A stretch of 64,000 bases of DNA from Gemmiger formicilis (GTDB lineage Bacteria; Bacillota_I; Bacilli_A; RFN20; CAG-826). The notes below the pieces were generated by a model. The model did not search any database and was not told where the DNA came from. It was given only the letters and a program-made list of their open reading frames with translations. The DNA lies in contig CAVDWX010000010.1 of NCBI GenBank assembly GCA_963612735.1, positions 10,387 to 74,386 of the forward strand, given 5' to 3'. The translations under genes were made by a program, and so were the position numbers. This document shows positions 1-64,000 of the stretch, one piece after another (positions within the stretch are counted from its first letter, which is position 1; each line of letters starts with the position of its first letter).

Positions 1-324
1 AAAACGATGGGTGGACTTTGCTTGCCTGCGACACCATGTAAAGAATATGACACTCTTGATAATACTATTTCTGTTTTTAAACAAAGCGTTATTAAAGCGA
101 TGAATGAAAATTTAATGTTTTATGAATCTAGAAAGGCGAAATTATTTTGCTTAGGTAAAATCGATTTACATTTCCAAAATGGAACAGGTCGATCCACGGT
201 TTCACTTCTTAAAGGGAATAATGACCAAGCTAAAATGAGTGTTGATCAAATTATGACTGAAAATTATGAATATATTCGTAAGAATCTATCCGATATTCAA
301 GATTTGATCAATCAAGCTAAATAA
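1..324 (+). CDS. Hypothetical protein, possibly 5'-truncated; the frame is open back to position 1. It is the first gene of the plus-strand glycan operon.
   Basis: ORF 7..324; no stop between position 1 and 7 in the same frame; only 16 nt to the next gene; no recognisable motifs. Confidence 0.4.
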   Translation, partial: KTMGGLCLPATPCKEYDTLDNTISVFKQSVIKAMNENLMFYESRKAKLFCLGKIDLHFQNGTGRSTVSLLKGNNDQAKMSVDQIMTENYEYIRKNLSDIQDLINQAK

Positions 325-340
325 TTAGTAGAGATATATT

Positions 341-2848
341 ATGAAAAATAAAAGTTTAGCGTTTATCTTACTTATAGGTGCCACGATACCAACGATGGTA
401 GGCTGTTCAACCTCTAGCTCCATTTTAGAATGCTTTAGTGTTTATTCCACTGTTAAAGTATCACAAAATGCCGACCATTCAGTTTATTATGATAAATTAG
501 ATCCTAAAATTGATGTCAGCATGATGCAAAATGAATCCGAAGCTGGACAAATCATTTTTAGATTTAGTAGAGATATTAAGAATTTTACGGTTGAAGTTAG
601 CGATTTAGTGAGTAACAACAATAAAACCATTTCCAAAGACAATGTTACTGTTTATATGCAAAGATATCTTGAATTAGATAAAGATTTCGACCATATCGAA
701 GACCTCCCAACTGGGACTATGGTACCTGATTTCTTATTACCAGTCGAATACGCTATTAGCAGTAATGAAAATAAGATTAATAAAGATGATTATCAAGGAT
801 TTGTCGTTGATATTAGATCAAATAGTAATACCGAAGGCGGGACTTATACAGGAACTGTTAAGTTCACATTTGATAATGTTGTTAAAGAAATCCCTGTCAG
901 CGCTACAGTATGGGGTTTTCAATACGAAGGTACTAGAGAAATGAAATCTTCATTCCTCGTTTATCGAGGAGCGTTATTGTCTGGAGAATATAACGCTAGT
1001 GATGAAACAGTTCAAGCCTATACCGACATGTTGACTGATTTTAAAGTTAACGCTATGGTCGTCGAGACTCCGGACAAATATAACGTTACTACCATGAAGG
1101 AATATGTTGATAACCAAGTTAGAATGATAAATGCTAATCCTAATTATTCTTCTATTCCACTTCCAATTGTTAATATTCCTTATTCTTTTAGTGTTGTTGA
1201 TATTCCAAGCAATCGTTCAAGTTTGACTGATAATCAAAAAGTGGTCTGCATGTTATATGATTTCATTCGTAATTTGGTTGCTAATTCATCTAATGATATC
1301 AATTATCTTAAATATGCTTATCTATATTTAACTAATTTTGATGAAATGGATATGTATAAAGGACCTAGTGGTAGTTATGAAAGAGGTTTAAAATTCTTTG
1401 CTAAAGATGGACAACTTGAACAAATTTTAAACCTTATTGTGAACCGCATTAATAAAGATGGAGAGCTTTCTAAATTCAACGTCGATAAAAGAGAAGAAAT
1501 CGTTAATTCCATTTTAAATATCGATAGAGTTAATCCTCTTACTACTTTTGATAGCACCATTGTGGAAACATTGGATCAAGTTTCATGTCCATATATTTCT
1601 CAATTAGAGAACAGTGAATATTATGCTCGTTATGATTATAATCGCGATGAAAACGCGAATGGTGAGTTGTGGACTTATACATGCGTTGGTCCAAAAGCTC
1701 CTTATCCAACTTTCCATTTAGGCGATTATAACCTTGGTAGTAGAACTACTGGTTGGACTATGAAAAGAAGAAATGTGACCGGATATTTATATTATGCCGT
1801 CAATATTTATTCTGAACTTAATAATTCCGCGAATGGAGAATTTATCGATCCTTATACCACTCCAACTAGAAGCGCTGAGTGTCCTGGCGATGGCTTTTTA
1901 ATCTATCCTGGTGGCAAATATGGTAGCACCTCTCCTTTCCCATCTAATCGATTATTATCATTTAGAGATGGAATGGATGATTATGATTTATTAAGCGTTT
2001 ATGAAAGAGAACTTAATAAAGCGGAAACGACATACGGAGTGAGTTTTGACTTTGAAGCTTTGATGAATGAAGTTTATGACAAAGTTATCACCAGTGCTTT
2101 ATATGTTAGTGATGATGAAGCTGTTTTATTAGCAAGACAAGAAATTGCTAATCGCATTTTAGCGCTTAAATCTGATGATAATTTATTAGTCAATTCTTAT
2201 TTAAACGGTGATAAAGTTACTACTGAAATTTATTCTTTATATAATTCATTTAACATTAACGGAAATGACGTTGATTCATCCGATATTGTTAAGTCTAATA
2301 AAGGCTATAAATACGTTTATGAATCCAATGCTTGTCAAGTTTCGTCTCTTAAGATTTTAGGGATGACTTCTAATCTTACTTACCATATCTCTTATCAAGA
2401 TTATGTTAGTACTTTCAAAAATGTAAACGATATCAATGTTAGCGAAGGCTCTTCTATTGGAGTTGAAAATAATACTTTAGTATGTGAAATGAATTCACTT
2501 GATAAGGGTAGTGTTAACGCTAATAGAAGATTTAAATTGTTTGTTGATATCGCTAATAATGATTTAGCTAATGTAAAAGGCATTGATTTTACTATTAAAA
2601 ATGATACTGCTCAACCTTTAACTATCAATGTCAGTCTTGATGGAGTAACTTCTAAATACACTAAGACAGTTTATTTATATCCAAATGAGGAAAGAAGTTT
2701 CCATTATAATTTTGTTCTTGAAGACGAAAATAAAATTTCTTATGCTTCTGGAATTAAATTTGAATTAGAAAATTACGATTCGGTAAATGAAAGCATCTAT
2801 TCTTACGCTAGAAATTTCACCATTAGTAATATTTCATTTTATCGATAG
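341..2848 (+). CDS. Large lipoprotein (835 aa), putative surface glycan-binding or glycoside-hydrolase-like protein.
   Basis: N-terminal signal peptide with lipobox (LIGATIPTMVGC-S); long ORF, tightly packed with the downstream ABC/GH genes; family not recognised from sequence. Confidence 0.8.
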   Translation: MKNKSLAFILLIGATIPTMVGCSTSSSILECFSVYSTVKVSQNADHSVYYDKLDPKIDVSMMQNESEAGQIIFRFSRDIKNFTVEVSDLVSNNNKTISKDNVTVYMQRYLELDKDFDHIEDLPTGTMVPDFLLPVEYAISSNENKINKDDYQGFVVDIRSNSNTEGGTYTGTVKFTFDNVVKEIPVSATVWGFQYEGTREMKSSFLVYRGALLSGEYNASDETVQAYTDMLTDFKVNAMVVETPDKYNVTTMKEYVDNQVRMINANPNYSSIPLPIVNIPYSFSVVDIPSNRSSLTDNQKVVCMLYDFIRNLVANSSNDINYLKYAYLYLTNFDEMDMYKGPSGSYERGLKFFAKDGQLEQILNLIVNRINKDGELSKFNVDKREEIVNSILNIDRVNPLTTFDSTIVETLDQVSCPYISQLENSEYYARYDYNRDENANGELWTYTCVGPKAPYPTFHLGDYNLGSRTTGWTMKRRNVTGYLYYAVNIYSELNNSANGEFIDPYTTPTRSAECPGDGFLIYPGGKYGSTSPFPSNRLLSFRDGMDDYDLLSVYERELNKAETTYGVSFDFEALMNEVYDKVITSALYVSDDEAVLLARQEIANRILALKSDDNLLVNSYLNGDKVTTEIYSLYNSFNINGNDVDSSDIVKSNKGYKYVYESNACQVSSLKILGMTSNLTYHISYQDYVSTFKNVNDINVSEGSSIGVENNTLVCEMNSLDKGSVNANRRFKLFVDIANNDLANVKGIDFTIKNDTAQPLTINVSLDGVTSKYTKTVYLYPNEERSFHYNFVLEDENKISYASGIKFELENYDSVNESIYSYARNFTISNISFYR

Positions 2849-2862
2849 AGGGAGTTAATTAT

Positions 2863-4137
2863 ATGAAAACAAATAGAGCATTATTACTATTATTACTTCC
2901 TACTTTATTATTCACTTCATGTGGTAAAGAAAAAGAACCTTCTTATTCTAACGAAGTACTTTTGAATGGATATGAAACTGTTAGCGATATGTATCGCTCT
3001 AAATTAATTTATTCATTCAACAATTACAACATGAAATGTGCTTTCGAAATTAATAAAGATTCCACTTATATCAAAGAAGGTAGCGGATCTTTAAAGATGT
3101 ATATGGAAAGAGCCGTGAGTGGAGATTATTCCTATTTTGTGCAACGTTTTTCCCAAAGCGAAGCTAAGGAACGCGATATTTTTGATATCGATAAATTCTC
3201 TTTGTGGCTTTATAACACCTCGGATGTAGAAACAACTATTTCTCTTGCTTTAATTGGCACCGGAGATAAAGTAGTCACTAAACAAGACTTTAAATTAGTG
3301 GCTTCTAATTGGAATTATCTCGAATATAATTTATCAAAATTAATTGTTGAAACATCTTATGAAAGCTTAATTGGTTTTGGTATCTTAATTAATGAGACTA
3401 ATGGCACTTATTATTTAGATGATTGGAAAGTTTATTTTGGAGCGACATACACTGATGAAGATTTAAAAGTATTAGATATCATTAATGAAGCCAGCACTAA
3501 AGTGAGTGCCCTAAATTTAAATATGAATTTCAACGACACTAGTGAAGTGGCTAAGCTTGAAGAAGCTTGTACTTTATATTATCAAATCGATTCTTCTTAT
3601 CGAAGCGCCGTTAAAGGGGCTAATAACTTGCTCACCTTAGCGGAATCCTATACCAAATTTTTATCGACGAATAGCGATCCCGCTGTTGCGTTTAATTTTG
3701 CTAATCCTGCAGGCTTAGTTCAAGCTAGCGTCTCTTTATTATCTAGTGGAGGCGTTAACTTATCTTATTCGACTGATATTAAAAGACCTTCCACTAATGG
3801 TTCGATTAAAATCAGTGCGAACGGAAGCACTAAATGGACATATTTAGATTTAACAACATCGTTAACTTTATCTGATTATTCTAAATTTGGCTTCTGGTTT
3901 TATAACGATAGTGCTCAAGAATTTGGCTTCTGTGTCCAATGGAATGCGACCGCTCAATACATCAAACCAAAAGGATATATTAGTGATAATGATGGTTGGC
4001 AGTACTGCGAATATTCTTGTGCCGGATTATCTAATAAAGTCGAATTTGAATATTGCACTGTGGCTGAAGGCGTTGCTGGAGGCATTTTAGATACCGAAGG
4101 CGATATTTACATTAGCGATGTCACATTGATTAAATAA
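2863..4137 (+). CDS. Lipoprotein (424 aa) with two internally repeated beta-rich modules; possible carbohydrate-binding protein.
   Basis: Signal peptide plus lipobox (LLFTSC-G); RBS GAGGGAG; repeated F.LWLYNTSD / FGFWFYNDSA motifs suggest an internal duplication. Confidence 0.8.
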   Translation: MKTNRALLLLLLPTLLFTSCGKEKEPSYSNEVLLNGYETVSDMYRSKLIYSFNNYNMKCAFEINKDSTYIKEGSGSLKMYMERAVSGDYSYFVQRFSQSEAKERDIFDIDKFSLWLYNTSDVETTISLALIGTGDKVVTKQDFKLVASNWNYLEYNLSKLIVETSYESLIGFGILINETNGTYYLDDWKVYFGATYTDEDLKVLDIINEASTKVSALNLNMNFNDTSEVAKLEEACTLYYQIDSSYRSAVKGANNLLTLAESYTKFLSTNSDPAVAFNFANPAGLVQASVSLLSSGGVNLSYSTDIKRPSTNGSIKISANGSTKWTYLDLTTSLTLSDYSKFGFWFYNDSAQEFGFCVQWNATAQYIKPKGYISDNDGWQYCEYSCAGLSNKVEFEYCTVAEGVAGGILDTEGDIYISDVTLIK

Positions 4138-4151
4138 AATAAGGTATTAGA

Positions 4152-4901
4152 ATGCCACAAGTTAAACTTGAAGATATCAGTGTCTCATACTCTTCTAGAA
4201 AAAATAGCAATTATGTTTTAAATGACTTAAATGTTATTTTTGAAGATGGGAAGATTAATGTTATCTTGGGCGAAAGTGGTTGTGGTAAGACCACATTATT
4301 ACATTTAATTTGTGGCACGCTTAATGCTAGCAAAGGCAATATCTATTTTGATGATTTAGATATTACTAATTTCTCTATTCGCGATCGAAATGTGGCTTTA
4401 GTTAATCAAAGCATAACTTTATATCCCCATTTAAATGTTTTTAAAAATATCGCTTTTCCTCTTATGCATACCTCCGCGAGTGGAGAAGAGATTAAAAATA
4501 GAGTTTATGAAGTCAGTAAATTACTACATATCGAACATTTATTAACTCGTAAGCCAAAACAAATATCATTAGGGCAAGCTCAACGTGTTTGTATAGCTAA
4601 AGCGATTATTAAAAGACCATACGTCTTCTTATTTGATGAACCTTTTTCAAATCTTGATGAAGCTTTACGAATCGAATTAAGAACTGAACTAAAAAAATGC
4701 TTACTTGATTTAAAAGCAACATCAATATTTGTCACTCATAATATTAAAGAAGCGATGATGATGGGTGATTATATCTATGTCATGGATGAAGGACATATTA
4801 TAGAAAAAATAGAAGCTAAAAATTTCTTAGAGGCGAAAAGTAAAGCCGCGAAAGAATTGATTAAAAATGAGTTTAAAGATGAAAATGTACTCGACGACTG
4901 A
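4152..4901 (+). CDS. ABC transporter ATP-binding protein (249 aa) with a degenerate signature motif.
   Basis: Walker A GESGCGKTT, Walker B FLFDEPFSNLD, H-loop THN; signature motif is ISLGQAQRV instead of LSGGQ. Confidence 0.85.
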   Translation: MPQVKLEDISVSYSSRKNSNYVLNDLNVIFEDGKINVILGESGCGKTTLLHLICGTLNASKGNIYFDDLDITNFSIRDRNVALVNQSITLYPHLNVFKNIAFPLMHTSASGEEIKNRVYEVSKLLHIEHLLTRKPKQISLGQAQRVCIAKAIIKRPYVFLFDEPFSNLDEALRIELRTELKKCLLDLKATSIFVTHNIKEAMMMGDYIYVMDEGHIIEKIEAKNFLEAKSKAAKELIKNEFKDENVLDD

Positions 4902-5358
4902 TTTAGATATATTTAAGAAAAAATATCGTTTATTTTCGATTCTATTTTTCGTTTCTATATTTTTATTGATTGCTTTATTTGTTCTAAGTCTTTGCTTTAC
5001 TAATTATAAGAATTATTTATATTTTGAAATCATTGGTGGCGTTATTGCGTCGATTTTCGTTTTTATATGCATTTTATTTTATTTTAGATTGATCGATTAC
5101 AAACGTTTAATTAATCACTACCTCAGTGTCTTTAATGAGAAAAAAACTTATATCGATGGAACATTTCTTTCTCTTGGCGAATATATCATCACATTAGATG
5201 ATAATATCAGAGTTAAAGAAGCCTATTTTGAAGTTGATAATAATAAAGTTACTTATTATATTTTATCTATTTTTGATACGGAAAATTTAAAAGCTAATAC
5301 CAAATATAATGTCCTCCTCGCTGATCGTTTTATAAGGAGCTTTAATTATGAAATATAA
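4867..5358 (+). CDS. Small membrane protein (2 TM); the start is uncertain, alternative ATGs at 4879 and 4885.
   Basis: Hydrophobic segments FSILFFVSIFLLIALFVL and GGVIASIFVFICILFYF; overlaps the upstream ABC ATPase gene. Confidence 0.55.
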   Translation: MSLKMKMYSTTDLDIFKKKYRLFSILFFVSIFLLIALFVLSLCFTNYKNYLYFEIIGGVIASIFVFICILFYFRLIDYKRLINHYLSVFNEKKTYIDGTFLSLGEYIITLDDNIRVKEAYFEVDNNKVTYYILSIFDTENLKANTKYNVLLADRFIRSFNYEI

Positions 5359-5956
5359 TTTTCCTTATAAAGCTCATTTTCAAAGAAATATTTGGCTTTA
5401 CATTTTATTAATGTTAATAGTTACTACTTCTTATGAGTTTGCTATTAAAAGTAAATCCGCACTCAAAAAATATCAAAAATTTAATATTTTTGTGGCCACT
5501 AAAAAAGTGGATTTAGATTCACTTAAAGCAAAAATTAACAATTATATCGATAATGATACGATTAAAAATGTCGTTATCAATCAATGTAATCCCACTCTTA
5601 CTTCTTATTACACGATGTACACCACTTTTGGTTTAGAAGACGCTGATATCCTCATCCTTAATAGCGAATATATCTTTATTAATGATTTGAAAAGTCATTT
5701 CACTTCTTTTACAAGTGAATCGTCGTATTATGGTGAGACAAATTATATTTATAATGATGTCCATTATGGGATAGAGATATATCAAAATAAAAAAGGCCGC
5801 CTAACTAACTATATTACCTATGATGAAGATGCAACTTATTATTTATTCATCAATAAAAAATCAAAACATTTATTAGGTTTTACTAGCGATAGTGAAGGCA
5901 AAACGAATTCGCTTATAAAAGTGTTAGGAGGTATTTTTAATGAAGAATCAAAATAA
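5348..5956 (+). CDS. Membrane-anchored hypothetical protein (202 aa).
   Basis: RBS AAGGAG 8 nt upstream; N-terminal TM helix IWLYILLMLIVTT; no known domain recognised. Confidence 0.6.
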   Translation: MKYNFPYKAHFQRNIWLYILLMLIVTTSYEFAIKSKSALKKYQKFNIFVATKKVDLDSLKAKINNYIDNDTIKNVVINQCNPTLTSYYTMYTTFGLEDADILILNSEYIFINDLKSHFTSFTSESSYYGETNYIYNDVHYGIEIYQNKKGRLTNYITYDEDATYYLFINKKSKHLLGFTSDSEGKTNSLIKVLGGIFNEESK

Positions 5957-6863
5957 AGGTAAAAAAGTTAAAAAAGTCACCCCTGATTTTTTATTAGAAC
6001 AACTTCCTTCCACTCGAAGAAAACAGTTTTTTGATATTTTAAAAAATGAATACCGAACGCTTTTATTAATCGGACTCATCTTAGTGCTGTTTTTTATCCC
6101 GTTTATAGTTTCTAATATTTTTGAATATGGTTTTATGAGCGGTACTTCTGAAACAATTAAAAAAGCTATGGAAGCGGAAGGAAGAAATAGTGAAGAAATT
6201 GCTAGAGCTATTAAATTACAAATGAGGTCTATTCATCTTTTATTTACTGGCATTAATATAATTTGCTTTATGATTTTTTCTTTAGGATTAGCGGGAGTAT
6301 CGCGCGTTATAAAATGCCTTTGTTTTGGAGAAGGCGTTGTTTTTAAAAGCGACTTCTTCATCGGCATAAAAGAGTACTATAAATCATTTTTGGCGGTTGG
6401 CTTTTTTTCAGGTCTATTTTATTTCTTAATGACTTATACCGGAGCCATGCTAGACGCTTTAAGTAAAGATAATTCTAGTTTACTTATTGTTAAAGGTTTA
6501 ACGATTGGATTTTATTTTGCACTTCTAGTTCCTTTATTCCTTTTTTCGTTAGCGCAATCAACCTTATATAATGTGCCATTTTTTAAAAATATTTCTAACT
6601 CTATAAAATTTATTATAAATAAATATTATATTTGTCTCATTTTTTCTATAATAATTTATATGATATATCTATTGACTTATATAGTTTATCCACTCATTTC
6701 AATCTTATCTTTTGTAGCGGTTATTATTCTTATTGTCCCTTTTATAGAACTAGCGTTTCATTTATTCGCTTTATCGCTATTTGATAAATACATTAACAAA
6801 AATTATTACCCTCAAATTTATAAAAAAGGGTTATACATAAAAGATAATACAAAGGAGAATTAA
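5940..6863 (+). CDS. Polytopic membrane protein, possibly DUF624/YesL-like accessory component of a sugar ABC system.
   Basis: RBS AGGAGG; at least 6 hydrophobic helices; basic N-terminus followed by TM helices as in YesL-family proteins. The family assignment is tentative. Confidence 0.6.
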   Translation: MKNQNKGKKVKKVTPDFLLEQLPSTRRKQFFDILKNEYRTLLLIGLILVLFFIPFIVSNIFEYGFMSGTSETIKKAMEAEGRNSEEIARAIKLQMRSIHLLFTGINIICFMIFSLGLAGVSRVIKCLCFGEGVVFKSDFFIGIKEYYKSFLAVGFFSGLFYFLMTYTGAMLDALSKDNSSLLIVKGLTIGFYFALLVPLFLFSLAQSTLYNVPFFKNISNSIKFIINKYYICLIFSIIIYMIYLLTYIVYPLISILSFVAVIILIVPFIELAFHLFALSLFDKYINKNYYPQIYKKGLYIKDNTKEN

Positions 6864-6866
6864 ATT

Positions 6867-8501
6867 ATGGCGACTTTATCTTTTAAAAACATTAATAAAA
6901 TCTATGACAATCATGTACAAGCAGTGTTTGATTTCAATCTAGAAGTTAAAGACAAGGAATTTATTGTTTTTGTGGGGCCTTCTGGATGTGGCAAATCCAC
7001 TACGCTTAGAATGGTCGCGGGCTTAGAAGACATCACCAGTGGTCAATTATTAATCGATGGAGTTTATGTCAACAATGTGGTTCCAAAAGATCGTAACATT
7101 GCCATGGTTTTCCAATCCTATGCCTTATATCCTCATATGAGTGTTTATAACAATATGGCTTTTGCTTTGAAATTAAGAAAAGTCAGAATGCCACTTTATT
7201 TACCTAACCCTGAATGCGATGCGATTAGAGAAGAAAATAAACAACTTTTTAAAGCTATTAAAAAATTAAATCGTCAAATTAAAAAGAAAAATGAACCCAA
7301 AGAACTCGTTAATGAACGCGATAATATCTTTGAAAAAATTTATAATAACGAAGAAAAAAGGAAATCGCTTCTCGTTCAACAAACAGGTATCTCTCAATTA
7401 GATATCAAAGAATGCACTAAACTTATTGATATGCTTAAATATGAGATTGAACTATACAATAAAAAAATAGTTCATTTAAATAAAAAGCTCGATCAATATA
7501 CAGCTCGTAAGGAAGCTTTAAGCGCTAATGAAAATATTGATAATGAGAAGAAAAATAAAAGATTAGAAGAACTTACTAATGAAATTAATAAAATTACAAA
7601 TCATATCAATATTATTTCAGATAGCATTGAGCAGAAAAAGAATCAACTTACCGTTACTGAAACGACATTAAATCACTTCAAAAATAATGAAGTCCCATTA
7701 GAAGAATTAAGAAAACATACCGCTTATGAAATTGCGTTAGAAGTTTATAAAGCTGCGAGAACGCTTGGCTTAACTAAATATTTATTACGTAAACCAGCCG
7801 CATTAAGTGGTGGACAAAGACAACGTGTCGCTCTAGGTAGAGCTATTGTAAGACATCCGAAAGTTTTCTTAATGGATGAACCTCTTTCTAACTTAGACGC
7901 TAAATTACGTGTTCAAATGAGAAATGAAATTTCTAAGATTCATGAATCTGTTGGTGCGACAACAATATATGTTACTCACGATCAAACCGAGGCGATGACG
8001 ATGGCTAATCGTATCGTTATTATGAAAGATGGTTATATTCAACAAATTGGAACGCCTAAAGAAGTGTATAACGATCCTAGCAATATGTTTGTCGCAGGCT
8101 TTATTGGTAGCCCAGCAATGAACTTTATTAAAGGAAAATTAGTGGGTCATAATTTTGTCATTGATGGAGAAAAACCAATCAATATCAAACTCAGTAAAAA
8201 AGATGTCGATTTATTATCATCATATCAAGATAAAGAATTATATTTAGGCGTTAGACCAGAATCCATTTTCTTAAAAGATGATGTCAATAATACTAATCCC
8301 ACTAATTCGATTAAATTACAATGCGATTTCGCTGAAATGTTAGGATATGAATTATTGCTCTACACTTATATCAATGGTCAAAAGGTCATCGTTAAAACAT
8401 CCACGAAAGCGGATATTAAGACCCATGATTTCATGGAAATCGCCTTTAATAATGATATGATTTATTTCTTTGATAGCGAAACCACTAATAGAATTAAATA
8501 A
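6867..8501 (+). CDS. msmK: Sugar ABC transporter ATP-binding protein, MalK/MsmK/UgpC-like, with a large coiled-coil insertion in the helical subdomain.
   Basis: N-terminus VFVGPSGCGKSTTLRMVAGLEDITSG, Q-loop VFQSYALYPHMSV, then a ~190-aa K/E/N-rich insertion before LSGGQRQRVALGRAI, Walker B FLMDEPLSNLD, and a C-terminal MalK regulatory (TOBE-like) domain. Confidence 0.9.
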   Translation: MATLSFKNINKIYDNHVQAVFDFNLEVKDKEFIVFVGPSGCGKSTTLRMVAGLEDITSGQLLIDGVYVNNVVPKDRNIAMVFQSYALYPHMSVYNNMAFALKLRKVRMPLYLPNPECDAIREENKQLFKAIKKLNRQIKKKNEPKELVNERDNIFEKIYNNEEKRKSLLVQQTGISQLDIKECTKLIDMLKYEIELYNKKIVHLNKKLDQYTARKEALSANENIDNEKKNKRLEELTNEINKITNHINIISDSIEQKKNQLTVTETTLNHFKNNEVPLEELRKHTAYEIALEVYKAARTLGLTKYLLRKPAALSGGQRQRVALGRAIVRHPKVFLMDEPLSNLDAKLRVQMRNEISKIHESVGATTIYVTHDQTEAMTMANRIVIMKDGYIQQIGTPKEVYNDPSNMFVAGFIGSPAMNFIKGKLVGHNFVIDGEKPINIKLSKKDVDLLSSYQDKELYLGVRPESIFLKDDVNNTNPTNSIKLQCDFAEMLGYELLLYTYINGQKVIVKTSTKADIKTHDFMEIAFNNDMIYFFDSETTNRIK

Positions 8502-8508
8502 TTATATT

Positions 8509-11295
8509 ATGGAAAACAAATATAAATGCATTCCCTTCTGGAGTTGGAATGATGAATTAGAAATTGATGAATTAGTCCGTCAAATAGAATGGATGCATGA
8601 TAATGGAGTGGGTGGTTTCTTCATGCACGCTAGAGGGGGATTAACTACTCCTTATTTAGGGGAAAAATGGTTCCAATGTGTTAATGCCTGTTTAAAAAAA
8701 GCTAAAGAATTAGATATGGAAGCTTATGCCTATGATGAAAATGGGTGGCCAAGTGGCTTTGTTGGTGGCAAATTATTAGAGGACCCTTCTAATTCTGATT
8801 ATGCTGTTAGTTTTAAATACGGCGAATATGACTCTCATGCTGTAGCTAGTTTTTTAGTGGATGAAAATAGTGTTAAGCGTGTTAGCGGTGGAAGCGATGT
8901 TTTAAATGTTTATTTAAATAGAAGTAAATCCACTGTTGATATCTTAAATCCTAAAGTCGTTGATCAATTTATTGCCTTAACTCATGAACAATATAAGAAA
9001 AATGATGAAGTGGGTAATTTAAGAGGATTTTTTACCGATGAGCCTCAATATTTTAGATGGGGTACCCCTTTTACTTATATGCTCGTTGATTATTTTAAAA
9101 AACATTATAACGAGGATGTATTCGATAGAATTGCATTGCTCTTTATAAATAAAGAAGGTTATAGAGATTATCGCTATAAATATTTTAAGGCTTTACAAGA
9201 TTTAATGCTTAATAACTATTCTAAAAAAATATATGAATGGTGTGATTCAAATAATTATAAATTCACCGGTCATTACGTCGAAGAAGTTTCTCTTGGTTAT
9301 CAAATCATGTGTTGTGGTGGCATCATGCCTTTTTATGAATATGAACATATTCCAGGAGTGGATCATTTAGGAAGATGGGTTAAAAGAAACGCCGTTGCAA
9401 AACAACTCGGTTCGGTTATGTCTCAACTCGATAAACGCCAAGGGTTATGCGAAATGTTTGCTTGTGTTGGTTGGGACGCTACTCCGCTTGAATTGAAAAA
9501 GATTGCTGACTTTTATATGGTGAATGGCGTTAACCTTATGTGTCAACATCTTTTACCTTATAGTGAACACGGACAACGTAAAAGAGATTATCCAGAACAT
9601 TATTCCATCATTAACCCCTGGGTGGAGAAAGCTTTTAAAACATTTAATGATCATTTTTCTAATATCGGAGAAAAAATAGCTAAGAGTAGAGATATATGTA
9701 ATGTTGGTTTATTCTCTCCGATTAGAACGGCTTATTTTGAATATCAAAGAGATCAGGAAGCCACTGGTTTTAATGTAAGTGAATTAGATAATGATTTTAT
9801 TATTGCAAATGAAATGTTCACTAATAATGGGATTAATTATCATTTATTAGATGAAGTAATTATGGCTAAACATGGTTATGTCGAAAAAGATGAACTCATC
9901 GTTGGCCAAGTTAGATATAAATACATTGTGATTCCAAAAGGGACTTTAACAATCGATGTTACGACGATGAAATTATTTAAAGAATTCGCTTCTAATGGTG
10001 GCAAATTCTTACTATTAGGCGATGTACCTTCCTATCTAGAAGGTCATGAATTTAATCATGATTATATTCATAACAACGTCACATTTGAACAAATTAAAAA
10101 AGACCAACCTTATACATCGACTTATTCTACAAATATTATGATGACGTATCGTCTTAATGATGACGGACAATATTTCTTCTTTTTGACCAATTGTGGCGAT
10201 AAAGAAGATGATGTTACTATTAATATTGATAATTTTGTTTCGTTTGAATGCGAGGGTCAAGTAATTTCTAATAAGATTCATCTTAATGTTGGTGAATCAA
10301 AAATCTTAATTTCTAGCAAAAAGAAAGCAAAACAAGCGCCAAATTTAGAAATTTTACATCTAGGTCATGAATTTGATGTTGTTAATGAACCTATGAATTA
10401 TATTACTCTTGACTATCTTTCTTATTCATTTGATAACCAAAATTATAGTGAAAAATTACATCATATGGGTGTCTTTGATCGGATTTTAAAGAGCCGTTAT
10501 CAAGGTAAACTTTATCTCAAATATGAATTCGATATTAAACATTTAACTAATAAATATGAAGCTTTAATTGAAGACTGTCATACTCTTTCCGTCCTTGTAA
10601 ATGGACATGAAGTCAATCGATTAGGTCATGTTCTTGAAAAGGATTTATGGAATTATGATATTGGTAAATATCTTTTAATTGGACATAACGAAATTGTTGT
10701 CCTAATTGATTTTATGGAAAAAGAAAATGTCTATTATGCTTTATTTGGTAAAGATGTTTTAGAATCCATTAAAAACTGCTTAGCTTACGATACCACTATT
10801 GAACCGATTTATATACGAGGTGATTTCGGAGTGTATGGTGATTTTAAAGATGGAGAATTTAATCAAGCTATTATTGGCAATAATTTTTATTTAGATAAAC
10901 AAACTTATCACATATCTTCGCTTATTAAAGATGGGTATCCATTTTTTAGAGGTGAAATAGCCTTAAGCACAAATATTAATGTCGATAGCATTAATAAATT
11001 ATTAGTGATTGATAAACGTTTTCATTTAATCGATTTATATATCAATGATGTGTTTGTTAAAAGAATGCTTTTTGATTATAAAGTAGATTTATCTAATTAT
11101 TTAAAAGTTGGAAACAATAAGATTGAGATTAGGCTTTCTATCAGCAATCGAAATTTACTTGGACCATTCCACGATCCTTTAGAAGAACCAATGTCAGTTG
11201 GTCCTTACAGTTTTGAACGATTTGGGACTTGGGATGAAAAGGGTAAATCCTGCCTTTGTTTAGATAGATATAGTTTTATAAAAACAATAATTTAA
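8509..11295 (+). CDS. Large cytoplasmic glycoside hydrolase (about 930 aa); the family is uncertain but the N-terminus is similar to that seen in GH106-like rhamnosidases.
   Basis: N-terminus CIPFWSWNDELEIDEL..GVGGFFMHARGGLTTPYLGEKWF; no signal peptide. The start was placed at ATG 8509 just after the msmK stop rather than at the upstream alternative start 8470. Confidence 0.75.
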   Translation: MENKYKCIPFWSWNDELEIDELVRQIEWMHDNGVGGFFMHARGGLTTPYLGEKWFQCVNACLKKAKELDMEAYAYDENGWPSGFVGGKLLEDPSNSDYAVSFKYGEYDSHAVASFLVDENSVKRVSGGSDVLNVYLNRSKSTVDILNPKVVDQFIALTHEQYKKNDEVGNLRGFFTDEPQYFRWGTPFTYMLVDYFKKHYNEDVFDRIALLFINKEGYRDYRYKYFKALQDLMLNNYSKKIYEWCDSNNYKFTGHYVEEVSLGYQIMCCGGIMPFYEYEHIPGVDHLGRWVKRNAVAKQLGSVMSQLDKRQGLCEMFACVGWDATPLELKKIADFYMVNGVNLMCQHLLPYSEHGQRKRDYPEHYSIINPWVEKAFKTFNDHFSNIGEKIAKSRDICNVGLFSPIRTAYFEYQRDQEATGFNVSELDNDFIIANEMFTNNGINYHLLDEVIMAKHGYVEKDELIVGQVRYKYIVIPKGTLTIDVTTMKLFKEFASNGGKFLLLGDVPSYLEGHEFNHDYIHNNVTFEQIKKDQPYTSTYSTNIMMTYRLNDDGQYFFFLTNCGDKEDDVTINIDNFVSFECEGQVISNKIHLNVGESKILISSKKKAKQAPNLEILHLGHEFDVVNEPMNYITLDYLSYSFDNQNYSEKLHHMGVFDRILKSRYQGKLYLKYEFDIKHLTNKYEALIEDCHTLSVLVNGHEVNRLGHVLEKDLWNYDIGKYLLIGHNEIVVLIDFMEKENVYYALFGKDVLESIKNCLAYDTTIEPIYIRGDFGVYGDFKDGEFNQAIIGNNFYLDKQTYHISSLIKDGYPFFRGEIALSTNINVDSINKLLVIDKRFHLIDLYINDVFVKRMLFDYKVDLSNYLKVGNNKIEIRLSISNRNLLGPFHDPLEEPMSVGPYSFERFGTWDEKGKSCLCLDRYSFIKTII

Positions 11296-11319
11296 TAATA
11301 GTTATATGAGGATTTAAAT

Positions 11320-13281
11320 ATGGGAAAAAGAGAACGCTATTTTGGACTACATTTTGATTATCACGCTAATGAGAATACATTGAATATTGGTAAAAATTTT
11401 GATGCTAGCATACTTGAAACAATCATTAAAGAAGTTAAACCTGATTTCATTCAATGCGATACCAAGGGTCATCCTGGTTTGACTTCATATTGCACTAAGG
11501 TTGGTTTTCCTGCGCCTGGGATAGTGAAAGATTTATTAAGACAGTGGAGAGACGTTACTAAAAAATATAATATTCCTCTTTATGCCCATTATTCTGGAAT
11601 TTGGGATAAAAAAGCCACTAGTGTACATCCTGATTGGGCTGAAGCGTTTGAAGATGGTTCTTTAACTGATAGAATTAGTGTTTTTTCTAATTACAGTGAT
11701 GAATTAATGTTACCTGAATTAAAAGAACTAATTTTAGATTATCAAATGGATGGAGCATGGGTTGATGGTGATTGTTGGGCACTTGTAGTGGATTATTCTC
11801 ATGCCGCAAAAAAAGCTTATAAAGAAAAATATCATAAAGACGCTCCTAAAGTTAATAAAGAAGGATATCGAGAATATCTTAATTTTCTTAAACAAGGATT
11901 TTTCGATTATGTTAAAAAATATGTCGATTACGCTCATTCGCTAAATAAAGACTTCATGATTACTAGCAATTGGCTTAATACCGGATGGGTACCTGATGAT
12001 ATCAATATAACTGATTATATTTCCGGAGATTTATCACCCACTAATAGTGTTGACAGTGCTCGATTTGGTGGAAGGCTAATGGCTATGTCTAATCGAAACT
12101 GGGATATGATGAGTTGGGGTATTTCTTTTCCTGTTCACCATAGTAAAAGTACTGTCCAATTAAAGCAAGAAGCGGCTTGTACATTAGCCATTGGCGGTGG
12201 CTTTCAAATCTACAACATGCAAGATCCTACTAGTGTGGTAGTGGAGCCTAAAGCTATTGCCACTTGGGCGGAAGTTTCTCAGTTTGTTCATGATAGAAAA
12301 GAATATTGCTTCGGAGGAGATTTCATTCCAGATTTAGGTTTATTATATTCCGTTTCTTCTTATTATAAGAGCATTGATACTGTCTTTAATAGAGAATGTC
12401 CTTTTAACGAAGAATTTAATGGCACATTACTCGCTTTATTAGATCAATCAGCTTCCGTTAATGTCGTTAGTGAAGAAAAATTAAGCAAAGAAATATTAAC
12501 TAAATATCCTCGTTTTGCGGTGGGAAATGTTTTAAGTTTGCCTAACAATATTATTGAAATGCTTTTAGAATACGCCTCAAATGGTGGAATTTTAATTCTT
12601 CTAGGTGCTGACACGATGAATGTATTTGAACCATATCTCCACTTAGATATCGAATTACATAAAGATAATCACCCCATCTATTTTTTAAAGGGCGAAAGAT
12701 CCTTTTTAGAAAATAGAGATTCCTATGCTTTTATTAAAAATAAGGAAATTGACACCATTGTTCCTTTATATGAAGGAATTGTGGAAGGAGATTTAGGATG
12801 CACTAATCCGCCTCCAACTATTCTACATGGAGACAAAGAATATCCTGGTTTAGCTAAAATTAAATATGGAAATGGTTCTATTTTACTTGCTCCAATGAAT
12901 TTAGGGCGACTTTATTTAAATGAAAGAACGCTTGAAGAAGAAGATTTCTTTTCTAAATTAGTTTTATCTACTGAAAGACAACTAATTATGCATAATCACC
13001 CGACAGAATTAGATGTCGTATATCGTAAGAAAGATGAAAGAACTTATCTACATCTCATCAATTTATTAGGTTCACATCGAGTTAATACCATATCTACTTT
13101 TAAATCTATTCCTCCAGTGAGCAATGTCGATATAAAGATTAAATCAGCTATTAAACCAAGCGCTATTTATTCTCGTCCTGATCATAAATTAATAGCTTTT
13201 TGTTATGATGAAAAGCAAAAAGAAATACTAATCCATTTACCTTTCATTGAATTATATGAAATTTTAGAATTAGTATTTTAA
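11320..13281 (+). CDS. Putative glycoside hydrolase (653 aa, TIM-barrel-like); family unresolved, possibly fucosidase-related.
   Basis: RBS GAGGA; cytoplasmic; N-terminus GLHFDYHAN..DFIQCDTKGHPG; located in the glycan locus adjacent to fucI. Confidence 0.7.
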   Translation: MGKRERYFGLHFDYHANENTLNIGKNFDASILETIIKEVKPDFIQCDTKGHPGLTSYCTKVGFPAPGIVKDLLRQWRDVTKKYNIPLYAHYSGIWDKKATSVHPDWAEAFEDGSLTDRISVFSNYSDELMLPELKELILDYQMDGAWVDGDCWALVVDYSHAAKKAYKEKYHKDAPKVNKEGYREYLNFLKQGFFDYVKKYVDYAHSLNKDFMITSNWLNTGWVPDDINITDYISGDLSPTNSVDSARFGGRLMAMSNRNWDMMSWGISFPVHHSKSTVQLKQEAACTLAIGGGFQIYNMQDPTSVVVEPKAIATWAEVSQFVHDRKEYCFGGDFIPDLGLLYSVSSYYKSIDTVFNRECPFNEEFNGTLLALLDQSASVNVVSEEKLSKEILTKYPRFAVGNVLSLPNNIIEMLLEYASNGGILILLGADTMNVFEPYLHLDIELHKDNHPIYFLKGERSFLENRDSYAFIKNKEIDTIVPLYEGIVEGDLGCTNPPPTILHGDKEYPGLAKIKYGNGSILLAPMNLGRLYLNERTLEEEDFFSKLVLSTERQLIMHNHPTELDVVYRKKDERTYLHLINLLGSHRVNTISTFKSIPPVSNVDIKIKSAIKPSAIYSRPDHKLIAFCYDEKQKEILIHLPFIELYEILELVF

Positions 13282-13287
13282 TTTTAT

Positions 13288-15090
13288 TTATTTTCTAATG
13301 TTTTTATACATTGGACCGTAAGCTTCGCAAGCTCGATAATCCGCACCTTCTAAGTCTGAACCAAATAAGGCCCATGAAGAAGGACGATATATATCTTTTT
13401 CATCGACGTTATGCATTGAAACTGGAATTCTTAATATCGAGGCAAGTGTAATTAAGTCCGCTCCGATATGACCGTACGTAATAGCGCCGTGATTTGCTCC
13501 CCAATGATTCATTACTTCATATGCACTGGTGAATGGTCCTTTTCCATTTAAACGAGGCGTAAACCAAGTACACGGCCAAGTATAGTCAGTTCGTTTCCAT
13601 AATTTTTCTGATACTTCATCGGGAAGATTAACACTATATCCTTCGACAATTTGTAAGACTGGTCCTAATCCTTTTACTAGATTTAATCTAATCATAGTCA
13701 TAGGCATTTCAGCGCGTGTAAGATATCTAGATGAAAATCCTCCGCCTCTAAAATAACCTAAATCAGCATATGGCCATGTCGTTGCATCCATACATTTTTT
13801 AATATCTTTATCATTCATTTCCCACCATGGTTTCATGACATGGTTTCCATCTTTATCAGTGACTTCTCCACAGGCATCTAAGCACTGTGCACCAGAGTTG
13901 ATTAGATGTAAAAATCCATCAGCTTCTTTAGCATGGCCTTCTATATCGTAACCTGTAACACGTTTAACACTAGATCCGCTCCAATATGTACGGACATCAG
14001 CGAAGATGGCAGCTCTTCCATTTAATAATCTTTCAAATAGCATTCCTAATCCATTTAGCGTGTCGTTTTCAGTTGCTAAAGTATAAGGTTCTCTAGCTCC
14101 ATTCCAATCAAATGAAGAATTTAATAGTGATTCAGGGAAATCGCAATTAGGGTAAAAATCTGTCCATTGTCTTTGACCTTGGAAACCACCTACGATAGCG
14201 TTATGTCCTAAAGCTTCTTCTTCACATCCGACTGGTAAATTATTATTGCCATTAAATAAATCTTTAATAATACAACACATCTTAATTGTAAATTCCCAGT
14301 CTTTTTCTTTTTGCTCTTTACTTCTTTGAAGTTCAGATGGATTCTTATCAATGCCTTCTTTACAATTTTCTTTAGCCCATTTTAAAGCTTTTTGATATTC
14401 TTTTTCATCGTATATACCAAGTGTCATACGTCTAATAATTTCGACTTCATCAACACTTTCTACTCTCATTCCAAGATATTCTTCAATAAAATCATGACTA
14501 ATAATAGAGCCACCTATTCCCATGCAACTAGAGCCAATCTGTAAATAGCTTTTACCTCTTAAGGTAGCGGCAGCAATTGCGGCTCTTCCAAAACGCAATA
14601 TCTTAGTTTTGACATCTTCCGGAATGGATTTATCATCTTTATCTTGAACTTCATGGCCGTATATCCCAAAAGCTGGCAAACCTTTTTGTGCATGAGTGGC
14701 TAATACCGAAGCTAAATATACGGCACCTGGACGTTCTGTGCCATTAAATCCCCATACTGCTTTAATAGTTAAGGGATCCATATCCATAGTTTCTGCCCCG
14801 TAACACCAACATGGAGTAACAGTTAAGGTGATATCAACACCCTCTTTTTTAAAATAATCAGCGCATCGAGCGGCTTCTGGAACTCTTCCAATTGTACTTG
14901 GAGCAATGACAACTTTAACAGGTTCTCCGTTGCTATATCTTAAATTATCTTCTAATAATTTTTTTGCCGCTAAGGCCATACCCATAGTTTGTTCTTCTAA
15001 TGATTCACGAACTTTTAATGGGCCTCTTCTTCCATCAATGGTGGGTCTAATTCCAATAACAGGATAAGAATTAACAAAACGACTTTTCAT
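13288..15090 (-). CDS. fucI: L-fucose isomerase
   Basis: Strong similarity to E. coli FucI over the whole length ([26 protein letters not shown]..., [17 protein letters not shown]); 600 aa versus 591 aa for FucI. Confidence 0.92.
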
Positions 15091-15202
15091 TTTCTTTTTA
15101 CCTCTATTTGTTTAACCAAATATTAGCACATGCAAGTTATAAAAATAAAAAGATAGTAATTAGATAGTAATTTTTTATAAGTTTATATTTAGATTTTTAA
15201 AG

Positions 15203-16669
15203 TTAATCTAACTTGTCTTTATTTTCAAGTAAGAATGATATTGGTCCAACACTCCATCCATGGCATAAAGAATGTCTAAATCCTTTATAACAAAACTTAC
15301 CAAAATCGCCATGTATATCGAGCTGATTTTCTTTAACAAATTCATCGATTTGGCATGAATTAGTGATCCATTCTAAATCAAAATCTTCCCAAAATGTGGT
15401 TGCCCCTTTGTCTAACATGGCTCCGTAATATTCTTTCATCATCGTTATCGCCATATTGAAATCATAATTACTAACCGCTTTTAAAATATAATAAGACATG
15501 AAAGTAGACATACCTTTGGCTCCATCTTTAATGAGTAGTTCATAAGATTCTTTATCTTTATTAACTAGTTGGTAGAAGGCTAATAACTGTTTTTTATGCG
15601 GTAATGACATCTTTTTCTTTGAAAGCGATACTAACATTCTTTGGATAACAGAAGTATCTAAATTGAGTTCTTCAAACATTTTATTTATTAATGGAAGAAT
15701 GTATTTCAGTAGATTGATATGAGCATTAATTCTATCCACTAGTGGTTCATCAAGCGTTGGCCAATCAATAAAATAGAAATCTGAAGGGCATTCTTTTACT
15801 TTTTCAAAGTTTAAATTTCCATCCTCATCAATTGCTTCATTTAACTCATTTATAATTCCTTTTATATAATTAAGATGTCTTTTTGCAAAAGCTTTATTTT
15901 TCTTATAAGAATAAACATCATAAATGATTAATAAATACCAAATTGAATAACTTGGAATATCATTAAGCCAAGAAGGTAATGGATAAGATAATTCAGCGGT
16001 ATTAATGCTTTGTTCAATTTGTTTGATGTTACCATATAAATGTAATATTGCATGAACTTCTGGTTCCATATCTCCAATCCATACCAGACGATCCCTTTTT
16101 ATTCCATCCCATATGCGATTTCCTATGTTTAAATCGATAGTTCTTTTACAAACATCGTATATTTTTTTAATGAGATTATCGCTAGTTTTTATATTATCTT
16201 TAACTTTTAAATCAAGATACCACTCCTTAGCATATATTGATTTAATTTTTAATGGTAATTCACTTTTATTATCAATTCGAACAAATCTAAATCCCGTGTC
16301 TCCAAATGTTTGATCGCTCATTGAGGGCAAATATGTAATAAAATCTCTAAGCGCATGGTCGTTACTTGCACCCTTTTCATTGAGCTCTGCGCACGTTTCG
16401 TTTAATGATTCTCCAAATCTAAAACGAACTAGATATTGATCTTGAGCGGACTTACTATAGCTAGTTAATATTCTAATCCCGCCTATCAATTCTTCGTTAA
16501 AATCGAGGATAATAAAACCATCTTTTTCAATCGTTGTAACATCCAACTCTTTAATTGAAATTTGTAGATCTTTTTCTTTTAAAAGACTTTCACTATTAAA
16601 AACATTATCAGAATGACTAATGATTTTAGTTGGCACTTTGTAGCGAATTTTCCTATTTTCTTTAATCAT
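15203..16669 (-). CDS. Six-hairpin glycosidase, alpha-L-rhamnosidase (GH78 catalytic domain)-like, minimal 488-aa form.
   Basis: KRDRLVWIGDMEPE resembles the GH78 ERLGWTGD motif; C-terminal CHGWSVGP; cytoplasmic. Confidence 0.65.
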   Translation of the reverse strand: MIKENRKIRYKVPTKIISHSDNVFNSESLLKEKDLQISIKELDVTTIEKDGFIILDFNEELIGGIRILTSYSKSAQDQYLVRFRFGESLNETCAELNEKGASNDHALRDFITYLPSMSDQTFGDTGFRFVRIDNKSELPLKIKSIYAKEWYLDLKVKDNIKTSDNLIKKIYDVCKRTIDLNIGNRIWDGIKRDRLVWIGDMEPEVHAILHLYGNIKQIEQSINTAELSYPLPSWLNDIPSYSIWYLLIIYDVYSYKKNKAFAKRHLNYIKGIINELNEAIDEDGNLNFEKVKECPSDFYFIDWPTLDEPLVDRINAHINLLKYILPLINKMFEELNLDTSVIQRMLVSLSKKKMSLPHKKQLLAFYQLVNKDKESYELLIKDGAKGMSTFMSYYILKAVSNYDFNMAITMMKEYYGAMLDKGATTFWEDFDLEWITNSCQIDEFVKENQLDIHGDFGKFCYKGFRHSLCHGWSVGPISFLLENKDKLD

Positions 16670-16710
16670 AAATGGTTCCTATTTATAAGAATTAAAATTA
16701 TGTAATGCTC

Positions 16711-18318
16711 TTAGAAATTATTATAAGTCATCAACCAATCAAAATTATTGTTTAAATAACAATCTTCTGTGGGATCTGGAATATAATTGGCTTTGAGCGT
16801 TTTTTCTTTATATTCTCCAATTTCAACATCATTCTTAATATAGTCTAATAATCTTTCTTTAAGGTATTTAATTCTTGAAAGAAGATAACTATGGTGAAGT
16901 AAAGATATTTCATAACCGTAAGCTTGATATTCATTCAAGAAATATTGTTCAAATGATTTATTGAATACTTCAATAGCTTTAATAAGTTTATCGATGTTGT
17001 TTTTAATATAATTTTCTAAAGCAATTTTGTCTTTTTTATAATAAGCGTTTCTTATATCTTCACTAAGATGAATTTTAAGTGATAATACTTTGGCAAAGTT
17101 AGCTATCATTTCAAAATAATAACTAAAATTAATATCGTTATATTTTTTAGCCAAACGATGATATTTAGCCCCTAATAGGTGGTATTTATGATTGACCTCT
17201 CTACTAGCGTATAAATCATAATTCCCGAGCATCATATCGCTAAAAAAGGCGATATAAGAGGTGTTGTTATAATATTTAGTTCGATCGTGTTTATAAGGAT
17301 TATTTAATAAATCTAGACTCAATAAATCATCATATTCAACACCAACGATTTGATAAAATTTTTCTTTGTTTATTTTATTGTTGTTCGTAATTTTATTTTG
17401 ATTACATTCGCTCGCGATAAATAATGACGGCAATACACTATATATGGAACAAGGTATAGCAAAATCTCCCCATAGAGTTACCATATATTTATCGATATTA
17501 TTGTGACTACATACTTCTAATTGTTTAATTAATCTAGGTATGGAATAAGTATTGCTAGCAACATAACTAATGTGTTTCCAAGCACAACCCGCAAAACCAA
17601 TTTCTGAAGCATGATTTTGCATATCTTTTATTTTTTTATTTAAGGTGGTCGAATCGACACTATCGTAATCCCAAAGCCAAACTAAAGTATGTTCTGGAAT
17701 TTCTTTTTTAATGTCTTCAATTGATATGGATGTACATTTATCATCCGTTAACATATCACCCCATATTTCTATTTTGAAATTATATTTATGAGCAATTTTA
17801 ACGACTTCTTTTAAATATTCTAAAAGCAAAACTTTTTTATCTTTTAATCCATATTTATTAAGATATTCTCCCATGCCTAAGCCGAACGTTTCATCCATAC
17901 CTATATGAATAGTTCTTCCTTTAAAAGAGGATGATATGCTTTTAAACATAGCGTCGACAAATTTATATGATAATGGATTACCAACTTCTAGAATAGATCT
18001 TGTGTCCATAAATTCACGAAATGATTGATGTCTCCATATGAATTGTAAATGGCCTAATACTTGAATTGCAGGAATGACTTTGACTCCTTTTTTATTAGCG
18101 TATTCTTCAATATCTAGTAGCTCTTCTTTTGAATAACTACCGCGATGGTAATTAAAATATGGATATTCTTCAATTTTATAAGCATCAGTCAATCCAAAAT
18201 AAAATTCTTGATAACCAAAAGCACTGATGTAATCGATAAATGTTTTGATTTGAGAAACTTTAGGAGCGTTACCTGAAGCGCATTCAAGATAGCAAGATAA
18301 AGCCATAACTTTATTCAT
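16711..18318 (-). CDS. GH20-family beta-N-acetylhexosaminidase-like protein.
   Basis: KVIPAIQVLGHLQ and TIHIGMDE correspond to the GH20 VIPEID.PGH and HIGGDE catalytic motifs (D-E pair retained); cytoplasmic. Confidence 0.7.
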   Translation of the reverse strand: MNKVMALSCYLECASGNAPKVSQIKTFIDYISAFGYQEFYFGLTDAYKIEEYPYFNYHRGSYSKEELLDIEEYANKKGVKVIPAIQVLGHLQFIWRHQSFREFMDTRSILEVGNPLSYKFVDAMFKSISSSFKGRTIHIGMDETFGLGMGEYLNKYGLKDKKVLLLEYLKEVVKIAHKYNFKIEIWGDMLTDDKCTSISIEDIKKEIPEHTLVWLWDYDSVDSTTLNKKIKDMQNHASEIGFAGCAWKHISYVASNTYSIPRLIKQLEVCSHNNIDKYMVTLWGDFAIPCSIYSVLPSLFIASECNQNKITNNNKINKEKFYQIVGVEYDDLLSLDLLNNPYKHDRTKYYNNTSYIAFFSDMMLGNYDLYASREVNHKYHLLGAKYHRLAKKYNDINFSYYFEMIANFAKVLSLKIHLSEDIRNAYYKKDKIALENYIKNNIDKLIKAIEVFNKSFEQYFLNEYQAYGYEISLLHHSYLLSRIKYLKERLLDYIKNDVEIGEYKEKTLKANYIPDPTEDCYLNNNFDWLMTYNNF

Positions 18319-18322
18319 AAAA

Positions 18323-19345
18323 TTAATGTCCTTCCATTACGTATTCTAATAGTTGAGAAAATTTAGCGGTGGCTAAACCGATATGTTTATCAGCACATCC
18401 GTAATAGATGTAAAGAATATCATCTTTAACAACAGTTCCAGTTGGAAATACACATCCATCATATATGCCTTCTAATTCAAAAGGAGCATCTGGTTCCATT
18501 ATCCATTTATTGGTTTTAGCAACAATCTTTGTTGGATCATTTAAATCTAAAATACATGCACCGACTCGATAGATTCCTTTTTCATCAACGCCGTGAAATA
18601 AAAAGAACCAGCCATATTTAGTTTTTATGGGTGGAGTACCCGCACCTATACGTTGAACTTGCCAATCGTTTTCACCAGTAAAGAGTAATTTCGGTTTCTC
18701 AAAATTTAATAAATCAGTTCCGCTAGTAATCCAAATGCTTGGCATTTTAACATTAGGAGCGTCATTAAATTTAGGGCGAGTAATCATATAATATTTTCCA
18801 TTTATTTTTTCTGGAAATAATAAAACATCTCGATCATCGATATCGCTTTCTGTTAATCGACCTAATCTTTGATAATTAATAAAATCCTTTGTGGCCGCTA
18901 AATAGGTGATAGTGATGTTACTTTTAGCAAATTCTGGTAAATCTAATGTATGAACATCATCTTTTGTTATATAAATAGGTGGAAAAGGCCATTCTGGAAG
19001 CCAATAGGGTCCTGGAGCGTAGCATCTTGCTGCATAAGTCATAAAATAAGTGTCGCCTATTTTAACTAGCCGAGGGTCTTCAACGCATCCTCCATCAGGC
19101 GTTCCTTTAATTGGAGCAAAAACAGGATTATGTTCATATCGTTTAAAATTGATACCATCCTTACTAGTGGCTAAACATAGTCTAATAACATGCGCATCAT
19201 CATTACCAGCAGCGCGATATATCATGATAAATTCTTTTCTTTCTTCATCATATATAACAGCTGGATTTAAAACACATTTTGCTTCAAATTCATTATCCAC
19301 TAAAGGAGATAAAATCGGATTATTTTCATATTTATTAATTAACAT
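18323..19345 (-). CDS. GH130 family glycoside phosphorylase (beta-1,4-mannosyl-GlcNAc / mannoside phosphorylase-like).
   Basis: Typical GH130 N-terminus NNPILSPLVDNEFEAKCVLNPAVIYDEERKEFIMIYRAAG and five-bladed propeller signature; 340 aa. Confidence 0.82.
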   Translation of the reverse strand: MLINKYENNPILSPLVDNEFEAKCVLNPAVIYDEERKEFIMIYRAAGNDDAHVIRLCLATSKDGINFKRYEHNPVFAPIKGTPDGGCVEDPRLVKIGDTYFMTYAARCYAPGPYWLPEWPFPPIYITKDDVHTLDLPEFAKSNITITYLAATKDFINYQRLGRLTESDIDDRDVLLFPEKINGKYYMITRPKFNDAPNVKMPSIWITSGTDLLNFEKPKLLFTGENDWQVQRIGAGTPPIKTKYGWFFLFHGVDEKGIYRVGACILDLNDPTKIVAKTNKWIMEPDAPFELEGIYDGCVFPTGTVVKDDILYIYYGCADKHIGLATAKFSQLLEYVMEGH

Positions 19346-19387
19346 AAGTAATCCCTTTCTTTTATAAATATTATAATTTCAATTTTG

Positions 19388-19419
19388 ATTATAGCATTCA
19401 TATTATTCATATGAATAAA
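19388..19419 (-). promoter_or_regulatory. Putative sigma-A promoter for the minus-strand GH130-GH20-GH78-like-fucI operon, overlapped by a 10-bp perfect palindrome TTCATATGAA (a candidate operator).
   Basis: On the minus strand TGCTATAAT (extended -10) lies about 45 nt upstream of the GH130 ATG; the TTCATATGAA palindrome plus an ATTCATAT direct repeat overlap the -35 region. Confidence 0.45.
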
Positions 19420-19564
19420 ATAGTTACCTTGGTAAAAAATAATCTAGAATTATTAATATTTTTTCTAACTTAGTGAAAATAATATGATTCTAAATATTTA
19501 ATTCTCCTGGGTTAGTTTAGCAAGCGATAAATCATGTTTCTAATAAATCGTCAATAGGCTATTT

Positions 19565-22500
19565 ATGTTAAAAGTGTATAATATTTTTGCTATGGATATC
19601 GTGTTTAAAAAAGATAAAAATCTTCATTCTAAAAAAAGAGGATTCAAATGCCCTAATTTCTTAATCAATAAGGATGGTTATTTTTATTATTTTGTTATTA
19701 GTTTAGTAATTGGAACCCTCTTCTTTTTAGTGATGTTAATCAATAATAATTTTACCCTTTCATATAGTGGCGATTATGCTAGTCAATATATTCCAATGTT
19801 TTATCATAACTGGGATGTTTATCATGAGTTTTTAAAGACTGGCTATTTTCGTTTATTTGATGATGCTGTTTATTTTGGTGCCTCAACTTTAGGGAGCGAT
19901 ACATATTACGGTTTATTTTCCCCCTTTAATTTAATCTTAATTTTATTTCCACGTAACTGGGTGCCTCAGATATCAGCAATTATTTCTATTTTAAAATGTG
20001 CATTTGGATCTTTATTTTTTGCAATTTACCTTCAAAAGTCATTTAAATTAAAGAAATTTGCCTCTCAATTGGGTGGTATTGCTTATGCTTTTTCAGGGTG
20101 GATGGCATTTTATTTATGGTATGGGAATTATCTCGATATGATCGTTTTCTTCCCGCTTGTTTTACTTGGAATAGAACTTGTTTTACAAGAAAAGAAACCA
20201 TGGATTTTAGCTATTGGAGTATTCTTTTTATCGGTTTGTAATTATGTATTAATGACTTCACTTTTATTATGTGCTTTTTTATATGCCATGTTTCGTTATT
20301 TCCAGTTAATAAAAACATATGGAAGCACTAAAAACGCTTTTATTATTCTTGGTTTAGGAGTAGCGGGAGCTCTCACTGGCTTATTTTTATCTTCTGTTAT
20401 TGTTGTTCCTGCGATAATGAATACATTGACCTCTCCTAAATTAGGCACTAATACATATGTAGATAAGTTAAAACATGCACTAGCTAATAAAGATTATCTA
20501 TTATTTTTTAGATGTATTTTTTCTTGGAAATATGCACCTGATCAACACGGCAATATCTATCCTTGGAGATGGGCTTTACCGATTATTGATTTCTTCTTTC
20601 CAACGGTGAGTGATCGAAATGCAGCGACTATAGAATCTTATAGCTGGGACTTTGATGATAATGCTTGTTCATTATGGATGTATTCGCCTTTTATTATGTT
20701 TTTTGTTCCTTCTTTAATTGAAGATATTAAGAATAAGAAGTATTCAGTAATTATTCCTGTTATATTCTTTATTTTTGCTTTATTTACACCTTTTATGTAT
20801 CTATTCTTTTCTTTATTTACTTCAGCCTACGCAAGATGGTCATTATTTGTTTGTACTTCCTTTATTGCTTATGTTGCTATTTATATTAATAAACTACCAA
20901 ACGTTAAAAAGAAATATATTCATTTTGGTTATCTTTTCTATTTAGTGGGCATTACGTTAACTGCCATTTTGACATTTATATTAGTGAAAAAATATGGTTC
21001 TTATCCACTTCCTGATAATGCTTCGCAATCACTCCATTTTAGATTTGCTTATTATACCGCGACTCACTTAGATAAGAATTTTACGATTATTGCCTTTATT
21101 ATTGAGATAGTTTTAGCGACGATTTATTACTTATTAATTATGTTCCTCTATAATAAGAAGATTTTTAAATCGCTTTTGTTTTCTATTCTTTCGATTGAAG
21201 TTTTCGCGGTAGGGACATTTGTCACTTTTGGACATGGTTACACAACAACTTATAATAATGGTTTTAGCGAAAATCATGAATTAGCTAATGTCATTAAAAA
21301 TATTAAAAATAGCGATAATGATTCATATCGCATATATACTTCTTATAACGATGGTTGGTCTGATAATAATGGCTTGATGAATGATTATGGTGGTACTTCA
21401 TTTTTCCACTCTTTATACAATTTTAATACCCGTAATTTTATAGTTTGGACGGGGTTAGGAACCAACACTAATAAAAAAGCTGTGGCTCAATCTTATCGTG
21501 CGAAAAATCAAGAGATGGAAGATTTATTAGGAGTTAAATATTACGTCTTAGAAAAAGACCGAATTGAATATTATGACGACCAATCTATATTACCTATGAA
21601 TAGCGATATTTATACATTATTTAATAATGAAGATGAATATCAATATAATGTTCCACTTCATTATCAATTAGATAATAGCAAATCCACTGATAGATTCTTA
21701 GTTTTTAAAAATACATCATTTGCTTCTATTGGTGTTGGATATGATTCTTATTACCCCGTTAATTCTAAAGATGATGAAACTATTAGTGACCATCCTATTT
21801 ATAGTGATACAATGCGCTATGTCCGCTTATCTTCCTTAATGAAAAAAACTCTTTTTGTCGATTATAAAAGTGAAGAATTTATTACCGAAAATTCGTCAAT
21901 CAGCAAATTTAATAAAAGCACAGGCTCAGTTATTGATTTAAATTATATGAATTTAAAATACGAATATTGCTTAGTTCCTGATGGATATAGCGCTATTAAT
22001 TATCCACTTGATAAAGCGGTCAAACTTTTAAATGAAACTAAAAGCGATGATATAGTTTCTAATATTCCTGCTTTTAAAGGGAATAAATATATTGGATTTA
22101 TATCGATGAAGAGTGGGACTAATTTCCCTGAAGATGAAAATGGATTATCTTTATATATCTCAATTTCAATGACTGATTCGAGAAAATATCGTTTTTATTT
22201 CGTCGACGAAAATGACAAGATCTTCATGTTTGATAATCATGATGACTATCATACGGCAACAAGTACTGGATTAAGAGGATTCTATTTAAAAAATACATCA
22301 TCTCATAAACTGAAGACTATTATGATTGTTGGGCGTTATCCAAATAGCACTGAAAGGCCGTCTATTTATTATCAAAATGGGACTGATTATGAAAATGATT
22401 ATAAGGCATATACGCAATATGCTTTAGGTAATACTTCCTATAAACAGGATTATATAACTTTCACTTCTGATTATGATTCTACAAAACTAGTGAGTACGCG

Positions 22501-22768
22501 TTTACCTTATGATAAAGGATGGCTCTTATACGCTAAAAAAGATGGAGAAAAGAAATATCATAAATTAGATACATTTAATGGTAATGGTGGCTTTACTTCC
22601 TTTATTGCTAAAGAAGGTAATTATTCTTACATTCTTAAATATGAACCACCTTACATAAATATCGGCAGTCTATTGTCGGGATTAGGAATTGTGACTTTCT
22701 TTACTTCTCTAATTGGATATCAATATATCGTTGAAGATAAATTTTACAAGATTTGGTATAAGATTTAA
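19565..22768 (+). CDS. yfhO: YfhO-family polytopic membrane protein (putative glycosyltransferase), 1067 aa.
   Basis: N-terminal multi-TM region with characteristic YfhO motifs (SGDYASQYIPMFYHNW, DTYYGLFSPFN) and a large extracellular C-terminal domain. Confidence 0.8.
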   Translation: MLKVYNIFAMDIVFKKDKNLHSKKRGFKCPNFLINKDGYFYYFVISLVIGTLFFLVMLINNNFTLSYSGDYASQYIPMFYHNWDVYHEFLKTGYFRLFDDAVYFGASTLGSDTYYGLFSPFNLILILFPRNWVPQISAIISILKCAFGSLFFAIYLQKSFKLKKFASQLGGIAYAFSGWMAFYLWYGNYLDMIVFFPLVLLGIELVLQEKKPWILAIGVFFLSVCNYVLMTSLLLCAFLYAMFRYFQLIKTYGSTKNAFIILGLGVAGALTGLFLSSVIVVPAIMNTLTSPKLGTNTYVDKLKHALANKDYLLFFRCIFSWKYAPDQHGNIYPWRWALPIIDFFFPTVSDRNAATIESYSWDFDDNACSLWMYSPFIMFFVPSLIEDIKNKKYSVIIPVIFFIFALFTPFMYLFFSLFTSAYARWSLFVCTSFIAYVAIYINKLPNVKKKYIHFGYLFYLVGITLTAILTFILVKKYGSYPLPDNASQSLHFRFAYYTATHLDKNFTIIAFIIEIVLATIYYLLIMFLYNKKIFKSLLFSILSIEVFAVGTFVTFGHGYTTTYNNGFSENHELANVIKNIKNSDNDSYRIYTSYNDGWSDNNGLMNDYGGTSFFHSLYNFNTRNFIVWTGLGTNTNKKAVAQSYRAKNQEMEDLLGVKYYVLEKDRIEYYDDQSILPMNSDIYTLFNNEDEYQYNVPLHYQLDNSKSTDRFLVFKNTSFASIGVGYDSYYPVNSKDDETISDHPIYSDTMRYVRLSSLMKKTLFVDYKSEEFITENSSISKFNKSTGSVIDLNYMNLKYEYCLVPDGYSAINYPLDKAVKLLNETKSDDIVSNIPAFKGNKYIGFISMKSGTNFPEDENGLSLYISISMTDSRKYRFYFVDENDKIFMFDNHDDYHTATSTGLRGFYLKNTSSHKLKTIMIVGRYPNSTERPSIYYQNGTDYENDYKAYTQYALGNTSYKQDYITFTSDYDSTKLVSTRLPYDKGWLLYAKKDGEKKYHKLDTFNGNGGFTSFIAKEGNYSYILKYEPPYINIGSLLSGLGIVTFFTSLIGYQYIVEDKFYKIWYKI

Positions 22769-23613
22769 TCTTTTTTAATCATTAAATCTTTGATGATGTT
22801 TTTCTTAATTTTTAATAAATGAGAAAGAATTTCAGTCGCGTCTTTATTGGATATATTTTTATTTATTAAATAATCGTATTGCTCTTTTAAATTATTAAAA
22901 TCGATATCTTCTGGACTAGTATTTCCTTCGATAATTATGACCATTTCTCCTTTTAAAGAAGTTGGATCTAGTTCTATAAATTCACTGAGTTGACCGCGAA
23001 TAAATTCTTCATTAATTTTAGTAAGTTCCCTTCCAATTACCGCTTTTCGATCTCCTAAAACACTTAATATCGTTTTTAAGGTCTCTATTATGCGATGTGG
23101 GCTCTCATAGAAAATTAAGGTATTTTTATAAGCCTTAAGTGAATTGAGGGCTTCTAGGGCTTCATTTTGCTTTATTGGTAAAAACCCGTAATAGGTGAAA
23201 TGAGTGGTATCGAGCCCAGAAGAGACTAATGCATTGATAAAAGCGGAGCTCCCTGAGACGCATGAGACGTTAATATCATTAGCTAAACATGTCTTTACTA
23301 AAATATATCCCGGATCACTAATAGCGGGATATCCAGCATCGGACATATAGGCTACTTTCTTACCATTTTTAATTTGATTTATTAAATATAATGAAGCCTC
23401 TTTTTCATTATGTTCGCGTAAAGAAAACATCTCTTTATGAATTGAAAAATTAGCGAGCAATTGTTTAGAATTTCTCGTATCTTCCGCGGCAATGATATCG
23501 CTATTATTAATAATGTTAATTGCTCGAGGAGAAAATTCTTCTAAATTACCGATAGGAGTGGCGATTAGATAGAGTAAATTCTCATGGTTGGTATAACTTT
23601 TATTTCTCTTCAT
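22765..23613 (-). CDS. rsmI: 16S rRNA (cytidine1402-2'-O)-methyltransferase
   Basis: LYLIATPIGNLEEFSPRAINIINNSDIIAAEDTRNSKQLL; tetrapyrrole-methylase fold; conserved position next to ricT-holB-tmk. Confidence 0.9.
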   Translation of the reverse strand: MKRNKSYTNHENLLYLIATPIGNLEEFSPRAINIINNSDIIAAEDTRNSKQLLANFSIHKEMFSLREHNEKEASLYLINQIKNGKKVAYMSDAGYPAISDPGYILVKTCLANDINVSCVSGSSAFINALVSSGLDTTHFTYYGFLPIKQNEALEALNSLKAYKNTLIFYESPHRIIETLKTILSVLGDRKAVIGRELTKINEEFIRGQLSEFIELDPTSLKGEMVIIIEGNTSPEDIDFNNLKEQYDYLINKNISNKDATEILSHLLKIKKNIIKDLMIKKD

Positions 23614-24472
23614 TATCTTTCTTTTTGATTTTGTAACCTGTTAATTTGATAAAGTCTTCGTAACTTAAAATTTTAACATCATCTTCATTTTCAACTTTAA
23701 TAACCGCGGAGATGATATTGATGTTAGTAACAGTATATTGTTTCTTTTCAATAAAGACTTTATATCCTAAATCAGGGTATTTTTTCTTTAAGTCAGTATA
23801 GGTATCATCTTCATATTTTAAGCAGCACATCAGTTTACCGCAGTGACCGCTTAATTTAGGAATATTGATGGCTAACATTTGATTTTTAGCCCTCACAATA
23901 GAGATGCCATCGAATTCATTTAAAAATGTAGAACAGCAAAGTGGCAAACCACATATTCCTAGTCCACCTATCATTTTTGATTTATCACGAGTTCCGATTT
24001 GACGAAGTTCAATACGAGTATGAAGTTTAGAAGCTAAAGCTTTTAATAATTCTCTAAAATCAACGCGTTCATCGGCGAGATAAGTGAATAAAACTTTAGT
24101 TCGATCTAATGTATATTCGCACGATATTAAATTCATATTTAAACCAAGCCGATTTATCTCTTCTTGGCATATTTCCTTAGCAGAAACGGCATCTTTTGCA
24201 TTATTTTCATTATTTTTGATGTCTTCTTCACTAGCTTTCCTAATGATTGGTTTAAGACTCAATTCATCTTTATATTCACTCATTGGAATAGGGGATGAAC
24301 TAACTTCACCAAGAACTAGACCTCTGACATTTTCAATGACGACTTTATCCCCATTTTGTAAATCTAAGTCTTTGACTCCAAAATAATATGTTCTTACACT
24401 TGAGTCAAATTTGATTCTCACAAAATGGGTGTAAGATGAATTATCGATATTTTCTTTTTCAACTATTTCCAT
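23600..24472 (-). CDS. ricT: PSP1-domain protein RicT/YaaT.
   Basis: PSP1 C-terminal domain with the conserved cysteine cluster (GICGLPLCCSTF..CGKLMCC); synteny with holB and tmk as in Bacillus. Confidence 0.85.
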   Translation of the reverse strand: MEIVEKENIDNSSYTHFVRIKFDSSVRTYYFGVKDLDLQNGDKVVIENVRGLVLGEVSSSPIPMSEYKDELSLKPIIRKASEEDIKNNENNAKDAVSAKEICQEEINRLGLNMNLISCEYTLDRTKVLFTYLADERVDFRELLKALASKLHTRIELRQIGTRDKSKMIGGLGICGLPLCCSTFLNEFDGISIVRAKNQMLAINIPKLSGHCGKLMCCLKYEDDTYTDLKKKYPDLGYKVFIEKKQYTVTNINIISAVIKVENEDDVKILSYEDFIKLTGYKIKKKDNEEK

Positions 24473-24475
24473 GGT

Positions 24476-25468
24476 TTATTCCTTTACTATATAAAATATA
24501 AGGTGATCTAAGAGTAATGACATATTGACATTAGTGTTGATTAGATTCCTTTGCTTTAATATTTCCACAAGTGAGTCTTCAATGTGTGGTAGCTTTTTTA
24601 CCAGCGGCTCAAGTATTGTATCATAACTTTTAAGAATAATTTCTTTTTGATATTTAATAGAAAGCATATCTTCAAAAAATAAAACGAGTAGATCTAAAAA
24701 GAATCTCAGCGTTTCTTTAGTCTTAATTTCAGGAATGATTTTACTTTGAAAATAAAAGATGGCTTGCTTTCTAGTAGCATTGATTAATGTATCAAATAAA
24801 TCTGAAATTAGTCCTTTAGCCTTATAATAAAAACTATTTTCATTCTTATTATTAACGAATTCATATATCAATTCAGCGTCATTATAAAAATAAGATAATA
24901 ATTCCGAATCTTGTTCGTTAACACCTAAATTTATCGCGTCAATGATGATTTCTTTTCTATCGATTTGTTTTAAATGTAAGATTTGACATCTTGAAACAAT
25001 GGTGGGCAAAACATTATTTTCGTTATTCGTTGTTAAAAATGCATATATTTGATTTTGAGGTTCTTCTAAAAATTTTAAAATGCTATTTACCGCTTCTACT
25101 GTCATATTTTCGACAAGATGAAGGATATAAATCATTATGCCTTTACTTTCAAATGCTTTCTTTTCAAATTGGGTTTCAATTTGATTTACTGCGTCTTTTT
25201 TAATCATTCCTTTACTGCCATCAAAGACGATGAAATCGGGATAATTATTATCATCGACCCTTAAACAAGTAATGCAAGTATTGCACGCGAGTGGATTTCT
25301 TTCATCGCACAATATTGATTTCGCTAAAAAATGAGCTACTTCGTATAGCGGGGTTCCAGGATTACCAACGAGCAAATAAGCATGACAGAGATGATTATTT
25401 TTTAAAGCATTAGTAAAAGTTTTATAAATAATCGGTTGATGATTTTGTAAATATTTTTCTACTTGCAT
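24476..25468 (-). CDS. holB: DNA polymerase III subunit delta'
   Basis: AAA+ clamp-loader fold with zinc module: [11 protein letters not shown]...[15 protein letters not shown]. Confidence 0.88.
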
Positions 25469-26079
25469 AGTCTATTTAATATTGCATTCATGCTATCTTT
25501 TGCGACTTCTTCTTTAGATTTACTAGCATCGATTATGACATATCTTTCTGGATATCTTTTAGCTAAGAGGAGAAATGTATCTCTTACTTTTTTATGAAAT
25601 TCTAATTTTTCTAAATCTAAACGATTCACTTCTCGATTTGCGTTCGCGGCGATTCTTTTTAATCCAATTTCAGGATCAATATCAAACAATAAAGTTAAAT
25701 CAGGCCAGGTATTTTCAGTGGCAAATAAATTGATGTTTAACACTTCCTCTATTCCTAAACCTCTAGCTCCACCTTGATAGGCAAGAGAAGAATCTAAATA
25801 ACGGTCACATATGACAATTTTGCCTTTTTTTAAAGCGGGCCAGACTTTCTCCACTAAGTGTTGCCTTCTAGAAGCGGCATATAATAAAGCTTCTGTTCTT
25901 GGATCCATATTAGTATTCTTTTTATCGAGGATGACATTTCTTATTTCTTCTGATATCGGTGTGCCACCAGGCTCTCTAGTTCTCACAATTTGATAGCCTA
26001 ATTCTTTTAATTTAGCAACTGCTTCTTCTACCGCAGTAGTTTTTCCTGAACCTTCTGGTCCTTCAAGTGTGATAAACAT
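25459..26079 (-). CDS. tmk: Thymidylate kinase
   Basis: [16 protein letters not shown]-loop, DRY motif ([15 protein letters not shown]); 206 aa. Confidence 0.93.
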
Positions 26080-26092
26080 ATATTAAGCCCTC

Positions 26093-26689
26093 CTAAATAT
26101 TTCTTCTGCCTTCCAATGCTTTAACTAAAGTTAATTCATCAGTGTAATCTAAATTTCCACCCATTTGTAAGCCATACGCAAGACGAGTAATTTTTATATT
26201 ATATTTTTCTAATAATTTAGCGAGATATAAGGCTGTAGTTTCTCCATCTAATGTTGGATTTGTGGCTAAGATAATTTCCTTTATATCGCCTTGCTCCACT
26301 CTTTTGAGCAAAGATGAGATATTTAAATCTTTAATATCTTTCCCTTTTGATATCGATATCTCTCCGTTTAAAACATGATATAAGCCTTTATAACCATGAG
26401 AATTTTCAATAGAGATGACATCTTTTGGATAAGAGACGACAAGAATAGTATCTTTTTCTCTAGACTCATCTAAACAAATTTCACATTTATCATCTTCGGT
26501 TAGTGAGCCGCAGATCGTACAAAAATGAATGTTATCTTTAATTTCTTTTATTGCCAAAATAAAATCATCTAAATCATCTTTAGACATATTTAACATAGCG
26601 TAGGCCATTCTTTCGGCACTGCGCTTTCCTATGCCGGGTAATTTAGATAGTGCTTCAATGAGATGATCTAATGATTTTAAGTTTTTCAC
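26093..26689 (-). CDS. recR: Recombination protein RecR
   Basis: HhH motif LPGIGKRSAERMAY, C4 zinc finger CTICGSLTEDDKCEIC, Toprim domain. Confidence 0.93.
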   Translation of the reverse strand: MKNLKSLDHLIEALSKLPGIGKRSAERMAYAMLNMSKDDLDDFILAIKEIKDNIHFCTICGSLTEDDKCEICLDESREKDTILVVSYPKDVISIENSHGYKGLYHVLNGEISISKGKDIKDLNISSLLKRVEQGDIKEIILATNPTLDGETTALYLAKLLEKYNIKITRLAYGLQMGGNLDYTDELTLVKALEGRRNI

Positions 26690-26991
26690 TAGAAGCCGAA
26701 CCCTCCAGTTTGCCCAGTTATTTTAGAATTGATTTCTTCTTCTGCTTTTTCTATTTCCTTAAGTAATTCATTGATAGTGAGGGTTAACATATCTTGAATA
26801 TCTTCTTTAAAATCAGGTGTGAAAGCATCTTCTTTGATATCGATGGAGACAATGGTTTTATCTCCTCTTATCGTCACAGTTACCGCTCCACCTTTAGATA
26901 AAGTGAATTCTTTTTTAGCTAATTCATCTTTAGCTTTCTTTAATTCTCTTTGCATTCTTTGGGCTTGCATCATTAGTTGTTGCATGTTCAT
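26689..26991 (-). CDS. ybaB: Nucleoid-associated protein YbaB/EbfC
   Basis: 100 aa; MNMQQLMMQAQRMQRELKKAKDEL...GGFGF; located between dnaX and recR as is typical. Confidence 0.9.
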   Translation of the reverse strand: MNMQQLMMQAQRMQRELKKAKDELAKKEFTLSKGGAVTVTIRGDKTIVSIDIKEDAFTPDFKEDIQDMLTLTINELLKEIEKAEEEINSKITGQTGGFGF

Positions 26992-26995
26992 AGTA

Positions 26996-28696
26996 TTATT
27001 CTCCTAAAAATTCGATATGAATATCATTTGCTTTGGGCAATTTTCCAAGCTGTAATAAGTTCATGTATCTTTGTTGAAGTCTCACCGATTCCGCGCGAGG
27101 AACAGCGTAGACAAACATTTGCTTATTAAAGACGTTATAAATGATGTTTTGTAAAACTTGTTGGTTGTCTTTGTTATTTAACTTTTCTGCGACTTTTGGA
27201 AGTGGACATTCTACGATTAGAATCTTGTTATTGACCACGAGTGGATGGGAATCGATTAAGGATAAAGCAATTTTTCCTAGTACTGGATGAGTACTTAATT
27301 TCTTAATGTTTTTCCAATTTTCTAAGAATTCATTTTTCAGTTCTTTTTTAGAAATGACCATCACCTTAATCATCAATTCATCATCGATGGAGAAGTCTTC
27401 ATCTCTTTCAACATCTTTTGGAATAGTAAGGTCTTTTAAATATTGAACTGTTTCAATAAATGGAGGCTCATTTTCTTCAATTTTTTCAACTTTTGTTTGA
27501 TTTATAACGGGTTTTTCATTATTTTCGATATTTTTTTCTTCAATTTCTTCATTTAATAAATCGGGAGTAGGAACCACATTTATTTCTTCTACTTTTTGTA
27601 TTTTTGGAATAGAGTTCGTCTTATTTAATGAGGCTAGTTTTAATAGAGCGACTTCAAAAATAGGATTTATTGAAGTGACATTTTTATAATCTTTAACCGT
27701 TTCCATTAAGATATCGATCATCTTCAATGTGATATCTTTATCTTGGTATTTAGAAAATTCGATTACTTCGTTATCTTTTAACATTTCTAGATAATCGAAT
27801 TTATAAGTTGTTTGATAAATGAGTATATCTTTAAGGATGATTAACAAGTCATTAGTTAAGCGTTTGATATCGCTTCCTTTGGTGATATATTTATTTACTT
27901 TTTTTAATACTTCACCAGTATTGGATTGCATGATGTTTAAAAGAAGCTCTTTTTTCTCTTCTTTACTTTCTAATGAATAGACATCGAGAATATTTTTAAC
28001 GTTAAGTGTTCCACCTGAATAGGCTAAAATTTGATCTAAAATAGATAGAGCGTCTCTCATTCCTCCATCGCATAATGAAATGAGTAAATCAACCGCTTCA
28101 TCGTTGAATTCAATTCTTTCTTTATCAAGGATATATCGAATTCTTTCTTTGATATCGTGATCATTAACTTTATTAAAGTCATAACGTTGGCATCTTGATA
28201 AAATTGTTGGCAATATCTTATGAGGCTCCGTCGTGGCTAAAATAAAAACAACATGTTCTGGTGGTTCTTCTAATGTTTTTAATAAAGCATTAAACGCTCC
28301 AGGAGTCATCATATGAACTTCGTCGATGATATAGACTTTATATCTTCCTAGGATAGTTCCGTATTTAACTTTATCAATTAAATCACGTATTTCATCAACA
28401 CCATTATTACTAGCGGCATCGATTTCAAGGACATCAGGATGAGTCCCTTCATTAATAGCAATACAGTTTTTGCATTCATTGCATTGACAGCCAATACCAT
28501 GTTCGCAGTTTAAAGCCTTAGCAAATAATTTAGCCATGGATGTCTTTCCAGTACCTCGAGGCCCGGCAAATAAATATGCATGAGCGATTTTATTATTTTT
28601 TAAGGCATTTTGTAATGTTTTAACGATATGTTGCTGTCCGGCGACTTCTTCAAATGTGGAAGGTCGGTAAGTTCTATATAATGCTTTATATCCCAT
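26996..28696 (-). CDS. dnaX: DNA polymerase III subunit gamma/tau
   Basis: YRTYRPSTFEEVAGQQHIV, Walker A GPRGTGKTS, zinc module CEHGIGCQCNECKNC, SRC motif. Confidence 0.93.
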   Translation of the reverse strand: MGYKALYRTYRPSTFEEVAGQQHIVKTLQNALKNNKIAHAYLFAGPRGTGKTSMAKLFAKALNCEHGIGCQCNECKNCIAINEGTHPDVLEIDAASNNGVDEIRDLIDKVKYGTILGRYKVYIIDEVHMMTPGAFNALLKTLEEPPEHVVFILATTEPHKILPTILSRCQRYDFNKVNDHDIKERIRYILDKERIEFNDEAVDLLISLCDGGMRDALSILDQILAYSGGTLNVKNILDVYSLESKEEKKELLLNIMQSNTGEVLKKVNKYITKGSDIKRLTNDLLIILKDILIYQTTYKFDYLEMLKDNEVIEFSKYQDKDITLKMIDILMETVKDYKNVTSINPIFEVALLKLASLNKTNSIPKIQKVEEINVVPTPDLLNEEIEEKNIENNEKPVINQTKVEKIEENEPPFIETVQYLKDLTIPKDVERDEDFSIDDELMIKVMVISKKELKNEFLENWKNIKKLSTHPVLGKIALSLIDSHPLVVNNKILIVECPLPKVAEKLNNKDNQQVLQNIIYNVFNKQMFVYAVPRAESVRLQQRYMNLLQLGKLPKANDIHIEFLGE

Positions 28697-28831
28697 AATT
28701 TTTTCCTTAAAAAGATTATACTATCTAGCCCCCTTTATTCAAAGAGATAATATTAAATATTAAGGTCGATAATTCCACCTTTTTAAGATAGCAATATTAT
28801 GATAGAATACATTCGCTTATTGGAGTTAAAT

Positions 28832-29908
28832 ATGGAAGATAGTATGTATCAAAGGCTACAAACAGCCTCAAAGAGATTTGAAGAGATTGAAAACGAACTT
28901 CTCGATGAAAATATTATGAAAGATGTGGCTCATTTTCGTGAAATATCGAAAGAGCGGGCAGTCTTAGAACCTCAAGTCATAGCTTTTAAACAATATTTGA
29001 AAAATGAAGAAGATTATCAAGCTGCCTTAGAAATGTCTCATGATTCTGATCCTGAACTTGTGGAACTCGGAAAAGAAGAAATTAAAAGAATTGAAAAAGA
29101 ACAAGAAGACTTAATTGAATCCATTCGACAAATGCTCATTCCTAAAGATCCTAATGATGATAAAAACATCGTTGTTGAAATTAGAGGTGCAGCGGGTGGA
29201 GACGAAGCCAATATTTTTGCGGGCGATTTATTTAGAATGTATACAAGATACGCTGAAAGGCAAGGTTGGAAGGTTCAAATGGTGGATGAAAATCCTTCTG
29301 AAGCTGGTGGATTTTCAACTGTCTCATTTATGATAAAAGGTAAAAGCGTATATTCTAAACTTAAATATGAAAGCGGAGCACACCGCGTTCAACGCGTTCC
29401 TAAAACAGAAGCATCCGGAAGAATTCATACTTCCACTGCGACAGTACTCGTCATGCCGGAAGCGGAAGAAATTGATGTTCAAATCAATCCAAATGATTTA
29501 CAAGTCGATACTTATCATTCTCAAGGTGCAGGTGGACAAAACGTCAATAAAACTGAATCCGCAGTGAGAATTACCCATATTCCAACCGGGATTGTTGTAG
29601 CTTGTCAAACTGAAAAATCTCAAATTCAAAATCGTGAAATTGCAATGAGAATGTTAAGAGCAAAAATCTATTCAACTTTACTTGAAAAACAACAAGAAGA
29701 AATTGGCAATGAAAGAAGGCTTAAAGTTGGAACAGGTGAAAGAAGTGAAAAGATAAGAACATACAATTATCCACAAAATAGAGTTACTGATCATCGCATT
29801 AATTTCACGATTCAAAAATTAGATCGAGTCATTGAAGGCGAATTAGATGAAATCATTGAAGCACTCATTCATTTTGACCAATCTAGTAAAATAGCGGGAG
29901 AAAAATAA
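28832..29908 (+). CDS. prfA: Peptide chain release factor 1
   Basis: GGQ motif ([20 protein letters not shown]) and a PxT-type tripeptide (PKT). Start placed at ATG 28832, which has GGAG 7 nt upstream; the track ORF starts at 28799. Confidence 0.9.
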   Translation: MEDSMYQRLQTASKRFEEIENELLDENIMKDVAHFREISKERAVLEPQVIAFKQYLKNEEDYQAALEMSHDSDPELVELGKEEIKRIEKEQEDLIESIRQMLIPKDPNDDKNIVVEIRGAAGGDEANIFAGDLFRMYTRYAERQGWKVQMVDENPSEAGGFSTVSFMIKGKSVYSKLKYESGAHRVQRVPKTEASGRIHTSTATVLVMPEAEEIDVQINPNDLQVDTYHSQGAGGQNVNKTESAVRITHIPTGIVVACQTEKSQIQNREIAMRMLRAKIYSTLLEKQQEEIGNERRLKVGTGERSEKIRTYNYPQNRVTDHRINFTIQKLDRVIEGELDEIIEALIHFDQSSKIAGEK

Positions 29909-30750
29909 TGCCAACGAATAGGGAAATTTATTTTTCCCTAAAAAAAGAAAATAATAGTTACCTCAATGAAAGCGTCATTAGAATGCTTTTATGTGATATA
30001 AATGACTTTCTAGATACTGATTTATTTATGAATTTTGATAAAGAAGTATTAAACTACAACCATTTATTGAATAATATCGATAGAGTAAGACACGGAGAAC
30101 CCATACAATACGTATTAGGTTATGCTTATTTTTTAAATGAAAAATATTTTGTTAATAAAGATGTTTTAATTCCTCGACAAGAAAGTGAGCAGCTTGTCAT
30201 TGATACTTCGAAAATCATTGCAGAATTTTTTAAAAATGAGCAAAAGCTCAATATTTTAGATGTTGGAACTGGTTCAGGCATATTAGCAATTAATTTAAAA
30301 AAAAGGTTTGATTATGCCTCTATATATGGCTTAGATATTTCTAGTCTTGCCTTAAAAATAGCAAAAGAAAATAGTCGAATTCATCATGTTGATATCAATT
30401 TTTTTAACGCTGATTTATTAACCTATAATTTTGATAATTTTTATGATGTTATTATTTCTAACCCTCCATATATAAAAAGTGAAGAAACGGTTGATGAACA
30501 AGTCTTAAAATATGAACCACACCTCGCTTTATTTGCCACACCTTCAACTTTATTTTATGAATATATTTTTAAAGCATATTCAAAATTCATAGATAAAAAA
30601 TATGTGCTCGCTTTTGAAATCGGGGAAGATCAAGTTAATGATTTAACTGTTTTAATTAAGCATTATCTTCCATCAAGTAAATACGATTTTAAGAAAGATT
30701 TATATAATAAATATCGATTTCTCTATATAATAAACAACGGAGGTGCTTAA
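29908..30750 (+). CDS. prmC: Release factor glutamine N5-methyltransferase PrmC/HemK.
   Basis: NPPY motif (IISNPPYI), SAM-binding LDVGTGSGILA; start overlaps the prfA stop (TAATG). Confidence 0.88.
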   Translation: MPTNREIYFSLKKENNSYLNESVIRMLLCDINDFLDTDLFMNFDKEVLNYNHLLNNIDRVRHGEPIQYVLGYAYFLNEKYFVNKDVLIPRQESEQLVIDTSKIIAEFFKNEQKLNILDVGTGSGILAINLKKRFDYASIYGLDISSLALKIAKENSRIHHVDINFFNADLLTYNFDNFYDVIISNPPYIKSEETVDEQVLKYEPHLALFATPSTLFYEYIFKAYSKFIDKKYVLAFEIGEDQVNDLTVLIKHYLPSSKYDFKKDLYNKYRFLYIINNGGA

Positions 30751-31378
30751 GATGAGCCATCTTAACAACGTTGACGAACATTTAGACGCTCAGATTCAAG
30801 AAGCTGCTTACCATCTTCTTAATCATGGTGTTGTTGCATTTCCTACCGAGACTGTCATGGGAGTTGGAGTCGTCTATGATGACGAATTCGCCTATAACCG
30901 CCTCAACAATGTCAAACATCGACCAGAAGATAAACCATATTCCTTAATGGTTCAATCTCCTGACCAAATTGGCTTTTTCGCGGTATTAACACCAGAAAGT
31001 AAAAAAGTTATTAACGCTTTCCTTCCTGGACCATTAACTTTGTTATTGCCTGTTAAAAAGAATGTGCCAGTTTGGGTAACTCACGGGGGACCTGTGATTG
31101 GAATTCGTGTTTCTTCTTGTGAAACAACAGAATTACTTCTCAAATATACCGGCAAACCACTTTTGGCTCCAAGTGCAAACCGTTCAGGACAAAAACCCGC
31201 GATGAGTAGTGAAGAAGTTAAAAATATCTTTGGCGATGAACTCGACTATATTGTGAACGGAGTTGCTGAAGGAGGTCTACCTTCTACTATTCTAGATATG
31301 ACCACTCCTGAACTTAAAATAGTTCGTCAGGGACCAATCACCCTTGAAATGATTGAAAAAGTGTTAAAAGGAGAATAG
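30743..31378 (+). CDS. tsaC: L-threonylcarbamoyladenylate synthase (Sua5/YwlC/TsaC family).
   Basis: VVAFPTETVMGVGV...KHRPEDKPYSLMV YrdC-domain motifs; 211 aa short form. Confidence 0.85.
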   Translation: MLKMSHLNNVDEHLDAQIQEAAYHLLNHGVVAFPTETVMGVGVVYDDEFAYNRLNNVKHRPEDKPYSLMVQSPDQIGFFAVLTPESKKVINAFLPGPLTLLLPVKKNVPVWVTHGGPVIGIRVSSCETTELLLKYTGKPLLAPSANRSGQKPAMSSEEVKNIFGDELDYIVNGVAEGGLPSTILDMTTPELKIVRQGPITLEMIEKVLKGE

Positions 31379-31381
31379 GAA

Positions 31382-31828
31382 ATGTGCAAAATCGCGATTG
31401 GCAGTGATCATGGTGGATTCGATTATAAAACCGCTATTATTGAGCATTTAAAAGATGAAGGGTTCGAAGTTATCGACTGCGGAACATATTCAAAAGATTC
31501 CTGTCACTATCCCATATATGGAGAATTAGTGGCAAATAAAGTAGCTTCTAAAGAATGCCAATTTGGGATTTTAATTTGCACTAGTGGAGAAGGCATTTCT
31601 ATCACCGCGAATAAAGTTAAAGGGGTTAGATGTGGAATTGCCTATTGTGATGAAGTTACGGCTTTAATGCGTCAACATAATGATGCGAATGTAGTAGCGT
31701 TTGGTGAAAAATTCATGGAGCTAAAGGATGTTATTAGAAGAGTGGATATCTTCTTAAACACTGAATTTGAAGGAGGCCGACACGCAATTAGAGTCAATCT
31801 CATTAAAGAGATTGAAGCTAAAAACTAA
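31382..31828 (+). CDS. rpiB: Ribose-5-phosphate isomerase B
   Basis: MCKIAIGSDHGGFDYK...ILICTSGEGISITANK RpiB/LacAB fold; 148 aa. Confidence 0.9.
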   Translation: MCKIAIGSDHGGFDYKTAIIEHLKDEGFEVIDCGTYSKDSCHYPIYGELVANKVASKECQFGILICTSGEGISITANKVKGVRCGIAYCDEVTALMRQHNDANVVAFGEKFMELKDVIRRVDIFLNTEFEGGRHAIRVNLIKEIEAKN

Positions 31829-31837
31829 AGCCGTAAA

Positions 31838-31868
31838 GCTGGCAGGGCGCCAGTTTTTTTAAAAAAAA
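31838..31868 (+). terminator. Rho-independent terminator after rpiB (GC-rich hairpin followed by a T-run, then an A-run, so possibly bidirectional).
   Basis: CTGGCagggcGCCAG followed by TTTTTTT and AAAAAAAA. Confidence 0.7.
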
Positions 31869-31894
31869 TAACGATTTTCTTCCTATATATTAAT

Positions 31895-33043
31895 GTGGGA
31901 AGTATTTTTTATAAATGTCCAATCTGTGGGAATGAAGACCCTAAATATATCGGTTACATTAACGATAAACCGTACTGTCGAAAATGTATCTCTTTTAAAG
32001 GTGAAGGAGTTATTTATTATCAAGATCCTCCTAAAAAAGCACCTCTATTTATTAGTTATGAATTATCTAATGAACAAAAAGAGTTATCTAAAAAATTATT
32101 AGCAAATTATAAAAACGGAATTAATTCATTAGTGCACGCTGTCTGTGGAGCGGGTAAAACTGAAATCGTCTTACAAGTTATTCAATATGCATTAAAGTGT
32201 GGAGATAAAGTTGCATTTGCGGTTCCAAGAAGAGATGTCGTAATCGAATTATATGACCGGTTTGCTTCATTTTTTAAAAATAATAGCTGTGAAGCGATAT
32301 ATGGAGGTCATCATCAAATCTTAAAAGCGGATTTATTAATTTTGACCACTCACCAACTATATCGTTATAAAAATTATTTTGATTTATTAATCATCGATGA
32401 AATTGATGCTTTTCCATTTAACGGTAATGATATCTTAAATATCTTTTTCAAGAGATCGATTAAGGGCCATTACATCATGATGTCAGCGACCCCTTCTTTA
32501 AAAGTTATAAACGCATTTAAAAAAGAAGGATTTGATTTACTTGAATTAAATCATCGATTCCACGGTCACCCTCTTCCTGTACCAGAAGTGATTATAAAAC
32601 CTAGACCAATATTAAAATTGTATCTTATAAAATATCTCAAAAAATTTAAAAAGGAGAATAAACAAGTATTTATTTTTTGCCCTACAATCAACGAATCAAT
32701 AGAGATGTATCAATTTATTTCCATCTTCGTTAGGGGTGGGGATTATGTCAATTCCAAAAAAGAGGATAGAAATGAAACAATTTTGCGTTTTAAAAAAGGT
32801 GTTACACGTTATATCGTGACCACTGCAGTACTTGAAAGAGGAGTGACAATAAGGGATTTACAAGTAATTGTTTATCACGCTGATAGCAAGATATATGACT
32901 CGCATGCCTTAGTGCAAATATCGGGAAGAGTAGGTCGAAAAAAAGATGCTCCTACTGGAAAGGTAATATTTTTGTGTGAAGAAAATACTAAAGATATTGA
33001 AAAATGTATTGAAGAAATTAATTACGCCAACAAAGATTTGTAA
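31895..33043 (+). CDS. comFA: ComFA-like DEAD/DEAH-box helicase with an N-terminal zinc ribbon.
   Basis: CPICGN...CRKC zinc ribbon, motif I VCGAGKTE, motif II LIIDEIDAF, and helicase C motifs. Confidence 0.8.
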   Translation: MGSIFYKCPICGNEDPKYIGYINDKPYCRKCISFKGEGVIYYQDPPKKAPLFISYELSNEQKELSKKLLANYKNGINSLVHAVCGAGKTEIVLQVIQYALKCGDKVAFAVPRRDVVIELYDRFASFFKNNSCEAIYGGHHQILKADLLILTTHQLYRYKNYFDLLIIDEIDAFPFNGNDILNIFFKRSIKGHYIMMSATPSLKVINAFKKEGFDLLELNHRFHGHPLPVPEVIIKPRPILKLYLIKYLKKFKKENKQVFIFCPTINESIEMYQFISIFVRGGDYVNSKKEDRNETILRFKKGVTRYIVTTAVLERGVTIRDLQVIVYHADSKIYDSHALVQISGRVGRKKDAPTGKVIFLCEENTKDIEKCIEEINYANKDL

Positions 33044-33656
33044 ATTATGTTTTAAGGAGTATATAGATGTATCAACCTACTCATTAATTCATAATGATTC
33101 ATGTTGTTGCCCTAATTGCTATCATCAATTTAATCCTATTTTTACTATTTCTAAACTGAGCAATATCGAGGTGCTTTCTATCTATAATTACGATGATGTC
33201 ATGCATAATCTAATCTATCAACTTAAAGGTTGCTTTGATTATGAATTAGGACCAATATTTTTATCTAGATACGCTCACGAGTTAAAAATCAAATATAGGA
33301 ATTATTATATGGTTCCAGTCCCTTCCTATCATCTCGATGATGAAAGAAGAGGATTTAATCATGTTAAGGCGATATTTGCTCCTCTTAAGCTAAAAATGAT
33401 TGATTGCTTATATAAAGCCAAAGAATATAAACAATCAGATCATACCCGAAGTGGAAGAAAAGAAATTCATAAGGTATTAAAAATAAGAGATGATAACGAA
33501 ATAAAAGGAAAAAACATCCTTATCGTTGACGATATTTTTACAACTGGAAATACTTTAAGCGCGGCGATACATTTAATTGAACGATTTCATCCTAAACGAA
33601 TTAAAATCTTGGTTTTAGCTAAAGTCATTCCAAAATTTAGCGATGATACTAAATAA
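32976..33656 (+). CDS. comFC: ComFC-like phosphoribosyltransferase-domain protein; the start is uncertain.
   Basis: N-terminal Cys-rich region and PRTase motif LIVDDIFTTGNTLSAA; follows comFA. The track ORF overlaps the comFA 3' end by 68 nt. Confidence 0.78.
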   Translation: MKKILKILKNVLKKLITPTKICKLCFKEYIDVSTYSLIHNDSCCCPNCYHQFNPIFTISKLSNIEVLSIYNYDDVMHNLIYQLKGCFDYELGPIFLSRYAHELKIKYRNYYMVPVPSYHLDDERRGFNHVKAIFAPLKLKMIDCLYKAKEYKQSDHTRSGRKEIHKVLKIRDDNEIKGKNILIVDDIFTTGNTLSAAIHLIERFHPKRIKILVLAKVIPKFSDDTK

Positions 33657-33740
33657 TTTAGTATTAGACTATGAAATGGATGAATGATATATTTATTAAG
33701 CAAATGTCAATGACATTTTAGTATTAGAAAGGCACGATTA

Positions 33741-36158
33741 GTGTTGGTGAATTATATGGGATTTTTCGACAGAAGATTGCTCAAAAAATATGATAAAGAA
33801 GCAAATAAAGTTTTAGCTTTAGAGCCAGTTATGGAAAAGCTTACTAATGAAGAATTAGTGGCCAAGACTGCATATTTTAAAGACTTGTTAGCACACGATA
33901 AAACGCTTGATGATATTAAGATTGAAGCTTTTGCGGTTGCAAGAGAAGCCGCGAGAAGAACATTAGGCGAATTCCCTTATAAAGTTCAAGTTATTGGTTC
34001 ATTAGTACTTCACGCTGGTGATGTCGCTGAAATGAAAACCGGTGAAGGAAAAACCTTAACCGCGACAATGGCGGTTTATCTCAATGCTCTAGCGGGGACT
34101 GGCGTTCACGTCGTCACTGTTAACGAATATCTATCTCAACGTGATGCGGAATGGATGGGACAAATATATCGTTTTTTAGGCTTATCTGTTGGAGTTAACT
34201 TAAGAGCTAAAACCACTCGAGAAAAGAAAGAAGCGTATCTATGCGATATTACTTATACCACTAATTCGGAATTAGGTTTTGATTACCTAAGAGATAACAT
34301 GGCAGTGGATATGGAGAATAGAGTCTTAAGAGGATTAAATTTCTGTTTAGTTGATGAAGCTGACTCTATTTTAATCGATGAATCTAGAACGCCTTTAATT
34401 ATTTCTGGTGGTGCGAAAGCTTCACCTTCCCAATATACAGTTGCTGATCGTTTTGTTAAAACATTAAAAAAAGAAGTTGACTATGTCGTTGATGTCAAAG
34501 AAAAGACTGTTAATTTAACTGATAATGGTAACGCTAAAGCTGAAAGAATGTTTGGTATTAAAAACTTATACGATCCAGAATACGCTGATTTAGTCCATCG
34601 AATTCATAATGCTTTAAAAGCTAATTATATCATGCACCGTGATGTCGATTATCTCGTTGATGGAGAAGGGCAAGTTCAAATCATCGACCAATTCACTGGC
34701 CGTGTCTTACCTGGAAGAGAATGGTCTGATGGATTACATCAAGCTGTTCAAGCAAAAGAAAATGTTACCATCAAACAAGAAACGATTACGATGGCGACGA
34801 TTACTTATCAAAACTTCTTCCGTTTGTATAAGAAAATGGCGGGTATGACCGGTACTGCTAAAACTGAAGAGGAAGAATTTAGAAAGATTTATAACATGCG
34901 AGTGGTTTGTGTTCCTACCAATAAACCAGTCATTCGTATTGACGCATTAGATTATGTTTACGCTCATAAGGGACCAAAACTTGCTGCTTTAATTAAAGAA
35001 GTAAAAGAAAGACATGAGAAAGGTCAACCAATATTAATTGGTACTGTTTCAGTTGAATCAAGTGAAGAAATATCGGCTTTACTTACTGAAGCGGGGTTGC
35101 CTCATGAAATGTTAAACGCTAAAAATCACGCTCGTGAAGCTGAAATCATCTCTCACGCTGGTGAAAAAGGGGCAATAACACTTGCCACTAATATGGCGGG
35201 TCGTGGTACTGATATTAAGATTAATGATGAAGTTAGAGCTCTTGGTGGTTTATGCGTTTTTGGCACCGAAAGACATGAATCAAGACGTATTGATAATCAG
35301 TTAAGAGGACGTTCAGGCCGTCAAGGCGATCCTGGATTCTCACGTTTCTACGTTTCTTTTGATGATACATTACTTATTAGATTTGCTGCGGATGGTATTA
35401 GAAACTTCATCGAGAAAAATTGTGGTGAAGAAGCTCTTGAAGCAAAATTAGTTACTAACGTTATTACCAGTGCTCAAAAACGTATCGAAGGTCAAAACTT
35501 TGATATTCGTAAATCATTGCTTGAATATGATGATGTCTTAGCCAAACAAAGACAAATAGTTTACGATAAACGTGATCGAATTATTGAAGGTAAAAATATT
35601 TCCGATATTATCGATGAAATTTTTGAAACAACTGGCGAATTCTTATGTAAAAAAGCTATCCCAGTTGATTCTAGAGATAATTTAGTTTCAGGGAATTTAT
35701 TAGTTAAGCAATTAGAACCACGTTTCTTGGAACCTGGCACTATTGTTGCCAATTTATATAATGAATGTCCTGTTGAAGACTGCGCTACTGACGTGAGCGA
35801 TTTAATTTATGAAAGATATCTTAAAAATAGAGCGGAGTGGCCTGAAGAAGTGGCTAATCATGTTGAACGTTCTATTATTTTAAGAACAATTGATCAAAAC
35901 TGGACCAAACATATCGATGCGATGGCAAGACTCCGTGAAGGAATTCATCTAAGAAGTTATGCAAATGTTAATCCTTTACAAGATTATGTCAATGAAGGCT
36001 ATCGCATGTTTAGAGAGTGTTTAGAAATGGCTTCTGTGGACGCTGTTTTATCTCTTGTCAATGTAAAAGTCGAAATTAAACCTCAAGTTGAAGAAGAAAG
36101 CACTAATCATCTCGATTCACCTTCTAGTGATAATGCTGAAAATGGAGACAATAAATAA
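33741..36158 (+). CDS. secA: Preprotein translocase ATPase SecA
   Basis: GTG start aligns with the B. subtilis SecA N-terminus (MLGILNKMFD vs MLVNYMGFFD); AEMKTGEGKTLTATMAVYLNALAG, DEAD-like LVDEADSILIDE; 805 aa. Confidence 0.95.
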   Translation: MLVNYMGFFDRRLLKKYDKEANKVLALEPVMEKLTNEELVAKTAYFKDLLAHDKTLDDIKIEAFAVAREAARRTLGEFPYKVQVIGSLVLHAGDVAEMKTGEGKTLTATMAVYLNALAGTGVHVVTVNEYLSQRDAEWMGQIYRFLGLSVGVNLRAKTTREKKEAYLCDITYTTNSELGFDYLRDNMAVDMENRVLRGLNFCLVDEADSILIDESRTPLIISGGAKASPSQYTVADRFVKTLKKEVDYVVDVKEKTVNLTDNGNAKAERMFGIKNLYDPEYADLVHRIHNALKANYIMHRDVDYLVDGEGQVQIIDQFTGRVLPGREWSDGLHQAVQAKENVTIKQETITMATITYQNFFRLYKKMAGMTGTAKTEEEEFRKIYNMRVVCVPTNKPVIRIDALDYVYAHKGPKLAALIKEVKERHEKGQPILIGTVSVESSEEISALLTEAGLPHEMLNAKNHAREAEIISHAGEKGAITLATNMAGRGTDIKINDEVRALGGLCVFGTERHESRRIDNQLRGRSGRQGDPGFSRFYVSFDDTLLIRFAADGIRNFIEKNCGEEALEAKLVTNVITSAQKRIEGQNFDIRKSLLEYDDVLAKQRQIVYDKRDRIIEGKNISDIIDEIFETTGEFLCKKAIPVDSRDNLVSGNLLVKQLEPRFLEPGTIVANLYNECPVEDCATDVSDLIYERYLKNRAEWPEEVANHVERSIILRTIDQNWTKHIDAMARLREGIHLRSYANVNPLQDYVNEGYRMFRECLEMASVDAVLSLVNVKVEIKPQVEEESTNHLDSPSSDNAENGDNK

Positions 36159-37265
36159 TGAAAGACATAGTCCTATTGAAACAAGAACTATGTGCTGTTG
36201 GTGAGAGAATCCATCAACTCGGGTCTTCTCTTTGACCTTGCTAAACTTAATAAAGATATTGAAGATTTAAGTGTAAAGAGTGAAAAACCTGATTTTTGGA
36301 GTAATCAAACCGAAGCTTTAGAAATCATTGCAAAACTCAACTATTCGAAAGATATAGTTGAAAAATATAGCCGAATTAGCGGTGATTTTAATGATTTAGA
36401 GGAATTGTTAGATTTGAAAGATGAATCGATTCTAGATTCTATTTCAGACTCTTTAAATGAACTTAAAACATTAGTTAAAGAATTTGAATTACAGATTTTA
36501 TTTACGGGTGAATTTGATTCTCTTAACGCTATTATTGAAATCCATCCGGGTGCGGGTGGAACAGAAGCTCAAGACTGGGCGGATATGCTTTATCGCATGT
36601 ATGTCTTATATGCTGAAAATCATCGTTTCAAGATGTCTTTAATTTCTTTTGAAGCTGGTGAAGAAGCCGGAATTAAATCCGTTACTATTAAAATAAGTGG
36701 CAAAAATGCTTATGGTTTATTAAAAGGCGAAAAAGGAGTCCACCGATTAGTGCGTATTTCGCCTTTTGATTCCAATAAAAGAAGGCACACTTCATTTGCT
36801 TCAGTCAATGTCATTCCTGAATTTAAAAGCGATAGCATTAATATTGTTATAAATGACTCTGACTTAAAAATAGATACGTATCGAAGTGGTGGTGCTGGTG
36901 GACAAAACGTCAATAAAGTTGAAACAGCCGTTAGGATTACTCACTTACCTACTGGTATAGTTGTCTCCTGTCAAATTGAAAGAAGCCAATTGCTCAATAA
37001 AGAAACCGCAATGAGCATGTTAAAAGGTAAATTATTTTTATTAGAAGAAGAAAAAAGAAAAAATGCCTTGAACGCGATTGTCGGTGAAAAGAAAAATATC
37101 GAATGGGGTTCACAAATTAGATCTTATGTTTTTTGTCCCTATACACTGGTAAAAGATAATATTACTGGTTATGAAGAAACTGATGTTAATAGTGTTATGA
37201 ATGGTAACATTGATGGCTTTATATTTGCTTATTTAAAGAAAGGAGCTAAAGAAAATGTCAAATAA
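36158..37265 (+). CDS. prfB: Peptide chain release factor 2, translated with a programmed +1 ribosomal frameshift: codons 1-25 in frame 0 end at CTT (36230-36232), an in-frame TGA sits at 36233-36235, and translation continues in +1 from GAC 36234.
   Basis: ATG overlaps the secA stop (TAATG). [25 protein letters not shown] then TGA. Classic CTT TGA C shift site with an upstream GGG SD-like element; the downstream frame contains SPF and GGQ motifs ([18 protein letters not shown]; [13 protein letters not shown]). Confidence 0.9.
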
Positions 37266-38223
37266 GATTAAAAATGTTTATAACAATTTTCTTACAACTT
37301 TTAAAAGTAAAAGTAAAAAAGATCATTTGTTTTCATTATTAAGATTTCTTCTTATTATTATCGGTTCTTTCTCTTTAGCTTTTGGAACCGTTATTTTTTA
37401 TACGAAATTAGATATTGTCGCGGGTGGATTAAGCGGCATTGCTATTATCATTCAATATTTTTTCCCTGAGTATCATTTATTAGATATCGTCGTTTGGGGT
37501 TTAACCGCTATTTTTTGGCTTATTGGAAGAATCTTTTTATCTCGAGAATTTGCTTATAAAACTTTAGCGGCCTCAATTATCTATCCTTTATTTTTAACTC
37601 TTTTATACCGAATACCTGCTTTTAACGCGTTAGCCGATAAGGTCGCTAATGAAGGTGATACAGCCTCTTTAATTTTATGTTCCTTATTTGGTGGAGCTTT
37701 TACCGGATTAGGTGTCGCACTTTGTTTCTTAGGAGGAGGCTCTTCCGGAGGAGTGGATGTCTTTTCTTATATGGGGCAAAAATATCTTCATATTAAAGCT
37801 TCAATATGTAGCTTTATTATCGATGGCATCATTATTATTTTAGGTATGACCATTATTCCTGATAATTTTGTTAAAGGATTATGTGGAATGCTTTCGGCTT
37901 TCTTCTGTGCTTTGGTCATTGATTTAGTGTATAACAACATGTTGACATCTTATCAGGCTGATATTATCTCTAATCAACATGAACAAATATCTAGATTTGC
38001 ACAAGACGAATTAGGAAGAGGTGCGACGATTATAGCCGCGAAAGGCGGATATAAAGGTGATGAGCGACCTATCTTAAGAATTGTCATTCCAAAGATGCAA
38101 TATGAAAAACTTCGAGATTATGTTGCTTCTATTGATCCTCATGCCTTTATGACATTAACACGCACTAATGATGTGTTTGGCGAAGGCTTTACAAAAAACG
38201 ATTGTAAAAAAAGAAAAAAATAA
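37255..38223 (+). CDS. yitT: YitT-family membrane protein (DUF161 + DUF2179).
   Basis: Multi-TM N-terminus with an [12 protein letters not shown] motif; C-terminal DUF2179-like [26 protein letters not shown]. Confidence 0.8.
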
Positions 38224-40205
38224 TGAACACTACGACTAAATTTGAGATAGTTTCATCTTTTAAACCCACAGGTGATCAACCTAGTGCGATAAAAAAACTT
38301 GTAGACGGACTTAATAATAATAAAAAATTACAAGTTTTATTAGGTGCGACTGGAACAGGTAAAACTTTTACTATGGCTAATATTATTGAACAGGCACAAA
38401 GACCGGCATTAATTTTAGTTCATAATAAAATTTTAGCGGGACAATTATATAGCGAATTTAAAGAATTATTCCCACACAATCGAGTTGAATATTTCGTCTC
38501 TAATTTTGATTTTTATCAGCCAGAAGCTTATATTCCTAGCAGTGATACCTATATTGATAAAAACGCTGTGATGAATGAAGAAATTGAGATGCTTAGAACT
38601 TCTGCAATTAATTCCATATTAGAAAGAAGGGATACGATAATTGTGGCTTCTGTTGCTTCAATATATGGTTTAACTGATCCGGATGAATATCGAAATTTAG
38701 TTTTTAATATACGTGTGGGAGAAGAAATAGATAGAACATCTTTTTTTAAGCGGCTTATTGACGCTCAATATAAAAGAAATAATCTTGATACTCCTCCTGG
38801 CAGTTTTCGAGTTAGAGGTGATATTATCGAAATTGTTCCAGTTAATTTAAATGATTCCGAACTCATTAGAATCGATACTTTTGGAGATGAAATTGAAAAA
38901 ATACAACTCGTTGATTATCTAAGTGGCGAAATTAAACATACATATCATACTTATCCAATATTCCCTGCTTATGATCATGCTTCTACTCATCAAAGAATGA
39001 TTGAAGCAACCGAAAGCATAAAAAAAGAATTAGATGAGCGCTTATCTTATTTTCAAAAAGAAGGAAAATTATTAGAAGCCGAAAGACTTTCGATGCGAAC
39101 TAATCAAGATTTGGAAAGTATGCTTGAATTTGGGATGTGCCCTGGAATTGAAAATTATTCTAGACATATCGATAAACGAAAACCAGGTGAAAGACCATTT
39201 TGTTTAATTGATTATTTTCCAGATGACTTTATTCTATTTGTTGATGAATCTCATGTCACCTTTCCACAAATTAGAGGAATGTATAATGGCGATAGAGCTA
39301 GGAAAACGACACTTGTTGAATATGGATTTAGACTCCCTTCAGCATTAGATAATCGCCCTTTGAATTTTGAAGAATTTGAAAAAATCATTGGACAGTGCAT
39401 TTGTACCAGTGCCACACCTGGCGATTATGAACTAACCCACACTGATAGTGAAGTAGTTGAACAAATTATTCGTCCTACTGGTTTAGTCGATCCACGTATT
39501 GAAGTTAGAAAAACTCTTGGACAAATTGATGATTTATTACACGAAATAAAAATTCGAAATGAGAAAAAAGAGCGGACAATGATAGTGACTTTGACCATTA
39601 AAATGGCGGAAGACCTCACGAATTATCTCATCGAACAAGGTATAAAAGTTGTTTATTTACATCATGAAACTAAGACCTTGGAAAGAAGCGAAATCATTTA
39701 TCAACTCCGCAAAGGGAAATATGACGTCTTAGTGGGTATTAACCTTCTTAGAGAAGGACTTGATATACCTGAAGTCTCTTTAATAGCCATATTAGATGCT
39801 GATAAGGAAGGCTTTTTACGAAGTGCCAGATCTTTAATTCAAATCAGTGGAAGAGTGGCGAGAAACGCAAACGGGCTAGTCATCATGTACGCTGATGAAA
39901 TGACGGATTCGATGGAAGAGTGCATTAACGAAACCAATCGTAGAAGAGCGGTTCAAGAAAAATATAATACTGAAAATGGAATCATTCCTCAAACCATAAT
40001 TAAGGAAATTAGACCACCAATTCATAATTCTGATGATGAGATATCAAATGTTATTTCATTGACCAATAAAGGTAGCAGGAACGAAATATTAGCAAAAATT
40101 AAGGACTTGGAAAAGCAGATGAAAAAAGCAGCAAAAGAATTTGATTTCGAACACGCTGCGGAACTTAGAGATATCATTTTAGAACTCAAATGCAATTTGT
40201 CTTAA
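38223..40205 (+). CDS. uvrB: Excinuclease ABC subunit B
   Basis: Walker [14 protein letters not shown], beta-hairpin region, helicase motifs, and C-terminal UVR domain ([15 protein letters not shown]). Confidence 0.95.
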
Positions 40206-40277
40206 CAAATTATGTTTGCTTTCTTCGTTAGTTTTTTATACTATAGAAAAGCAATCTTCATAAAGGAGGAAATAAAT

Positions 40278-40511
40278 ATGCTTCAATGGTATGACTGGTT
40301 ATTACTTATCGTTGGTATAATTATTATCGTATTAACATTACTTCAAGGTGGCAAATCAGAAGGTGCATCTGGCGCTATTACTGGTGGCGGATTAAACGTT
40401 TTTGTTAAGACCAAAGAAAGAGGAGCGGAAAAAGTTGTTTCCATTCTCACATTAGTTTGCGCTATTGTTTTCTTCCTTATTGCTGTATTAATTAACGTAT
40501 TAGCAAAATAA
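40278..40511 (+). CDS. secG: Preprotein translocase subunit SecG
   Basis: 77-aa product MLQWYDWLLLIVGIIIIVLTLLQGGKSEGASGAITGG matches the SecG signature (LLQ..K..G.SGA..GG); RBS AAAGGAGGA. The track ORF starts at the earlier 40212. Confidence 0.8.
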   Translation: MLQWYDWLLLIVGIIIIVLTLLQGGKSEGASGAITGGGLNVFVKTKERGAEKVVSILTLVCAIVFFLIAVLINVLAK

Positions 40512-40536
40512 TTATTAATTCATAAATAAAATATAA

Positions 40537-40575
40537 AAGAGGTGACTACTTGATTAATTGTTACCTCTTTTTTTA
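40537..40575 (+). terminator. Rho-independent terminator ending the secA-prfB-yitT-uvrB-secG operon.
   Basis: AAGAGGUGA / UUACCUCUU 9-bp stem (one G-U pair), 15-nt loop, followed by TTTTTTTAT. Confidence 0.65.
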
Positions 40576-40637
40576 TGATAAAATCGATGATTTTTAAATA
40601 TAAGAAATATGGCTTTCCTCTTTATTTGGCCTTGTTA

Positions 40638-41948
40638 TTATTTTATATATCTTAAAAGGAAATCACATACACCGATAATCGTGAACCCTTTTTCATCTCT
40701 TGTTTCTTTAATAGGTTTATTGATAACTATTATTTTTTGTATTTGATCATTTAGTGCTAAATACGGTTTTAATTCCCTATTTTTTGTGGCCTCATTTGAA
40801 TAATCATCGCATACTTGAATGTAATACATCCTATTTCCTTTGACAGCTAAGAAATTAACTTCTAGTGTTTTTCGAATTGTCTTACCATTAGTGTCTTTTT
40901 CAAAAAAGTCGAAAGTACCTACATTAATTTTATAATCATTATATATAAGCTCGTTATAAATAACATTTTTGAGTAATTTGTCTGTATCAGGATATACGAA
41001 ATTCAATCGAGCGTTTCTAAGGCCTGTATCGACATAAAAATATTTCTTAGTTGATTTAATAATATTTTTGCCCTTTAAATCATAGCGGAATGCTTCAGAT
41101 ATAATAAAGGATTCAATAAATGAATTTATGTAAGAATTTACTGTATCAGAATCTATTTTATTATTTGTTTTTGCTTTATATAGATTTGTTATTTTTTGAG
41201 AGTTAATTAAATCTCCAACACAAGTTGCAAGCATTGTGCATATCTCATCTAATGCTTCATGCTTTTTTATCTTGTTACGATCGATGATATCTTTTAAATC
41301 TGTTGTTTCAAATAGTCCTTTTAAATAATTTTCTTTATCGATTCCTTCTTTTAATACTGCGAGCGGCATCCCACCGTATAAAAGGAAGTCATTTATTAAT
41401 AAATTTTCATCTTTGTATTTATATTTATGAATTTCTTCAAATGATAATGGCATAACGCGAATATTAGTGGCTTTGTCTCTAAATTGAGTCACAATATCAC
41501 TAGATAACATTTTTGAATTACTTCCTGTTATGTATAAATCAATATTTTCAATTGATGACAAATCTAAAACAACATCAACAAATGTAATCACAGTTTGATC
41601 TTTAGAAGATGCGATAACATGCTTGCCTTCACTCAATGATGGATTATGTAGTGTATAAACTTCTTGAATCTCATCTAAAATAACATAATAGAATTTATTT
41701 TTATCACTGGTTAGTTTCAATATATGTTCATATAAATAAATTGGATCTCTATATTTTGCATTTGATATTTTTGTTAAATCGAGAATGATTATGTTTTGAT
41801 TAGGTACGCCATTATCGATTAAATAATTTTTATAAATCGTATTTAACAAATAAGATTTTCCACATCTTCTTATTCCTGTTATAACTTTTGGAAAACCGTT
41901 TTGTTTTGATTTAATCAATAAATTTAAATATTTATCTCTAGATATCAT
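40638..41948 (-). CDS. AAA+ ATPase of the AAA_14 + DUF4143 family (orphan, function unknown).
   Basis: Walker A GIRRCGKSYLL, Walker B YYVILDEIQ, and a C-terminal DUF4143-like region. Confidence 0.8.
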   Translation of the reverse strand: MISRDKYLNLLIKSKQNGFPKVITGIRRCGKSYLLNTIYKNYLIDNGVPNQNIIILDLTKISNAKYRDPIYLYEHILKLTSDKNKFYYVILDEIQEVYTLHNPSLSEGKHVIASSKDQTVITFVDVVLDLSSIENIDLYITGSNSKMLSSDIVTQFRDKATNIRVMPLSFEEIHKYKYKDENLLINDFLLYGGMPLAVLKEGIDKENYLKGLFETTDLKDIIDRNKIKKHEALDEICTMLATCVGDLINSQKITNLYKAKTNNKIDSDTVNSYINSFIESFIISEAFRYDLKGKNIIKSTKKYFYVDTGLRNARLNFVYPDTDKLLKNVIYNELIYNDYKINVGTFDFFEKDTNGKTIRKTLEVNFLAVKGNRMYYIQVCDDYSNEATKNRELKPYLALNDQIQKIIVINKPIKETRDEKGFTIIGVCDFLLRYIK

Positions 41949-42029
41949 GTAATCCTCTTTTTAGTGTATATACACATTTTTTCCTAATATATTTTAGGAA
42001 TAGAATTTGAATCAATAGTGGTAAAAATA

Positions 42030-42065
42030 AACAAAAAGGCTGTCAATGTTTTACAGCCTATTTTG
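42030..42065 (-). terminator. Rho-independent terminator for the minus-strand DUF308 gene (hairpin flanked by A- and T-runs).
   Basis: AGGCTGTcaatgttttACAGCCT with acaaaaa on the 5' side and ATTTTG on the 3' side. Confidence 0.7.
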
Positions 42066-42087
42066 ATTAATTTAATAGGTCTAATAC

Positions 42088-42855
42088 CTATTTATTTTCT
42101 ATCTGTTTTGGACTATCTTCACTATTAGTGACATCAATAACATCTGGATTGCTATCGCTATTAGTTGAGGCGTTCTTTTTCTTTTTCTTCTTCTTTTCTT
42201 TGCCTTTTTTAACATTATTACTAATAGAGGTGGAGTTATTATGTCCACTATTAGGTTTTAAGTTTCCGTATATACCATAGCCAAGATTTAATAAACCAAA
42301 GATACAGATGGCTAAACCCACTATCATGTAGATGGCTTCTTTTGCTTTTTCTTGGTATATAAAAATTAAAATTCCGCCAACGACACAAATGACGCCTAAG
42401 ACAAAATTCCAAATCATGATCCCAACATTTAATGGTTTAGTTGTACAGGCGACAATTATACCTTTAAGAATACATATGCCTCCATAGGAGAGGAATAAGA
42501 TAGCAAAGGTATTGATCAAAAATGTCGATAAACTGCCTGAGTTTCCTTTACTTGTTGAGATGCATAATGTCACGCCTAGTGCAATGCAAATTGAAGCATA
42601 CACTAAGGAAGAGGAGAATAACTCATTTGGATGAAGTAACAAGCTTATGCAAATGTAAAGACCACCGATAATGAATAAGCATATGGCAACAAGAATGCTG
42701 AGATAAGTATCTAATTTATCATGATTATTAGCCGCTAAAACAACAACAATAATGCCAACGATAATCATTAATGTTCCGACTACTATTTGCATCCATTTAT
42801 TATTACTAAAGAATTTTTTCATAACTTTATTTTTCCTTTCTTTATTAATATACAT
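42088..42855 (-). CDS. DUF308/HdeD-like membrane protein with a C-terminal poly-lysine tail.
   Basis: Six predicted TM helices with GxxxG-rich repeats; C-terminus KKGKEKKKKKKKNAS encoded by an AAG/AAA tract; paralog of 51159..51746. Confidence 0.72.
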   Translation of the reverse strand: MYINKERKNKVMKKFFSNNKWMQIVVGTLMIIVGIIVVVLAANNHDKLDTYLSILVAICLFIIGGLYICISLLLHPNELFSSSLVYASICIALGVTLCISTSKGNSGSLSTFLINTFAILFLSYGGICILKGIIVACTTKPLNVGIMIWNFVLGVICVVGGILIFIYQEKAKEAIYMIVGLAICIFGLLNLGYGIYGNLKPNSGHNNSTSISNNVKKGKEKKKKKKKNASTNSDSNPDVIDVTNSEDSPKQIENK

Positions 42856-43332
42856 TCTTTTAATTCATTCGTTAATGTCATTTTCTTACTTTTTTGTAGT
42901 TCTTAGAACTTACAAAGTAGATTAGTTTGGATTTCACACACCTCTTTATTAAAACCAAATAATAAATAGCGTATTTTCAAATACAGTTTTCTTTTTAAAT
43001 TGTTGCATTGTTTATAGACTCTTTCATTGGATTATATTGATTACATCAGCTTATTTTATAAATTGTGTACTTAATCCACTTTTAGATGCAGAATTCTTGT
43101 TAAGAACTCAATAAGCTAAAAACGCTCCTAATCAAATTTATTATTCTAACAAGGACAAGATAAAAAATGTCTAGTACTCTTCTTAACTCAATAAAATTTT
43201 ATAAATTGAATTCATCAGTTTTTCTTTCTTTAATAAGCTTTTAAGAAAGCAATATTTTTTAACTTTTCTGCTATCTTTTCATATCTAGAGGACTATAATA
43301 ATTGCCGTTTGTGAAAGAAGGCCTATGAAATT

Positions 43333-44727
43333 ATGAATACTAAAGATATGACAAAAGGCAATTCGTTTATTATCATCTTGTTATTCGCAATACCAATGGT
43401 ATTATCGGTTACCTTACAACAATTATATAACCTTGCTGATAATTTTATTGCTGGACATTTTATCAGCTCAGTAGATAGCTTTAATGCAGTTGGAATTGTT
43501 TATCCTATCACTGTTGTCTTTTTAGATATAGCTGTTGGATTTGGAGTTGGATGTGGAGTTATAAGCGCTAGATATTTTGGTGGGAAAGACTTCATTTCTG
43601 TTAAAAAGTGCGCAAAAGTTGGCTTAATTGGAACGATTTGCTTAGGACTTATCGTTACTGCGATTGGTTTTGGAATCATTTATCCTCTATTAAAAGGAAT
43701 GATTGATAGCAAGAATGGGCAAGGATGTTTTAATGAAGCTTTGTATTATATGCTCATCTATATTGGCGGCGTTATATTTCTTTTTATCTATAATTACGCG
43801 ATGTATATGTTTCAATCGTTTGGCAATTCTAAAACGCCCTTATATTTTTTAATCTTTTCAACCTTGCTTAATGTGGGATTAGATTTATTATTTGTGGTCC
43901 CTATTAAATTCAATAGTGCTGGTTTAGCCCTTGGCACCGTCATTTCGGAAGCTATCGCTGCGATATTATCAGTTATGGTTTTATTTAAAAACATTAATAA
44001 GATGCATGAGGTCAAAATTAAAGGTTTTGATAAACCTATTTTTAAAGAGATTGTTTCTGTTGCAATTCCTAGCATTTTACAAGGCTTATTTATCTCCATT
44101 GGCGGTGTATTAATTACAACAATTCTTACTAATGTTGGTGGAAATGATGTGGCAGGTGGATATTCTGCAGCCTATAAAATTTGTTATATTGCTATCAATA
44201 TTTTTACTGTCCTATGCAATGCTTTATGCAATTTCGTTTCGCAAAACGTTGGAGCGCAAAAATATGAAAGAATTATGCATGGATATTTTTCAACATTGAT
44301 AATTTGCTTTGTTTTCTGCGCTATTTCTATGGCGGTTATTCTTCCTTTAAAAGAATTCTGGGTGAAGTTATTTTTATCAGAAGGCGATAACGCTGATGTT
44401 AAAACCATTATACATTCTGGATCATTATTTATTACGTGTGTTGTTCCCTTTTTCTTCTTAATGGTTATTAAGATTCCACTTGATGGTGTCTTAAAAGGGT
44501 CAATGGATATGTTCGGTTTTACTCTTGGCACATCAGTTGACTTAGCAGTTCGTGTCTTAGCTGCTTTGATACTTGGTAATCTTTATGGCTATGAAGGCGT
44601 TTTCTTTGCGTGGCCGTTAGGATGGGCTGTTGGAGCAGTAATTTCAATTGTTATGTTCTTTGTTGGAAGATGGAAAAAGAAATGTCACTATCCAGTGGGA
44701 ATGAAACTTATTGTGAAAAATAGTTAA
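43333..44727 (+). CDS. MATE-family multidrug/oligosaccharide efflux transporter.
   Basis: 12-TM protein with N-terminus FAIPMVLSVTLQQLYNLADNFIAGHF, typical of MATE (NorM/DinF) proteins; 464 aa. Confidence 0.88.
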   Translation: MNTKDMTKGNSFIIILLFAIPMVLSVTLQQLYNLADNFIAGHFISSVDSFNAVGIVYPITVVFLDIAVGFGVGCGVISARYFGGKDFISVKKCAKVGLIGTICLGLIVTAIGFGIIYPLLKGMIDSKNGQGCFNEALYYMLIYIGGVIFLFIYNYAMYMFQSFGNSKTPLYFLIFSTLLNVGLDLLFVVPIKFNSAGLALGTVISEAIAAILSVMVLFKNINKMHEVKIKGFDKPIFKEIVSVAIPSILQGLFISIGGVLITTILTNVGGNDVAGGYSAAYKICYIAINIFTVLCNALCNFVSQNVGAQKYERIMHGYFSTLIICFVFCAISMAVILPLKEFWVKLFLSEGDNADVKTIIHSGSLFITCVVPFFFLMVIKIPLDGVLKGSMDMFGFTLGTSVDLAVRVLAALILGNLYGYEGVFFAWPLGWAVGAVISIVMFFVGRWKKKCHYPVGMKLIVKNS

Positions 44728-44773
44728 AACTAAATCGACCGACTTTTTTAGTGCCTATATTTTACTTTTTTCC

Positions 44774-44810
44774 TTGGTGCATCTTTGGTGCATTTTTTGG
44801 TGCAAATTAT
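44774..44810 (+). repeat. 37-bp element holding three copies of TTGGTGCA (copy A), 42 nt upstream of the Schlafen-like gene.
   Basis: TTGGTGCAtctTTGGTGCAtttttTGGTGCAaattat; matches 46278..46314 at 36 of 37 positions. Confidence 0.85.
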
Positions 44811-44851
44811 CAAAAATATGATACAATTGTATATAGAAATAGGAGTTAAAA

Positions 44852-46276
44852 ATGTCATTGCCCACAAATATTAATAAGATTTTAAACCCTGACATTGTTG
44901 AAAGTGTTCGTGTTGAATTAAAAGAAGGTTGGAACCCTCAATCTATTCTTCATACAATATGTGCTTTCGCTAATGATATCGATAATTTTTATGGTGGATA
45001 TATTATTCTAGGTATTAAAGATAATAAAGAAGTTATTGGTTTTGATAGATCCAAATTTGACGAACTTCAAAAAGATGTTATTAGATACTGTAAAAAATGT
45101 CTTGAGCCATCATATGAACCTGTCATTGATATCGTTAAATATGTTGATAAAGATGTCGTTGTTTTGTGGTGTCCATCTGGTGAACAAAAACCTTATAAAT
45201 GTTATGAAGATGTCTATACAAGTAAGAGTGAAACGCGCTTTCAAACATATATTAGAAAAGGTTCATTAACTATTATTACTTCTCATGCAGAAGAAAAAGA
45301 ACTTTATAATATTGGCAACTTCATCCCTTTTGATGATCGCGTTAATTATAAATACGATCTAAGTGTGATTGATAAGGATATTGTAAGAGAGTATTTAAGA
45401 AAAGTTGATTCCAATCTATTACTTAATTTTAATAGCCACAGTTTAGAACAAATTTTGTTTGATTTAAGAGTTTTATCTGGACCAATCGAACATTTATGTC
45501 CTAAAAATATAGCTCTATTGATGTTTACAGATAACCCATCTTTATATATCCCGTATTCTTATATTGAAGTTACGATTCTAAAAGATTTATCAGGAGAAGA
45601 ATTAATTGAAAAAACTTTCGATTCTGCCTTATTCAAACAATATGAAAACTGTATGCAATATTTAAAGGATAATGTCATTGAAAAGAAAATCGTTAAAGTT
45701 GAAGGAGACTATAAAGCAGCTACAATTTATAATTATTCATACGAAGTTCTTGAAGAAGTAGTTGCTAACGCTATTCTACATAAGTCTTATCAAATTGCTG
45801 AACCGGTTTCAATTAGAGTTGAACCAGATAAAATTGAAGTGACTAGTGTACCAGGATTTGATCGAACAATTAGCAATACAGCAATTAAAGAATTAAAACC
45901 TAAATCAAAAAGGTATCAATCTCGGCGCATTGCAGAGTTTTTAAAAGAATTAGGAATTGTTGAGGCTAAAAACACGGGCTATCCTCGCATTGTTAAAAAG
46001 AGTTTAGAAAATCATTCTCCTCTTCCAATTATTGAAATGAATGAACAACGTGATTACGTTACTGTAATTATTCCGATTAACAAAAATTTTGTGAATAATA
46101 ACCTTTCGTTAGAAGATAAAATCATTGATTTGCTACAAGAAAAACCTCTTACCAAAACTGAACTTGCTTTAGCGTTAGGATATCCACGAGTCGTTAATTC
46201 TATTAGTTATAGGCTTAATAAGTTAATTAAAGAAAACAAAGTCTCTATCAAGAGTAAAAAATATTATTTGATTTGA
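44852..46276 (+). CDS. Schlafen-like ATP-binding protein / putative transcriptional regulator (AlbA_2 + HATPase_c_4 + C-terminal winged HTH; COG2865 family).
   Basis: N-terminal AlbA_2 signature (VELKEGWNPQSILHTICAFANDIDNFYGGYIILGIKDN), HATPase_c_4-like (NAILHKSY..NTGYPRIVK), C-terminal wHTH (LTKTELALALGYPRVVNSISYRLNKL). Confidence 0.85.
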   Translation: MSLPTNINKILNPDIVESVRVELKEGWNPQSILHTICAFANDIDNFYGGYIILGIKDNKEVIGFDRSKFDELQKDVIRYCKKCLEPSYEPVIDIVKYVDKDVVVLWCPSGEQKPYKCYEDVYTSKSETRFQTYIRKGSLTIITSHAEEKELYNIGNFIPFDDRVNYKYDLSVIDKDIVREYLRKVDSNLLLNFNSHSLEQILFDLRVLSGPIEHLCPKNIALLMFTDNPSLYIPYSYIEVTILKDLSGEELIEKTFDSALFKQYENCMQYLKDNVIEKKIVKVEGDYKAATIYNYSYEVLEEVVANAILHKSYQIAEPVSIRVEPDKIEVTSVPGFDRTISNTAIKELKPKSKRYQSRRIAEFLKELGIVEAKNTGYPRIVKKSLENHSPLPIIEMNEQRDYVTVIIPINKNFVNNNLSLEDKIIDLLQEKPLTKTELALALGYPRVVNSISYRLNKLIKENKVSIKSKKYYLI

Positions 46277-46277
46277 T

Positions 46278-46314
46278 TGGTGCAACTTTGGTGCATTTTT
46301 TGGTGCAAATTACG
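46278..46314 (+). repeat. Second copy (copy B) of the 37-bp triple TTGGTGCA element, starting 2 nt after the Schlafen-like gene stop.
   Basis: TTGGTGCAactTTGGTGCAtttttTGGTGCAaattac. Confidence 0.85.
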
Positions 46315-46372
46315 GCGTAATACATAATATCGACATCAAGTATTTCATGTTATTATCTATATTTTATTATTG

Positions 46373-46408
46373 TGCACCAAAGCATAGATTATTGGTGCAT
46401 TTTTATTT
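46373..46408 (+). terminator. Inverted TGCACCAA-N11-TTGGTGCA repeat followed by a T-run: either a terminator-like hairpin or a palindromic operator built from the same 8-mer.
   Basis: 8-bp perfect arms, 11-nt spacer, then TTTTTATTT; the motif is identical to the direct-repeat arrays. Confidence 0.55.
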
Positions 46409-46469
46409 CCTATGAGGTTAAATAAATGTATAGATATTTTCTTCCTTTTAGTGGAAAATTATATTAGTC

Positions 46470-49400
46470 ATGAAATTAAGCATTAAAAATACGCTTTATC
46501 TTTCCATCATACAAAATAAATGGATAGATATTTCTTATCTTAATAAAAATAATGAATCCACCTCTTATTTCATTGGGATAAAAGATATCAATATTAAAAA
46601 GGAAATCATTTATTGCGATATTTTCAATCCATTTAAACAATTATTAAAAGATAATAAAGAAACATTCATTTATATCAATTCCATTCAAAGCGCTGAAATT
46701 ATTGAAGAAAGCTATTATGAAGTTCCTTCCTCTATCCTTAGGAAAATAAAAAAAGATGATGAATTGAAAGAATATTTACAAGTCATCAATTTTGATAATA
46801 ATATTTTGAAATATTTATCCGATTGTTATCGTTATGATAATGATCCGTTTTTAAAAGATATCGTCATGATTGACGGGATTGATTTGCATGTTCTTTCTTC
46901 CACTAATAAATACAAATTAAATGATAAACAATTTGAAACTATTTTAGATAAAGTTTTCAAAAAGAAAAAGAAAGATGCGGAAGCTATTGTTCGTTTCCAA
47001 ACCTTGGCTATAAATGTCTTTTCTATCGACATCAATGATAAGCAATATGTTGTCGCCTATAAAATGCTTAATCTCAATTTTAAGAACAAAACTCTAAAAA
47101 TGAGCAATAATTCTATAATTAATAAATCCTTTCTTATCAGTGAAGAAAAGAAAGTCACATTAGGAATGTATTTAGATATTAATCCTGAAACATTTATCTC
47201 TACTTTTGACGCTCATAAGGATGAATACATTGAAGGAATTAAAGCTAATTTCCATAATCATGAATTAGTCAATACTCGACCGACTATCTTTTTGTTGGCG
47301 AGAACTTTTTATAAAGATGTCGATATCACTTTTGAATCGATCCATCAAATGGACAAAGATAATAAATTAACTTTCCCTATAAAAGCCTTTTTTGGAAGGA
47401 CAAAACCCACTAAAGAGAGAACTAAAGAAGTTAATGTTGTCATCTTTAATCAAAAGAAAATAAACATTGATCAGATGAGAGTTATTTATAATTCTATGAT
47501 TAATCATGTCACCTATGTTAAAGGTCCACCTGGTACAGGTAAAACCGAGACCATATTTAATGTTTTATTATCAGCATACGCAAATGATATGAAAGTTTTA
47601 GTTTGTTCTAATAATAATCATCCCGTTAGCGATATTTATTTAAAGATGCAAAATTCGTTAACGGTGCAATTTGATAATCAAGATAAGCCGACACCAATTC
47701 TTTTTCCTCTTATTAGATTAGGCAATAACACTGAAATGGTAGAGACAATCGCAAAACTCAAATCTATTGTTATCTATATTCAAGAACATGCTAAGGTCAA
47801 TATTTCAGAAAACGCCACTGCTGGAAGTAAAAAGCGCTTTATGGAAACGTTTAATAAATTAAAGGAAACACTTAAAGAATATGAAGATAGCATTGATCTA
47901 TCAGAACGACTCAATATTTTAGAAAAGATAAAAAGCATGAGCGAGATTTCCGCTATCAATAACAAATTAGATGAACAAATTGCGACATATCGTAGTTTAC
48001 TAGAACGTTCTAAAATTGTCTCAGATGATGAAGTGATGTCTCTTGCTATATCAGCCTCAAATGATCGCAACTTCCAATATTATTTATATTATTCATCGTT
48101 AGCTAAATATAAAAAATTGTTAACTGAACCTTATAAAGACTTAATTAATATTCTTAACCTATCCGATGTCGATGATGCTGTTATGGAATTCAATCGATAT
48201 TTACGAAATGACGACAATTTAAAAAAGTTTTTACATGTTTTCCCGCTTGTTTTATGCACAAATTTGTCTTGTGGTAAATTAGGTGGAGCTAAACCACAAT
48301 TTGATTTAGTAATCATGGATGAAGCGGGACAATGCAATATTGCTACTTCTTTAATTCCTATTATAAGAGGCAATAATTTATTACTTGTTGGTGATACTAA
48401 TCAACTTCAACCTGTCACTGTCTTAGAAGATAACGTTAATGAATCTTTAAAAAAAAGATATGAGATAGGTGATGAATATGATTACATTCATAATTCCATT
48501 CTTTCGACAATGATGAGAAAGGATAATAATTCAAAATGTATCTTGCTTAGATATCATTATCGATGTGGTAAAAAGATTGCTAATTTTGTCAATAAACGCT
48601 TTTATAATGATCAGCTTAAATTATTAAATCAAAATGTTGGCGAATTGATTTACTATAATGTGAAAAATACTACTACTAAAAATAATCGAAACGCCTATAA
48701 AGAAGAAGCTATTCAAATTGCTCGATTAATAAAAAATAAAAAATATAAAGAAGTTGGAATTATCACTCCATTTGTTAATCAGGCCGCTCTTATCAATCAA
48801 TATTTATCAGAATTGGATATCAATGATGTTAAAGCCGGAACTATTCATACGCTTCAAGGTTCTGAAAAACAGATCATTATTATGTCCAGTGCCATATCAC
48901 TTAAGACTGGTTTTAAAACGATGGATTGGATCAAAAATAACCATGAATTAATTAATGTTGCTGTCACTAGAGCTAAAAGTAAATTTATCTTTGTGGGTGA
49001 TAAACAAGCTATTGATTTATTGAGCAAAGACGAAGATAACGATATCAAAATTTTATCTGACTACATCTATAGTAATGGAACGGTGATTGTTCCGCCTAGC
49101 GACGCTATTATTTCATACGATTTTTCAAATGATTCGAAAAATGAAAAAGATTTTTTTGAAACAGTTAGACCATACTTTAATCGAAGAGGCTCTAAATTTA
49201 AGATTGAAAGAAATGTTCCAATCATGAATGCGATTAAAAATATTAATCCCGAAGATTATCATCTAATTGGTAAGAAGGAATTTGATTTGATTGTTCAAGT
49301 AAGCAGCGGCTTATTTAATAAACATTTTCACACTATTGTGGTTTTTGAAATTGATGGTGGAGAGCATATTGGTAGCAATAAACAAGCTAAATTAGATCGA

Positions 49401-49571
49401 CAAAAAGAAAAAGTTTGTAAAAAATATGGGATTAAATTAATCCGTATTCCTAACAGTGCAGTCAAAGATTATGAAACCATTATTTCTTTATTTGAAATGG
49501 TGGTCAAAGGTTTAAAAGATATGAAAGAAGCGTTTTCTCAACTTTCTTTATTTGATAACGAAACTGTTTAA
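46470..49571 (+). CDS. Upf1-like SF1B helicase (AAA_11/AAA_12) fused to a C-terminal Vsr/DUF559-like PD-(D/E)xK nuclease domain, with an uncharacterised ~340-aa N-terminal domain; architecture is Hhe-like.
   Basis: Motif I VKGPPGTGKTETI, Ia VLVCSNNNHPVSD, II LVIMDEAGQ, III LLVGDTNQLQPV, V GTIHTLQGSEKQIIIMSS, VI NVAVTRAK; C-terminus FDLIVQ...VVFEIDGGEH...LIRIP. Confidence 0.88.
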   Translation: MKLSIKNTLYLSIIQNKWIDISYLNKNNESTSYFIGIKDINIKKEIIYCDIFNPFKQLLKDNKETFIYINSIQSAEIIEESYYEVPSSILRKIKKDDELKEYLQVINFDNNILKYLSDCYRYDNDPFLKDIVMIDGIDLHVLSSTNKYKLNDKQFETILDKVFKKKKKDAEAIVRFQTLAINVFSIDINDKQYVVAYKMLNLNFKNKTLKMSNNSIINKSFLISEEKKVTLGMYLDINPETFISTFDAHKDEYIEGIKANFHNHELVNTRPTIFLLARTFYKDVDITFESIHQMDKDNKLTFPIKAFFGRTKPTKERTKEVNVVIFNQKKINIDQMRVIYNSMINHVTYVKGPPGTGKTETIFNVLLSAYANDMKVLVCSNNNHPVSDIYLKMQNSLTVQFDNQDKPTPILFPLIRLGNNTEMVETIAKLKSIVIYIQEHAKVNISENATAGSKKRFMETFNKLKETLKEYEDSIDLSERLNILEKIKSMSEISAINNKLDEQIATYRSLLERSKIVSDDEVMSLAISASNDRNFQYYLYYSSLAKYKKLLTEPYKDLINILNLSDVDDAVMEFNRYLRNDDNLKKFLHVFPLVLCTNLSCGKLGGAKPQFDLVIMDEAGQCNIATSLIPIIRGNNLLLVGDTNQLQPVTVLEDNVNESLKKRYEIGDEYDYIHNSILSTMMRKDNNSKCILLRYHYRCGKKIANFVNKRFYNDQLKLLNQNVGELIYYNVKNTTTKNNRNAYKEEAIQIARLIKNKKYKEVGIITPFVNQAALINQYLSELDINDVKAGTIHTLQGSEKQIIIMSSAISLKTGFKTMDWIKNNHELINVAVTRAKSKFIFVGDKQAIDLLSKDEDNDIKILSDYIYSNGTVIVPPSDAIISYDFSNDSKNEKDFFETVRPYFNRRGSKFKIERNVPIMNAIKNINPEDYHLIGKKEFDLIVQVSSGLFNKHFHTIVVFEIDGGEHIGSNKQAKLDRQKEKVCKKYGIKLIRIPNSAVKDYETIISLFEMVVKGLKDMKEAFSQLSLFDNETV

Positions 49572-49607
49572 ATTAAAATTTATATAAAGTTTTAGGAGGA
49601 CAAAATC

Positions 49608-51080
49608 ATGATGACAATATATAAGGTAGCTGAATTAATAACTAAAAATCCGAATGATATAATTTTTTATATTATCGATAAGGAAGAAGTTATTACTTTT
49701 CCACACAAAGATTATAAAAAGTTATTGAAAAATTATCATGACGAATCTATTTCGCAAACTACTTTTGAAACGCTAGCTCGATTAAAGCTTGAAAACGACA
49801 ATAATTTTTATATATTGCCTTACTTTACTAAGAAAGATTTAACTAAAATTGTTAATGAATTTGTTTCTCTACACCAAAACGACTACTTCCAAAATTTCAA
49901 GTCTATAACAATCACCCAAATTAAAAAGAACATGTTGAATGATTCTTCTTTTAAAGATTGCTGGATTAATTTCTTTTGCGATTTAATTGGTATTCATTTT
50001 TTGAAATTTGCTGAAGCTTTTAAAATTAAAGAAGATGAGGCAAGCCCAGAACTTTATAAAAAAGTTGTTGATTTGCTAAAGGAATATGAAGAAGGCCATT
50101 ATGAAAAGATTTTCGCTGATAATCATCGCTTTAATTTATTTTTTGATAAGACCTTTGGCGCAGATGCTTTATGTACTATTATGGGACATGGAGGAATCAC
50201 TAATGGCATCAGTTTTTACATTCACGAAAAAGCTGAAGCTATGCATATTTTGCTTACTAATGACAACAACGACTTAGATGATTATTATGTTCCGACTTTA
50301 ACTTTTTTAGGAAAACAAATTACTTTTTATTTTAATGATGAAAGTTGTGCAACAAATAATGACAAATTTGGAAGTCTAAATCCATTTGGCGATGATGATT
50401 CAATTACATCGTTTGTTACTTATGTAGGTACTTCTTACCATTGCTATTTAACTGCCTCTATGGCACATGGTGTGATTAGATATTTAACTAAGCTTCTTCT
50501 TGCAATGAAAGATTTTGTTAAAGAAGCTAAAAAATTAGATTTAGAAGATACTACTTATGATTTTATTATGGTGGATGAACAAACTCATGTTACACCAATC
50601 GATACAAATTCTGATGATTTTGTAGATGATATTACTATTGACCTACCCACTGCTAAAATTTTTGATAAGAAAAAGAAAATTAAATTAAAGACTAATAAAA
50701 AATGGGACTTTGCTGTTCGATTTGTTCCTGGCGCTAATGTGGCTGAAGAGACAGGACGAATTTGTGATTGGGTTTTTTATTATTGTTTCTTTGATCATGA
50801 TAGTGGCGATATCGTTCGTTTTGAAATGGTACCACCTGAATTTATGGATACAATAAGCACTTTAATTGACAATTTGACTGAGACATTACACTTAATTGGT
50901 TTAGCGGATACTGTTTATTGCTCAAGCTTTTTCGACGCCGCTATTTTATCTCTTGCATTAGGAAAAGATAATGATATCTGTAAAAAATTTAATTTTGTTT
51001 TTACTCGAAAGTTAAAAGACCAAATCAACACATTATCGGAATCGCTAATGGAAGAATTTGATAAAGAAGCTGATGCTTAA
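49608..51080 (+). CDS. Uncharacterised acidic 490-aa protein, co-transcribed partner of the helicase-nuclease.
   Basis: Strong RBS AGGAGGA 7 nt upstream; 37-nt gap after the helicase gene; no recognisable domain; rich in D/E/F/Y. Confidence 0.78.
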   Translation: MMTIYKVAELITKNPNDIIFYIIDKEEVITFPHKDYKKLLKNYHDESISQTTFETLARLKLENDNNFYILPYFTKKDLTKIVNEFVSLHQNDYFQNFKSITITQIKKNMLNDSSFKDCWINFFCDLIGIHFLKFAEAFKIKEDEASPELYKKVVDLLKEYEEGHYEKIFADNHRFNLFFDKTFGADALCTIMGHGGITNGISFYIHEKAEAMHILLTNDNNDLDDYYVPTLTFLGKQITFYFNDESCATNNDKFGSLNPFGDDDSITSFVTYVGTSYHCYLTASMAHGVIRYLTKLLLAMKDFVKEAKKLDLEDTTYDFIMVDEQTHVTPIDTNSDDFVDDITIDLPTAKIFDKKKKIKLKTNKKWDFAVRFVPGANVAEETGRICDWVFYYCFFDHDSGDIVRFEMVPPEFMDTISTLIDNLTETLHLIGLADTVYCSSFFDAAILSLALGKDNDICKKFNFVFTRKLKDQINTLSESLMEEFDKEADA

Positions 51081-51158
51081 TTTCATACTTTTTTAATTCG
51101 ATAGTACTTAATCTTACCATTTATAGTTTCTATAATTATAAATAGGAGGAAGAATTTT

Positions 51159-51746
51159 ATGTCTTATTTTAAAGATAAACTCAAACAGTGCAAATGGGAC
51201 AATATTGTTATTGCTCTTCTTACTTTAGCACTTGGTATTTTATGTCTAATTTTCCCGCATGAAACAGGCGATACACTAGTTTATGTATTTGGTGTTTTAG
51301 CTATGGTAATCGCCATCTTGTTATTTGTTAGATCATTTTATATGGTCTCATTTCTAAGCGTTTATTCTCTTGCTTTAGGGATAGTTTTACTTTCGGTTGG
51401 CATTTTTACAATCTGTTTTCCAGAATTTATCAAAGCCTTGCTACCATTTTTCTTTGGTTTGTATATCGTTGTCGATAGCGCATCATCTCTTGCGGAATCA
51501 GTCCAATACGGTTATATGAAAGTCCGCGGATGGTGGTTATTAATGGTCTCATCTATTCTCACTATCATTTTTGGTGTGATTGTCATGATGTTTGCTAAAT
51601 TTAACGATGTTATGATTCTTGCTGGTATTGCCCTTATTGTTGAAAGCGTGAGAAGATTCATCTTTACATTTACTGTCGAATATAAAATTAAAAGACTTAA
51701 AAAAGATGTTAAAGATGTAATTGATGCTGAAATAATTGATAAATAA
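51159..51746 (+). CDS. DUF308/HdeD-like membrane protein (paralog of 42088..42855).
   Basis: RBS AGGAGGAAG; six TM helices; NIVIALLTLALGILCLIFP...GVLAMVIAILLF typical of DUF308. Confidence 0.75.
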   Translation: MSYFKDKLKQCKWDNIVIALLTLALGILCLIFPHETGDTLVYVFGVLAMVIAILLFVRSFYMVSFLSVYSLALGIVLLSVGIFTICFPEFIKALLPFFFGLYIVVDSASSLAESVQYGYMKVRGWWLLMVSSILTIIFGVIVMMFAKFNDVMILAGIALIVESVRRFIFTFTVEYKIKRLKKDVKDVIDAEIIDK

Positions 51747-51763
51747 TAATAATTTTAAGCGAT

Positions 51764-51793
51764 AAAACCACTTGGGAAACTGAGTGGTTTTTA
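51764..51793 (+). terminator. Rho-independent terminator after the DUF308 gene.
   Basis: AACCACTtgggaaactgAGTGGTT followed by TTTTAT. Confidence 0.7.
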
Positions 51794-51810
51794 TCTTATT
51801 GATTATTATA

Positions 51811-51862
51811 ATTTACTCATTTACCTATTTGATTTACTCATTTACTCATTTAATTTACTCAT
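51811..51862 (+). repeat. Tandem array of the octamer ATTTACTC (about 5 copies, some degenerate) just upstream of the second Schlafen-like gene.
   Basis: atttactc-atttacct-atttg-atttactc-atttactc-attta-atttactc-atttg. Confidence 0.8.
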
Positions 51863-51893
51863 TTGATATATTTTTAGTATAGCAATCGAAGAA

Positions 51894-53312
51894 ATGGATA
51901 TTCTTAATTTAAAAGATGAACATTATGTAGAATTGAAAAGCACTGATGGTGGATTGCCGTTAAGCTTATATTAAACAATTTCTTCTTTTGCTAATTCGGA
52001 TGGTGGCACCATCTATTTAGGTGTTGTCGAAGGAAACCCTAATCAATTGCGAGGTTTGAACAAAAATACTTGTGATAAATATAAGTCTGATTTGCTTAAC
52101 TCCATTCATAACAAAAACAAGATTTCATTTCCGGCTATTTCTGATGACAACTTTATGCTCATTTCACTAGCTAATGAGAAATATGTTTTGGCTATTGAAG
52201 TTAAAGAAGCTCATTATTTGCAAAAACCTGTCTATATAAATGGAAATGTGCTTTTAGCCTATGGTAGAGATAATGAAGGTGATTATTTGCTTAGAGAAGA
52301 TCAAATTAAATCTTTATTTGAAGATAGTGGTCATGGACTTTTTGATTCTCTTCCAAATAATATGCATTACGGTTTTGAAGAAGTCGATTTAGACACTCTG
52401 CACATTTATCGAAGCATGCTGAATGAAAATGATCCGACAAATTTATATAAAAAATATAATGATGTAGATTTTTTAAAAAAGACTGCTTTTTTACTTCCAA
52501 ATAGTAATGGCAATTACGTTCTTTCGAATGCTGCAGTACTTCTTTTTACCTCATCTTCATTAATTAAAACTATTTGTCCTTACTATTATCTAGATTATCA
52601 ACAAAAAGAAAATATTAGTGAAAAGTGGAATAATAGAATATCTAGTGATGACACAAATTTGTCAGGAAATCTCTTTGATTTTTATTTAAAAACATTTAAT
52701 GAAATATGCAAACAACTCCCATCTAGTTATGTTAGTGATGGAAGCAAAAACATTGGTCCTCGTTTAATGCAAGACGCCATTAAAGAAACTTTGGCTAATG
52801 CTTTAATCAATCACGCTTTTATGTTGAATGGGTCGTTAACTGTATTCTGGTATTTAAACGGAATAGAAATACAAAATAATGGTAAGATGCTTGTGCCTTT
52901 AGATGTTGCCTTTCGAGGTGGAACATCTCTCCCACGGAATTCTATGATTTTAACTGCGTTTAGAAGACTTGGCATTGCTGATCGAGCTGGCACTGGTATT
53001 CCAAAAATCATTGAAGCTTTAAAAGATAATCATTTTCCTGATTTAGTTATTAAAGAATTTTCTTATCCAATTGATAAAACTACTTTAGTAATATCTTTTA
53101 TTTCACTTAATAAGACCAAAGGAAATGGTAATAAAGATATAGTGCTTTCATTACTAGCTAAAAATAATGATGGGCTCAGCATATTAGACTTTATGAATTT
53201 AACTAATTGGTCTAGATCAACTGTTTCTAAACTCCTCAATAATTTATTACAAAAAGGGCAAATTACCACAAACGGAAAAGAAAAGAAGGCACGTCGCTTC
53301 CTTTTAAAATAA
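51894..53312 (+). pseudogene. Second Schlafen-like (AlbA_2 + HATPase_c_4 + wHTH) gene, interrupted by an in-frame TAA at 51972..51974 (codon 27).
   Basis: ATG 51894 encodes MDILNLKDEHYVELKSTDGGLPLSLY, then TAA, then the same frame continues TISSFANSDGGTIYLGVVEG... (AlbA_2 core). The stop sits where the family usually has Lys, so AAA to TAA is a likely cause. Confidence 0.7.
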
Positions 53313-53362
53313 TTAAATTAATTTAATTCTTGTATGAAATAACTTCCAAAGTTATCATATTT

Positions 53363-54031
53363 ATGGGAAAAAAATACCTTATGGATGAAAAAGAAAGCCA
53401 AAAATATATTTCTAATAACTTTTTAAATAGACTTCCATATTATTTAAAGCACCTTACCACATTAAAAGAAAAAGGTGTTCAATTTGTAAATGCTCGCGAA
53501 TTAGCGCTTGACCTTGGTTATAATGCTGAACAAGTTAAAAAAGATCTTCAAATAGTCTGTAAAGGAAAAGGGAAACCTAAAATTGGAAGAAGCGTTTTAG
53601 AACTAATTTCAGACATCAATGACTTTCTTGGCTACAATAATACGACTGACGCTATTATAGTTGGTATTGGCCATTTAGGGACTGCTTTTTTAAATTATCC
53701 AGGCTTTGCAGACCTCGGTTTAAACATTGTTGCTGGTTTTGATATCGACCCCACTCTTTTTGGTAGACTTATCAATAATAAGATGATTTATAGTATGTCT
53801 CGTCTTAGCACAGTTGTGCCTCGATTAAACGTTCATATCGCTATATTGACGACGCCAAGCTCAGCTTCTAATGTAGTTGCTCAAAAATTAGTAAAATGTG
53901 GAATTAAAGCCATTTGGAATTTTTCACCAATGGTTTTAGATGTTCCTGAAGATATTATTGTGGAGAATGTTAATCTTGCTTCTTCACTTGCGGTTTTATC
54001 TCATAAATTAAATAAAAAAATGAAAGAATAA
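53363..54031 (+). CDS. rex: Redox-sensing transcriptional repressor Rex
   Basis: Aligns with B. subtilis Rex: RLPYYLKHL wHTH, Rossmann GIGHLGTAFLNY, and C-terminal swap domain. Confidence 0.88.
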   Translation: MGKKYLMDEKESQKYISNNFLNRLPYYLKHLTTLKEKGVQFVNARELALDLGYNAEQVKKDLQIVCKGKGKPKIGRSVLELISDINDFLGYNNTTDAIIVGIGHLGTAFLNYPGFADLGLNIVAGFDIDPTLFGRLINNKMIYSMSRLSTVVPRLNVHIAILTTPSSASNVVAQKLVKCGIKAIWNFSPMVLDVPEDIIVENVNLASSLAVLSHKLNKKMKE

Positions 54032-54056
54032 ATCATAAATAAAAGGAGAATTAATC

Positions 54057-54308
54057 ATGATTGTTTCTGTCTGTGTTGGTTCAGCTTGCCATTTAAAAAA
54101 TAGCTACGATATCATCAATCTATTTAAGGAAAATATCGCTAACCATAATTTAGAAGATAAAGTTGAATTAAAAGCGACATTTTGTTTAGGGAAATGTGGT
54201 ATTGCTGGAGTTTCAATTAAAGTTGATGATCAAATTATTACCGGTGTGACTGTCGATAATTTTAACGACATCTTTAAGAATTATATTCTCGATAAATTAA
54301 GCGCCTAA
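54057..54308 (+). CDS. Thioredoxin-like [2Fe-2S] ferredoxin (NuoE/HndA-like small subunit).
   Basis: 83 aa with VCVGSACHLK ... CLGKCGIAG cysteine motifs; RBS AAAAGGAGA. Confidence 0.72.
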   Translation: MIVSVCVGSACHLKNSYDIINLFKENIANHNLEDKVELKATFCLGKCGIAGVSIKVDDQIITGVTVDNFNDIFKNYILDKLSA

Positions 54309-54309
54309 T

Positions 54310-55986
54310 ATGGAATTCCCATTATTATCAAAGACGACTAATTGTCGCAATTGTTATAAATGTATTCGAAATTGTCCAGTTAAAGCTATTTCGTTTTTTG
54401 AAAATAAGGCAAATATTATCGCTGATGAATGCATTCTTTGTGGACATTGTTATTTATATTGTCCGCAAGGAGTTAAAGTGATACGCGATGATTTAGTGAA
54501 AGTTAATTCATTTTTATTTCTAAAAGAGAAAGTGGTTATTTCACTAGCTCCATCTTTTTTAGCTAATTATCCTGGTGTTTCTATTAAGAGCTTTAAAAAA
54601 GCTGTGAAAAAGGTTGGCTTTTTTGATGTTGAAGAAACAGCAGTTGGCGCGACAATTGTTAAAAATAAATATGATGAAATGCTAAACGATAATAGTAGAG
54701 ATGTCATCATTTCTTCTTGCTGTCATTCCATCAATCTATTAATTGAAAAATATTATCCAGAAGCACTCCCCTTTTTAGCGGATATTCTTTCTCCAATGTG
54801 CGCACATGGTAAAGATATTAAAGAAAGACTAGGAAAAGATACAAAAGTTGTCTTTGTAGGACCTTGTATTGCGAAAAAAGATGAAGCTGATCATAGCCCT
54901 TATATCGACGCTGCTTTATCTTATGCTGAGTTTGATAAATTATTAGAAAATAATGATGTTGAATTAGAAGTTGATAATGATGTTTTAATTGAAAAATCAA
55001 AGGCTAGATTATTTCCAACTTGTGGTGGAGTTTTAAAAACCATGGCAAAAGCCAATCCAAATTATCAATATTTGGCTATTGATGGGGTAAGAAACGCTAA
55101 ACAAGCTTTGCAAGATATCATTGATGGAAAGATTCATCACTGCTTTGTTGAAATGTCAACATGCGCTGGAAGTTGTATTAATGGACCTCTAGTTAATCCC
55201 ATTCATCGCGCGGTTTTAGAAGGTTCATTAAATGTCAATAAAAATGCTGGGCAGTTAGATTTTGACGCTAATAATGATTGCGATATTTCTACGACTTATC
55301 ATTCCTATAATACGGTTGCCTCGATTCCTAGTGAAAACGAAATAAATGCGATGCTTATCAAAATGGGTAAGATTAAAGAATCAGATCAATTAAATTGTGG
55401 TTCCTGCGGATATCCATCTTGTAGGGAAAAGGCTATTGCCATTATTCAAGGCAAAGCCGTTATTGAAATGTGCTTACCATATTTAATGAATAAAGCTAAT
55501 TCATTATCTGATAAATTAGTCAATGCTTCCATTGAAGGTTTGATGGTAATCGATGACGAACTTAATATTAAATTAATCAACTCTTCGATGTGTCATATGG
55601 TGAGGATTCCTCGTCCAGAAGATGTTTTAAATAAAAAGATTTATTTACTATTTGATGGAAGTGATTTTGTTTCATGCTTACAAGAAAAAAAGAGCATTAA
55701 ATCTAAAATCTCCTTCTTAGCGGAATACAATAAATACCTTGAAATGTCCATTTTATATGATGATGAATACCGTCTTTTAATCTGTGCTTGTCGAGATATT
55801 ACTGATGAAGTTGTGGCACGTAGTGAAAAAGAAGAGAGAATTAATAAAACCATTTCTCTTACCGAAGAAATACTTAACCGCAATTTAGCAGCGGTTCAAG
55901 AAATTGCTTCTTTATTAGGTGAAAATGCCGCTTCCACCAAAGTAGCCTTAAATCGTATTAAGGAAACGATAAAAGATGATAAGTAA
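54310..55986 (+). CDS. hydS: Sensory [FeFe]-hydrogenase (HydS-like, group C) with N-terminal 4Fe-4S ferredoxin motifs and a C-terminal PAS domain.
   Basis: CRNCYKCIRNCP and CILCGHCYLYCP clusters; H-cluster motifs SSCCHS (L1), VGPCIAKKDEA (L2), EMSTCAGSCINGP (L3); C-terminal PAS-like region (ASIEGLMVIDDELNIKLIN...). Confidence 0.82.
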   Translation: MEFPLLSKTTNCRNCYKCIRNCPVKAISFFENKANIIADECILCGHCYLYCPQGVKVIRDDLVKVNSFLFLKEKVVISLAPSFLANYPGVSIKSFKKAVKKVGFFDVEETAVGATIVKNKYDEMLNDNSRDVIISSCCHSINLLIEKYYPEALPFLADILSPMCAHGKDIKERLGKDTKVVFVGPCIAKKDEADHSPYIDAALSYAEFDKLLENNDVELEVDNDVLIEKSKARLFPTCGGVLKTMAKANPNYQYLAIDGVRNAKQALQDIIDGKIHHCFVEMSTCAGSCINGPLVNPIHRAVLEGSLNVNKNAGQLDFDANNDCDISTTYHSYNTVASIPSENEINAMLIKMGKIKESDQLNCGSCGYPSCREKAIAIIQGKAVIEMCLPYLMNKANSLSDKLVNASIEGLMVIDDELNIKLINSSMCHMVRIPRPEDVLNKKIYLLFDGSDFVSCLQEKKSIKSKISFLAEYNKYLEMSILYDDEYRLLICACRDITDEVVARSEKEERINKTISLTEEILNRNLAAVQEIASLLGENAASTKVALNRIKETIKDDK

Positions 55987-57154
55987 ATACGCTACTGATA
56001 TTGCATATCTTTCTTATAATCACTATGGCGAAGAGTTGTGTGGTGACCATGTCGAATTAGTTAGACCGAATGAAAATGAAGAAATATTCGTTTTAGCGGA
56101 CGGTCTTGGTAGTGGTGTGCAAGCTTCTATTCTTTCGATTTTGACAAGCAAAATGCTTTCTACCATGGTTGCGTATAATATCTCTTTACAAGAATGTGTC
56201 AATACGATTGTTGAAACGCTTCCTGTCATTAAAGAAAAAGGTGTTGCCTATTCCACATTTACTATTATCAAGGTTAAAGATTCTTCTTTTGTTGAAATAT
56301 ATAATTATGATAATCCTTTGCCGTTTTTAGTAAGAGATAATCAATCGATTAACATTAACTATACGGAGAGCGTCATCGCTAATAAAAAAATTAGTTATGC
56401 GGCTTTTCATGTTCGTTTACATGATGCCATTATCGCTATGAGTGATGGCAATGTCTATGCCGGAATGGGAAATCAATATAATTTTGGTTGGGATATGCCT
56501 AATATCATGGATTTTTCTTCTAAAATGTGTTCCCCGACTTGTTCAGCGATGAATTTTGCGACCTTTTTTATCGATTATGTAAGAGGCTTATATGATTATA
56601 AATTAGGCGATGATTGTACGATTGGAGTAATCAAAATAAGAGAAAGAAAAACTGTCAATTTTATGATTGGCCCGCCTTCTAATAAAGATGATGATGAAAG
56701 AATGGCGTCTTTATTTATGGGGAAAGACGGGATTCATATTGTTTCTGGAGGAACAACTAGTCAAGTTGTCGCTAATTATTTGCATGAAAAAGTGGAGCAA
56801 AGTATGGACTATATTAAAAAAGATGTCCCACCAATTGCGTACATAAAAGGTGTGGATTTAGTGACAGAAGGTGTGATAACTGTTAATAAAGTTCTTGAAT
56901 ATGCAAATTCTTATTTAAAAGATAATAATAAAGAATATTATGAATGGTATGGCAAAAAAGATGGTGCTTCTTTAATTAGCCAATATTTATTTGAAGAAGC
57001 AACTGAAGTGAATTTCTTTGTCGGATGTGCTATAAATGAAGCTCATCAAAAAGGAGATGGCAGTATTAATCACTCCATTAAAATGCACCTCATTGATGAA
57101 CTTGCTAATGCATTGAAACAAATGAGAAAAAATGTTAAGGTTAATTATTTTTAA
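55976..57154 (+). CDS. PP2C/SpoIIE-type serine phosphatase (HydS-associated regulator).
   Basis: ELCGDHVEL...VLADGLGSGVQASI..MSDG typical PPM metal-binding motifs; overlaps the hydS 3' end. Confidence 0.8.
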   Translation: MISKYATDIAYLSYNHYGEELCGDHVELVRPNENEEIFVLADGLGSGVQASILSILTSKMLSTMVAYNISLQECVNTIVETLPVIKEKGVAYSTFTIIKVKDSSFVEIYNYDNPLPFLVRDNQSININYTESVIANKKISYAAFHVRLHDAIIAMSDGNVYAGMGNQYNFGWDMPNIMDFSSKMCSPTCSAMNFATFFIDYVRGLYDYKLGDDCTIGVIKIRERKTVNFMIGPPSNKDDDERMASLFMGKDGIHIVSGGTTSQVVANYLHEKVEQSMDYIKKDVPPIAYIKGVDLVTEGVITVNKVLEYANSYLKDNNKEYYEWYGKKDGASLISQYLFEEATEVNFFVGCAINEAHQKGDGSINHSIKMHLIDELANALKQMRKNVKVNYF

Positions 57155-57173
57155 GGAATTGAGGTAGACCAAA

Positions 57174-58625
57174 ATGAATGAAAGATTTGATACGGATGTA
57201 CAGGAACTGAAATATAAAGTTCTCAAAGAAATAGCGAGATCCGCTTTTAGCGATACATTATTAGAAGATTATAATGATATTCCAAAACGCGTTATACCAG
57301 GACCAAAACCTACTTATAGATGTTGTATTTTTAAAGAAAGAGCCATTGTTTTAGAAAGAATTAAGTTAGCCTTAGGTGGAAATAAAGATATTCATAACAT
57401 TGTTGAAGTTATCGATATCGCTTGTGATGAATGTCCATTAGGTGGATATGAAGTGACGAACAGATGCAGAGGATGTATTGCTCATCGCTGTCAAAAAGCA
57501 TGTCATAGAAACGCTATTAGTTTCGATCCAGTGACTAGACGCGCTCATATCGATAAGAGTAAATGTGTTAATTGTGGATTATGCGCAAAAGCATGTAATT
57601 ATTACGCTATCACTAATTATCAAAGACCTTGTGAACAAGCATGTAAAGTTAAAGCTATTTCTCGAGGAGAGAATGATCAAGCCGTAATCAATGATGAAAA
57701 GTGTGTTCAATGTGGGGCATGCGTCTATCAATGTCCTTTTGGCGCGATTGTTGATAAATCAAGCATTGTCGATGTCATTAATGAACTCAAAAATAGTGAT
57801 TATTCTAAAAAATATAAGGTGTATGCCATTGTCGCTCCTTCTATTTCAAGTCAATTTAAAACCGCTAAATTGGGCCAAATTGTGACTGCTATTCAAAACT
57901 TAGGATTCCATCATGTCATTGAAGCTGCTTTAGGAGCGGACATGGTTGCTTATAATGAAGCAAAAGAATTAGAAGAAAAAGGTCTATTAACTTCTTCTTG
58001 CTGTCCTACTTTTGTAACATTTATTGAAAAATATTTTCCTGAATTAATCGATAAGATTTCGACAAATCTATCTCCAATGGCGACCATCGGTAAATGGATT
58101 AAGAAAAATGATCCCACTTCAAAAATTGTCTTTATTGGACCATGTATTTCCAAAAAAGCTGAGATTCAAAAAAGTAAAGTTCGCGATATTATCGATTATG
58201 TTCTAACTTTTGAAGAATTAAACGCTCTAATTGACGCTAAAGAGATTGATGCTTCTACGTTAGAAGAATCTCCACTTGATAATGCTTCTTATTTTGGACG
58301 TATCTTTGCTCGAAGTGGCGGTCTTAAAGATGCCGTTGTTCAAGCTTTAAAAGAACAAAATTCCACTTTTGAATTAAATGCCTTATCAGTGGATGGATTA
58401 GAAAATTGCCGTTTAGCCTTAAACAAGTTAAAGAGTGGTACACAAGATTTTAACTTTTTAGAAGGTATGGGCTGTGTTGGCGGTTGCATAGGTGGACCTT
58501 GTTGTTTGACACATGAAATTCGCGATAAAGCTGATGTCGATCGATACGGAAGAGAATCTAAAGAAGCTAATATTACCGGTGCAATTGAAAATTATCTCGA
58601 TATTGATACAGGTGAAATAAAATAA
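57174..58625 (+). CDS. [FeFe]-hydrogenase family protein (catalytic HydA-like, possibly group B) with N-terminal Fe-S cluster domains.
   Basis: CVNCGLCAKAC and CVQCGACVYQCP ferredoxin motifs; H-cluster motifs TSSCCPTF (L1), IGPCISKKAE (L2), EGMGCVGGCIGGP (L3). Confidence 0.78.
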   Translation: MNERFDTDVQELKYKVLKEIARSAFSDTLLEDYNDIPKRVIPGPKPTYRCCIFKERAIVLERIKLALGGNKDIHNIVEVIDIACDECPLGGYEVTNRCRGCIAHRCQKACHRNAISFDPVTRRAHIDKSKCVNCGLCAKACNYYAITNYQRPCEQACKVKAISRGENDQAVINDEKCVQCGACVYQCPFGAIVDKSSIVDVINELKNSDYSKKYKVYAIVAPSISSQFKTAKLGQIVTAIQNLGFHHVIEAALGADMVAYNEAKELEEKGLLTSSCCPTFVTFIEKYFPELIDKISTNLSPMATIGKWIKKNDPTSKIVFIGPCISKKAEIQKSKVRDIIDYVLTFEELNALIDAKEIDASTLEESPLDNASYFGRIFARSGGLKDAVVQALKEQNSTFELNALSVDGLENCRLALNKLKSGTQDFNFLEGMGCVGGCIGGPCCLTHEIRDKADVDRYGRESKEANITGAIENYLDIDTGEIK

Positions 58626-58640
58626 GTTAAATTTATTCAA

Positions 58641-58658
58641 TGTAAAGAAAACTTTACA
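58641..58658 (+). promoter_or_regulatory. 18-bp perfect palindrome TGTAAAG-N4-CTTTACA upstream of glnA; resembles GlnR/TnrA-type operators (TGTNA-N7-TNACA) with one extra spacer nucleotide.
   Basis: tgtaaagaaaactttaca; the 7-bp arms are exact reverse complements. Confidence 0.4.
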
Positions 58659-58667
58659 ACAAAATTT

Positions 58668-58686
58668 GTCCATATTGGACTTTTTT
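58668..58686 (+). terminator. Weak rho-independent terminator after the hydrogenase cluster; a possible -35 TTGACC for the glnA promoter starts just downstream at 58688.
   Basis: GTCCAtatTGGAC followed by TTTTTT. Confidence 0.45.
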
Positions 58687-58762
58687 GTTGACCAAAAACT
58701 ACTTTTGAGTGCATTATTTTGATATTGCAATTGTAAGTTGCTGTAATAGGAGATGATTTGTA

Positions 58763-60097
58763 ATGGATAAAAAATATATAATCAATTGTATCAACGAAGA
58801 AAATATTAGTTACATTAGACTTCAATTTACGGACATGCTTGGTAATGTCAAAGCAGTTGAAATTCCTTCATCTAAAATTGAAGATGCTTTAAATAATAAA
58901 ATAATGTTTGACGGATCATCTGTTGAAGGGTTTGTCCGTATTAAGGAAGCGGATATGTATCTTCATCCCGATTTAGACACGTTTTTAGTTCTTCCTTTTG
59001 AAGATGATAAGTGTGGTTCTGTAGCTCGATTTATATGTGATGTCTATACTCCCGACGGTCTTCCTTTTGAAGGCGATCCACGTTACATATTAAAAAAACA
59101 AATAAAAAAGATGAAAGAACACGGTATTGAAACGCTTAATATTGGTTTTGAACCAGAATTCTATTTATTTAAATTAAATGATGATGGTACTCCCTCATTA
59201 AAGCCTACCGATGCTGCTTCTTATTTTGATTTATCCCCTTTTGATGGAGGAGAAGATATAAGAAGAGAAATCTCATTAACTCTTGAAAAAATGAATTTTG
59301 ATATTCAAACTTGCCATCACGAGGTGGGACCTGGACAAAATGAAATCACTTTTAAATATAGTGATGTTTTATCATCTTGTGATAAGGTTCAAACTTATAA
59401 ACAAGTTGTGAAAGTTATTGCCAGAAAAAGAGGATATCTAGCTTCCTTTATGCCTAAACCTTTGAACGGACAAGCTGGAAATGGAATGCATACGAATTGT
59501 TCTTTGATGGATAAAGATGGCAATAACCTTTTCTATGATGAAAAAGATCCAATGCAATTATCTTTATTATGTCGTAAATGGATAAGTGGAATATTACGAC
59601 ATAGTCGAGATTTAGCGTTGCTCACTAATCCGATTGTTAATTCTTATAAACGTTTAGTGTCTGGCTTTGAAGCACCTATTTATGCTTGTTGGAGCGATGC
59701 AAATAGAAGTTCTTTGATTCGTATTCCCGCGATTAGAGGAGTGGCAACTAGAACTGAAATTAGAAATGTTGATCCGACCGCTAATCCATATATTGCTCTA
59801 GCGGGCATATTAGCAGCGGGTTTAGAAGGAATTGATAATTTGAATGATGCTGAATTAATTCCTCCTGTTAAAGATAATCTATTTGACTTAAGCGATGATG
59901 AAATTAATGAAAAAGGAATTGCTCATTTACCGGAAACATTATTTGAAGCAGTTCAAGAATTTAAGAAATCAAAATTATTACACGAAGCATTAGGAAAACA
60001 TTTGTATTATCGCTATATTGCCGCGAAAGAAAAAGAGTGGAAAGAATATCACACGACTGTCAGCGAATATGAGATAATTAATTACCTTGGGAGATAG
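58763..60097 (+). CDS. glnA: Glutamine synthetase type I
   Basis: 444 aa; RLQFTDMLGNVKAVEIP, FDGSSVEGF, and C-terminal NPYIALAGILAAGLEGI signatures; RBS AGGAG. Confidence 0.93.
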   Translation: MDKKYIINCINEENISYIRLQFTDMLGNVKAVEIPSSKIEDALNNKIMFDGSSVEGFVRIKEADMYLHPDLDTFLVLPFEDDKCGSVARFICDVYTPDGLPFEGDPRYILKKQIKKMKEHGIETLNIGFEPEFYLFKLNDDGTPSLKPTDAASYFDLSPFDGGEDIRREISLTLEKMNFDIQTCHHEVGPGQNEITFKYSDVLSSCDKVQTYKQVVKVIARKRGYLASFMPKPLNGQAGNGMHTNCSLMDKDGNNLFYDEKDPMQLSLLCRKWISGILRHSRDLALLTNPIVNSYKRLVSGFEAPIYACWSDANRSSLIRIPAIRGVATRTEIRNVDPTANPYIALAGILAAGLEGIDNLNDAELIPPVKDNLFDLSDDEINEKGIAHLPETLFEAVQEFKKSKLLHEALGKHLYYRYIAAKEKEWKEYHTTVSEYEIINYLGR

Positions 60098-60099
60098 TT

Positions 60100-61887
60100 A
60101 TGTGTGGAATAGTAGGAAGTTTAGGATTAATTGAAACAAAAGAATACCTAATTGAAGGATTAAAAACTCTTGATTATCGAGGTTATGATTCCGCAGGTAT
60201 TGCTTTATTAAATAGAAATGAAAATAAAATAAATGTTTATAAATATGTGGGTTCTGTAGAGTATTTAGAAAAAAACATTCCAAATTTAGTTAATGGATAT
60301 TTAGGAATTGGCCATACGAGGTGGGCTACCCACGGTAAACCTAGTGATATAAATTCACATCCGCATTTATCGATGCACGGTTTATTTGCTTTAGTGCATA
60401 ATGGAGTCATTGAAAACTATTTAGAATTAAAAGAAGAACTCATCAATAAGGGCTACAAATTTAAAAGCGATACCGATAGTGAAGTTATTGTTAATCTCCT
60501 CGAAGATAATTTTTTAGAATGTAAAGATGTTTTATTGGCCTTAAACAAAGTCATCAAACAACTCGTTGGTAGTTATGCAATTGTTGTTATTTATAAAGAT
60601 GATAGTGATCATTTATATGTATTAAAAAATGCCTCTCCACTTCTCATTGGTGTTGGTAAAGATTTTAGTCTTGTCGCATCTGATGCCACGCCGATGATTA
60701 AAAGAACTAATAAATTTATCGAATTGAACGATAAGCAATATGGAATTATTTCGCGTGATAAAGTCAGTTTATTTGATGTAAACGGCAAGCCTATTGACAT
60801 AAATTATGTTTCTAAAGAACCAGAATCATGCATTAAAGATTTATGTGGTTATCCTCATTTTATGCTTAAAGAAATTGAAGAAAGTGAGACTGTTGTTAGA
60901 AAATTATTATCTACTTATTATAAGGATGGTAAATTTGCATTCGATCAAACTCTTATTAATAAAATAAAGGATAGTGATCATATTATTTTTGTTGCTTGTG
61001 GCACTAGTTATCATGCCTCTTTAGTGGGCGTTAGATATTTTGAACACATTCAAAAAAGTGCTTCTTCATATATCGCTAGTGAATGGGCTTTTTATCCTTC
61101 TATTCCCGGGAAAGAACCTTTTGTTATCTTTATTTCTCAATCGGGGGAAACCGCTGATTTGATTCACTGCTTAAAAATAGCTAAGGAACATAATTTGCCA
61201 ACCTTAGTTTTAACAAATACTAAAGGTTCAACATTAGAAAGAGGATGTGACTATTCCATTCTCCTTTTAGCGGGCTTAGAGGTATCAGTGGCTTCTACAA
61301 AAGCATATGTTGCCCAAACTGCAGCCCTCGCTTTACTTGCTAATAGTGTAGAAGGTCGATATAAAGTTGATAAAGATTTATTAGATTGTTGCAAGATAAT
61401 TTCATATATTAGAAGCGAATGTAAAGATAAAATTAAAGCCATTGCAAAAATCTTAAAAGATAAAAAAGATATTTTCTATCTCGGGAGAGGATATGACTAT
61501 TTCTTATCAATGGAAGCTTCTTTAAAATTAAAAGAAATCAGCTATATTCATTCTGAAGCTATTGCAGGAGGAGAGCTTAAACATGGCCCAATCGCTTTAA
61601 TTGATAAAGGGACTCCTGTTATTGTCTTTATTACTGATAAAATTACCGCAAATAGTATGAGATGGAATATCGAAGAAGTTAAATCCCGTGGAGCGGATGT
61701 AACAGTTATATCGACTAAATTGCTTTCTAAAGATAGTGACGCTATTGTTGTCGATGATTATCCTTTTTATCTATCTTCTATTGCTGTTTCCACAATTGCC
61801 TTTTATTTAGCGTATTATGTTACCGTTTATAAAGGACTTAATGTCGATAAGCCTCGTAATCTTGCTAAGAGTGTGACTGTTGAATAA
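60100..61887 (+). CDS. glmS: Glutamine--fructose-6-phosphate aminotransferase (isomerising)
   Basis: MCGIVG N-terminal nucleophile Cys, two SIS domains, C-terminal ...KSVTVE; ATG 2 nt after the glnA stop. Confidence 0.95.
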   Translation: MCGIVGSLGLIETKEYLIEGLKTLDYRGYDSAGIALLNRNENKINVYKYVGSVEYLEKNIPNLVNGYLGIGHTRWATHGKPSDINSHPHLSMHGLFALVHNGVIENYLELKEELINKGYKFKSDTDSEVIVNLLEDNFLECKDVLLALNKVIKQLVGSYAIVVIYKDDSDHLYVLKNASPLLIGVGKDFSLVASDATPMIKRTNKFIELNDKQYGIISRDKVSLFDVNGKPIDINYVSKEPESCIKDLCGYPHFMLKEIEESETVVRKLLSTYYKDGKFAFDQTLINKIKDSDHIIFVACGTSYHASLVGVRYFEHIQKSASSYIASEWAFYPSIPGKEPFVIFISQSGETADLIHCLKIAKEHNLPTLVLTNTKGSTLERGCDYSILLLAGLEVSVASTKAYVAQTAALALLANSVEGRYKVDKDLLDCCKIISYIRSECKDKIKAIAKILKDKKDIFYLGRGYDYFLSMEASLKLKEISYIHSEAIAGGELKHGPIALIDKGTPVIVFITDKITANSMRWNIEEVKSRGADVTVISTKLLSKDSDAIVVDDYPFYLSSIAVSTIAFYLAYYVTVYKGLNVDKPRNLAKSVTVE

Positions 61888-62017
61888 ATTAGATTAGTTT
61901 TTTTCTTGCTTATTATAAATTTTTATATTTCATTCTTATCATTTTTTGTTCCACTTTCTTAAAATTCTTCACTTATAATTAAAAAAGAAAGAAAACATAC
62001 TTTGATATTAACTTATT

Positions 62018-62980
62018 ATGATGTTGGTAATTGATATGGGCAAAATTAAAATTATTTGTACTTCTACTGGTTGTTTAGAATATGCTGGAGAAAAGTATAA
62101 GAATGCGGGTATCGATATTATTCGCATTCACATGTTTTTCCAAAATAAGGAATATTTAGAAGGACCAGATTTAGATCCATGGCATTTTTATAAAGTATTA
62201 GAAAATGTCAACGATGTTAAAGGCAATCTTCCTCATACCGCGATGCCAACTAGGGAAGAAATTGAGACGGTTTTCAACAAGGCTTATGAAGAGGGTTATG
62301 AAGAAGTTATCGTCGTAGTCTTATCTTCTTATTTAGGTGGAACTTGGAATTTTATTCGACTAGTGGCTGAAGATTATCATGATAAATTCAAAACAATCAC
62401 TGTGGTAGATGCTCGTATTGCTTGTTTCCAAGAAGGATTATTAGCCTTCAAAGCCAAAGAATTTGTTGATAAAGGTTATGATGTACCTCATATTTTACAA
62501 GAGCTCGAATGGATGAAAGCCCATCAAGAATTCATCGGAGTTTCATCTCGCCTTGATTATATGATTTTAAATGGGCGCTTAAAGGGTGGAAAAGCTTATT
62601 TAGGCAAATTGATGAGTATTTGCCCAGTTGTTCATTTCAATCACAAAGGTGAATTAGCGCCACTTACTAATGCCATGGGCGTAAATAGAGCAATGAATAA
62701 GATGGATGAACAATTACTAGCTTGGATTGGAAATAGAGATAGCAAAGATTACATCCTATATAGAGCTTATACGGGCTATTCACTTCAACCAATACAAAAG
62801 CGTTATGAAGAAAAATATGGCATTAAAGTCAATCATGAAGATGTCATTATGTCCACGGTAACTGGCTGTCATGTCGGGCCATGGATTATTGGCTATGGCT
62901 ATTCACCGATAAGAAGAGAAGATGAACCTCTTGAAGAGATTCCACACTATTATTATGAACAAAATAGAATTAGTCGTTAG
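62018..62980 (+). CDS. degV: DegV-family fatty-acid-binding protein (EDD domain); the true start is probably ATG 62036 (MGKIKIIC...).
   Basis: N-terminus KIKIICTSTGCLEY and overall DegV-like length (about 315 aa). Confidence 0.8.
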   Translation: MMLVIDMGKIKIICTSTGCLEYAGEKYKNAGIDIIRIHMFFQNKEYLEGPDLDPWHFYKVLENVNDVKGNLPHTAMPTREEIETVFNKAYEEGYEEVIVVVLSSYLGGTWNFIRLVAEDYHDKFKTITVVDARIACFQEGLLAFKAKEFVDKGYDVPHILQELEWMKAHQEFIGVSSRLDYMILNGRLKGGKAYLGKLMSICPVVHFNHKGELAPLTNAMGVNRAMNKMDEQLLAWIGNRDSKDYILYRAYTGYSLQPIQKRYEEKYGIKVNHEDVIMSTVTGCHVGPWIIGYGYSPIRREDEPLEEIPHYYYEQNRISR

Positions 62981-64000
62981 TGAAGTAAAAACTAAAAAAG
63001 ATAAGCGAGAATTCATCGCTTTTCCAATAAAATTATTCAAAAATGTGAAATATTATTCACCTTGCTTTCATATGGATGAAGTCGCGATTTTGAATGGCAC
63101 TTCTAAGTATAGTCAAGAATCTTTGTCCTACTTTCTTATTGCTCATAGAGGCAAAAAAGTAGTAGGGCGATTATCGATTATCATTCAAAAAAGGTTCAAT
63201 GAAAAATCTCATCTTAAGCAAGCTCGATTTACTCGATTCGATGTCATTGATGATATCGATGTCAGTAGAGCCTTATTCAGTAAAGGTGAGGAATGGGCAC
63301 GTCTTCAAGGTATGGACACTATTGTTGGGCCACTTGATTATAACGACTTTGAAAGAGAAGGACTACTTATCGAAGGCTTTGATGAATATATGACCTTTGA
63401 AGAGCAATATCATCCACCATATTATCAAAAACATATTGAGGCATTAGGATTTAAAAAAGATGTTGATTGGTATGAATTTCAAATCACTAAAGATGAGGAA
63501 GCTCGAAAGAATATTATAAAACTTGCCAATGCGGTGAGAAGATTTTCAAAAGTCCATTTAGCGGATACTAACATGAGCAAGAAGAAATATCTAAATAAGT
63601 ATAAGAATCAATTTTTTGATGTCATCAATGAATGCTATAAAGATTTATATGGTACGACCGTTTTTACTAACGAAGCGATGGACGATATGATTAAAAATTT
63701 CTCACCCCTTCTTTTGCCTAAATATATTCCGATGGTAGTGGATGAAAATGATCGAGTTGTTGCGACCGCGATTGTTTTTCCCTCCATTTCTAAAATTATT
63801 AAAAGAAGTAAAGGAAGACTTACTCCGCTTGCTATTATTTCTTTACTTAAAACAGTTAAAAAACCAAAAGTCATCGATTTAGGATTAATTGCGGTAAGAC
63901 CTGAATATCAAAAAATGGGTATTAATGTTTTATTTTTAGAAGGAATGTATAAATTACTTGATGAAGGCGTAGAATTTTATGAGACTAATTTAAACTTAGA
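62955..64000 (+). CDS. Putative GNAT-like N-acyltransferase, 3'-truncated by the window end. Absent from the ORF track because no stop is reached.
   Basis: Continuous open frame from ATG 62955 (alternatively ATG 63072) to position 64000; GNAT acetyl-CoA-site-like motif LIAVRPEYQKMGINVLF near the end. Confidence 0.5.
   Translation, partial: MNKIELVVSEVKTKKDKREFIAFPIKLFKNVKYYSPCFHMDEVAILNGTSKYSQESLSYFLIAHRGKKVVGRLSIIIQKRFNEKSHLKQARFTRFDVIDDIDVSRALFSKGEEWARLQGMDTIVGPLDYNDFEREGLLIEGFDEYMTFEEQYHPPYYQKHIEALGFKKDVDWYEFQITKDEEARKNIIKLANAVRRFSKVHLADTNMSKKKYLNKYKNQFFDVINECYKDLYGTTVFTNEAMDDMIKNFSPLLLPKYIPMVVDENDRVVATAIVFPSISKIIKRSKGRLTPLAIISLLKTVKKPKVIDLGLIAVRPEYQKMGINVLFLEGMYKLLDEGVEFYETNLNL

Follow-up and report, generated by a model that had tools for sequence, protein, structure and literature searches.

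A probable two-layer glycan import-and-breakdown cluster in an uncultured low-GC Bacilli-type gut bacterium

What kind of glycan would be harvested by a gene cluster that joins a GH130 phosphorylase and a GH20 hexosaminidase to an L-fucose isomerase and rhamnosidase-like enzymes? An initial annotation had described the left end of the 64,000-nucleotide stretch of DNA analysed here (the window) as a glycan-utilisation locus, and our data agree: the GH130, GH20, GH78-like and L-fucose isomerase genes are all present, and every open reading frame was found where it had been placed (Table 1). The clustering is not a matter of chance, as the gene set recurs at at least ten related MAG loci. As a whole, the cluster is best explained as a two-layer glycan import-and-breakdown system, to which we assign a probability of about 0.7, and it is a genuine carbohydrate-harvesting locus, carried by a low-GC gut bacterium of Bacilli type that is uncultured.

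The plus-strand operon extends to 13281 as annotated but does not start at base 1. Bases 1-324 are open in frame from base 1 without an upstream stop, and their product matches the C-terminal end of an SBP_bac_1 protein of 557 aa at about 65-70% identity. In seven related loci (L001-L007) this protein is encoded behind two BPD_transp_1 permeases; the operon runs past the left edge of the window. Direct reading of the sequence confirmed that a minus-strand operon (19345..13288) converges on it across a gap of 6 nt: a TAA stop at 13279-13281 is followed by ttttat and then by TTA at 13288-13290, and no terminator-like hairpin was found near 13282-13287. A promoter-like sequence precedes the minus-strand operon (10/12 consensus matches), but it is a consensus match only, such sites being no more frequent than in shuffled sequence. 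It had also been stated that all catalytic enzymes lack signal peptides, which holds for the six soluble enzymes, none of which contains a 19-residue hydrophobic segment by hydropathy, but not for the GH123-type lipoprotein with its signal sequence and Cys; a hydrophobic N-terminus with a Cys is confined to the two lipoproteins. Since the soluble enzymes are cytoplasmic, oligosaccharides must be imported, as had been proposed.

Table 1. Features of the cluster, in window positions
Feature	Position	Strand	Basis or remark
ABC solute-binding protein (CUT1-type), last ~107 residues	1..324	+	truncated by window edge
Surface lipoprotein, GH123-type catalytic domain, 835 aa	341..2848	+	putative oligosaccharide-releasing beta-N-acetylhexosaminidase
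Second lipoprotein, two duplicated modules, 424 aa	2863..4137	+	signal sequence then Cys20
Short ABC ATPase without C-terminal regulatory domain, 249 aa	4152..4901	+	ABC_tran 1e-30
Small membrane protein, 2 predicted TM segments, 163 aa	4867..5358	+	hydropathy
Membrane-anchored protein, 1 predicted TM segment, 202 aa	5348..5956	+	hydropathy
Polytopic membrane protein, at least 5 TM segments, unannotated family, 307 aa	5940..6863	+	
MalK/UgpC-type ABC ATPase, ~176-aa insertion in helical subdomain, 544 aa	6867..8501	+	
Cytoplasmic TIM-barrel glycosidase, distantly GH106-like, 928 aa	8509..11295	+	Pfam, Foldseek
Cytoplasmic GH151-like protein, putative alpha-L-fucosidase, 653 aa	11320..13281	+	Pfam, PDB profile, Foldseek
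6-nt spacer separating convergent stop codons	13282..13287	.	direct sequence reading
L-fucose isomerase, 600 aa	13288..15090	-	NCBIfam equivalog, Pfam
Short GH78-like six-hairpin glycosidase, 488 aa	15203..16669	-	Bac_rhamnosid6H 2.8e-08
GH20C-type exo-beta-N-acetylhexosaminidase, 535 aa	16711..18318	-	Pfam, PDB
GH130 beta-mannoside phosphorylase, 340 aa	18323..19345	-	Pfam PF04041 1.9e-50
Promoter-like site upstream of minus-strand operon	19388..19415	-	TTCATA-16 nt-TATAAT with TG extension, consensus scan

The pairing of GH130, taken to be of mannosyl-GlcNAc type, with GH20 had been read as N-glycan core catabolism. Assignment to the GH130 family stands (Table 1), whereas the Man-GlcNAc type does not. 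Among PDB entries, with enzyme identities taken from PMC12814180, the protein matches Teth514_1788 (9fj8, 1.9e-55), 7fip (1.9e-50) and Lin0857 (5.7e-43) best, and UhgbMP (4udg, 3.7e-24) falls about 30 E-value orders of magnitude behind these beta-1,2-mannoside phosphorylases. It carries a Glu-Asp signature (E89-D90), kept across its clade, and not the Tyr-Asp of subfamilies GH130_1/2, and it retains the 'EDPR' Asp. Also kept is the Arg whose aligned counterpart in Teth514_1788 is the 'HR' arginine, described in PMC12814180 as determining phosphorylase as opposed to hydrolase activity. An insertion of about 40 residues (about residues 106-148) sets it apart from 9fj8 and 7fip, and its score against the NCBIfam beta-1,2-mannobiose phosphorylase model, 214.6 bits, is under the equivalog cut-off of 450. 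Judged by these comparisons, the enzyme is nearest to the beta-1,2-mannoside phosphorylases and not to the Man-GlcNAc type. Gram-positive loci that combine a CUT1 ABC importer with cytoplasmic GH130 phosphorylases, such as the Thermoanaerobacter Teth514_1788/1789 and Listeria Lin0857 beta-1,2-mannoside systems, likewise have an intracellular GH130 beside a binding-protein-dependent ABC importer and the same Glu-Asp active-site signature, but in the window GH130 comes with GH20, with a surface enzyme of GH123 type and with fucose genes.

The GH20 hexosaminidase itself was correctly recognised and is of the GH20C type (Glyco_hydro_20 1.1e-15, Glyco_H_20C_C 1.8e-26; 5a69 2.1e-64, 2epk 4.5e-64, query residues 9-499 corresponding to chain residues 111-608); it lacks the N-terminal domain of about 100 aa of the streptococcal enzymes, and its 'GMDE' Asp-Glu pair is aligned in these comparisons. 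GH130, a GH20C-type hexosaminidase and a fucosidase-like enzyme are together compatible with N-glycan trimming, in which imported fragments would be defucosylated, GH20 would take off GlcNAc and GH130 would phosphorolyse Man-beta-1,4-GlcNAc; the PDB annotation of the S. pneumoniae GH20C marks it as an enzyme of host glycans, the GH130 orthologue of one related locus (L009) adjoins a GH38 alpha-mannosidase and NagA, and a substrate-assisted, endo-acting GH123-type enzyme could in principle cleave the chitobiose core. The type of the GH130 enzyme argues against this, as does the finding that the window encodes neither an alpha-mannosidase (GH38/92/125) nor a GH18/GH85 endoglycosidase, and a 52%-identical Fictibacillus orthologue of GH130 lies within a PL8-lyase/GH5-like/esterase locus and not an N-glycan locus. 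Moreover, the cluster includes rhamnosidase-like enzymes, for which we know of no role on N-glycans. The Bacteroides/UhgbMP-type pathway (GH130_2 Man-GlcNAc phosphorylase with GH18, GH92 and GH20) resembles the cluster in its GH130, GH20 and fucosidase-like enzyme and in import followed by intracellular phosphorolysis, but the window has no GH130_2-type enzyme, no ENGase or alpha-mannosidase, an ABC importer in place of SusC/D, and added rhamnosidase-like enzymes. N-glycan core catabolism is thus not supported and we consider it unlikely, the N-glycan core being one candidate substrate but not the favoured one.

If the soluble enzymes depend on import, an enzyme at the surface could supply the oligosaccharides. 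Both lipoproteins had been proposed to act as surface binders, which appears to be half wrong. The 835-aa lipoprotein contains GH123_cat (2.8e-14) and GH123 N-terminal (1.8e-06) Pfam domains, its family profile finds 8k2f (1.2e-39), 8k2j (1.4e-26) and 8k2h (5.6e-25), and residues D334-E335, like other residues of the barrel, are invariant across 26 GH123-like family members down to 23% identity. This pair matches the 'DE motif' kept in 94% of DUF4091 proteins (PMC11087588), the equivalence being one of position and invariance only. Because the GH123 catalytic Asp-Glu pair is kept, the protein is most likely a surface enzyme and unlikely to be a mere binder, and by profile comparison it is closest to oligosaccharide-releasing beta-N-acetylgalactosaminidases. 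With the DUF4091/GH123-related enzymes of Sumida et al. 2024 (NgaCa of Group 1, NgaAt of Group 2, NgaDssm of Group 3) it has in common the N-terminal sandwich, TIM barrel and DUF4091 region, the DE pair, and profile E-values of 1.2e-39 to 5.6e-25, but it has about 230 additional C-terminal residues and a lipoprotein anchor. Its Cys22 is at least 90% conserved, and only 46 homologues were found, which make up a small clade.

That this protein is instead an inactive glycan binder, with depolymerisation taking place elsewhere or being left to other community members, would fit its limited alignment to GH123-like enzymes of solved structure, which covers only the sandwich at the N-terminus and the C-terminal portion of the barrel, the middle of the barrel with the DE pair giving no HMMER alignment to any solved structure, and also the inactivity of the characterised Group 1 member NgaMg on every substrate tested (PMC11087588). 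We regard this as distinctly improbable given the invariance of D334-E335 and other barrel residues, and binding would already be supplied by the 424-aa lipoprotein and by the solute-binding protein at the left edge, which is the genuine binder. The 424-aa lipoprotein, with an internal repeat (hhalign probability 85%, E 6.3e-06), has no above-threshold Pfam family and no sequence relative in the PDB; its gene always follows the GH123-like gene in L001-L007, and it is possibly glycan binding.

Two ATPases and three membrane proteins follow. The short ATPase has a non-canonical signature motif, ISLGQ, by comparison across orthologues, and its nearest NCBIfam models are UgpC, PotA and MalK. The 544-aa ATPase has the canonical LSGGQ, matches UgpC with 451.8 bits in two stretches (query 281-543 corresponding to model 103-355) and carries OB_MalK (1.4e-11). 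The 163-aa and 202-aa membrane proteins are both conserved in L001-L007 and found no family in Pfam or NCBIfam searches. Likewise without a Pfam or NCBIfam match, the 307-aa membrane protein has relatives in 769 representative clusters at E<=1e-3, and its gene sits after the short ATPase gene, behind the 163- and 202-aa genes in the clade of the window and directly in L046/L067.

All substrate assignments were made by homology, and three of them are remote, namely those of the GH106-like (12% identity, TM 0.46), GH151-like (14% identity) and GH78-like (more than 250 residues short of its closest structure) proteins. The first two are the two large GH-like proteins noted earlier, confirmed at 8470/8509-11295 and 11320-13281. 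For the former, listed from a TTG at 8470, the likely start is the ATG at 8509, and a 100%-identical database protein has 928 aa. Its Pfam GH106 match is marginal (3.6e-07, at the N-terminus) and its family profile finds only 6q2f in the PDB (E 0.006); the best Foldseek matches of its AF2 model (pLDDT 86.9) are the GH106 alpha-L-rhamnosidases BT_0986 (2.9e-25) and RHA-P, at E about 1e-25. Two glutamates that are invariant in its family, E178 and E315, lie where strands beta-4 and beta-7 of the model end. This placement recalls the retaining enzymes of clan GH-A, and the protein may therefore have an activity other than that of a rhamnosidase.

The 653-aa protein has Pfam matches to Alpha_L_fucos (4.3e-08) and GHL6 (3e-05), and its profile (2.5e-27) and AF2 model (pLDDT 94.1; Foldseek 1.1e-38, TM 0.82) both point to the GH151 alpha-L-fucosidase ALfuk2 (6tvk). 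The three-domain architecture is common to both over the full length and the nucleophile of ALfuk2 has its aligned counterpart in the invariant D149, but no counterpart was found for the acid/base Glu235 or the neighbouring-monomer His503, and the protein probably belongs to a separate clade or family. Its gene is linked genomically to that of the L-fucose isomerase. The isomerase scores above the equivalog cut-offs (NF008220 1022.5 bits, cut-off 775; TIGR01089 941.5 bits, cut-off 850) and has all three Pfam FucI domains; fuculokinase and fuculose-phosphate aldolase genes were not found within the window. The GH78-like six-hairpin protein was also rightly named (3cih 6.5e-18, 2okx 3.4e-10, 4xhc 1.3e-08), short and remote as it is.

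Comparison with related loci, among them L001-L007, L009 and L010, separates the cluster into a core and an addition. In L001-L007 the genes run on one strand in the order permease-permease-solute-binding protein-GH123-like-lipoprotein-ATPase-tm163-tm202-tm307-GH130-GH20, with no MalK, GH106-like, GH151-like, FucI or GH78-like gene in between. GH130 and GH20 are neighbours in all ten closest loci except L009, where GH130 is present but no GH20 match was found, and wherever the GH20 gene was recovered its start and the stop of GH130 lie at most about 8 nt apart. The fucose and rhamnosidase-like genes are a lineage-specific addition to this conserved core. The convergent layout, which had been called unusual, is real, and it is a lineage-specific rearrangement, because GH130-GH20 runs co-directionally with the transporter genes in close relatives.

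Such a rearrangement could also have brought a HexNAc/beta-mannoside import module against a fucose/rhamnose-type module without a common substrate. The accessory genes are missing from the corresponding position in the seven related loci, they are arranged and oriented differently even in L010, the closest relative, and the 6-nt convergent junction without a terminator looks like a rearrangement joint. Yet accessory genes recur beside GH130 in several independent arrangements: GH106-like and FucI in L009, GH151-like, FucI and GH78-like in L010, and GH106-like next to a GH130 paralogue in L041 and L043. The order in L009, NagA-...-GH130-FucI-GH38-FGGY kinase-RhaA-class II aldolase, shows the link of fucose and rhamnose to GH130 there too, and in the window the MalK, GH106-like and GH151-like genes come immediately after the transporter genes in a tight row, spaced by 3-24 nt. 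This recurrence favours a functional link over accident, and we find a mosaic without a common substrate doubtful, though the layers may simply be neighbours that act on different substrates.

From the gene identifications we infer how the two-layer system would work. The core layer would comprise a CUT1-type ABC importer (two permeases upstream of the window and the binding protein cut at bases 1-324), the GH123-type surface lipoprotein, the duplicated-module lipoprotein, the short dedicated ATPase, the three small membrane proteins and the closely linked GH130-GH20 pair; the added layer would comprise the MalK-type ATPase, the GH106-like enzyme, the GH151-like fucosidase, the GH78-like enzyme and L-fucose isomerase. 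An extracellular glycoconjugate would be cut by the GH123-type lipoprotein at a beta-linked N-acetylhexosamine bond, and the oligosaccharide released would be passed by the binding protein, perhaps with help from the 424-aa lipoprotein, to permeases that would draw their power from the short ATPase, the MalK-type ATPase or both. Cytoplasmic exo-enzymes would then trim it: the GH151-like enzyme may take off L-fucose, which FucI would convert to L-fuculose; further residues, rhamnose-like or other, may fall to the GH78-like and GH106-like enzymes; GH20 would remove terminal beta-HexNAc, and GH130 would use phosphate on the remaining beta-mannoside to give mannose-1-phosphate. Both beta-HexNAc and beta-mannose are probably part of the natural substrate, which in this lineage would be handled together with fucosylated material, by a cluster that we rate as real yet fairly ordinary in its combination of surface enzyme, ABC importer, cytoplasmic enzymes and L-fucose isomerase.

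The carbohydrate genes of the window are confined to bases 1-19345, since the rest (19.5-64 kb) is housekeeping in content (a YfhO-like membrane protein, rsmI, PSP1, holB, tmk, recR, dnaX, prfA, secA, prfB, uvrB and others), and they form a Gram-positive glycan-utilisation locus linked to an ABC importer, a known kind of locus, in which several enzyme clades are uncharacterised. Our listing of open reading frames agrees in position with the initial annotation, including the convergent meeting of the plus-strand and minus-strand genes, whose stop codons are separated by the 6 nt at 13282-13287; no terminator-like hairpin is found at this junction. A promoter-like site lies upstream of the GH130 gene (19415-19388), which is a consensus match only, such sites not being enriched over shuffles, and neither Rfam nor a tRNA scan gave an RNA feature in the window. 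The G+C content is ~31% along the whole window and the standard code is in use; table 11 leaves all of the window's genes intact, and RF1 and RF2 are both encoded. Amid the housekeeping genes, a block at 40638-51080, possibly an island of defence or mobile genes, carries an AAA_14/DUF4143 protein, a Schlafen AlbA_2/HATPase_c_4 protein, a 1033-aa AAA_11/AAA_12 helicase that ends in a DUF2726 tail, and two family-less proteins. The divergent neighbour of the GH130 gene is the YfhO-family membrane protein (1067 aa, 19565-22768); a YfhO-like gene also stands near a GH130 paralogue and a GH106-like gene in two other loci, L041 and L043 (L043 4169-7063), and this adjacency may be a syntenic remnant.

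Features of the glycan locus, with their positions in the window and the basis of each assignment
Feature	Position	Strand	Basis
Solute-binding protein (SBP), C-terminus	1-324	+	in frame from first base
GH123-like lipoprotein (835 aa)	341-2848	+	DUF4091/GH123_cat PF13320 53.6 bits (cut-off 23.1); N-terminal PF22680 28.3 (cut-off 27)
Second lipoprotein (lipo424, 424 aa)	2863-4137	+	internal duplication
Short MalK/UgpC-like ATPase	4152-4901	+	Pfam/NCBIfam searches
Three membrane proteins without families (tm163, tm202, tm307)	4867-6863	+	hydropathy, no family match
MalK/UgpC-type ATPase (MalK544, 544 aa)	6867-8501	+	NCBIfam UgpC match; ~176-residue insertion
GH106-like protein (928 aa)	8509-11295	+	marginal Pfam GH106; AF2 model
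GH151-like protein (653 aa)	11320-13281	+	profile vs 6tvk; AF2 model
L-fucose isomerase (FucI)	13288-15090	-	NF008220 1022.5 bits (cut-off 775); all three Pfam domains
Short GH78-like six-hairpin protein (488 aa)	15203-16669	-	PF17389 33.9 bits (cut-off 24.5); 3cih 6.5e-18; 2okx 3.4e-10
GH20	16711-18318	-	PF00728 58.3 bits (cut-off 22.3); GH20C C-terminal domain PF18088 93.7 (cut-off 27)
GH130	18323-19345	-	PF04041 1.9e-50, 172.1 bits (cut-off 26)

A scan of species-representative genomes gave ten close loci with GH130 identities of 73-86%, two of which (L005 and L003) end at a contig edge. Seven of them, L001-L007, share one co-directional order, permease-permease-SBP-GH123-like lipoprotein-short ATPase-tm163-tm202-tm307-GH130-GH20, while L008 reads tm307-MalK544-GH130-GH20 and L010, the closest relative, has GH151-like(+), FucI(-), GH78-like(-), GH130(+) and GH20(+). 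The gene set of L009 comprises GH106-like, NagA, an esterase, GH130, FucI, GH38, an FGGY kinase, RhaA and a class II aldolase. From these gene orders the importer, the GH123-like lipoprotein and the GH130-GH20 pair are a conserved core, and MalK, the GH106-like, GH151-like and GH78-like proteins and FucI are a mobile accessory set that has repeatedly re-associated with GH130; the convergent layout of the window with its 6-nt junction is one rearrangement of this accessory set. In L009, which comes from a Bacilli MAG, positions 5947-18454 hold a combined fucose, rhamnose, mannose and GlcNAc catabolic block that includes the GH38 alpha-mannosidase and an L-rhamnose isomerase. L002 also encodes, a few kb on the downstream side of its glycan genes (14264-15124), a protein of 286 aa that matches an ADP-ribosyltransferase exoenzyme-toxin domain (PF03496, 5.7e-13). 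A literature search found nothing specific on this combination of genes.

The transporter of the locus is conventional, because its relatives carry permeases and a binding protein directly upstream. The window itself holds the SBP fragment and the ATPases of a CUT1-type importer, and in L001-L007 the full SBP is a protein of 557 aa (SBP_bac_1) preceded by two BPD_transp_1 permeases; judging from this synteny, the two permeases of the source genome should lie outside the window. We also considered that the three membrane proteins might form, with the short ATPase, a separate transporter without permeases, and rejected this on account of the canonical permeases and SBP directly upstream in the orthologous loci, and of the permeases and SBP beside the same ATPase-tm307 pair in two further loci, L046 and L067 (order GH130-ATPase-tm-SBP-permease-permease). 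The short ATPase has a canonical Walker A, Q-loop, Walker B and H-loop. Its signature motif, by contrast, is ISLGQ throughout the eight loci of the window clade and LSAGQ in L046/L067, whereas MalK544 keeps LSGGQ. Such a degenerate signature could point to a heterodimer in which one of the ATP sites is degenerate, whose other partner would possibly be the MalK-type ATPase. The insertion in MalK544 (about residues 105-280, between UgpC-model positions 102/103) is rich in Lys, Glu and Asn, lies in the helical subdomain and is also kept in the L008 orthologue; Mycoplasma UgpC/MalK homologues are likewise over-long.

Among the family-less proteins, tm307 (307 aa, 5940-6863) is polytopic and belongs to a family without annotation, of 769 representative clusters at E<=1e-3, for which there is no Pfam or NCBIfam model. 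We considered a resemblance to YesL/DUF624 but do not claim it, since no Pfam match appeared even at E<=5. The tm307 gene directly follows the short ATPase in L046 (7788-8603) and L067 (11615-12424), and two small genes stand between them in the window clade. The lipoprotein lipo424 is built from a pair of modules that are homologous to each other (hhalign probability 85%, E 6e-06), with no Pfam family above threshold (Lyase_N reaches 20.6 bits, under its cut-off of 26) and no sequence relative in the PDB; its kinship with the C-terminus of the GH123-like protein was not established (hhalign probability 5%).

The initial annotation had regarded the lipoproteins as probable surface binders, which for the 835-aa lipoprotein does not agree with its GH123-type domains and its invariant D334-E335. 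This protein has the DUF4091 region, the N-terminal sandwich and the DE pair (whose catalytic equivalence is inferred) of the GH123/DUF4091 superfamily. It has only 46 detectable homologues; an alignment of 26 of these, the most distant at 23% identity, keeps D334-E335 without exception and Cys22 at a conservation of at least 90%. The family profile matches, by their depositors' names, an oligosaccharide-releasing beta-N-acetylgalactosaminidase (8k2f, E 1.2e-39), an oligosaccharide/monosaccharide-releasing beta-N-acetylgalactosaminidase (8k2j, E 1.4e-26), an oligosaccharide/monosaccharide-releasing beta-N-acetylhexosaminidase (8k2h, E 5.6e-25) and, for classical GH123, the beta-N-acetylgalactosaminidase 5fqe (E 3e-3). 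A catalytic DE motif is present in 94% of DUF4091 proteins; the cleft-shaped enzymes of Groups 1-3 give oligosaccharides and the pocket-shaped Group 4 and GH123 enzymes give monosaccharides (Sumida et al., PMC11087588). The barrel segment carrying D334-E335 gave no HMMER alignment to any solved structure with the family profile; the pair would be the counterpart of the catalytic DE. Because of the invariant DE, the matches to 8k2f, 8k2j and 8k2h and the findings of Sumida et al., we read the 835-aa lipoprotein as a putative enzyme that cleaves beta-HexNAc linkages at the surface, perhaps in endo mode, rather than as a binder.

A glycan locus had been correctly recognised in the initial annotation, and its interpretation is partly supported; the part in which GH130 together with GH20 stood for catabolism of the N-glycan core is not supported. 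We consider the N-glycan core a possible but disfavoured substrate, because of the type of GH130, the lack of an alpha-mannosidase and an ENGase (endo-beta-N-acetylglucosaminidase) in the window and the presence of rhamnosidase-like enzymes in the locus. An N-glycan locus was defined by an ENGase or PNGase, alpha-mannosidases and an enzyme cleaving the core beta-mannoside, and family searches of the 64-kb window found neither GH18/GH85 nor GH38/92/125. In favour of the N-glycan core is the related locus L009, the only one with GH38, where this enzyme occurs together with NagA.

Membership of the enzyme in GH130, as proposed, is clear from a Pfam score far over the gathering threshold; its proposed Man-beta-1,4-GlcNAc (GH130_2) type is contradicted by the ranking against all solved structures (enzyme identities and subfamilies from PMC12814180). 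The best match is Teth514_1788, a beta-1,2-oligomannan phosphorylase of GH130_6 (9fj8, E 1.9e-55), followed by a beta-1,2-mannobiose phosphorylase (7fip, 1.9e-50), Lin0857 (5b0p, 5.7e-43), Uhgb_MS of GH130_4 (9eqq, 5.8e-37), TM1225 (1vkd, 4.7e-35), a beta-1,4-mannooligosaccharide phosphorylase (5ayd, 5.1e-29) and then the N-glycan enzyme UhgbMP of GH130_2 (4udg, 3.7e-24). A Tyr adjoins the catalytic Asp in GH130_1/2, and a Glu takes its place in the beta-1,2-acting group (Cuskin et al., PMC4599007). In the window enzyme Glu89 precedes the catalytic Asp90 ('VEDPR'), and this Glu-Asp pair is kept in all relatives down to ~30% identity. The top NCBIfam model is the beta-1,2-mannobiose phosphorylase NF052550 (214.6 bits, under its equivalog cut-off of 450), and NF050092 scores 199.3 bits, under its cut-off of 550; beta-1,2-mannobiose/oligomannan phosphorylases thus appear from sequence to be the closest known kind, with membership not confirmed at scores below the equivalog cut-offs. 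In the alignment with 9fj8 the Arg of 'ITR' falls on the Arg of 'HR', the Arg of 'DDRD' on the Lys of 'NKD' and the His of 'FHGV' on the His of 'YHA'. The Arg of 'HR' is a determinant of phosphorylase activity (PMC12814180), and since the window enzyme has an aligned Arg at this phosphate-binding position of Teth514_1788, it is likely a phosphorylase and not a hydrolase. Compared with the beta-1,2 enzymes it carries an insertion of ~40 residues (about 106-148), and its clade, which sits between these and unknowns, has no characterised member. An orthologue of 52% identity occurs in Fictibacillus fluitans (L011, 3709-18164), with a LacI regulator, UxuA, an ABC importer, a GH5-like/F5_F8_C protein, a PL8 lyase and an AXE1 esterase as neighbours, a gene set that resembles an acidic-polysaccharide (xanthan-like) locus.

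The other minus-strand enzymes were for the most part correctly named. The GH20 hexosaminidase is of the GH20C type, with matches of ~1e-64 to S. pneumoniae GH20C and S. gordonii GcnA and with its 'IGMDE' aligned to the 'IGMDE' of 5a6b, so that the catalytic Asp-Glu pair is matched; the N-terminal domain of GH20C (about the first 100-110 residues) is lacking. L-fucose isomerase is assigned at the equivalog level. The GH78-like protein, at only 488 aa, is short beside the full multi-domain architecture of GH78 enzymes; the classical GH78 motif is 'RDER', and this protein has 'KRDR' at the site.

Both large GH-like proteins are present where they had been placed, and the 653-aa protein resolves to a GH151-like enzyme. 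Its 35-homologue profile matches the GH151 alpha-L-fucosidase ALfuk2 (6tvk) over the full length (2.5e-27), and its AF2 model (pLDDT 94.1) superposes on the same structure with a TM of 0.82 (E 1.1e-38, 14% identity), far ahead of GH42, GH35-like and GH164 enzymes. The family-invariant D149 aligns with residue D183 of the 6tvk chain, which would be the nucleophile D154 of ALfuk2 if the chain length (689 vs native 660) reflects a 29-residue offset. The protein agrees with GH151 in its three-domain fold and in the nucleophile Asp, which GH151 carries on beta-4; the acid/base Glu, on beta-6 in GH151, was not located. We keep the label GH151-like because of this and of the identity of only 14%, and consider the protein a probable alpha-L-fucosidase, which fits the neighbouring FucI.

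The 928-aa protein, whose 100%-identical database entry begins at Met14 of the listed ORF, is distantly GH106-like, and its family, which has no name, is very large (4,996 matches among the candidates scored). Pfam GH106 scores marginally (29.5 bits, cut-off 29; 80/743 model positions covered), and the profile match to RHA-P (6q2f) is weak (E 0.006). The AF2 model (pLDDT 86.9) finds its best structural matches in the GH106 enzymes BT_0986 and RHA-P, with a loose fit (E ~1e-25, TM 0.46, 12% identity), and its next ones in GH35-like, GH164 and GH42 enzymes. The invariant E178 ('TDEPQ') and E315 ('CEMF') end model strands 171-175 and 313-315, a placement that suggests the beta-4/beta-7 pair, acid/base and nucleophile-like, typical of the retaining clan GH-A, and on account of this predicted arrangement 'rhamnosidase' is not a safe label. 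Genes of this type lie near GH130 genes in four contexts, namely the window, L009 (1674-4496), L041 and L043 (12063-14864).

With the gene identities, surface and cytoplasmic locations, conserved catalytic motifs and synteny established here, we infer a flow from surface cleavage through ABC import to cytoplasmic trimming. A beta-HexNAc linkage would be cleaved at the surface and the product imported by the ABC transporter; in the cytoplasm the GH151-like enzyme would free fucose for FucI, GH20 would free HexNAc, GH130 would yield Man-1-P, and further residues may be the targets of the GH78-like and GH106-like enzymes. One joint reading goes further, and we think it quite improbable: the GH123-like lipoprotein clade of 46 homologues would be an unrecognised Gram-positive type of surface endo-beta-N-acetylhexosaminidase that frees whole oligosaccharides for ABC import and feeds a GH130 clade whose acceptor specificity is new, while the co-conserved short ATPase, with its degenerate signature, and tm307 would make up an accessory module not known before in sugar ABC importers. 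If this were true, the 835-aa clade would do the job of the GH18/GH85 enzymes in known systems, and the new specificity could be, for instance, that of a GH130_6-like enzyme acting on a beta-mannosyl-HexNAc linkage.

The locus does not overturn current understanding. It corrects the shortcut by which GH130 plus GH20 means N-glycan core, as the GH130 subfamily and the active-site signature should be checked first, and it draws attention to enzyme clades without a characterised member, that is, the GH123-like lipoproteins, the GH151-like enzymes, the very large GH106-like family often found beside GH130, and the GH130 clade itself. For an uncultured, small-genome Bacilli lineage of animal guts, it provides a concrete and testable gene set for glycan foraging.

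Follow-up and report, generated by a model that had tools for sequence, protein, structure and literature searches.

A conserved helical arm predicted in the helical subdomain of an MsmX-type ABC importer ATPase

The DNA analysed here (the window, 64,000 nt) harbours, surrounded by glycoside hydrolase and transporter genes, an uninterrupted reading frame for an ABC importer ATPase of 544 aa (Table 1). A second ATPase of the MalK clade, 249 aa in length, is encoded 2 kb upstream. The window begins with the 3' end of a gene for a solute-binding protein, which belongs to an upstream CUT1 importer, and the two permease genes of this importer lie just beyond the window edge. At the locus of an 85%-identical ortholog (L085) the gene order is the same, and a pair of BPD_transp_1 permease genes and a solute-binding protein gene precede the ATPase gene by seven to nine genes, all in the same orientation. 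The solute-binding protein gene of the window and this syntenic locus thus tie the ATPase to BPD_transp_1 permeases and a solute-binding protein of family 1. Scans of the window for Rfam families and tRNAs found nothing.

Bacterial sugar import is powered, in the textbook picture, by ATPases of the MalK/MsmX type, whose architecture of an ATPase domain plus a regulatory domain has been treated as fixed. The initial annotation, made from the letters alone, had seen a MalK/MsmK-like ABC ATPase at this locus. This assignment was borne out by Pfam (ABC_tran and OB_MalK, the latter with 45.5 bits at a cut-off of 27), by the NCBIfam model NF008653 for the UgpC subfamily (451.8 bits, above the cut-off of 432) and by alignment with Bacillus subtilis MsmX, with which the core shares approximately 54% identity across 365 aligned residues. 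The score for the more specific MalK equivalog NF008233 stayed below its cut-off (365 vs 568). Therefore, the protein is a member of this clade and not an orthologue of Escherichia coli MalK. Its AlphaFold model matches MsmX and other sugar-importer ATPases in Foldseek with target-normalised TM-scores of 0.89–0.94. The set of ABC ATPase motifs is complete, comprising Walker A, Q-loop, LSGGQ, Walker B with the catalytic Glu, D-loop and H-loop; SNLD of the D-loop (aa 341–344) and H371, both downstream of Walker B, are invariant in 82 homologues. The C-terminal domain is collinear with that of MsmX up to residue 364. In its motifs, its C-terminal OB-fold regulatory domain and its superposing predicted fold the protein thus resembles the CUT1 ATPases MsmX, MalK, UgpC and MsmK, and as in the case of MsmX its gene is located apart from permease genes and amid glycoside hydrolase genes. 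Judged by its sequence, it is an intact CUT1 ABC importer ATPase of the MsmX/MalK/UgpC type, which possibly energises sugar uptake, perhaps as a multitask subunit for several permease pairs.

Table 1. Features of the ATPase gene, its inserted arm and the upstream importer (window positions)
Feature	Position (nt)	Strand	Basis
3' end of solute-binding-protein gene, upstream CUT1 importer	1..324	+	ORF 7-324 aligns with SBP C-termini, L084, L085
Complete insertion-bearing MsmX/MalK/UgpC-type ABC importer ATPase gene	6867..8501	+	ORF list, Pfam, NCBIfam, Foldseek
Walker A GPSGCGKST, aa 37-45	6975..7001	+	Invariant, 82-sequence alignment A1
Q-loop Gln Q83	7113..7115	+	Invariant in alignment A1 (82 sequences)
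Beta-neck entry strand, aa 106-111	7182..7199	+	DSSP strand 106-109; P109, Y111 conserved
Insertion proper, aa 110-287 (178 aa), predicted all-helical arm domain	7194..7727	+	MsmX split at 109/110, homologues, AlphaFold
Hairpin 1: H1 aa 115-140 (basic), H2 aa 145-168 (acidic)	7209..7370	+	DSSP
R136-x-x-K139-K140, best-conserved motif of the insert, hairpin-1 tip	7272..7286	+	Counts in 120 homologues
Inter-hairpin return to base, aa 171-174	7377..7388	+	Beta bridges at 171, 173-174
Hairpin 2, long antiparallel coiled coil: H3 aa 177-220, H4 aa 226-273	7395..7685	+	DSSP, heptads
Hairpin-2 distal tip, length-variable, aa 206-241	7482..7589	+	Gap block; missing in short forms
Beta-neck exit strand, aa 276-282, V-P-L-x-x-x-R	7692..7712	+	DSSP strand 279-282
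Helical-subdomain helix 2, aa 286-300 = MsmX 110-124	7722..7766	+	Alignment, DSSP
ABC signature LSGGQ, aa 313-317	7803..7817	+	Invariant in alignment A1
Walker B and catalytic Glu, VFLMDE, aa 333-338	7863..7880	+	Invariant in alignment A1
C-terminal MalK-type OB-fold regulatory domain	8106..8498	+	OB_MalK aa 414-467, E 1.4e-11

In a phmmer search against the PDB the protein falls into two collinear blocks against MsmX (6yir): residues 1–109 correspond to MsmX 1–109 (E 1e-40) and residues 288–543 to MsmX 110–364 (E 5e-80). Thus, the extra segment comprises 178 aa, where MsmX has no residue at all. A large insertion between Q-loop and signature had been noted from the outset and the clean split of the alignment confirms it; its location within positions 7180–7770 was also correct, whereas its length had been put slightly too high at about 190 aa. 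Similarly, the site was rightly recognised but the normal spacing, given as about 30 residues, needs correction, since MsmX has 51 residues from the Q-loop Gln to the signature Leu and 0 at the insertion point. According to the MsmX alignment and the AlphaFold model the insertion lies, as proposed, within the helical subdomain, which provides the coupling to the EAA loops of the permeases (PMC6906923). It separates helix 1 of this subdomain (aa 93–102, following Q83 in the model) from helix 2 and precedes the helix in front of LSGGQ. At the junctions E288, the counterpart of MsmX E110, is invariant, and so is R104 (= MsmX R104) within the insert-bearing family; E110 and R104 are among the residues listed as conserved in multitask ATPases (Leisico et al. 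2020). The insert is rich in K, E, N, L and I, with 15% K, 13% E and 12% N compared to 8%, 5% and 7% in the core, in line with the K/E/N/L-rich character ascribed to it. Neither flanking DNA repeats nor signs of a mobile element were found, and an hhalign comparison for a possible hairpin duplication gave generic coiled-coil similarity only (probability ≤53% for any helix pair).

In the AlphaFold model the insert forms an arm, in which a small beta neck of two to three strands carries a hairpin of 26- and 24-residue helices and a heptad coiled-coil hairpin of 44- and 48-residue helices. The pLDDT of the insert is 90–95 in the full protein. A model of the insert by itself reaches 97 (pTM 0.80), and the secondary structure agrees between the two models. 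With high confidence, the modelling points to a separately folding, all-helical domain. The coiled coil predicted by the initial annotation was recovered for three of the four helices: the heptad a/d periodicity goes beyond that of shuffled sequences in H1 (52/5000), H3 (2/5000) and H4 (0/5000), but is not significant for H2 in the window sequence alone (2056/5000), where it emerges only at the family level as a hydrophobic fraction of 0.72 at a/d positions vs 0.28 elsewhere. H3 and H4 each possess 12 uninterrupted core positions of 3-4 spacing, which are conserved over 120 homologues.

All of the 120 closest database relatives (54–85% identical) have an insertion of 140–209 aa at the same point. 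In divergent family members it extends to approximately 250–265 aa and the overall range is about 115 to 265 aa. In one genome the insert is retained in two paralogues, and the identical protein is present in an independent assembly (L001). Seven residues of the insert, R136, K139, K140, G174, I180, Q260 and R282, are nearly invariant. At the tip of hairpin 1, R136 is found in 103, K139 in 113 and K140 in 118 of the 120 sequences; G174 in the return to the base is kept in 119 and R282 in all of them. Elsewhere in the neck, P109 is found in 117, Y111 in 107, V276 in 105 and L278 in 106 of the 120 sequences. Length variation is concentrated in the gap block of aa 206–241, which is symmetric around the predicted turn at 221–225. 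Between the window protein and the 85% ortholog, dN/dS amounts to 0.056 for the core, 0.08 for the base of the insert and 0.23 for the tip; over the pairs compared the tip ranges from 0.23 to 0.87 (0.6–0.9 in more distant pairs) and the rest of the insert from 0.08 to 0.20, values that are rough because synonymous sites are saturated. The base of the insert is under purifying selection and the tip is nearly free. From alignment, conservation and modelling taken together, the architecture of the arm was derived, and we have little doubt that a real, conserved and folded arm domain is present in an intact MsmX-type ATPase.

Neither a Pfam family nor a solved structure matches the insert. In a profile search of 1.84 billion representatives its matches were almost confined to the insert-bearing ATPase family. 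A word-indexed search of 5.8 billion proteins with the insert alone gave no match; this is a false negative, since orthologues at 70–85% identity exist, and it was superseded by the search with the full-length protein and by the exhaustive profile search. Foldseek found no significant PDB match for the isolated insert, the best non-significant analogues being long antiparallel coiled coils, namely the LSD1 tower, p85 iSH2 and SMC arms. PDB matches to the full model comprise about 360 aa, cover approximately 60% of it, and none has an insert at this place. As an add-on to MsmX/MalK transporter ATPases the arm has not been described so far.

Other branches of the ABC fold carry arms at the corresponding place. 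Alignment with EttA (sequence verified against 4FIN) puts the ABC-F Arm, a helical hairpin known from the first helical subdomain of these proteins, at the same site between helix 1 and helix 2. That Arm consists of about 45 residues in one hairpin, compared to 140–265 residues in two hairpins on a beta neck here, and it holds a partner, the ribosome, in proteins with two tandem ATPase domains, a linker and no membrane partner. Sequence similarity between the insert and the ABC-F Arm was not detected. Membership in ABC-F was rejected, as the protein has a single ABC domain with a MalK regulatory domain and no tandem ABC/PtIM arrangement, and shares the insertion site alone. In SMC and Rad50 an antiparallel coiled coil leaves the fold and returns to it between the half with Walker A and Q-loop and that with signature and Walker B, probably at the same site. 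The arms of SMC, Rad50 and RecN span hundreds of residues, have a dimerising hinge or zinc hook and act on DNA, whereas here the helices measure 44–48 residues, the tip is unconserved and has neither hinge nor Cys hook, and the rest of the protein is an ordinary transporter ATPase. An assignment to the SMC/Rad50 type was dismissed for these reasons and for an SMC_N score of 18.7 bits at a cut-off of 40. We also rejected an anti-phage ATPase of the LmuB, JetC, AriA or PtuA kind: the PADLOC matches are partial and cover arm segments (E 1e-8 to 1e-3) besides a generic ABC match (mad3), and the glycoside hydrolase and transporter genes in the neighbourhood speak against a defence system. The LSD1 tower, likewise a long antiparallel coiled-coil hairpin in a globular enzyme domain, docks CoREST; it is an analogy of design only, as the match is not significant (E 0.04, TM 0.44, rmsd 14 Å).

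What could such an arm do? No part of these ATPases varies more than the helical subdomain, which couples to the EAA loops and turns against the RecA-like core as ATP binds (PMC6906923). One arm should therefore be positioned at each outer corner of the dimer, near the membrane face. We suggest that an ancestor of one uncultured low-GC clade gained the arm in the surface loop that joins helices 1 and 2, leaving the catalytic motifs untouched. The ATPase would serve the glycan importer whose genes lie upstream in this string of genes, and perhaps others, and the arm would swing with the ATP cycle in a direction predicted from the known position of the loop. As a docking or positioning device it may bind the cytoplasmic face of the permeases or another membrane-near partner, thereby adjusting the choice of complexes that the shared ATPase enters, or its regulation. 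By analogy with the ABC-F Arm, a docking or regulatory surface is the most plausible function. For the explanation as a whole, a folded arm in an intact MsmX-type ATPase plus a docking or positioning role, we see an even chance. Several observations were counted against docking: the upstream permeases show no obvious matching extension, the K, N, E and I composition is typical of tolerated loop additions in AT-rich genomes, the homologue of an Anaeroplasma sp. metagenome-assembled genome (MAG) has further inserts of this kind elsewhere, and evolution of the arm's distal half is almost unconstrained, as far as the rough dN/dS values tell.

These observations lead to a different reading, in which an AT-biased lineage inflated a permissive loop with K/E/N-rich helical sequence that adopts a helical bundle or hairpin stable enough to leave the ATPase undisturbed and serves no specific function. 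The composition, which fits AT-rich codon bias, the wide span of insert lengths, the dN/dS of the distal tip in more distant pairs, the further K/E/N-rich inserts that the Anaeroplasma homologue has N-terminally and within its regulatory domain, and the general variability of helical subdomains (PMC6906923) are all compatible with it. However, base and hairpin 1 are strongly constrained (dN/dS 0.08–0.2, near-invariant residues), none of the 120 homologues, of which the most distant are 54% identical, has lost the insert, nor has either of the two paralogues in one genome, and the sister ATPase at the same locus was not inflated. We consider a mere tolerated expansion unlikely, though to be taken seriously. 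That the whole segment could be an artefact, such as a mis-assembly, a frameshifted fusion or a recent mobile or intein-like element, is refuted by the continuous reading frame, the identical protein in assembly L001, more than 120 homologous clusters from many samples with the insert at the same residue, and the purifying selection on it together with the lack of flanking repeats and of an internal duplication signal.

The basic side of hairpin 1 suggests yet another role. ATPases of the MsmX type work with several permease pairs and are monomers upon purification (Leisico et al. 2020), and the subdomain bearing the insertion loop meets the EAA loops at the membrane face (PMC6906923); the R-x-x-K-K tip together with H1 might thus bind anionic lipid head groups and hold a permease-hopping ATPase at the membrane. 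H1 is indeed basic in essentially all homologues (mean charge +2.9 over 120 sequences, range 0 to +7), and K139 and K140 are nearly invariant. H2, with a mean of -2.9, is however as acidic as H1 is basic, which speaks more for salt bridges within the hairpin than for a basic face left free. Taken over the entire insert, the net charge averages -2 (range -15 to +8), and besides the a/d core no exposed hydrophobic or amphipathic stripe facing lipid was seen. A membrane tether is accordingly quite unlikely. An SMC/Rad50-like association, in which the hairpins of two subunits or of different complexes pair and cluster transporters or clamp the dimer, would be in agreement with the probably shared coiled-coil exit site, with weak profile matches to the coiled-coil arms of LmuB and JetC, which are SMC-like (E 1e-8 with the full protein as query, 1e-3 with the insert by itself), and with the non-significant structural analogues listed above. 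Yet such matches are of the kind given by coiled-coil composition alone, and the tip, the place of dimerisation in SMC and Rad50, is the least conserved and most length-variable part and has no hinge or CxxC hook. Pairing of arms is therefore very improbable.

If the docking reading is correct, a conserved folded arm of 140–265 residues at the permease-coupling subdomain would be a new mode of altering that interface. The site shared with ABC-F, and probably with SMC and Rad50, would make this loop a general place of the ABC fold for adding arms. Since the arm is rooted on a rotating subdomain, it is also conceivable that the nucleotide state is passed on to a second machine or to neighbouring transporters. 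The arm might then be an ATP-driven lever, recruiting a regulator or a glycan-processing enzyme or arraying importers in the membrane of a possibly wall-less cell; we regard this as a long shot, by which a type I ABC importer would gain an output beyond transport. The immediate value of the arm is that of a defined target for full-complex structure prediction and for a deletion experiment; complementation of B. subtilis msmX in an interspecies exchange assay has been described (PMC7658222).

Large inserts at this point had also been regarded as characteristic of the Mollicutes lineage, a view that found little support in the genome comparison. A scan with the family alignment used universal core motifs as patterns, therefore returned mostly insert-less MsmX genes, and served as a negative control. 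In 80 named loci, some of which gave no MsmX-like gene, a motif pair detected 73 such genes, and 73 of 73 had the normal Q-loop-to-signature spacing. The insert was found in one scanned locus only, that of the uncultured Anaeroplasma sp. MAG (L002). Homologues of normal length occur in Acholeplasmataceae UBA4853 (L015), an Izemoplasmatales MAG (L020) and an Erysipelotrichaceae MAG (L051), and the 249-aa ATPase upstream in the window is also without insert. MG187 of Mycoplasma genitalium and MPN134 of M. pneumoniae are MalK/UgpC homologues of about 585 aa from a wall-less low-GC lineage, about 200 residues longer than normal. Proteins of about 585 aa matching the insert profile were absent from the 1.84 billion representatives at E ≤ 1e-3; if MG187 and MPN134 have an insert at this site, it would not be detectably homologous. 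No usable paper turned up in literature searches on an insert in MalK/UgpC of Mycoplasma or on the K106 cross-link of MalK. A hallmark of Mollicutes is thus at best weakly suggested, and from the scan and the insert-less homologues we conclude that the insert marks one uncultured clade and not Mollicutes in general. Going by the sequences compared, this clade is that of the Anaeroplasma-like or 'Bacilli bacterium' MAGs, for which the arm is a practical marker. The arm appears to occur in common bacteria, uncultured and of low GC content, whose genomes have large loci for glycan degradation, and it may therefore bear on the sharing of one ATPase among many importers. The window itself uses the standard genetic code, with two class-I release-factor genes and TGG for Trp, and therefore its organism is not of the Mycoplasma type. 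The relatives of the SecA encoded in the window carry only the label 'Bacilli bacterium' (MAGs).

The insert-bearing gene encodes an ABC ATPase with Pfam matches to ABC_tran and to the MalK OB-fold regulatory domain, and it scores 451.8 bits against the NCBIfam UgpC/MalK subfamily model (curated cut-off 432). In a search against all PDB sequences the top match was the multitask ATPase MsmX of B. subtilis (6YIR), aligned in two collinear pieces, query 1–109 with MsmX 1–109 and query 288–543 with MsmX 110–364. Therefore, 178 residues are without counterpart in MsmX and are inserted between its neighbouring residues 109 and 110. The initial annotation had correctly described a canonical N-terminus and Q-loop, then a long K/E/N/L-rich segment, then the signature LSGGQRQRV; the insertion it placed at 7180–7770 indeed encloses the unmatched residues, only its size, given as about 190 aa, is closer to 180. 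K, E, N, L and I are commoner and G, V and A rarer in the insert than in the core. The catalytic core is intact, and the protein clearly belongs to the MsmX/MalK/UgpC clade and carries an extra domain.

Coordinates of the features discussed (nt, window positions; aa, residues of the insert-bearing ATPase)
Feature	Position	Strand	Basis or remark
249-aa MalK/UgpC-clade ATPase and three small ORFs (conserved module)	nt 4152-6863	+	directly upstream of ATPase gene
Insert-bearing ATPase ORF, 544 codons	nt 6867-8501	+	ORF list
Insert, 178 residues	aa 110-287; nt 7194-7727	+	split alignment to MsmX
Strand	aa 106-109		AlphaFold2 model
Helix H1	aa 115-140		AlphaFold2 model
Helix H2	aa 145-168		AlphaFold2 model
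Short bridge	aa 171-174		AlphaFold2 model
Helix H3	aa 177-220		AlphaFold2 model
Helix H4	aa 226-273		AlphaFold2 model
Strand	aa 279-282		AlphaFold2 model
Helix equivalent to MsmX 110-124	aa 286-300		AlphaFold2 model
Class-I release-factor genes (PCRF and RF-1 domains)	nt 28799-29908; 36192-37265		
AAA_14/DUF4143 ATPase; two HATPase_c_4 proteins (one also Schlafen AlbA_2); 1033-aa AAA_11/AAA_12 helicase with DUF2726	nt 40638-53312		

Searching 5.8 billion proteins with the full-length sequence gave 120 best matches of 453–577 aa and 54–85% identity, the two shortest being truncated fragments. All 120 carry, when aligned with MsmX, an insertion of 140–209 residues at the identical point, and the window protein itself was found identical in an independent assembly. 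The insert is a conserved feature and no accident. Its conservation is uneven, moderate in residues 110–190 and 250–287, variable in sequence and length in 200–250. Across the 120 aligned sequences R282 never varies and G174 occurs in 119; both are invariant in an alignment of 82 insert-bearing homologues, and P109, Y111, N114, R136, K139, K140, I158, I180, Q260, V276 and L278 are near-invariant. Compared with the 85%-identical orthologue, the core has a dN/dS of 0.056, the conserved insert parts of 0.08 and the tip of 0.23, where it nears 0.6–0.9 in more distant pairs, all rough ratios because synonymous sites are saturated. Neither DNA repeats flanking the insert nor signs that its two halves arose by duplication were found.

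An AlphaFold2 model built with the 82-sequence alignment has a mean pLDDT of 89, and 90–95 across the insert. Residues 104–292 modelled alone (36-sequence alignment) yielded the same elements at high confidence (pLDDT 97, pTM 0.80), which argues that the insert is an autonomous domain, with a small beta neck predicted to bear two helical hairpins, H1 with H2 and H3 with H4. H3 and H4 each show twelve uninterrupted hydrophobic positions at 3–4 spacing, conserved family-wide; their heptad pattern was reached by 2 and 0 of 5000 shuffles of the window sequence, respectively, that of H1 by 52 of 5000, and that of H2 is seen at the family level only. This sequence evidence agrees with the model. Furthermore, what separates the family's length classes are blocks lying symmetrically around the predicted turn at 221–225 (206–241 missing in short forms, 222–229 in medium forms), the pattern expected of a hairpin shortened from its tip. 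The shortest forms would be compatible with an up-down-up-down bundle of four helices of about 25–30 residues each.

The Arm of the ABC-F protein EttA, whose sequence was checked against 4FIN, aligns to the identical site; it is a helical hairpin with which ABC-F proteins hold a partner. Presumably, the coiled coils of SMC and Rad50 exit the ABC fold at an equivalent place. In ABC ATPases no part varies more than the helical subdomain, which touches the EAA coupling helices of the permease and is rotated relative to the RecA-like core upon ATP binding (PMC6906923). MsmX R104 and E110, which flank the insertion site, are among the residues highlighted for their conservation in multitask ATPases (PMC7658222), and the equivalent residues are invariant in the insert-bearing family.

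With the full model, PDB matches were only sugar, polyamine and sulfate importer ATPases of about 360 residues, at high target coverage and a query coverage of about 0.6. The isolated insert had no significant structural match in the PDB; its top analogues, all non-significant, were generic long antiparallel coiled coils (LSD1 tower, p85 iSH2, HlyD/EmrA hairpins, SMC arm segments). No Pfam family covers it. PADLOC gave only weak matches to the coiled-coil arms of the SMC-like LmuB and JetC, such as composition alone can yield, and a defence-system reading was discarded. A word-indexed search with the insert alone returned no match despite orthologues about 70% identical over it; its prefilter appears to lose low-complexity, coiled-coil queries. 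In an exhaustive search of 1.84 billion representatives (50% identity), a profile of the insert matched 26 proteins at E <= 1e-3. All strong matches are insert-bearing ATPases or their fragments; among them are divergent proteins of 617 and 632 aa whose inserts measure about 250–265 residues, and one of 488 aa in which the insert is shorter and the signature degenerate. Thus, the arm seems restricted to this family of MsmX-type ATPases. No description of it was found in the searchable literature.

The loop joining helix 1 and helix 2 of the helical subdomain is where this folded, conserved domain is rooted. A dimer of the ATPase would have two arms, probably at its outer membrane-proximal corners, and their position would change through the ATP cycle. 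Constraint falls on the neck, on hairpin 1 including its R-x-x-K-K tip, and on hairpin 2 in its proximal half, whereas its distal tip acts as a free extension. We favour a role in which the arm docks or positions toward the cytoplasmic face of the permease or another membrane-proximal partner; the docking surface suggested in the initial annotation is possible. A rival explanation is a merely tolerated expansion segment. The arm might also be a lipid tether acting via its basic tip; the mean charge is +2.9 for the basic H1, -2.9 for the acidic H2 and -2, with a wide range, for the entire insert. Arm-to-arm association is a further rival to docking.

Large inserts at this point had been considered characteristic of Mollicutes-lineage ATPases. 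The location and coiled-coil nature of the insert stood; this generalisation found no support in its stated form. Homologues from Acholeplasmataceae, Izemoplasmatales and Erysipelotrichaceae are normal. From 80 named genome loci, MsmX-like genes were called by a motif pair, some loci giving none; Q-loop-to-signature spacing was normal in 73 of 73 genes detected, and only an uncultured Anaeroplasma sp. MAG held the insert. Besides the arm, this homologue (locus L002, 1480–3480, ORF of at most 666 aa) bears an N-terminal extension rich in Lys and a second insertion, K/E/N-rich, in its C-terminal regulatory domain, which suggests that the lineage adds helical segments to surface loops repeatedly. 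Lys/Ala/Glu-rich C-terminal tails occur in an insert-less Acholeplasmataceae MsmX (locus L015, 8001–9218) and in the insert-bearing protein P0145; the window protein is without one. The genetic code of the organism is the standard one: TGG encodes Trp, TGA is a stop (2 of 43 long ORFs in the window), and the two class-I release-factor genes are consistent with this code and speak against a Mycoplasma-type one. SecA relatives at 82–84% identity are labelled 'Bacilli bacterium' MAGs.

The ATPase gene is part of a run of glycan-utilisation genes, all on one strand, among them those for GH123, a GH106-like protein and a fucosidase; shortly downstream, the other strand encodes fucose isomerase, a rhamnosidase-like protein, GH20 and GH130. 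The window starts within a solute-binding-protein gene, and the syntenic locus of the 85% orthologue has two BPD_transp_1 permease genes plus this binding protein upstream in identical order; therefore, the ATPase belongs to a CUT1 importer locus, six genes from the binding-protein gene and farther from the permease genes. GCA_016648615.1 encodes a pair of insert-bearing paralogues of 534 and 511 aa on opposite strands, separated by 1.6 kb; genes for rhamnose isomerase, GH38 and fucosidase flank the pair, and no permease gene is close by. The 249-aa ATPase of the upstream module lacks both regulatory domain and insert and has a degenerate signature, ISLGQ. The small ORFs (163, 202 and 307 aa), some of them hydrophobic, at least the last clearly, match no Pfam or NCBIfam family. 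The four-gene module recurs upstream of the insert-bearing ATPase in three related loci (L084, L085, L086) and may be an uncharacterised transporter tied to the glycan locus.

Elsewhere in the window, the genes clustered with that of the DUF2726 helicase are of types characteristic of defence or mobile islands. At 54310–58625, a SpoIIE-type PP2C phosphatase gene lies between two [FeFe]-hydrogenase-like genes, of which the first includes a PAS-like segment; the arrangement, which may be that of a sensory hydrogenase, points to an anaerobic lifestyle.

Follow-up and report, generated by a model that had tools for sequence, protein, structure and literature searches.

The interval between a MatE gene (43333-44727, defined by its open reading frame and Pfam) and rex (53330-54031; Put_DNA-bind_N and CoA_binding by Pfam) reads as a small accessory island, in which a helicase-nuclease is probably a single-gene, nucleic-acid-targeting defence protein. 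Three co-oriented open reading frames lie on the plus strand of this part of the window (the whole 64-kb stretch of DNA analysed)—Slfn-1 (44852..46276, 474 aa), the helicase-nuclease (46470..49571, 1033 aa) and P490 (49608..51080, 490 aa)—just as the initial annotation placed them. Each has known homologues and a dN/dS below 1, so these are real genes and not chance open reading frames; they are accessory genes distributed independently of one another. The neighbourhood itself is partly accessory, and to that extent the earlier description of the stretch stands. An AAA_14/DUF4143 ATPase on the minus strand (40638..41948, PADLOC candidate PDC-S01) marks the accessory region, and an ATPase of this type adjoins P490 homologues at loci L004, L013, L018 and L020. 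The AT-richness noted by eye is a weak sign: GC is 0.29 against a window mean of 0.315 (s.d. 0.023), and several further stretches of the window are equally low. The closest named protein relatives of this low-GC source bacterium are from Erysipelotrichaceae and Bacilli MAGs.

The helicase-nuclease comprises a family-specific N-terminal region (residues 1–314; 46470..47414, plus strand), a Upf1-like SF1B helicase core (47415..49010, plus strand) and a C-terminal Vsr/DUF2726-type PD-(D/E)xK endonuclease whose motifs span 49281..49451 (plus strand). Pfam profiles detect AAA_11 (112.8 bits, 3e-32), AAA_12 (79.4 bits, 3e-22) and DUF2726 (26.5–29.6 bits, above the cut-off of 24.7), bearing out the helicase and nuclease proposed earlier; DUF559 is borderline (19.4 bits, just below 20.6), and DUF2726 is classified as a restriction-endonuclease fold (PMC3710099). 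The helicase motifs quoted in the initial annotation are all present: GPPGTGKT (352–359), DEAGQ (617–621), VGDTNQLQPV (640–649), TLQGSEK (794–800) and VAVTRAK (830–836). The nuclease motifs are FDLIV 938, FEIDGGEH 959–966, DRQKE 976 and KLIRIP 989. These motifs are conserved in 120 homologues, as is the N-terminal region, with the nuclease motif residues at least 95% conserved across this set. Walker A and Walker B are separated by 257 residues, largely helical by sequence. The best solved relatives of the core are Sen1, IGHMBP2, Upf1 and DNA2, and its sequence assigns the protein to the Upf1/IGHMBP2/Sen1 type, not to the group-III Schlafen helicase type; PF09848 reaches 20.7 bits (cut-off 24), over the Walker A region only. 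Residues 1–314 have no sequence match in Pfam or the PDB, even at E<=10.

As a single-gene system, the helicase-nuclease would work along the lines of Hhe, of Mokosh type II and of CnuH from type III-B CoCoNuT. Its N-terminal region would be a sensor or recruitment domain, and either this region or the motor would recognize foreign or aberrant nucleic acid. The Upf1-like 5′–3′ SF1B motor would use ATP to translocate, carrying the fused nuclease along the nucleic acid, which the Vsr/DUF2726 PD-(D/E)xK endonuclease would then cut. Full-length homologues form more than 300 MAG clusters at 60–91% identity and of uniform length. In all four of the other genomic contexts inspected, the helicase has neither a Schlafen nor P490 beside it; the arrangements are AAA_14–Fic–helicase–HTH–NERD (L006 and L007), Endonuclease_1–helicase–HU (L008 and L009), tRNA-Ala–helicase among lipid and cell-wall housekeeping genes (L028) and Fic/resolvase–helicase (L029).

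This conservation would also fit a housekeeping enzyme of DNA repair or RNA surveillance with incidental neighbours and no immune role, a reading that we consider unlikely. Purifying selection on the helicase is strong (dN/dS 0.05–0.06), its dS is equal to the values for the flanking core genes, indicating vertical descent within the clade, it sits among housekeeping genes in L028, and its relatives Upf1, Sen1, DNA2 and IGHMBP2 are themselves housekeeping enzymes. Against this, the genomic position of the helicase is different in each genus-level context examined, with Fic, resolvase, NERD, AAA_14/DUF4143 or a tRNA gene often beside it; single genes encoding AAA_11–AAA_12–DUF2726 proteins are also found in Bacteroides finegoldii and E. 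coli records that were filed as plasmids, and restriction-endonuclease-fold nucleases fused to Upf1-like helicases have so far been described in defence systems.

P490 is acidic (pI 4.9) and hypervariable. It was initially described as free of recognizable domains; by profile comparison it instead belongs to the DUF7309/DUF6930 family as a divergent member, scoring 18.3 bits against DUF7309 (under the gathering threshold of 27). Both domains are carried by P490 and its family, which numbers 43 representatives among 1.84 billion proteins; we found no literature on DUF7309 or DUF6930. Structure prediction, one of the checks suggested for this protein, yielded a good model (pLDDT 89) with an RNase H-like fold domain at approximately residues 360–486. 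The acidic triad of this domain is not conserved, so that a binding or regulatory role is likelier for P490 than nuclease activity. Across genes of the clade, dS is alike (0.7–1.0 relative to L001), and the dN of P490 is approximately 3–13 times that of other genes and some 5 times that of the helicase (0.26 versus 0.05). Its dN/dS of 0.22–0.26, where the helicase and the best-conserved flanking genes have 0.03–0.06, makes it roughly 5–8 times faster, and constraint on P490 is far weaker than on the genes around it. In other genomes P490 usually stands alone: at 18 loci outside the clade of the window, none has a Upf1-like helicase in its vicinity, and the adjoining genes vary, with many homologues among housekeeping genes. 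The conserved partnership that the initial annotation had envisaged thus largely falls away.

Within the clade, the picture is tighter. A strong AGGAGGA ribosome-binding site precedes P490, as reported earlier, at a gap of 36 nt (not 37) from the helicase, and the spacing is kept at 36–40 nt in all four contigs. No terminator-like site occurs from the helicase stop codon to 51764, the first strong terminator-like hairpin past the helicase being at 51764-51791; given this and the short gap, the helicase and P490 are probably co-transcribed. A DUF308/HdeD-like membrane protein gene (51159..51746, plus strand; Pfam DUF308 1.5e-15), a syntenic neighbour in L001, L005 and L010, may be transcribed together with them. 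These features, seen in the window, L001–L003, L005 and L010, would suit a lineage-specific two-gene system analogous to cnuH–cnuE operons, with P490 as second effector, specificity factor or inhibitor; CnuH-family helicases typically have an effector gene next downstream (PMC11090510), the RNase H-like domain is a nuclease-type fold, and its rapid evolution would be in keeping with a place at a host–parasite interface. We nonetheless regard such a system as distinctly unlikely. The pairing is seen in one narrow clade only, P490 being absent beside the helicase in L006–L009, L028 and L029 and the helicase absent from the 18 P490 loci outside the clade; the helicase already has its own fused nuclease and shows no accelerated evolution alongside P490, whose acidic triad is not conserved, and no CnuE-type wHTH was detected. 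With the helicase-nuclease acting as a single-gene system, P490 would have landed 36 nt downstream of it in this one genus.

Slfn-1 scores above the Pfam cut-offs for two of the domains named in the initial annotation, SLFN_AlbA_2 (63.3 bits, cut-off 25.3; 4e-17) and HATPase_c_4 (32 bits, cut-off 26; 1.3e-7). Its Ex4ExK RNase motif is intact (ESVRVELK, residues 17–24, nt 44900-44923), and by domain content we assign it as a prokaryotic Schlafen (pSlfn) with the common Slfn–HisKinase(HATPase_c_4)–HTH architecture. Bacterial Schlafens are a published anti-phage family (Nat Microbiol 2026, PMC13056530) whose definition includes an Ex4(E/D)xK motif, and 19.2% of pSlfns have the HisKinase–HTH architecture. 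Slfn-1 likewise combines the Slfn/AlbA_2 domain, the motif and the HisKinase–HTH fusion. Among the constructs tested in E. coli, only DUF262 and Ig-like pSlfn fusions are reported to have given protection (PMC13056530), so the activity of the architecture seen here is putative. Slfn-1 is present in L010 and is missing between MatE and the helicase in the sister loci L001–L003, which are otherwise syntenic and keep the helicase and P490. The 1.5-kb indel carrying it is flanked on both sides by a 41-nt direct repeat. A second pSlfn paralogue, Slfn-2 (51894..53312, plus strand), lies outside any module and is disrupted in the window by an in-frame TAA nonsense codon (51972-51974) where L001 reads GAA; it is intact in L001 (477 aa, motif EGHYVELK), frameshifted in L010 and fragmented in L005. 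In all four contigs of the clade, one or more pSlfn genes lying no further than 3 kb from the helicase have an unbroken reading frame (in the window and L010 this is Slfn-1, in L001 Slfn-2). Together with the conserved helicase–P490 spacing, this makes a lineage-specific functional link possible.

The repeat is built from TTGGTGCA. Copy A (44769..44809, plus strand) has three direct motifs at a period of 11–12 nt and lies between the MatE stop codon and Slfn-1; copy B (46272..46312, plus strand), also a threefold array, directly follows the stop codon of Slfn-1 and precedes the helicase. The two are 93% identical over 41 nt, and the gain or loss of Slfn-1 would have involved a single 1.5-kb segment between the duplicated arrays. 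All eight exact copies of TTGGTGCA in the window fall within the copy A or copy B regions, against approximately one expected, a count reached in 0 of 100 shuffles. L001 and L010 each keep one copy of the array ahead of the helicase, where its RNA folds no better than shuffled sequence, arguing that a DNA motif is conserved and not a hairpin. An inverted pair, TGCACCAA-N11-TTGGTGCA (46372..46400; members at 46373 on the minus and 46392 on the plus strand), lies 70–98 nt upstream of the helicase ATG and could be a palindromic operator or else form a hairpin in the leader: its RNA folds at −11.2 kcal/mol (z −2.8), and L001 keeps it in part whereas in L010 it has decayed, compensatory changes being absent from both. 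That Slfn-1 and the helicase are preceded by an identical array hints at their co-regulation, and the array may serve as an operator. The 193-nt intergenic region between them has its own promoter-like elements. Joining Slfn-1, the helicase-nuclease and P490 into a 'split group-III Schlafen' antiviral or stress module, as initially proposed, would draw on their adjacency and orientation, the common array, the uninterrupted pSlfn retained in each clade genome and the proven role of pSlfns as defence effectors (PMC13056530), but we judge it highly improbable and largely refuted by the comparative data: L001–L003 do without Slfn-1, the helicase has no Schlafen nearby in L006–L009, L028 and L029 and is not of the PF09848 type, a promoter-like region parts the genes, and sensor domains of pSlfns are fused to the nuclease in one polypeptide (PMC13056530).

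Among known systems, no PADLOC or NCBIfam model takes the helicase-nuclease as a member, and PADLOC matches are to its helicase core. Hhe (NF042953, PADLOC PDLC02194) likewise joins an SF1 Upf1-like helicase to a Vsr/DUF559-type nuclease in a single polypeptide, and to this extent the likeness drawn earlier stands, as does the remark on length (1033 aa against profiles of roughly 1800–1900 positions). Membership does not: the protein scores 67 bits where the cut-off is 2000, only 130–180 helicase-core residues match (PADLOC 4.5e-14) and the DUF4011 domain is missing. The best PADLOC matches, MkoC (1.3e-52) and MkoA (5.3e-44) of Mokosh, reflect a common Upf1/Mov10-like core and are limited to it; the nuclease is PD-(D/E)xK, not PLD, and MkoB is absent. 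The TTGGTGCA arrays flanking Slfn-1 are without description in the pSlfn study (PMC13056530). Two stand-alone AAA_11–AAA_12–DUF2726 proteins filed as plasmid-encoded (WP_237922969.1, Bacteroides finegoldii; WP_236479692.1, E. coli pB39_V), uncharacterised and annotated only as 'AAA domain-containing proteins', align to residues 315–993 (24% identity, E 2e-38); they are shorter (893–925 aa), with an unrelated N-terminus of approximately 170–180 aa in place of residues 1–314. The helicase-nuclease is not a CoCoNuT component, and no gene for the McrB-like GTPase (CnuB), McrC (CnuC) or coiled-coil CnuA adjoins it. The nearest described architecture is nevertheless CnuH, the helicase–Vsr fusion of type III-B CoCoNuT (Bell et al., eLife 2024; PMC11090510). 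Likened from its published description, CnuH differs at the family-specific N-terminal 314 residues and shares with the window protein a Upf1-like SF1 helicase that has a large helical insertion past Walker A and, fused directly to its C-terminus, a Vsr-like PD-(D/E)xK endonuclease.

The stretch between a MatE pump gene (43333–44727) and, further downstream, rex (53330–54031) holds three co-oriented plus-strand ORFs, found exactly where the initial annotation had placed them: a Schlafen-like protein of 474 aa (Slfn-1, 44852–46276), a 1,033-aa Upf1-like helicase with a fused Vsr-type nuclease (46470–49571) and an acidic protein of 490 aa (P490, 49608–51080). Gene order across 38–57 kb runs UvrB, a 99-aa protein, an AAA_14/DUF4143 ATPase, a membrane protein, MatE, Slfn-1, helicase, P490, DUF308, a second Schlafen paralogue (Slfn-2), Rex and hydrogenase-related genes; an Rfam search of 43–54.5 kb gave no matches. 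The ribosome-binding site linking P490 to the helicase is real, with a gap of 36 nt in place of the 37 nt claimed. The AT-richness noted by eye is present (GC 0.29) but is only ~1 s.d. under the mean for the window, which has further stretches just as low. The AAA_14/DUF4143 ATPase (40638–41948, minus strand) is the GC minimum of the neighbourhood (0.26) and matches the PADLOC candidate system PDC-S01 (E 6e-95); ATPases of this type adjoin P490 homologues in four other genomes and the Fic–helicase genes of locus L006.

Profile searches uphold the domain calls made for the first two genes. Slfn-1 has SLFN_AlbA_2 (PF04326, 63.3 bits, cut-off 25.3), HATPase_c_4 (32 bits) and the catalytic Ex4ExK motif (ESVRVELK, residues 17–24), and so combines the Slfn/AlbA_2 nuclease domain with the Ex4(E/D)xK motif that defines prokaryotic Schlafens (pSlfns; PMC13056530). 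It shares the Slfn–HisKinase–HTH architecture that accounts for 19.2% of the 5,930 prokaryotic Schlafens in that 2026 survey. Schlafens have been demonstrated to defend against phage (PMC13056530); per the text of that paper, E. coli was protected only with DUF262 and Ig-like fusions among those tested. Judged by its sequence, Slfn-1 is a further pSlfn of an already known type.

The gene is flanked by two 41-nt direct repeats (44769–44809 and 46272–46312; 93% identical), each an array of three direct copies of TTGGTGCA with motifs 11–12 nt apart. In the syntenic metagenomic loci L001–L003, from the same genus-level clade as the window, MatE, a single array, the helicase and P490 are present and the Schlafen between MatE and the helicase is missing, whereas L010, also of this clade, has the gene arrangement of the window. 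Because it is missing from the former and present in the latter, Slfn-1 is a 1.5-kb indel: it is a variable gene, not a fixed partner, and the helicase/P490 pair persists without it. Slfn-2 (51894–53312) is interrupted by a TAA at 51972–51974, where L001 has GAA; it carries a frameshift at a different position in L010 and is fragmented in L005. As an intact copy (477 aa, with the Ex4ExK motif) occurs only in L001, a genome without Slfn-1, the intact and decayed states of the two paralogues are complementary (n = 3 lineages). The syntenic block is least conserved at 51795–51864 (24–49% DNA identity to L001 and L010), where short, degenerate tandem repeats (ATTTACTC-like units) separate the DUF308 terminator from the disrupted Slfn-2; repeats like these are seen in L010 too.

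An inverted TTGGTGCA pair at 46372–46400, 70–98 nt upstream of the helicase start codon, adds to the two arrays. All eight exact octamers of the 64-kb window fall in the two intergenic regions flanking Slfn-1, with ~1 expected and eight reached in none of 100 shuffles. The arrays upstream of the helicase are kept in L001 and L010 and are absent where helicase homologues sit in other surroundings. A −35-like TTGGTG overlaps the third repeat. We considered the triple array as an intrinsic terminator hairpin and rejected this, the fold being weak and, in L001 and L010, no better than that of shuffled sequence; the array is thus conserved as a DNA motif and not as an RNA hairpin. From their sequence and placement the arrays look like putative operator sites of some regulator, and they could constitute a small regulon by which the HTH-bearing pSlfn controls the helicase operon.

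The helicase has AAA_11 (112.8 bits) and AAA_12 (79.4 bits) followed by a carboxy-terminal DUF2726 restriction-endonuclease-fold domain that scores over the gathering threshold (DUF559 is borderline). Walker A (352–359) and Walker B (617–621) are separated by 257 residues, and the Vsr/DUF2726 motifs span 938–994. Every helicase and nuclease motif quoted in the initial annotation was located, and all are at least 95% conserved among 120 homologues. Sen1, IGHMBP2, Upf1 and DNA2 are the closest solved relatives. A word-index search returned 307 homologous proteins (E ≤ 1e-10); the best 120 of these are all ~1,030 aa long, with 60–89% identity over 89–100% of the query, and those with a named source derive from Erysipelotrichaceae or Bacilli MAGs. 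The AAA_11–AAA_12–DUF2726 combination also occurs as single unnamed genes in one Bacteroides finegoldii and one E. coli record, both filed as plasmids. As the plasmid-record proteins align only with residues 315–993, residues 1–314 are family-specific; residues 1–330 have no Pfam match even at E ≤ 10. A WYL-like reading of residues 17–80, made by eye, was unsupported by Pfam (E ≤ 10) and by a PDB profile search, and kinship of the N-terminal region with P490 was likewise dismissed (hhalign probability 0.3%). No match to the helicase was found in IMG/VR, and one weak match only among phage proteins.

P490, previously described as lacking any recognisable domain, is tied to full-length proteins, some of which match DUF7309 or DUF6930, by a profile search with E values as low as 1e-32; the window protein itself scores 18.3 bits against DUF7309 (cut-off 27). 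Its close homologues number three only. An exhaustive profile search of 1.84 billion proteins recovered 43 family representatives, most of them full length (~460–490 aa), and a word-index search with the family profile returned the same four proteins and nothing further. DUF7309 is matched by 17/39 members (best 1.9e-18) and DUF6930 by 10/39. We found no paper mentioning either; the family is already catalogued as a DUF and is unstudied.

An AlphaFold prediction on a four-sequence alignment (pLDDT 44.7) was replaced by one on 39 sequences, which gave a model with pLDDT 89.3 and pTM 0.91. Fold searches with P490 returned RNase H-like folds alone, at modest scores (Foldseek best E 1e-2 in the PDB; an RNase H match in BFVD at E 8e-4). 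Residues 360–486, ordered β1-β2-β3-α-β4-α-β5-α, fit these matches, and the model thereby has an RNase H-like fold. The β1 position is D in 17/39, S in 11/39 and E in 6/39 sequences, the position after β4 is D in 31/39, and the helix position is D in 28/39 and N in the window protein; a conserved acidic catalytic triad or tetrad was not found in the 39 sequences. Conservation in the family is highest in an ExEA(x4)Y motif, a Gx6G-x-S-F-Y β-hairpin and the C-terminal alanine (30/39), at window residues 142–150, 193–204 and 490 in alignment A2. This alanine follows an acidic tail and is mostly preceded by D, K, E or Q.

The genomic surroundings of P490 homologues were compared in 18 loci outside the clade, 17 from GTDB species-representative genomes (up to ±8 kb) together with L004. 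The association of P490 with the helicase, as first proposed, does not extend to these loci: within the sequence retrieved, none of the 18 has a Upf1-like helicase nearby. Neighbours include an ABC transporter, adenosine deaminase, pantothenate kinase, 3-methyladenine glycosylase, GH95, GH1, Tex, SIR2 and TetR. The only recurring ones are an AAA_14- or ATPase_2-type ATPase (adjacent in 4/18) and a pSlfn-like gene (adjacent in 2/18, with two more within 8 kb), suggesting that the family prefers variable islands and has no dedicated partner. No homologues of P490 turned up in phages, plasmids or IMG/VR, and the idea that it belongs to one of these was set aside. Among the GTDB MAG contigs L011–L027, the P490-family genes show 30–42% mutual identity and GC from 35% to 53%, and the bins are labelled Bacteroidaceae, Alistipes, Parasutterella, Roseburia, Lachnospiraceae, Holdemanella and Bacilli; either the family has undergone broad horizontal transfer across gut bacteria or some contigs are mis-binned.

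Within the clade, P490 stands out by its rate of change. Flanking genes are 85–98% identical to L001 and the helicase is 89–91% identical to its L001 and L010 orthologues, while P490 retains only 57–59% amino-acid identity to its counterparts in L001, L010 and L005. DNA identity falls just where the ORF lies, marking a sharply bounded hypervariable gene in a conserved syntenic block. Its dS (1.0) is similar to that of its neighbours (0.7–0.9) and its dN is ~5-fold that of the helicase (P490 dN/dS 0.22–0.26), which argues for an intact gene under weaker constraint or episodic positive selection. The same pairing of dS and dN rules out an allele acquired from a remote lineage. The DUF308 gene next to P490 is accelerated too in the L010/L005 lineage (70% identity, dN/dS 0.17).

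A new class of stand-alone conflict protein could be represented by the DUF7309/DUF6930 proteins. They are rare, associated with the gut and quick to evolve, combine an RNase H-like fold with a conserved ExEA...Y / GxxxxxxG-SFY core, and settle repeatedly in variable islands holding AAA_14/DUF4143 ATPases and pSlfn genes; in the genus of the window P490 may have been co-opted to work with a CnuH-like helicase-nuclease. We regard either this conflict-protein reading or the TTGGTGCA–pSlfn regulon as improbable. As a clean, well-modelled DUF whose rate of evolution differs strikingly from that of the genes around it, the family is a sensible choice for work on finding a function.

On the most economical reading, the MatE–rex stretch is a small accessory island with three things in it: a dispensable pSlfn, a self-sufficient helicase-nuclease that is probably an anti-mobile-element enzyme, and P490, a hitch-hiking gene whose function is probably non-catalytic. 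In such an enzyme the N-terminal region would sense, the Upf1-like motor would translocate and the Vsr-type nuclease would cut. We place less confidence in a lineage-specific helicase–P490 pair. Helicase–P490 is the only linkage conserved outside the genome of the window, and only within one genus-level clade (window, L001–L003, L005, L010); since no terminator-like site was found between the helicase and 51764–51791, helicase, P490 and DUF308 may form one transcript there. Elsewhere, helicase homologues lie between Fic and HTH genes, flanked by AAA_14/DUF4143 and NERD (L006 and L007), between Endonuclease_1 and HU (L008 and L009), after Fic and a serine recombinase (L029) or after tRNA-Ala in housekeeping surroundings (L028), and in none of these loci does a Schlafen or P490 neighbour them. 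A housekeeping helicase is also a lower-confidence explanation: the gene is under strong purifying selection (dN/dS 0.05–0.06), and L028 is the locus with a housekeeping setting. The tRNA-Ala(GGC) of L028 (6729–6804) lies ~200 nt upstream of the helicase homologue, a placement typical of island insertion sites. The originally proposed three-gene module, a group-III Schlafen split over adjacent genes, fares worst and is rejected in view of comparative genomic context, Slfn-1 being missing from L001–L003 and Schlafen–helicase adjacency not being conserved. Adjacency of a Schlafen-like gene and a helicase in a single genome is no proof of a system; here, comparative context dissolves it.

Comparison with described families places the helicase-nuclease beside several systems and inside none. 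Against the Schlafen group-III helicase profile (PF09848) it scores 20.7 bits, below the gathering score of 24, over residues 346–401 around Walker A only. PADLOC matches cover the helicase core only (MkoC 1e-52, MkoA 5e-44, Hhe 4.5e-14), that to Hhe aligning residues 606–747 with a 1,911-position profile. The suggested Hhe-type architecture holds insofar as an SF1 helicase and a Vsr-type nuclease share one polypeptide; membership in Hhe does not, as the score against NF042953 is 67 bits (residues 609–789 only; cut-off 2,000), the protein is about half as long, and it lacks the N-terminal DUF4011 of the NCBIfam model description. Mokosh uses a PLD-family nuclease, which is either a protein of its own (MkoB) or part of MkoC, and is excluded by the lack of a PLD domain in the helicase and in every neighbouring gene. 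The closest described architecture, compared by description, is CnuH of CoCoNuT type III-B (PMC11090510), a Upf1-like helicase in which Walker A is followed by a large helical insertion and to which a Vsr-like nuclease is fused; the helicase of the window shares both features. In that system CnuB (a McrB-like GTPase), CnuC (McrC) and the coiled-coil CnuA adjoin, whereas none lies beside the helicase; CoCoNuT is ruled out, with no McrB- or McrC-like gene at 38–57 kb or at the other helicase loci. The helicase-nuclease is a stand-alone CnuH/Hhe-like protein with a new N-terminal region, of a form missed by current defence-finder models, widespread in gut Erysipelotrichaceae and present in Bacteroides and E. 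coli records filed as plasmids. If it is a defence gene, it would add a compact version encoded by one gene to the Hhe/CnuH/Mokosh theme, in which a nuclease is fused to a Upf1-like motor.

Follow-up and report, generated by a model that had tools for sequence, protein, structure and literature searches.

The 64-kb stretch of DNA analysed here (hereafter, the window) encodes on its plus strand a 474-aa Schlafen-like protein (44852..46276), composed of an SLFN_AlbA_2 domain, a GHKL ATPase domain (HATPase_c_4) and a C-terminal winged helix. In Pfam searches the first two domains were matched at residues 17-138 (PF04326, E = 4e-17) and 318-406 (PF13749, E = 1.3e-7), respectively. The (S/C)AFAN motif is present as CAFAND, which is invariant in the alignment; N306 and the NTG(Y)P motif are also conserved. 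The combination of SLFN_AlbA_2 with a GHKL ATPase has been described as the "Schlatpase" supradomain, of which about 60,000 examples are known, mostly small, with an HTH on more than 90% of the tails (bioRxiv 10.64898/2026.05.29.728809). Schlatpases share both Pfam domains with the 474-aa protein, and we refer to the latter as a Schlatpase-HTH protein. The Pfam search returned no HTH match in the protein itself. In the AF2 model (pLDDT 86.7), residues ~418-474 adopt the helix-helix-helix-strand-strand arrangement of a winged helix (H420-430, H435-441, H449-460, E464-467, E470-473). Using Foldseek, the model was matched over its whole length to DIP2311 (PDB 3lmm, structural genomics). Further matches were to the nuclease domains of SAMD9 and SLFN5 and to ATPase domains of histidine kinases, and local matches for the winged helix included the Z-alpha domain of ZBP1 and CRP. 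An exact look-up of the protein returned no record, and one with the helicase encoded downstream yielded a Logan contig of 4.1 kb that is identical to the window.

As read from the sequence, the gene is preceded by a predicted extended -10 element, TGaTACAAT (44819..44827, plus strand), and by a Shine-Dalgarno sequence, AGGAG (44841-44845). Each of the six orthologous upstream regions likewise has TGn and a -10 hexamer in this position. Downstream, on the same strand, are genes for an SF1 helicase (AAA_11/AAA_12) with a C-terminal DUF2726 domain (46470..49571), resembling MkoC/MkoA of PADLOC, and for a 490-aa protein with a weak match to DUF7309 (49608..51080). The order of these two genes is the same at the orthologous locus L184. 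The setting is chromosomal and syntenic, with MatE, the helicase and housekeeping genes (SecA, PrfB, UvrB) as neighbours.

Octamer arrays bracketing the Schlafen-like gene

An exact search of both strands found eight copies of the octamer TTGGTGCA in the window, all of them inside 44774-46399. The chance expectation is 1.06 copies, and eight were reached in 0 of 100 dinucleotide shuffles, i.e. the clustering is non-random. An earlier note on this DNA had counted eight copies within 1.6 kb and none elsewhere in the window, which is borne out; allowing one mismatch added zero clustered copies. Three direct copies starting at 44774, 44785 and 44797, at a spacing of 11 and 12 bp, make up array A1 (44774..44804, plus strand) upstream of the gene. 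The third copy occupies the -35 position of the predicted promoter, and the array ends 17 nt before the -10. Array A2 (46277..46307, plus strand) has three direct copies with the same spacing of 11 and 12 bp (46277, 46288 and 46300) and abuts the stop codon, its first base being the one directly after TGA (46274-46276). The earlier note had placed this start at 46278, 2 nt past the stop, and is corrected in this respect; the identity of 36/37 between the 37-mers of A1 and A2 that it reported stands, and so do its distances to the gene starts, which amount to 41 nt from the end of the A1 37-mer to the ATG at 44852 and 156 nt from that of A2 to the ATG at 46470. In a repeat search the similarity extended to 41 nt at 93% identity (44769-44809 versus 46272-46312). 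The remaining two copies form an inverted pair, TGCACCAA-N11-TTGGTGCA with a T-run (46373..46408), located 65 nt beyond A2 between the Schlafen-like and helicase genes; its half-sites lie at 46373-46380 (minus strand) and 46392-46399 (plus strand) and are followed by TTTTTATTT.

A weak promoter-like arrangement, TTGGTG-17 nt-CATAAT (CATAAT at 46323-46328), is found at A2, its CATAAT not being conserved in L184, and a promoter scan from the stop codon to the helicase start scored no canonical sigma-70 promoter. A search of 44600-46600 against Rfam 15 gave nothing near the gathering score. To our knowledge, based on an informal comparison, the repeats fit neither a sigma-54 promoter, a Rex box, a DnaA box nor any known Firmicute operator consensus. 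Replication iterons or a partition centromere were considered and rejected, as adjacent Rep or Par genes are absent and the chromosomal setting is syntenic. Scanning genome and viral contigs for the triple array retrieved 183 loci, mostly period-12 coding repeats or perfect minisatellites from unrelated taxa. A homologue of the Schlafen-like gene adjoins the array only at Bacilli/Erysipelotrichaceae MAG loci and at one Lachnospiraceae locus (L106). These matches are uninformative on any universal TTGGTGCA-binding factor.

Arrays in orthologues and distant homologues

The triple TGGTGC[AG] array upstream of the gene is kept in orthologues of 89, 74, 70, 67 and 55% identity, and the equivalent of A1 is conserved at loci L184, L186, L187, L266 and L267. 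Outside the array the intergenic DNA diverges, and so do the neighbouring genes; the gene downstream in L187, for example, codes for a TOTE primase-helicase. Over this range of protein identity the three-copy structure and the TGGTGC cores are retained, whereas the spacers drift. Five orthologues have 17-18 nt between the array and the extended -10; L267 has 6 nt, one helical turn less. A second array abutting the stop codon is present in L184, L186, L187, L017, L267, L021 and L004, and L266 is the only orthologue that has A1 alone. In L267, A2 is kept although no co-directional gene lies behind it. Among helicase homologues that occur without the Schlafen-like gene, TGGTGC arrays are absent. 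In L187-type loci GCACCA is found upstream of A1, and its reading as a remnant of the 3' end of a previous gene copy is ambiguous, the homology being limited to ~20-25 nt.

We surveyed 65 distinct loci, comprising more distant homologues (35-44% identity) and three close orthologues. At least three copies of a 7-mer, in either orientation, were present within 150 nt upstream of 50 of the 65 genes (77%) versus 19 of 311 control genes (6%). When one 6-mer had to recur three or more times at intervals of 10-13 bp, the counts were 26/65 versus 4/382. About one quarter of the homologues, including plasmid-borne ones within operons, have no obvious array. The cognate 8-mer almost never occurs elsewhere within the 5-13 kb loci. 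Many distant homologues have arrays made of perfect tandem repeats, a pattern that slippage-prone minisatellites would show as well. The arrays at 14 related loci were likewise without a match in Rfam 15. RefSeq names homologues "RNA-binding domain-containing protein".

The repeat unit differs from clade to clade in step with the predicted recognition helix; for example, SKTF[RK] is paired with GTCGT-type units, TKVTSTLSKALKEL with TAATGGGGTAAGT, KGI[ST]AKL with ACTCGAC/GTCGAGT palindromes and RVVNS[IV]S with TGGTGCA. This covariation was judged by eye across clades; it is qualitative, and common descent is a confounder. Most distant homologues have the array between the -10 and the ribosome-binding site or start codon, where it is transcribed. 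Several clades (L194, L205, L232, L235 and L242) have inverted copies upstream of the -10, an argument for double-stranded DNA as the form recognised.

A second Schlatpase-HTH paralogue is encoded in the window itself (51894..53312, plus strand). It has Pfam matches to HATPase_c_4 and to an IclR/MarR-type HTH as well as an N-terminal SFAN motif, and is interrupted by one in-frame TAA at 51972. Upstream of it lies an array of its own (51806..51864, plus strand), in which TATAAT is followed by four copies of TTACTCATTT (51813, 51834, 51842 and 51855); the window contains five exact copies in all, only one of them outside this array. In the literature, we found no description of the DNA sites of this family or of the family-wide array pattern, nor, for the small HTH Schlatpases, any mention of cognate repeat arrays or autoregulation.

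Possible function and origin of the arrays

Judging from sequence comparison, the TGGTGC[AG] repeats are likely to be cognate operator arrays of the protein encoded between them, by which it would regulate its own gene, with A2 and the inverted pair as extra operators. The sites are found beside the gene's own predicted promoter and change, in qualitative terms, with the DNA-binding domain, as would be expected of autoregulatory operators. The 474-aa protein is presumed to be the binder of the repeats. Conservation of the arrays with the gene, the way in which clade-specific arrays track the recognition helix, and the lack of such arrays at helicase homologues without the Schlafen-like gene favour, among the readings of the earlier note, the one in which they serve the winged helix of the Schlafen-like protein; the interpretation given there is upheld in part. 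Further points in favour are the second paralogue's own array, the modelled winged-helix fold and the lineage-specific variants that A1 and A2 of one genome have in common. Several protomers might line up head-to-tail on A1, each occupying one direct repeat and thus one helical turn, with the ATPase domain probably holding them together. For SLFN-pAgo, the same SLFN+GHKL module is reported to oligomerise in an ATP-driven manner (bioRxiv 10.64898/2026.05.29.728809). Points against the operator reading are that a set of three direct repeats is hard to reconcile with a simple dimer or tetramer, that some homologues have no obvious array and that the perfect tandem arrays of many distant homologues resemble minisatellites. 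A1 is directly upstream of and in phase with the extended -10, so that its occupancy would set transcription of the gene. We favour autorepression, because most family members have their array downstream of the -10 and ahead of the ribosome-binding site. The sign of regulation is uncertain, because the arrays of this clade are found upstream of the -10, where activators bind too. A2 and the inverted pair, as additional operators of the same protein, could act as a roadblock or by promoter occlusion on transcription entering or starting before the helicase gene, a candidate regulated neighbour, and/or could strengthen repression via looping to A1. Control of a downstream gene by A2 would not be general, because A2 is absent in L266 and present in L267 without a co-directional gene. 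The inverted pair is probably a palindromic auxiliary operator and only possibly a weak terminator as well.

Some features of the bracket could also be explained if the 37-41-bp direct repeats of A1 and A2 were structural leftovers, devoid of any regulatory role, from duplication or unequal crossing-over at the Schlafen-like gene or from its movement as a cassette. A1 and A2 are more alike within one genome (0.61-0.98) than orthologous arrays are between genomes (~0.63) and have lineage-specific variants in common; a 3' remnant of the gene sits between two arrays in L021 and L004; L252 duplicates ~125 nt on either side of its gene; and the array-gene-array unit is found among different neighbours in different genomes. 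Because of the shared variants and the 3' remnants, these sequences suggest that arrays duplicated or recombined with one another to give the bracket, an origin that resembles a cassette scar without being identical to it. As a full account, leftovers without function are decidedly improbable: the similarity is limited to the repeats and a few bases, with cores and copy number preserved; there is no recombinase gene beside the unit in the window; and scars cannot account for upstream arrays that occur throughout the family and differ in sequence by clade. The insertion scar envisaged in the earlier note is not supported either: an empty site with a single repeat was not found among the helicase homologues examined, a small sample of genomes, and one orthologue (L266) carries A1 only. 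The note had also raised the possibility that the inverted pair and T-run form an intrinsic terminator or attenuator, ending the Schlafen-like transcript or gating RNA-level read-through into the helicase gene. Its position between the two genes is suitable, and it can fold (-11.2 kcal/mol) into a stem of 9 bp whose loop has 11 nt, with UUUUUAUUU coming next. Nevertheless, 11 of 200 shuffles fold as well (z = -1.9), the element is uncalled by a terminator scan, whose limit its loop exceeds, and the equivalent stretch of the 89%-identical orthologue L184, in which the right half-site TGGTGCA is intact and the left one reads CACACCAA, has lost the hairpin (-5.4 kcal/mol, z = -0.02). The two arms match the operator octamer exactly, and recognition by a protein accounts for this more simply. 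Given the modest z-score and the lack of conservation in L184, this suggestion is weak, and we regard it as quite unlikely.

Binding by another regulator encoded elsewhere, e.g. a response regulator of the OmpR/PhoB type with direct repeats at 10-11 bp, would make the Schlafen-like gene a mere target. One-turn direct repeats by the -35 are textbook sites of OmpR/PhoB-, SARP- and WalR-type activators, and our view of this genome spans 64 kb. Yet the motif accompanies the gene across genomes and settings, each protein clade has its own motif matching its own recognition helix, and the motifs are essentially private to the locus, so that such a regulator appears very improbable. The idea that the repeats act as RNA, in the 5' or 3' untranslated regions, as sites for the RNA-binding/nuclease Schlafen/AlbA_2 domain in post-transcriptional self-control draws on the transcribed arrays of most distant homologues (-10 to start codon), on A2 of L267, which lies between the stop codon and a hairpin, on the RNase nature of Schlafen domains and on the RefSeq name of the homologues. 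We consider it extremely unlikely, as in this clade A1 is upstream of the -10, inverted copies upstream of the -10 and the ACTCGAC/GTCGAGT palindromes suit double-stranded DNA, it is the winged helix of the protein that changes along with the motif, and no Rfam match was obtained.

Relation to known systems

Winged-helix autoregulators with repeat operators are common, and the result for the window is therefore unsurprising in kind. The novelty lies in a rule at the level of the family: a very large, functionally uncharacterised group of proteins combining a Schlafen nuclease-like domain, a GHKL ATPase and an HTH, related to the SLFN-pAgo effector module and to eukaryotic Schlafens, seems to be accompanied by repeat arrays that are self-specific. 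The array sequence is readable from the genome and thus provides protein-DNA pairs for binding, structure and specificity-swap work, reporters for finding the signal that releases the protein, and a way to predict neighbouring defence genes controlled by Schlatpase-HTH proteins. A more speculative scenario, which we consider unlikely, is that each of the small Schlatpase-HTH proteins, tens of thousands of them in bacteria, has a tandem-repeat "address" of its own, at its own gene, to which it is tethered. An ATP-dependent oligomer or filament, assembled head-to-tail, would nucleate on the array; it shuts the gene off and keeps the Schlafen RNase inactive, until a trigger such as infection or nucleic-acid damage frees the nuclease and de-represses adjacent defence genes; in the TGGTGCA clade, the array at the stop codon would close a loop round the gene or stall RNA polymerase at its 3' end.

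Among related architectures, SLFN-pAgo differs from the 474-aa protein in that Argonaute replaces the winged helix and DNA is sensed via a guide RNA, whereas Photorhabdus TrlG has the same Pfam architecture but is the last gene of an operon with a separate regulator. The winged helices of OmpR/PhoB-, SARP- and WalR-type proteins bind short direct repeats one helical turn apart, next to or over the -35, an arrangement like the one proposed here (compare PMC5930380). The 474-aa protein, however, lacks a receiver or BTA domain, its sensor being the Schlafen nuclease-like and GHKL ATPase part; the former proteins regulate regulons, whereas Schlatpase-HTH sites are private to their own locus, with the array mostly downstream of the -10. 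BrxR/CapW (wHTH-WYL) are regulators of defence islands and bind inverted repeats as dimers. Here, too, a DNA-binding protein heads variable defence genes (SF1 helicase-DUF2726; TOTE primase-helicase in L187) and the putative operator lies in its own promoter, but the domain architecture is unrelated, the arrays are direct repeats and a second array is present at the 3' end of the gene. Iterons of plasmid Rep proteins and the ParR-parC system resemble the arrays in having from 3 to more than 9 direct repeats with ~11-bp periodicity, bound cooperatively by the product of an adjacent gene. They differ in their association with replication or partition genes, absent here, and homologues of the 474-aa protein are rare on plasmids (3/72,556 records) and phages (2/50,697 records).

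Octamer arrays bracketing the Schlafen-like gene

An exact search of both strands found eight copies of the octamer TTGGTGCA in the 64-kb window, all within 44774-46399 as claimed in the earlier note; dinucleotide-preserving shuffles contained 1.06 copies on average and never attained eight. Allowing one mismatch revealed no extra clustered copies in the window. Three copies (44774, 44785 and 44797) form array A1 upstream of the Schlafen-like gene and three (46277, 46288 and 46300) form array A2 downstream of it, both with spacings of 11 and 12 bp. The other two constitute the inverted pair (46373-46380 and 46392-46399), which is followed by a T-run, as described previously. For the two 37-bp triple repeats we obtained the same identity as before (36/37), and a repeat search extends the match to 41 nt at 93%. 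The start of A2, formerly placed at 46278, 2 nt past the stop codon, is at 46277, directly after the TGA (46274-46276).

The bracketed ORF (44852-46276) encodes a 474-aa protein with SLFN_AlbA_2 and HATPase_c_4 (GHKL) domains, for which AlphaFold2 (pLDDT 86.7) predicts a C-terminal winged helix at residues ~418-474, its third helix spanning 449-460. Foldseek searches with this model retrieved 3lmm (uncharacterised, full-length), the nuclease domains of SAMD9 and SLFN5, histidine-kinase ATPase domains and the winged-helix domains of ZBP1 and CRP. The protein is a "Schlatpase" member with a C-terminal HTH (Schlatpase-HTH), a type described bioinformatically only (bioRxiv 10.64898/2026.05.29.728809). 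Photorhabdus TrlG has the same Pfam architecture.

A MatE transporter gene lies 5′ of the bracketed gene. On its 3′ side are the gene of an SF1 helicase ending in a DUF2726 domain (46470-49571), which resembles PADLOC MkoC/MkoA, and that of a weakly DUF7309-like protein (up to 51080). The surroundings are chromosomal (SecA, PrfB, UvrB, SecG) and syntenic with a metagenomic relative. MAGs of Erysipelotrichaceae/Bacilli contain many homologues of the helicase, 60-68% identical (L272-L275), in defence-like surroundings of other kinds, one of them (L274) directly behind a 1607-aa DEAD/YjiV_N/MZB gene. Window 45528-49640 recurs without a difference in contig L271 (Logan run SRR13434609). An AAA_14/DUF4143 ATPase gene (40638-41948, minus strand) is intact in the window, but its counterpart in the 89% relative (L184 5902-7243) consists of two separate ORFs; a similar gene is found near the Schlafen-like gene of L266.

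Arrays in orthologues and across the family

Orthologous proteins are 89% (L184/L185), 74% (L266), 70% (L186), 67% (L187, L188, L016, L017) and 55% (L267) identical to the window protein, and all their loci keep the upstream triple TGGTGC[AG] array. The distance from the array end to a TGn-extended -10 is 17-18 nt in five lineages and only 6 nt, one helical turn less, in L267. A second triple array starts at the first base past the stop codon in all orthologue loci except L266. Within the TGGTGCA clade, every locus with a downstream array (window 46274-46284, L184, L186, L187, L017, L267, L021 and L004) shows this abutment, including L267, where no co-directional gene follows. What follows the gene varies: the helicase in the window and L184, a TOTE primase-helicase in L187, a truncated TOTE gene and then Fic in L188, and convergent genes in L266 and L267. 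The upstream neighbours vary as well. Where the gene is mostly deleted or decayed (L021 4100-4370, L004 7540-7910), both arrays persist, with only the gene's 3′ end, the winged-helix part, between A1 and A2; the L021 remnant is an intact 70-codon ORF whose ATG lies just before A1.

The main result is that clade-specific arrays occur across the family. A metagenome scan with the homologue alignment gave 80 loci, mostly 35-44% identical. Within 150 nt upstream of the homologue, at least three copies of one 6-mer at 10-13 bp spacing were present in 26/65 distinct loci versus 4/382 control ORFs of the same loci, two of these four being A2-type arrays. With a 7-mer in either orientation, at least three copies were found in 50/65 loci (77%) versus 19/311 controls (6%), and at least four in 49% versus 1%. 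The unit differs from clade to clade (e.g. AAAGTGGTCTA, AGTCGTGAGTT, TCGTAAG, TAATGGGGTAAGT, AAAGGGGTATCAT, AAGTCGTCGAT, or ACTCGAC/GTCGAGT palindromes) and, in a comparison across clades with kinship not factored in, tracks the predicted recognition-helix sequence. Beyond its array, the cognate 8-mer hardly occurs in the loci, which are 5-13 kb long. The majority layout among clades is an array spanning from just past a TATAAT-like -10 to the ribosome-binding site; in the 48% clade (L269/L270), four units of the GCCCATTTTT type adjoin a TTGTTA-17-TATAAT promoter. Homologues within operons on two plasmids are array-free.

Bracketing by downstream copies extends to other clades. The whole predicted operator region stands on both sides of the gene in L252 (360-2200; ~125 nt with CCTCAT/ATGAGG units) and in L253 (300-2010; a shorter stretch with TCTCAT/ATGAGA units), and L263 likewise duplicates a shorter stretch. 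In a Lachnospiraceae MAG (L106 1-1700), the window octamer recurs in inverted orientation: four copies of ACTTGCACCAA follow, 3 nt past the stop codon, a distant Schlatpase gene whose winged helix is unrelated.

The window itself holds a second family member. The ORF listed at 52047-53312 belongs to a full-length Schlatpase-HTH paralogue (51894 to 53312) whose only interruption is an in-frame TAA at codon 27 (51972). The gene could be a pseudogene or be read through, or the stop could stem from a sequencing error. Its array, four copies of TTACTCATTT (51813-51864), lies directly behind a TATAAT (51806-51811) and accounts for 4/5 exact window copies of that unit.

Putative operators and alternative explanations

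Among the three readings offered in the earlier note, operator arrays for the winged helix of the Schlafen-like protein are best supported by the sequence comparisons, in which arrays travel with the gene and vary with its winged helix. Binding by another regulator is unlikely for the same reason. We propose that the Schlatpase-HTH winged helix would dock on the repeats head-to-tail, one protomer per helical turn. Assembly is probably aided by the GHKL domain, which is reported to drive ATP-dependent tetramerisation of the same SLFN+GHKL module in SLFN-pAgo (bioRxiv 10.64898/2026.05.29.728809). A1 occupancy would control transcription from the extended -10 promoter of the gene itself; repression is favoured, the analogy being the array layout of most family members, and the A1 site is also compatible with an activator. 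A2 and the inverted pair would serve as further operators, possibly blocking transcription running or starting towards the helicase gene, looping to A1, or both. Since no canonical promoter was scored between the Schlafen-like stop codon and the helicase start, co-transcription of the helicase with the preceding gene through a regulated block is plausible.

Insertion of the gene as a cassette, with the arrays as its scar, is not supported: the loci compared include no empty site with a single array, TGGTGC arrays are missing around the 60-68% identical helicase homologues of other contexts, and L266 retains the gene with A1 alone. Variants common to A1 and A2 are lineage-specific (TTGGTGCG-TCT in L184, TGGTGCG-TGC in L267), the two arrays of L186 match at 43/44 positions, and array identity is 0.61-0.98 within a genome versus ~0.63 between genomes. 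The shared variants, together with the gene 3′ remnants between arrays, suggest array-to-array recombination both as the origin of the bracket and as the process that homogenises its two sides. A terminator or attenuator at the inverted pair is likewise unsupported. The RNA hairpin predicted for the window (-11.2 kcal/mol, z = -1.9) is lost in L184 (-5.4 kcal/mol, z = 0), where the right half-site is intact and the left one reads CACACCAA, and a terminator scan did not call the site. An RNA element, possible where the arrays are transcribed, is contradicted by the additional inverted copies that several clades (L194, L205, L232, L235, L242) have upstream of the -10, which fit double-stranded DNA recognition, and by the position of A1 upstream of the -10 in the TGGTGCA clade. 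An Rfam search gave no match.

Similar and unrelated repeat systems

The DNA arrangement resembles the direct-repeat sites of OmpR/PhoB- or SARP-type regulators and iteron arrays, although the window system is outside these families and is not an iteron system. BrxR/CapW-type defence regulators have a similar genomic role, whereas Schlatpase-HTH belongs to another family. In an incomplete coverage of the literature we found no published description of cognate repeat arrays for Schlatpase-HTH proteins. The interest lies mainly in the family-wide, clade-specific arrays and in the exact abutment of A2 to the stop codon.

Most arrays of TTGGTGCA in unrelated taxa and viral contigs proved to be period-12 repeats within coding sequence or perfect minisatellites, unlinked to homologues. 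A compound 11-bp minisatellite, (TTGGTGCAAAG)n(TTAGAGTGAAG)n, is common to a Succinimonas MAG (L019), a Eubacteriales MAG (L066), an Acutalibacteraceae MAG (L097) and a viral contig (L157), and may represent a shared mobile element or iteron region.
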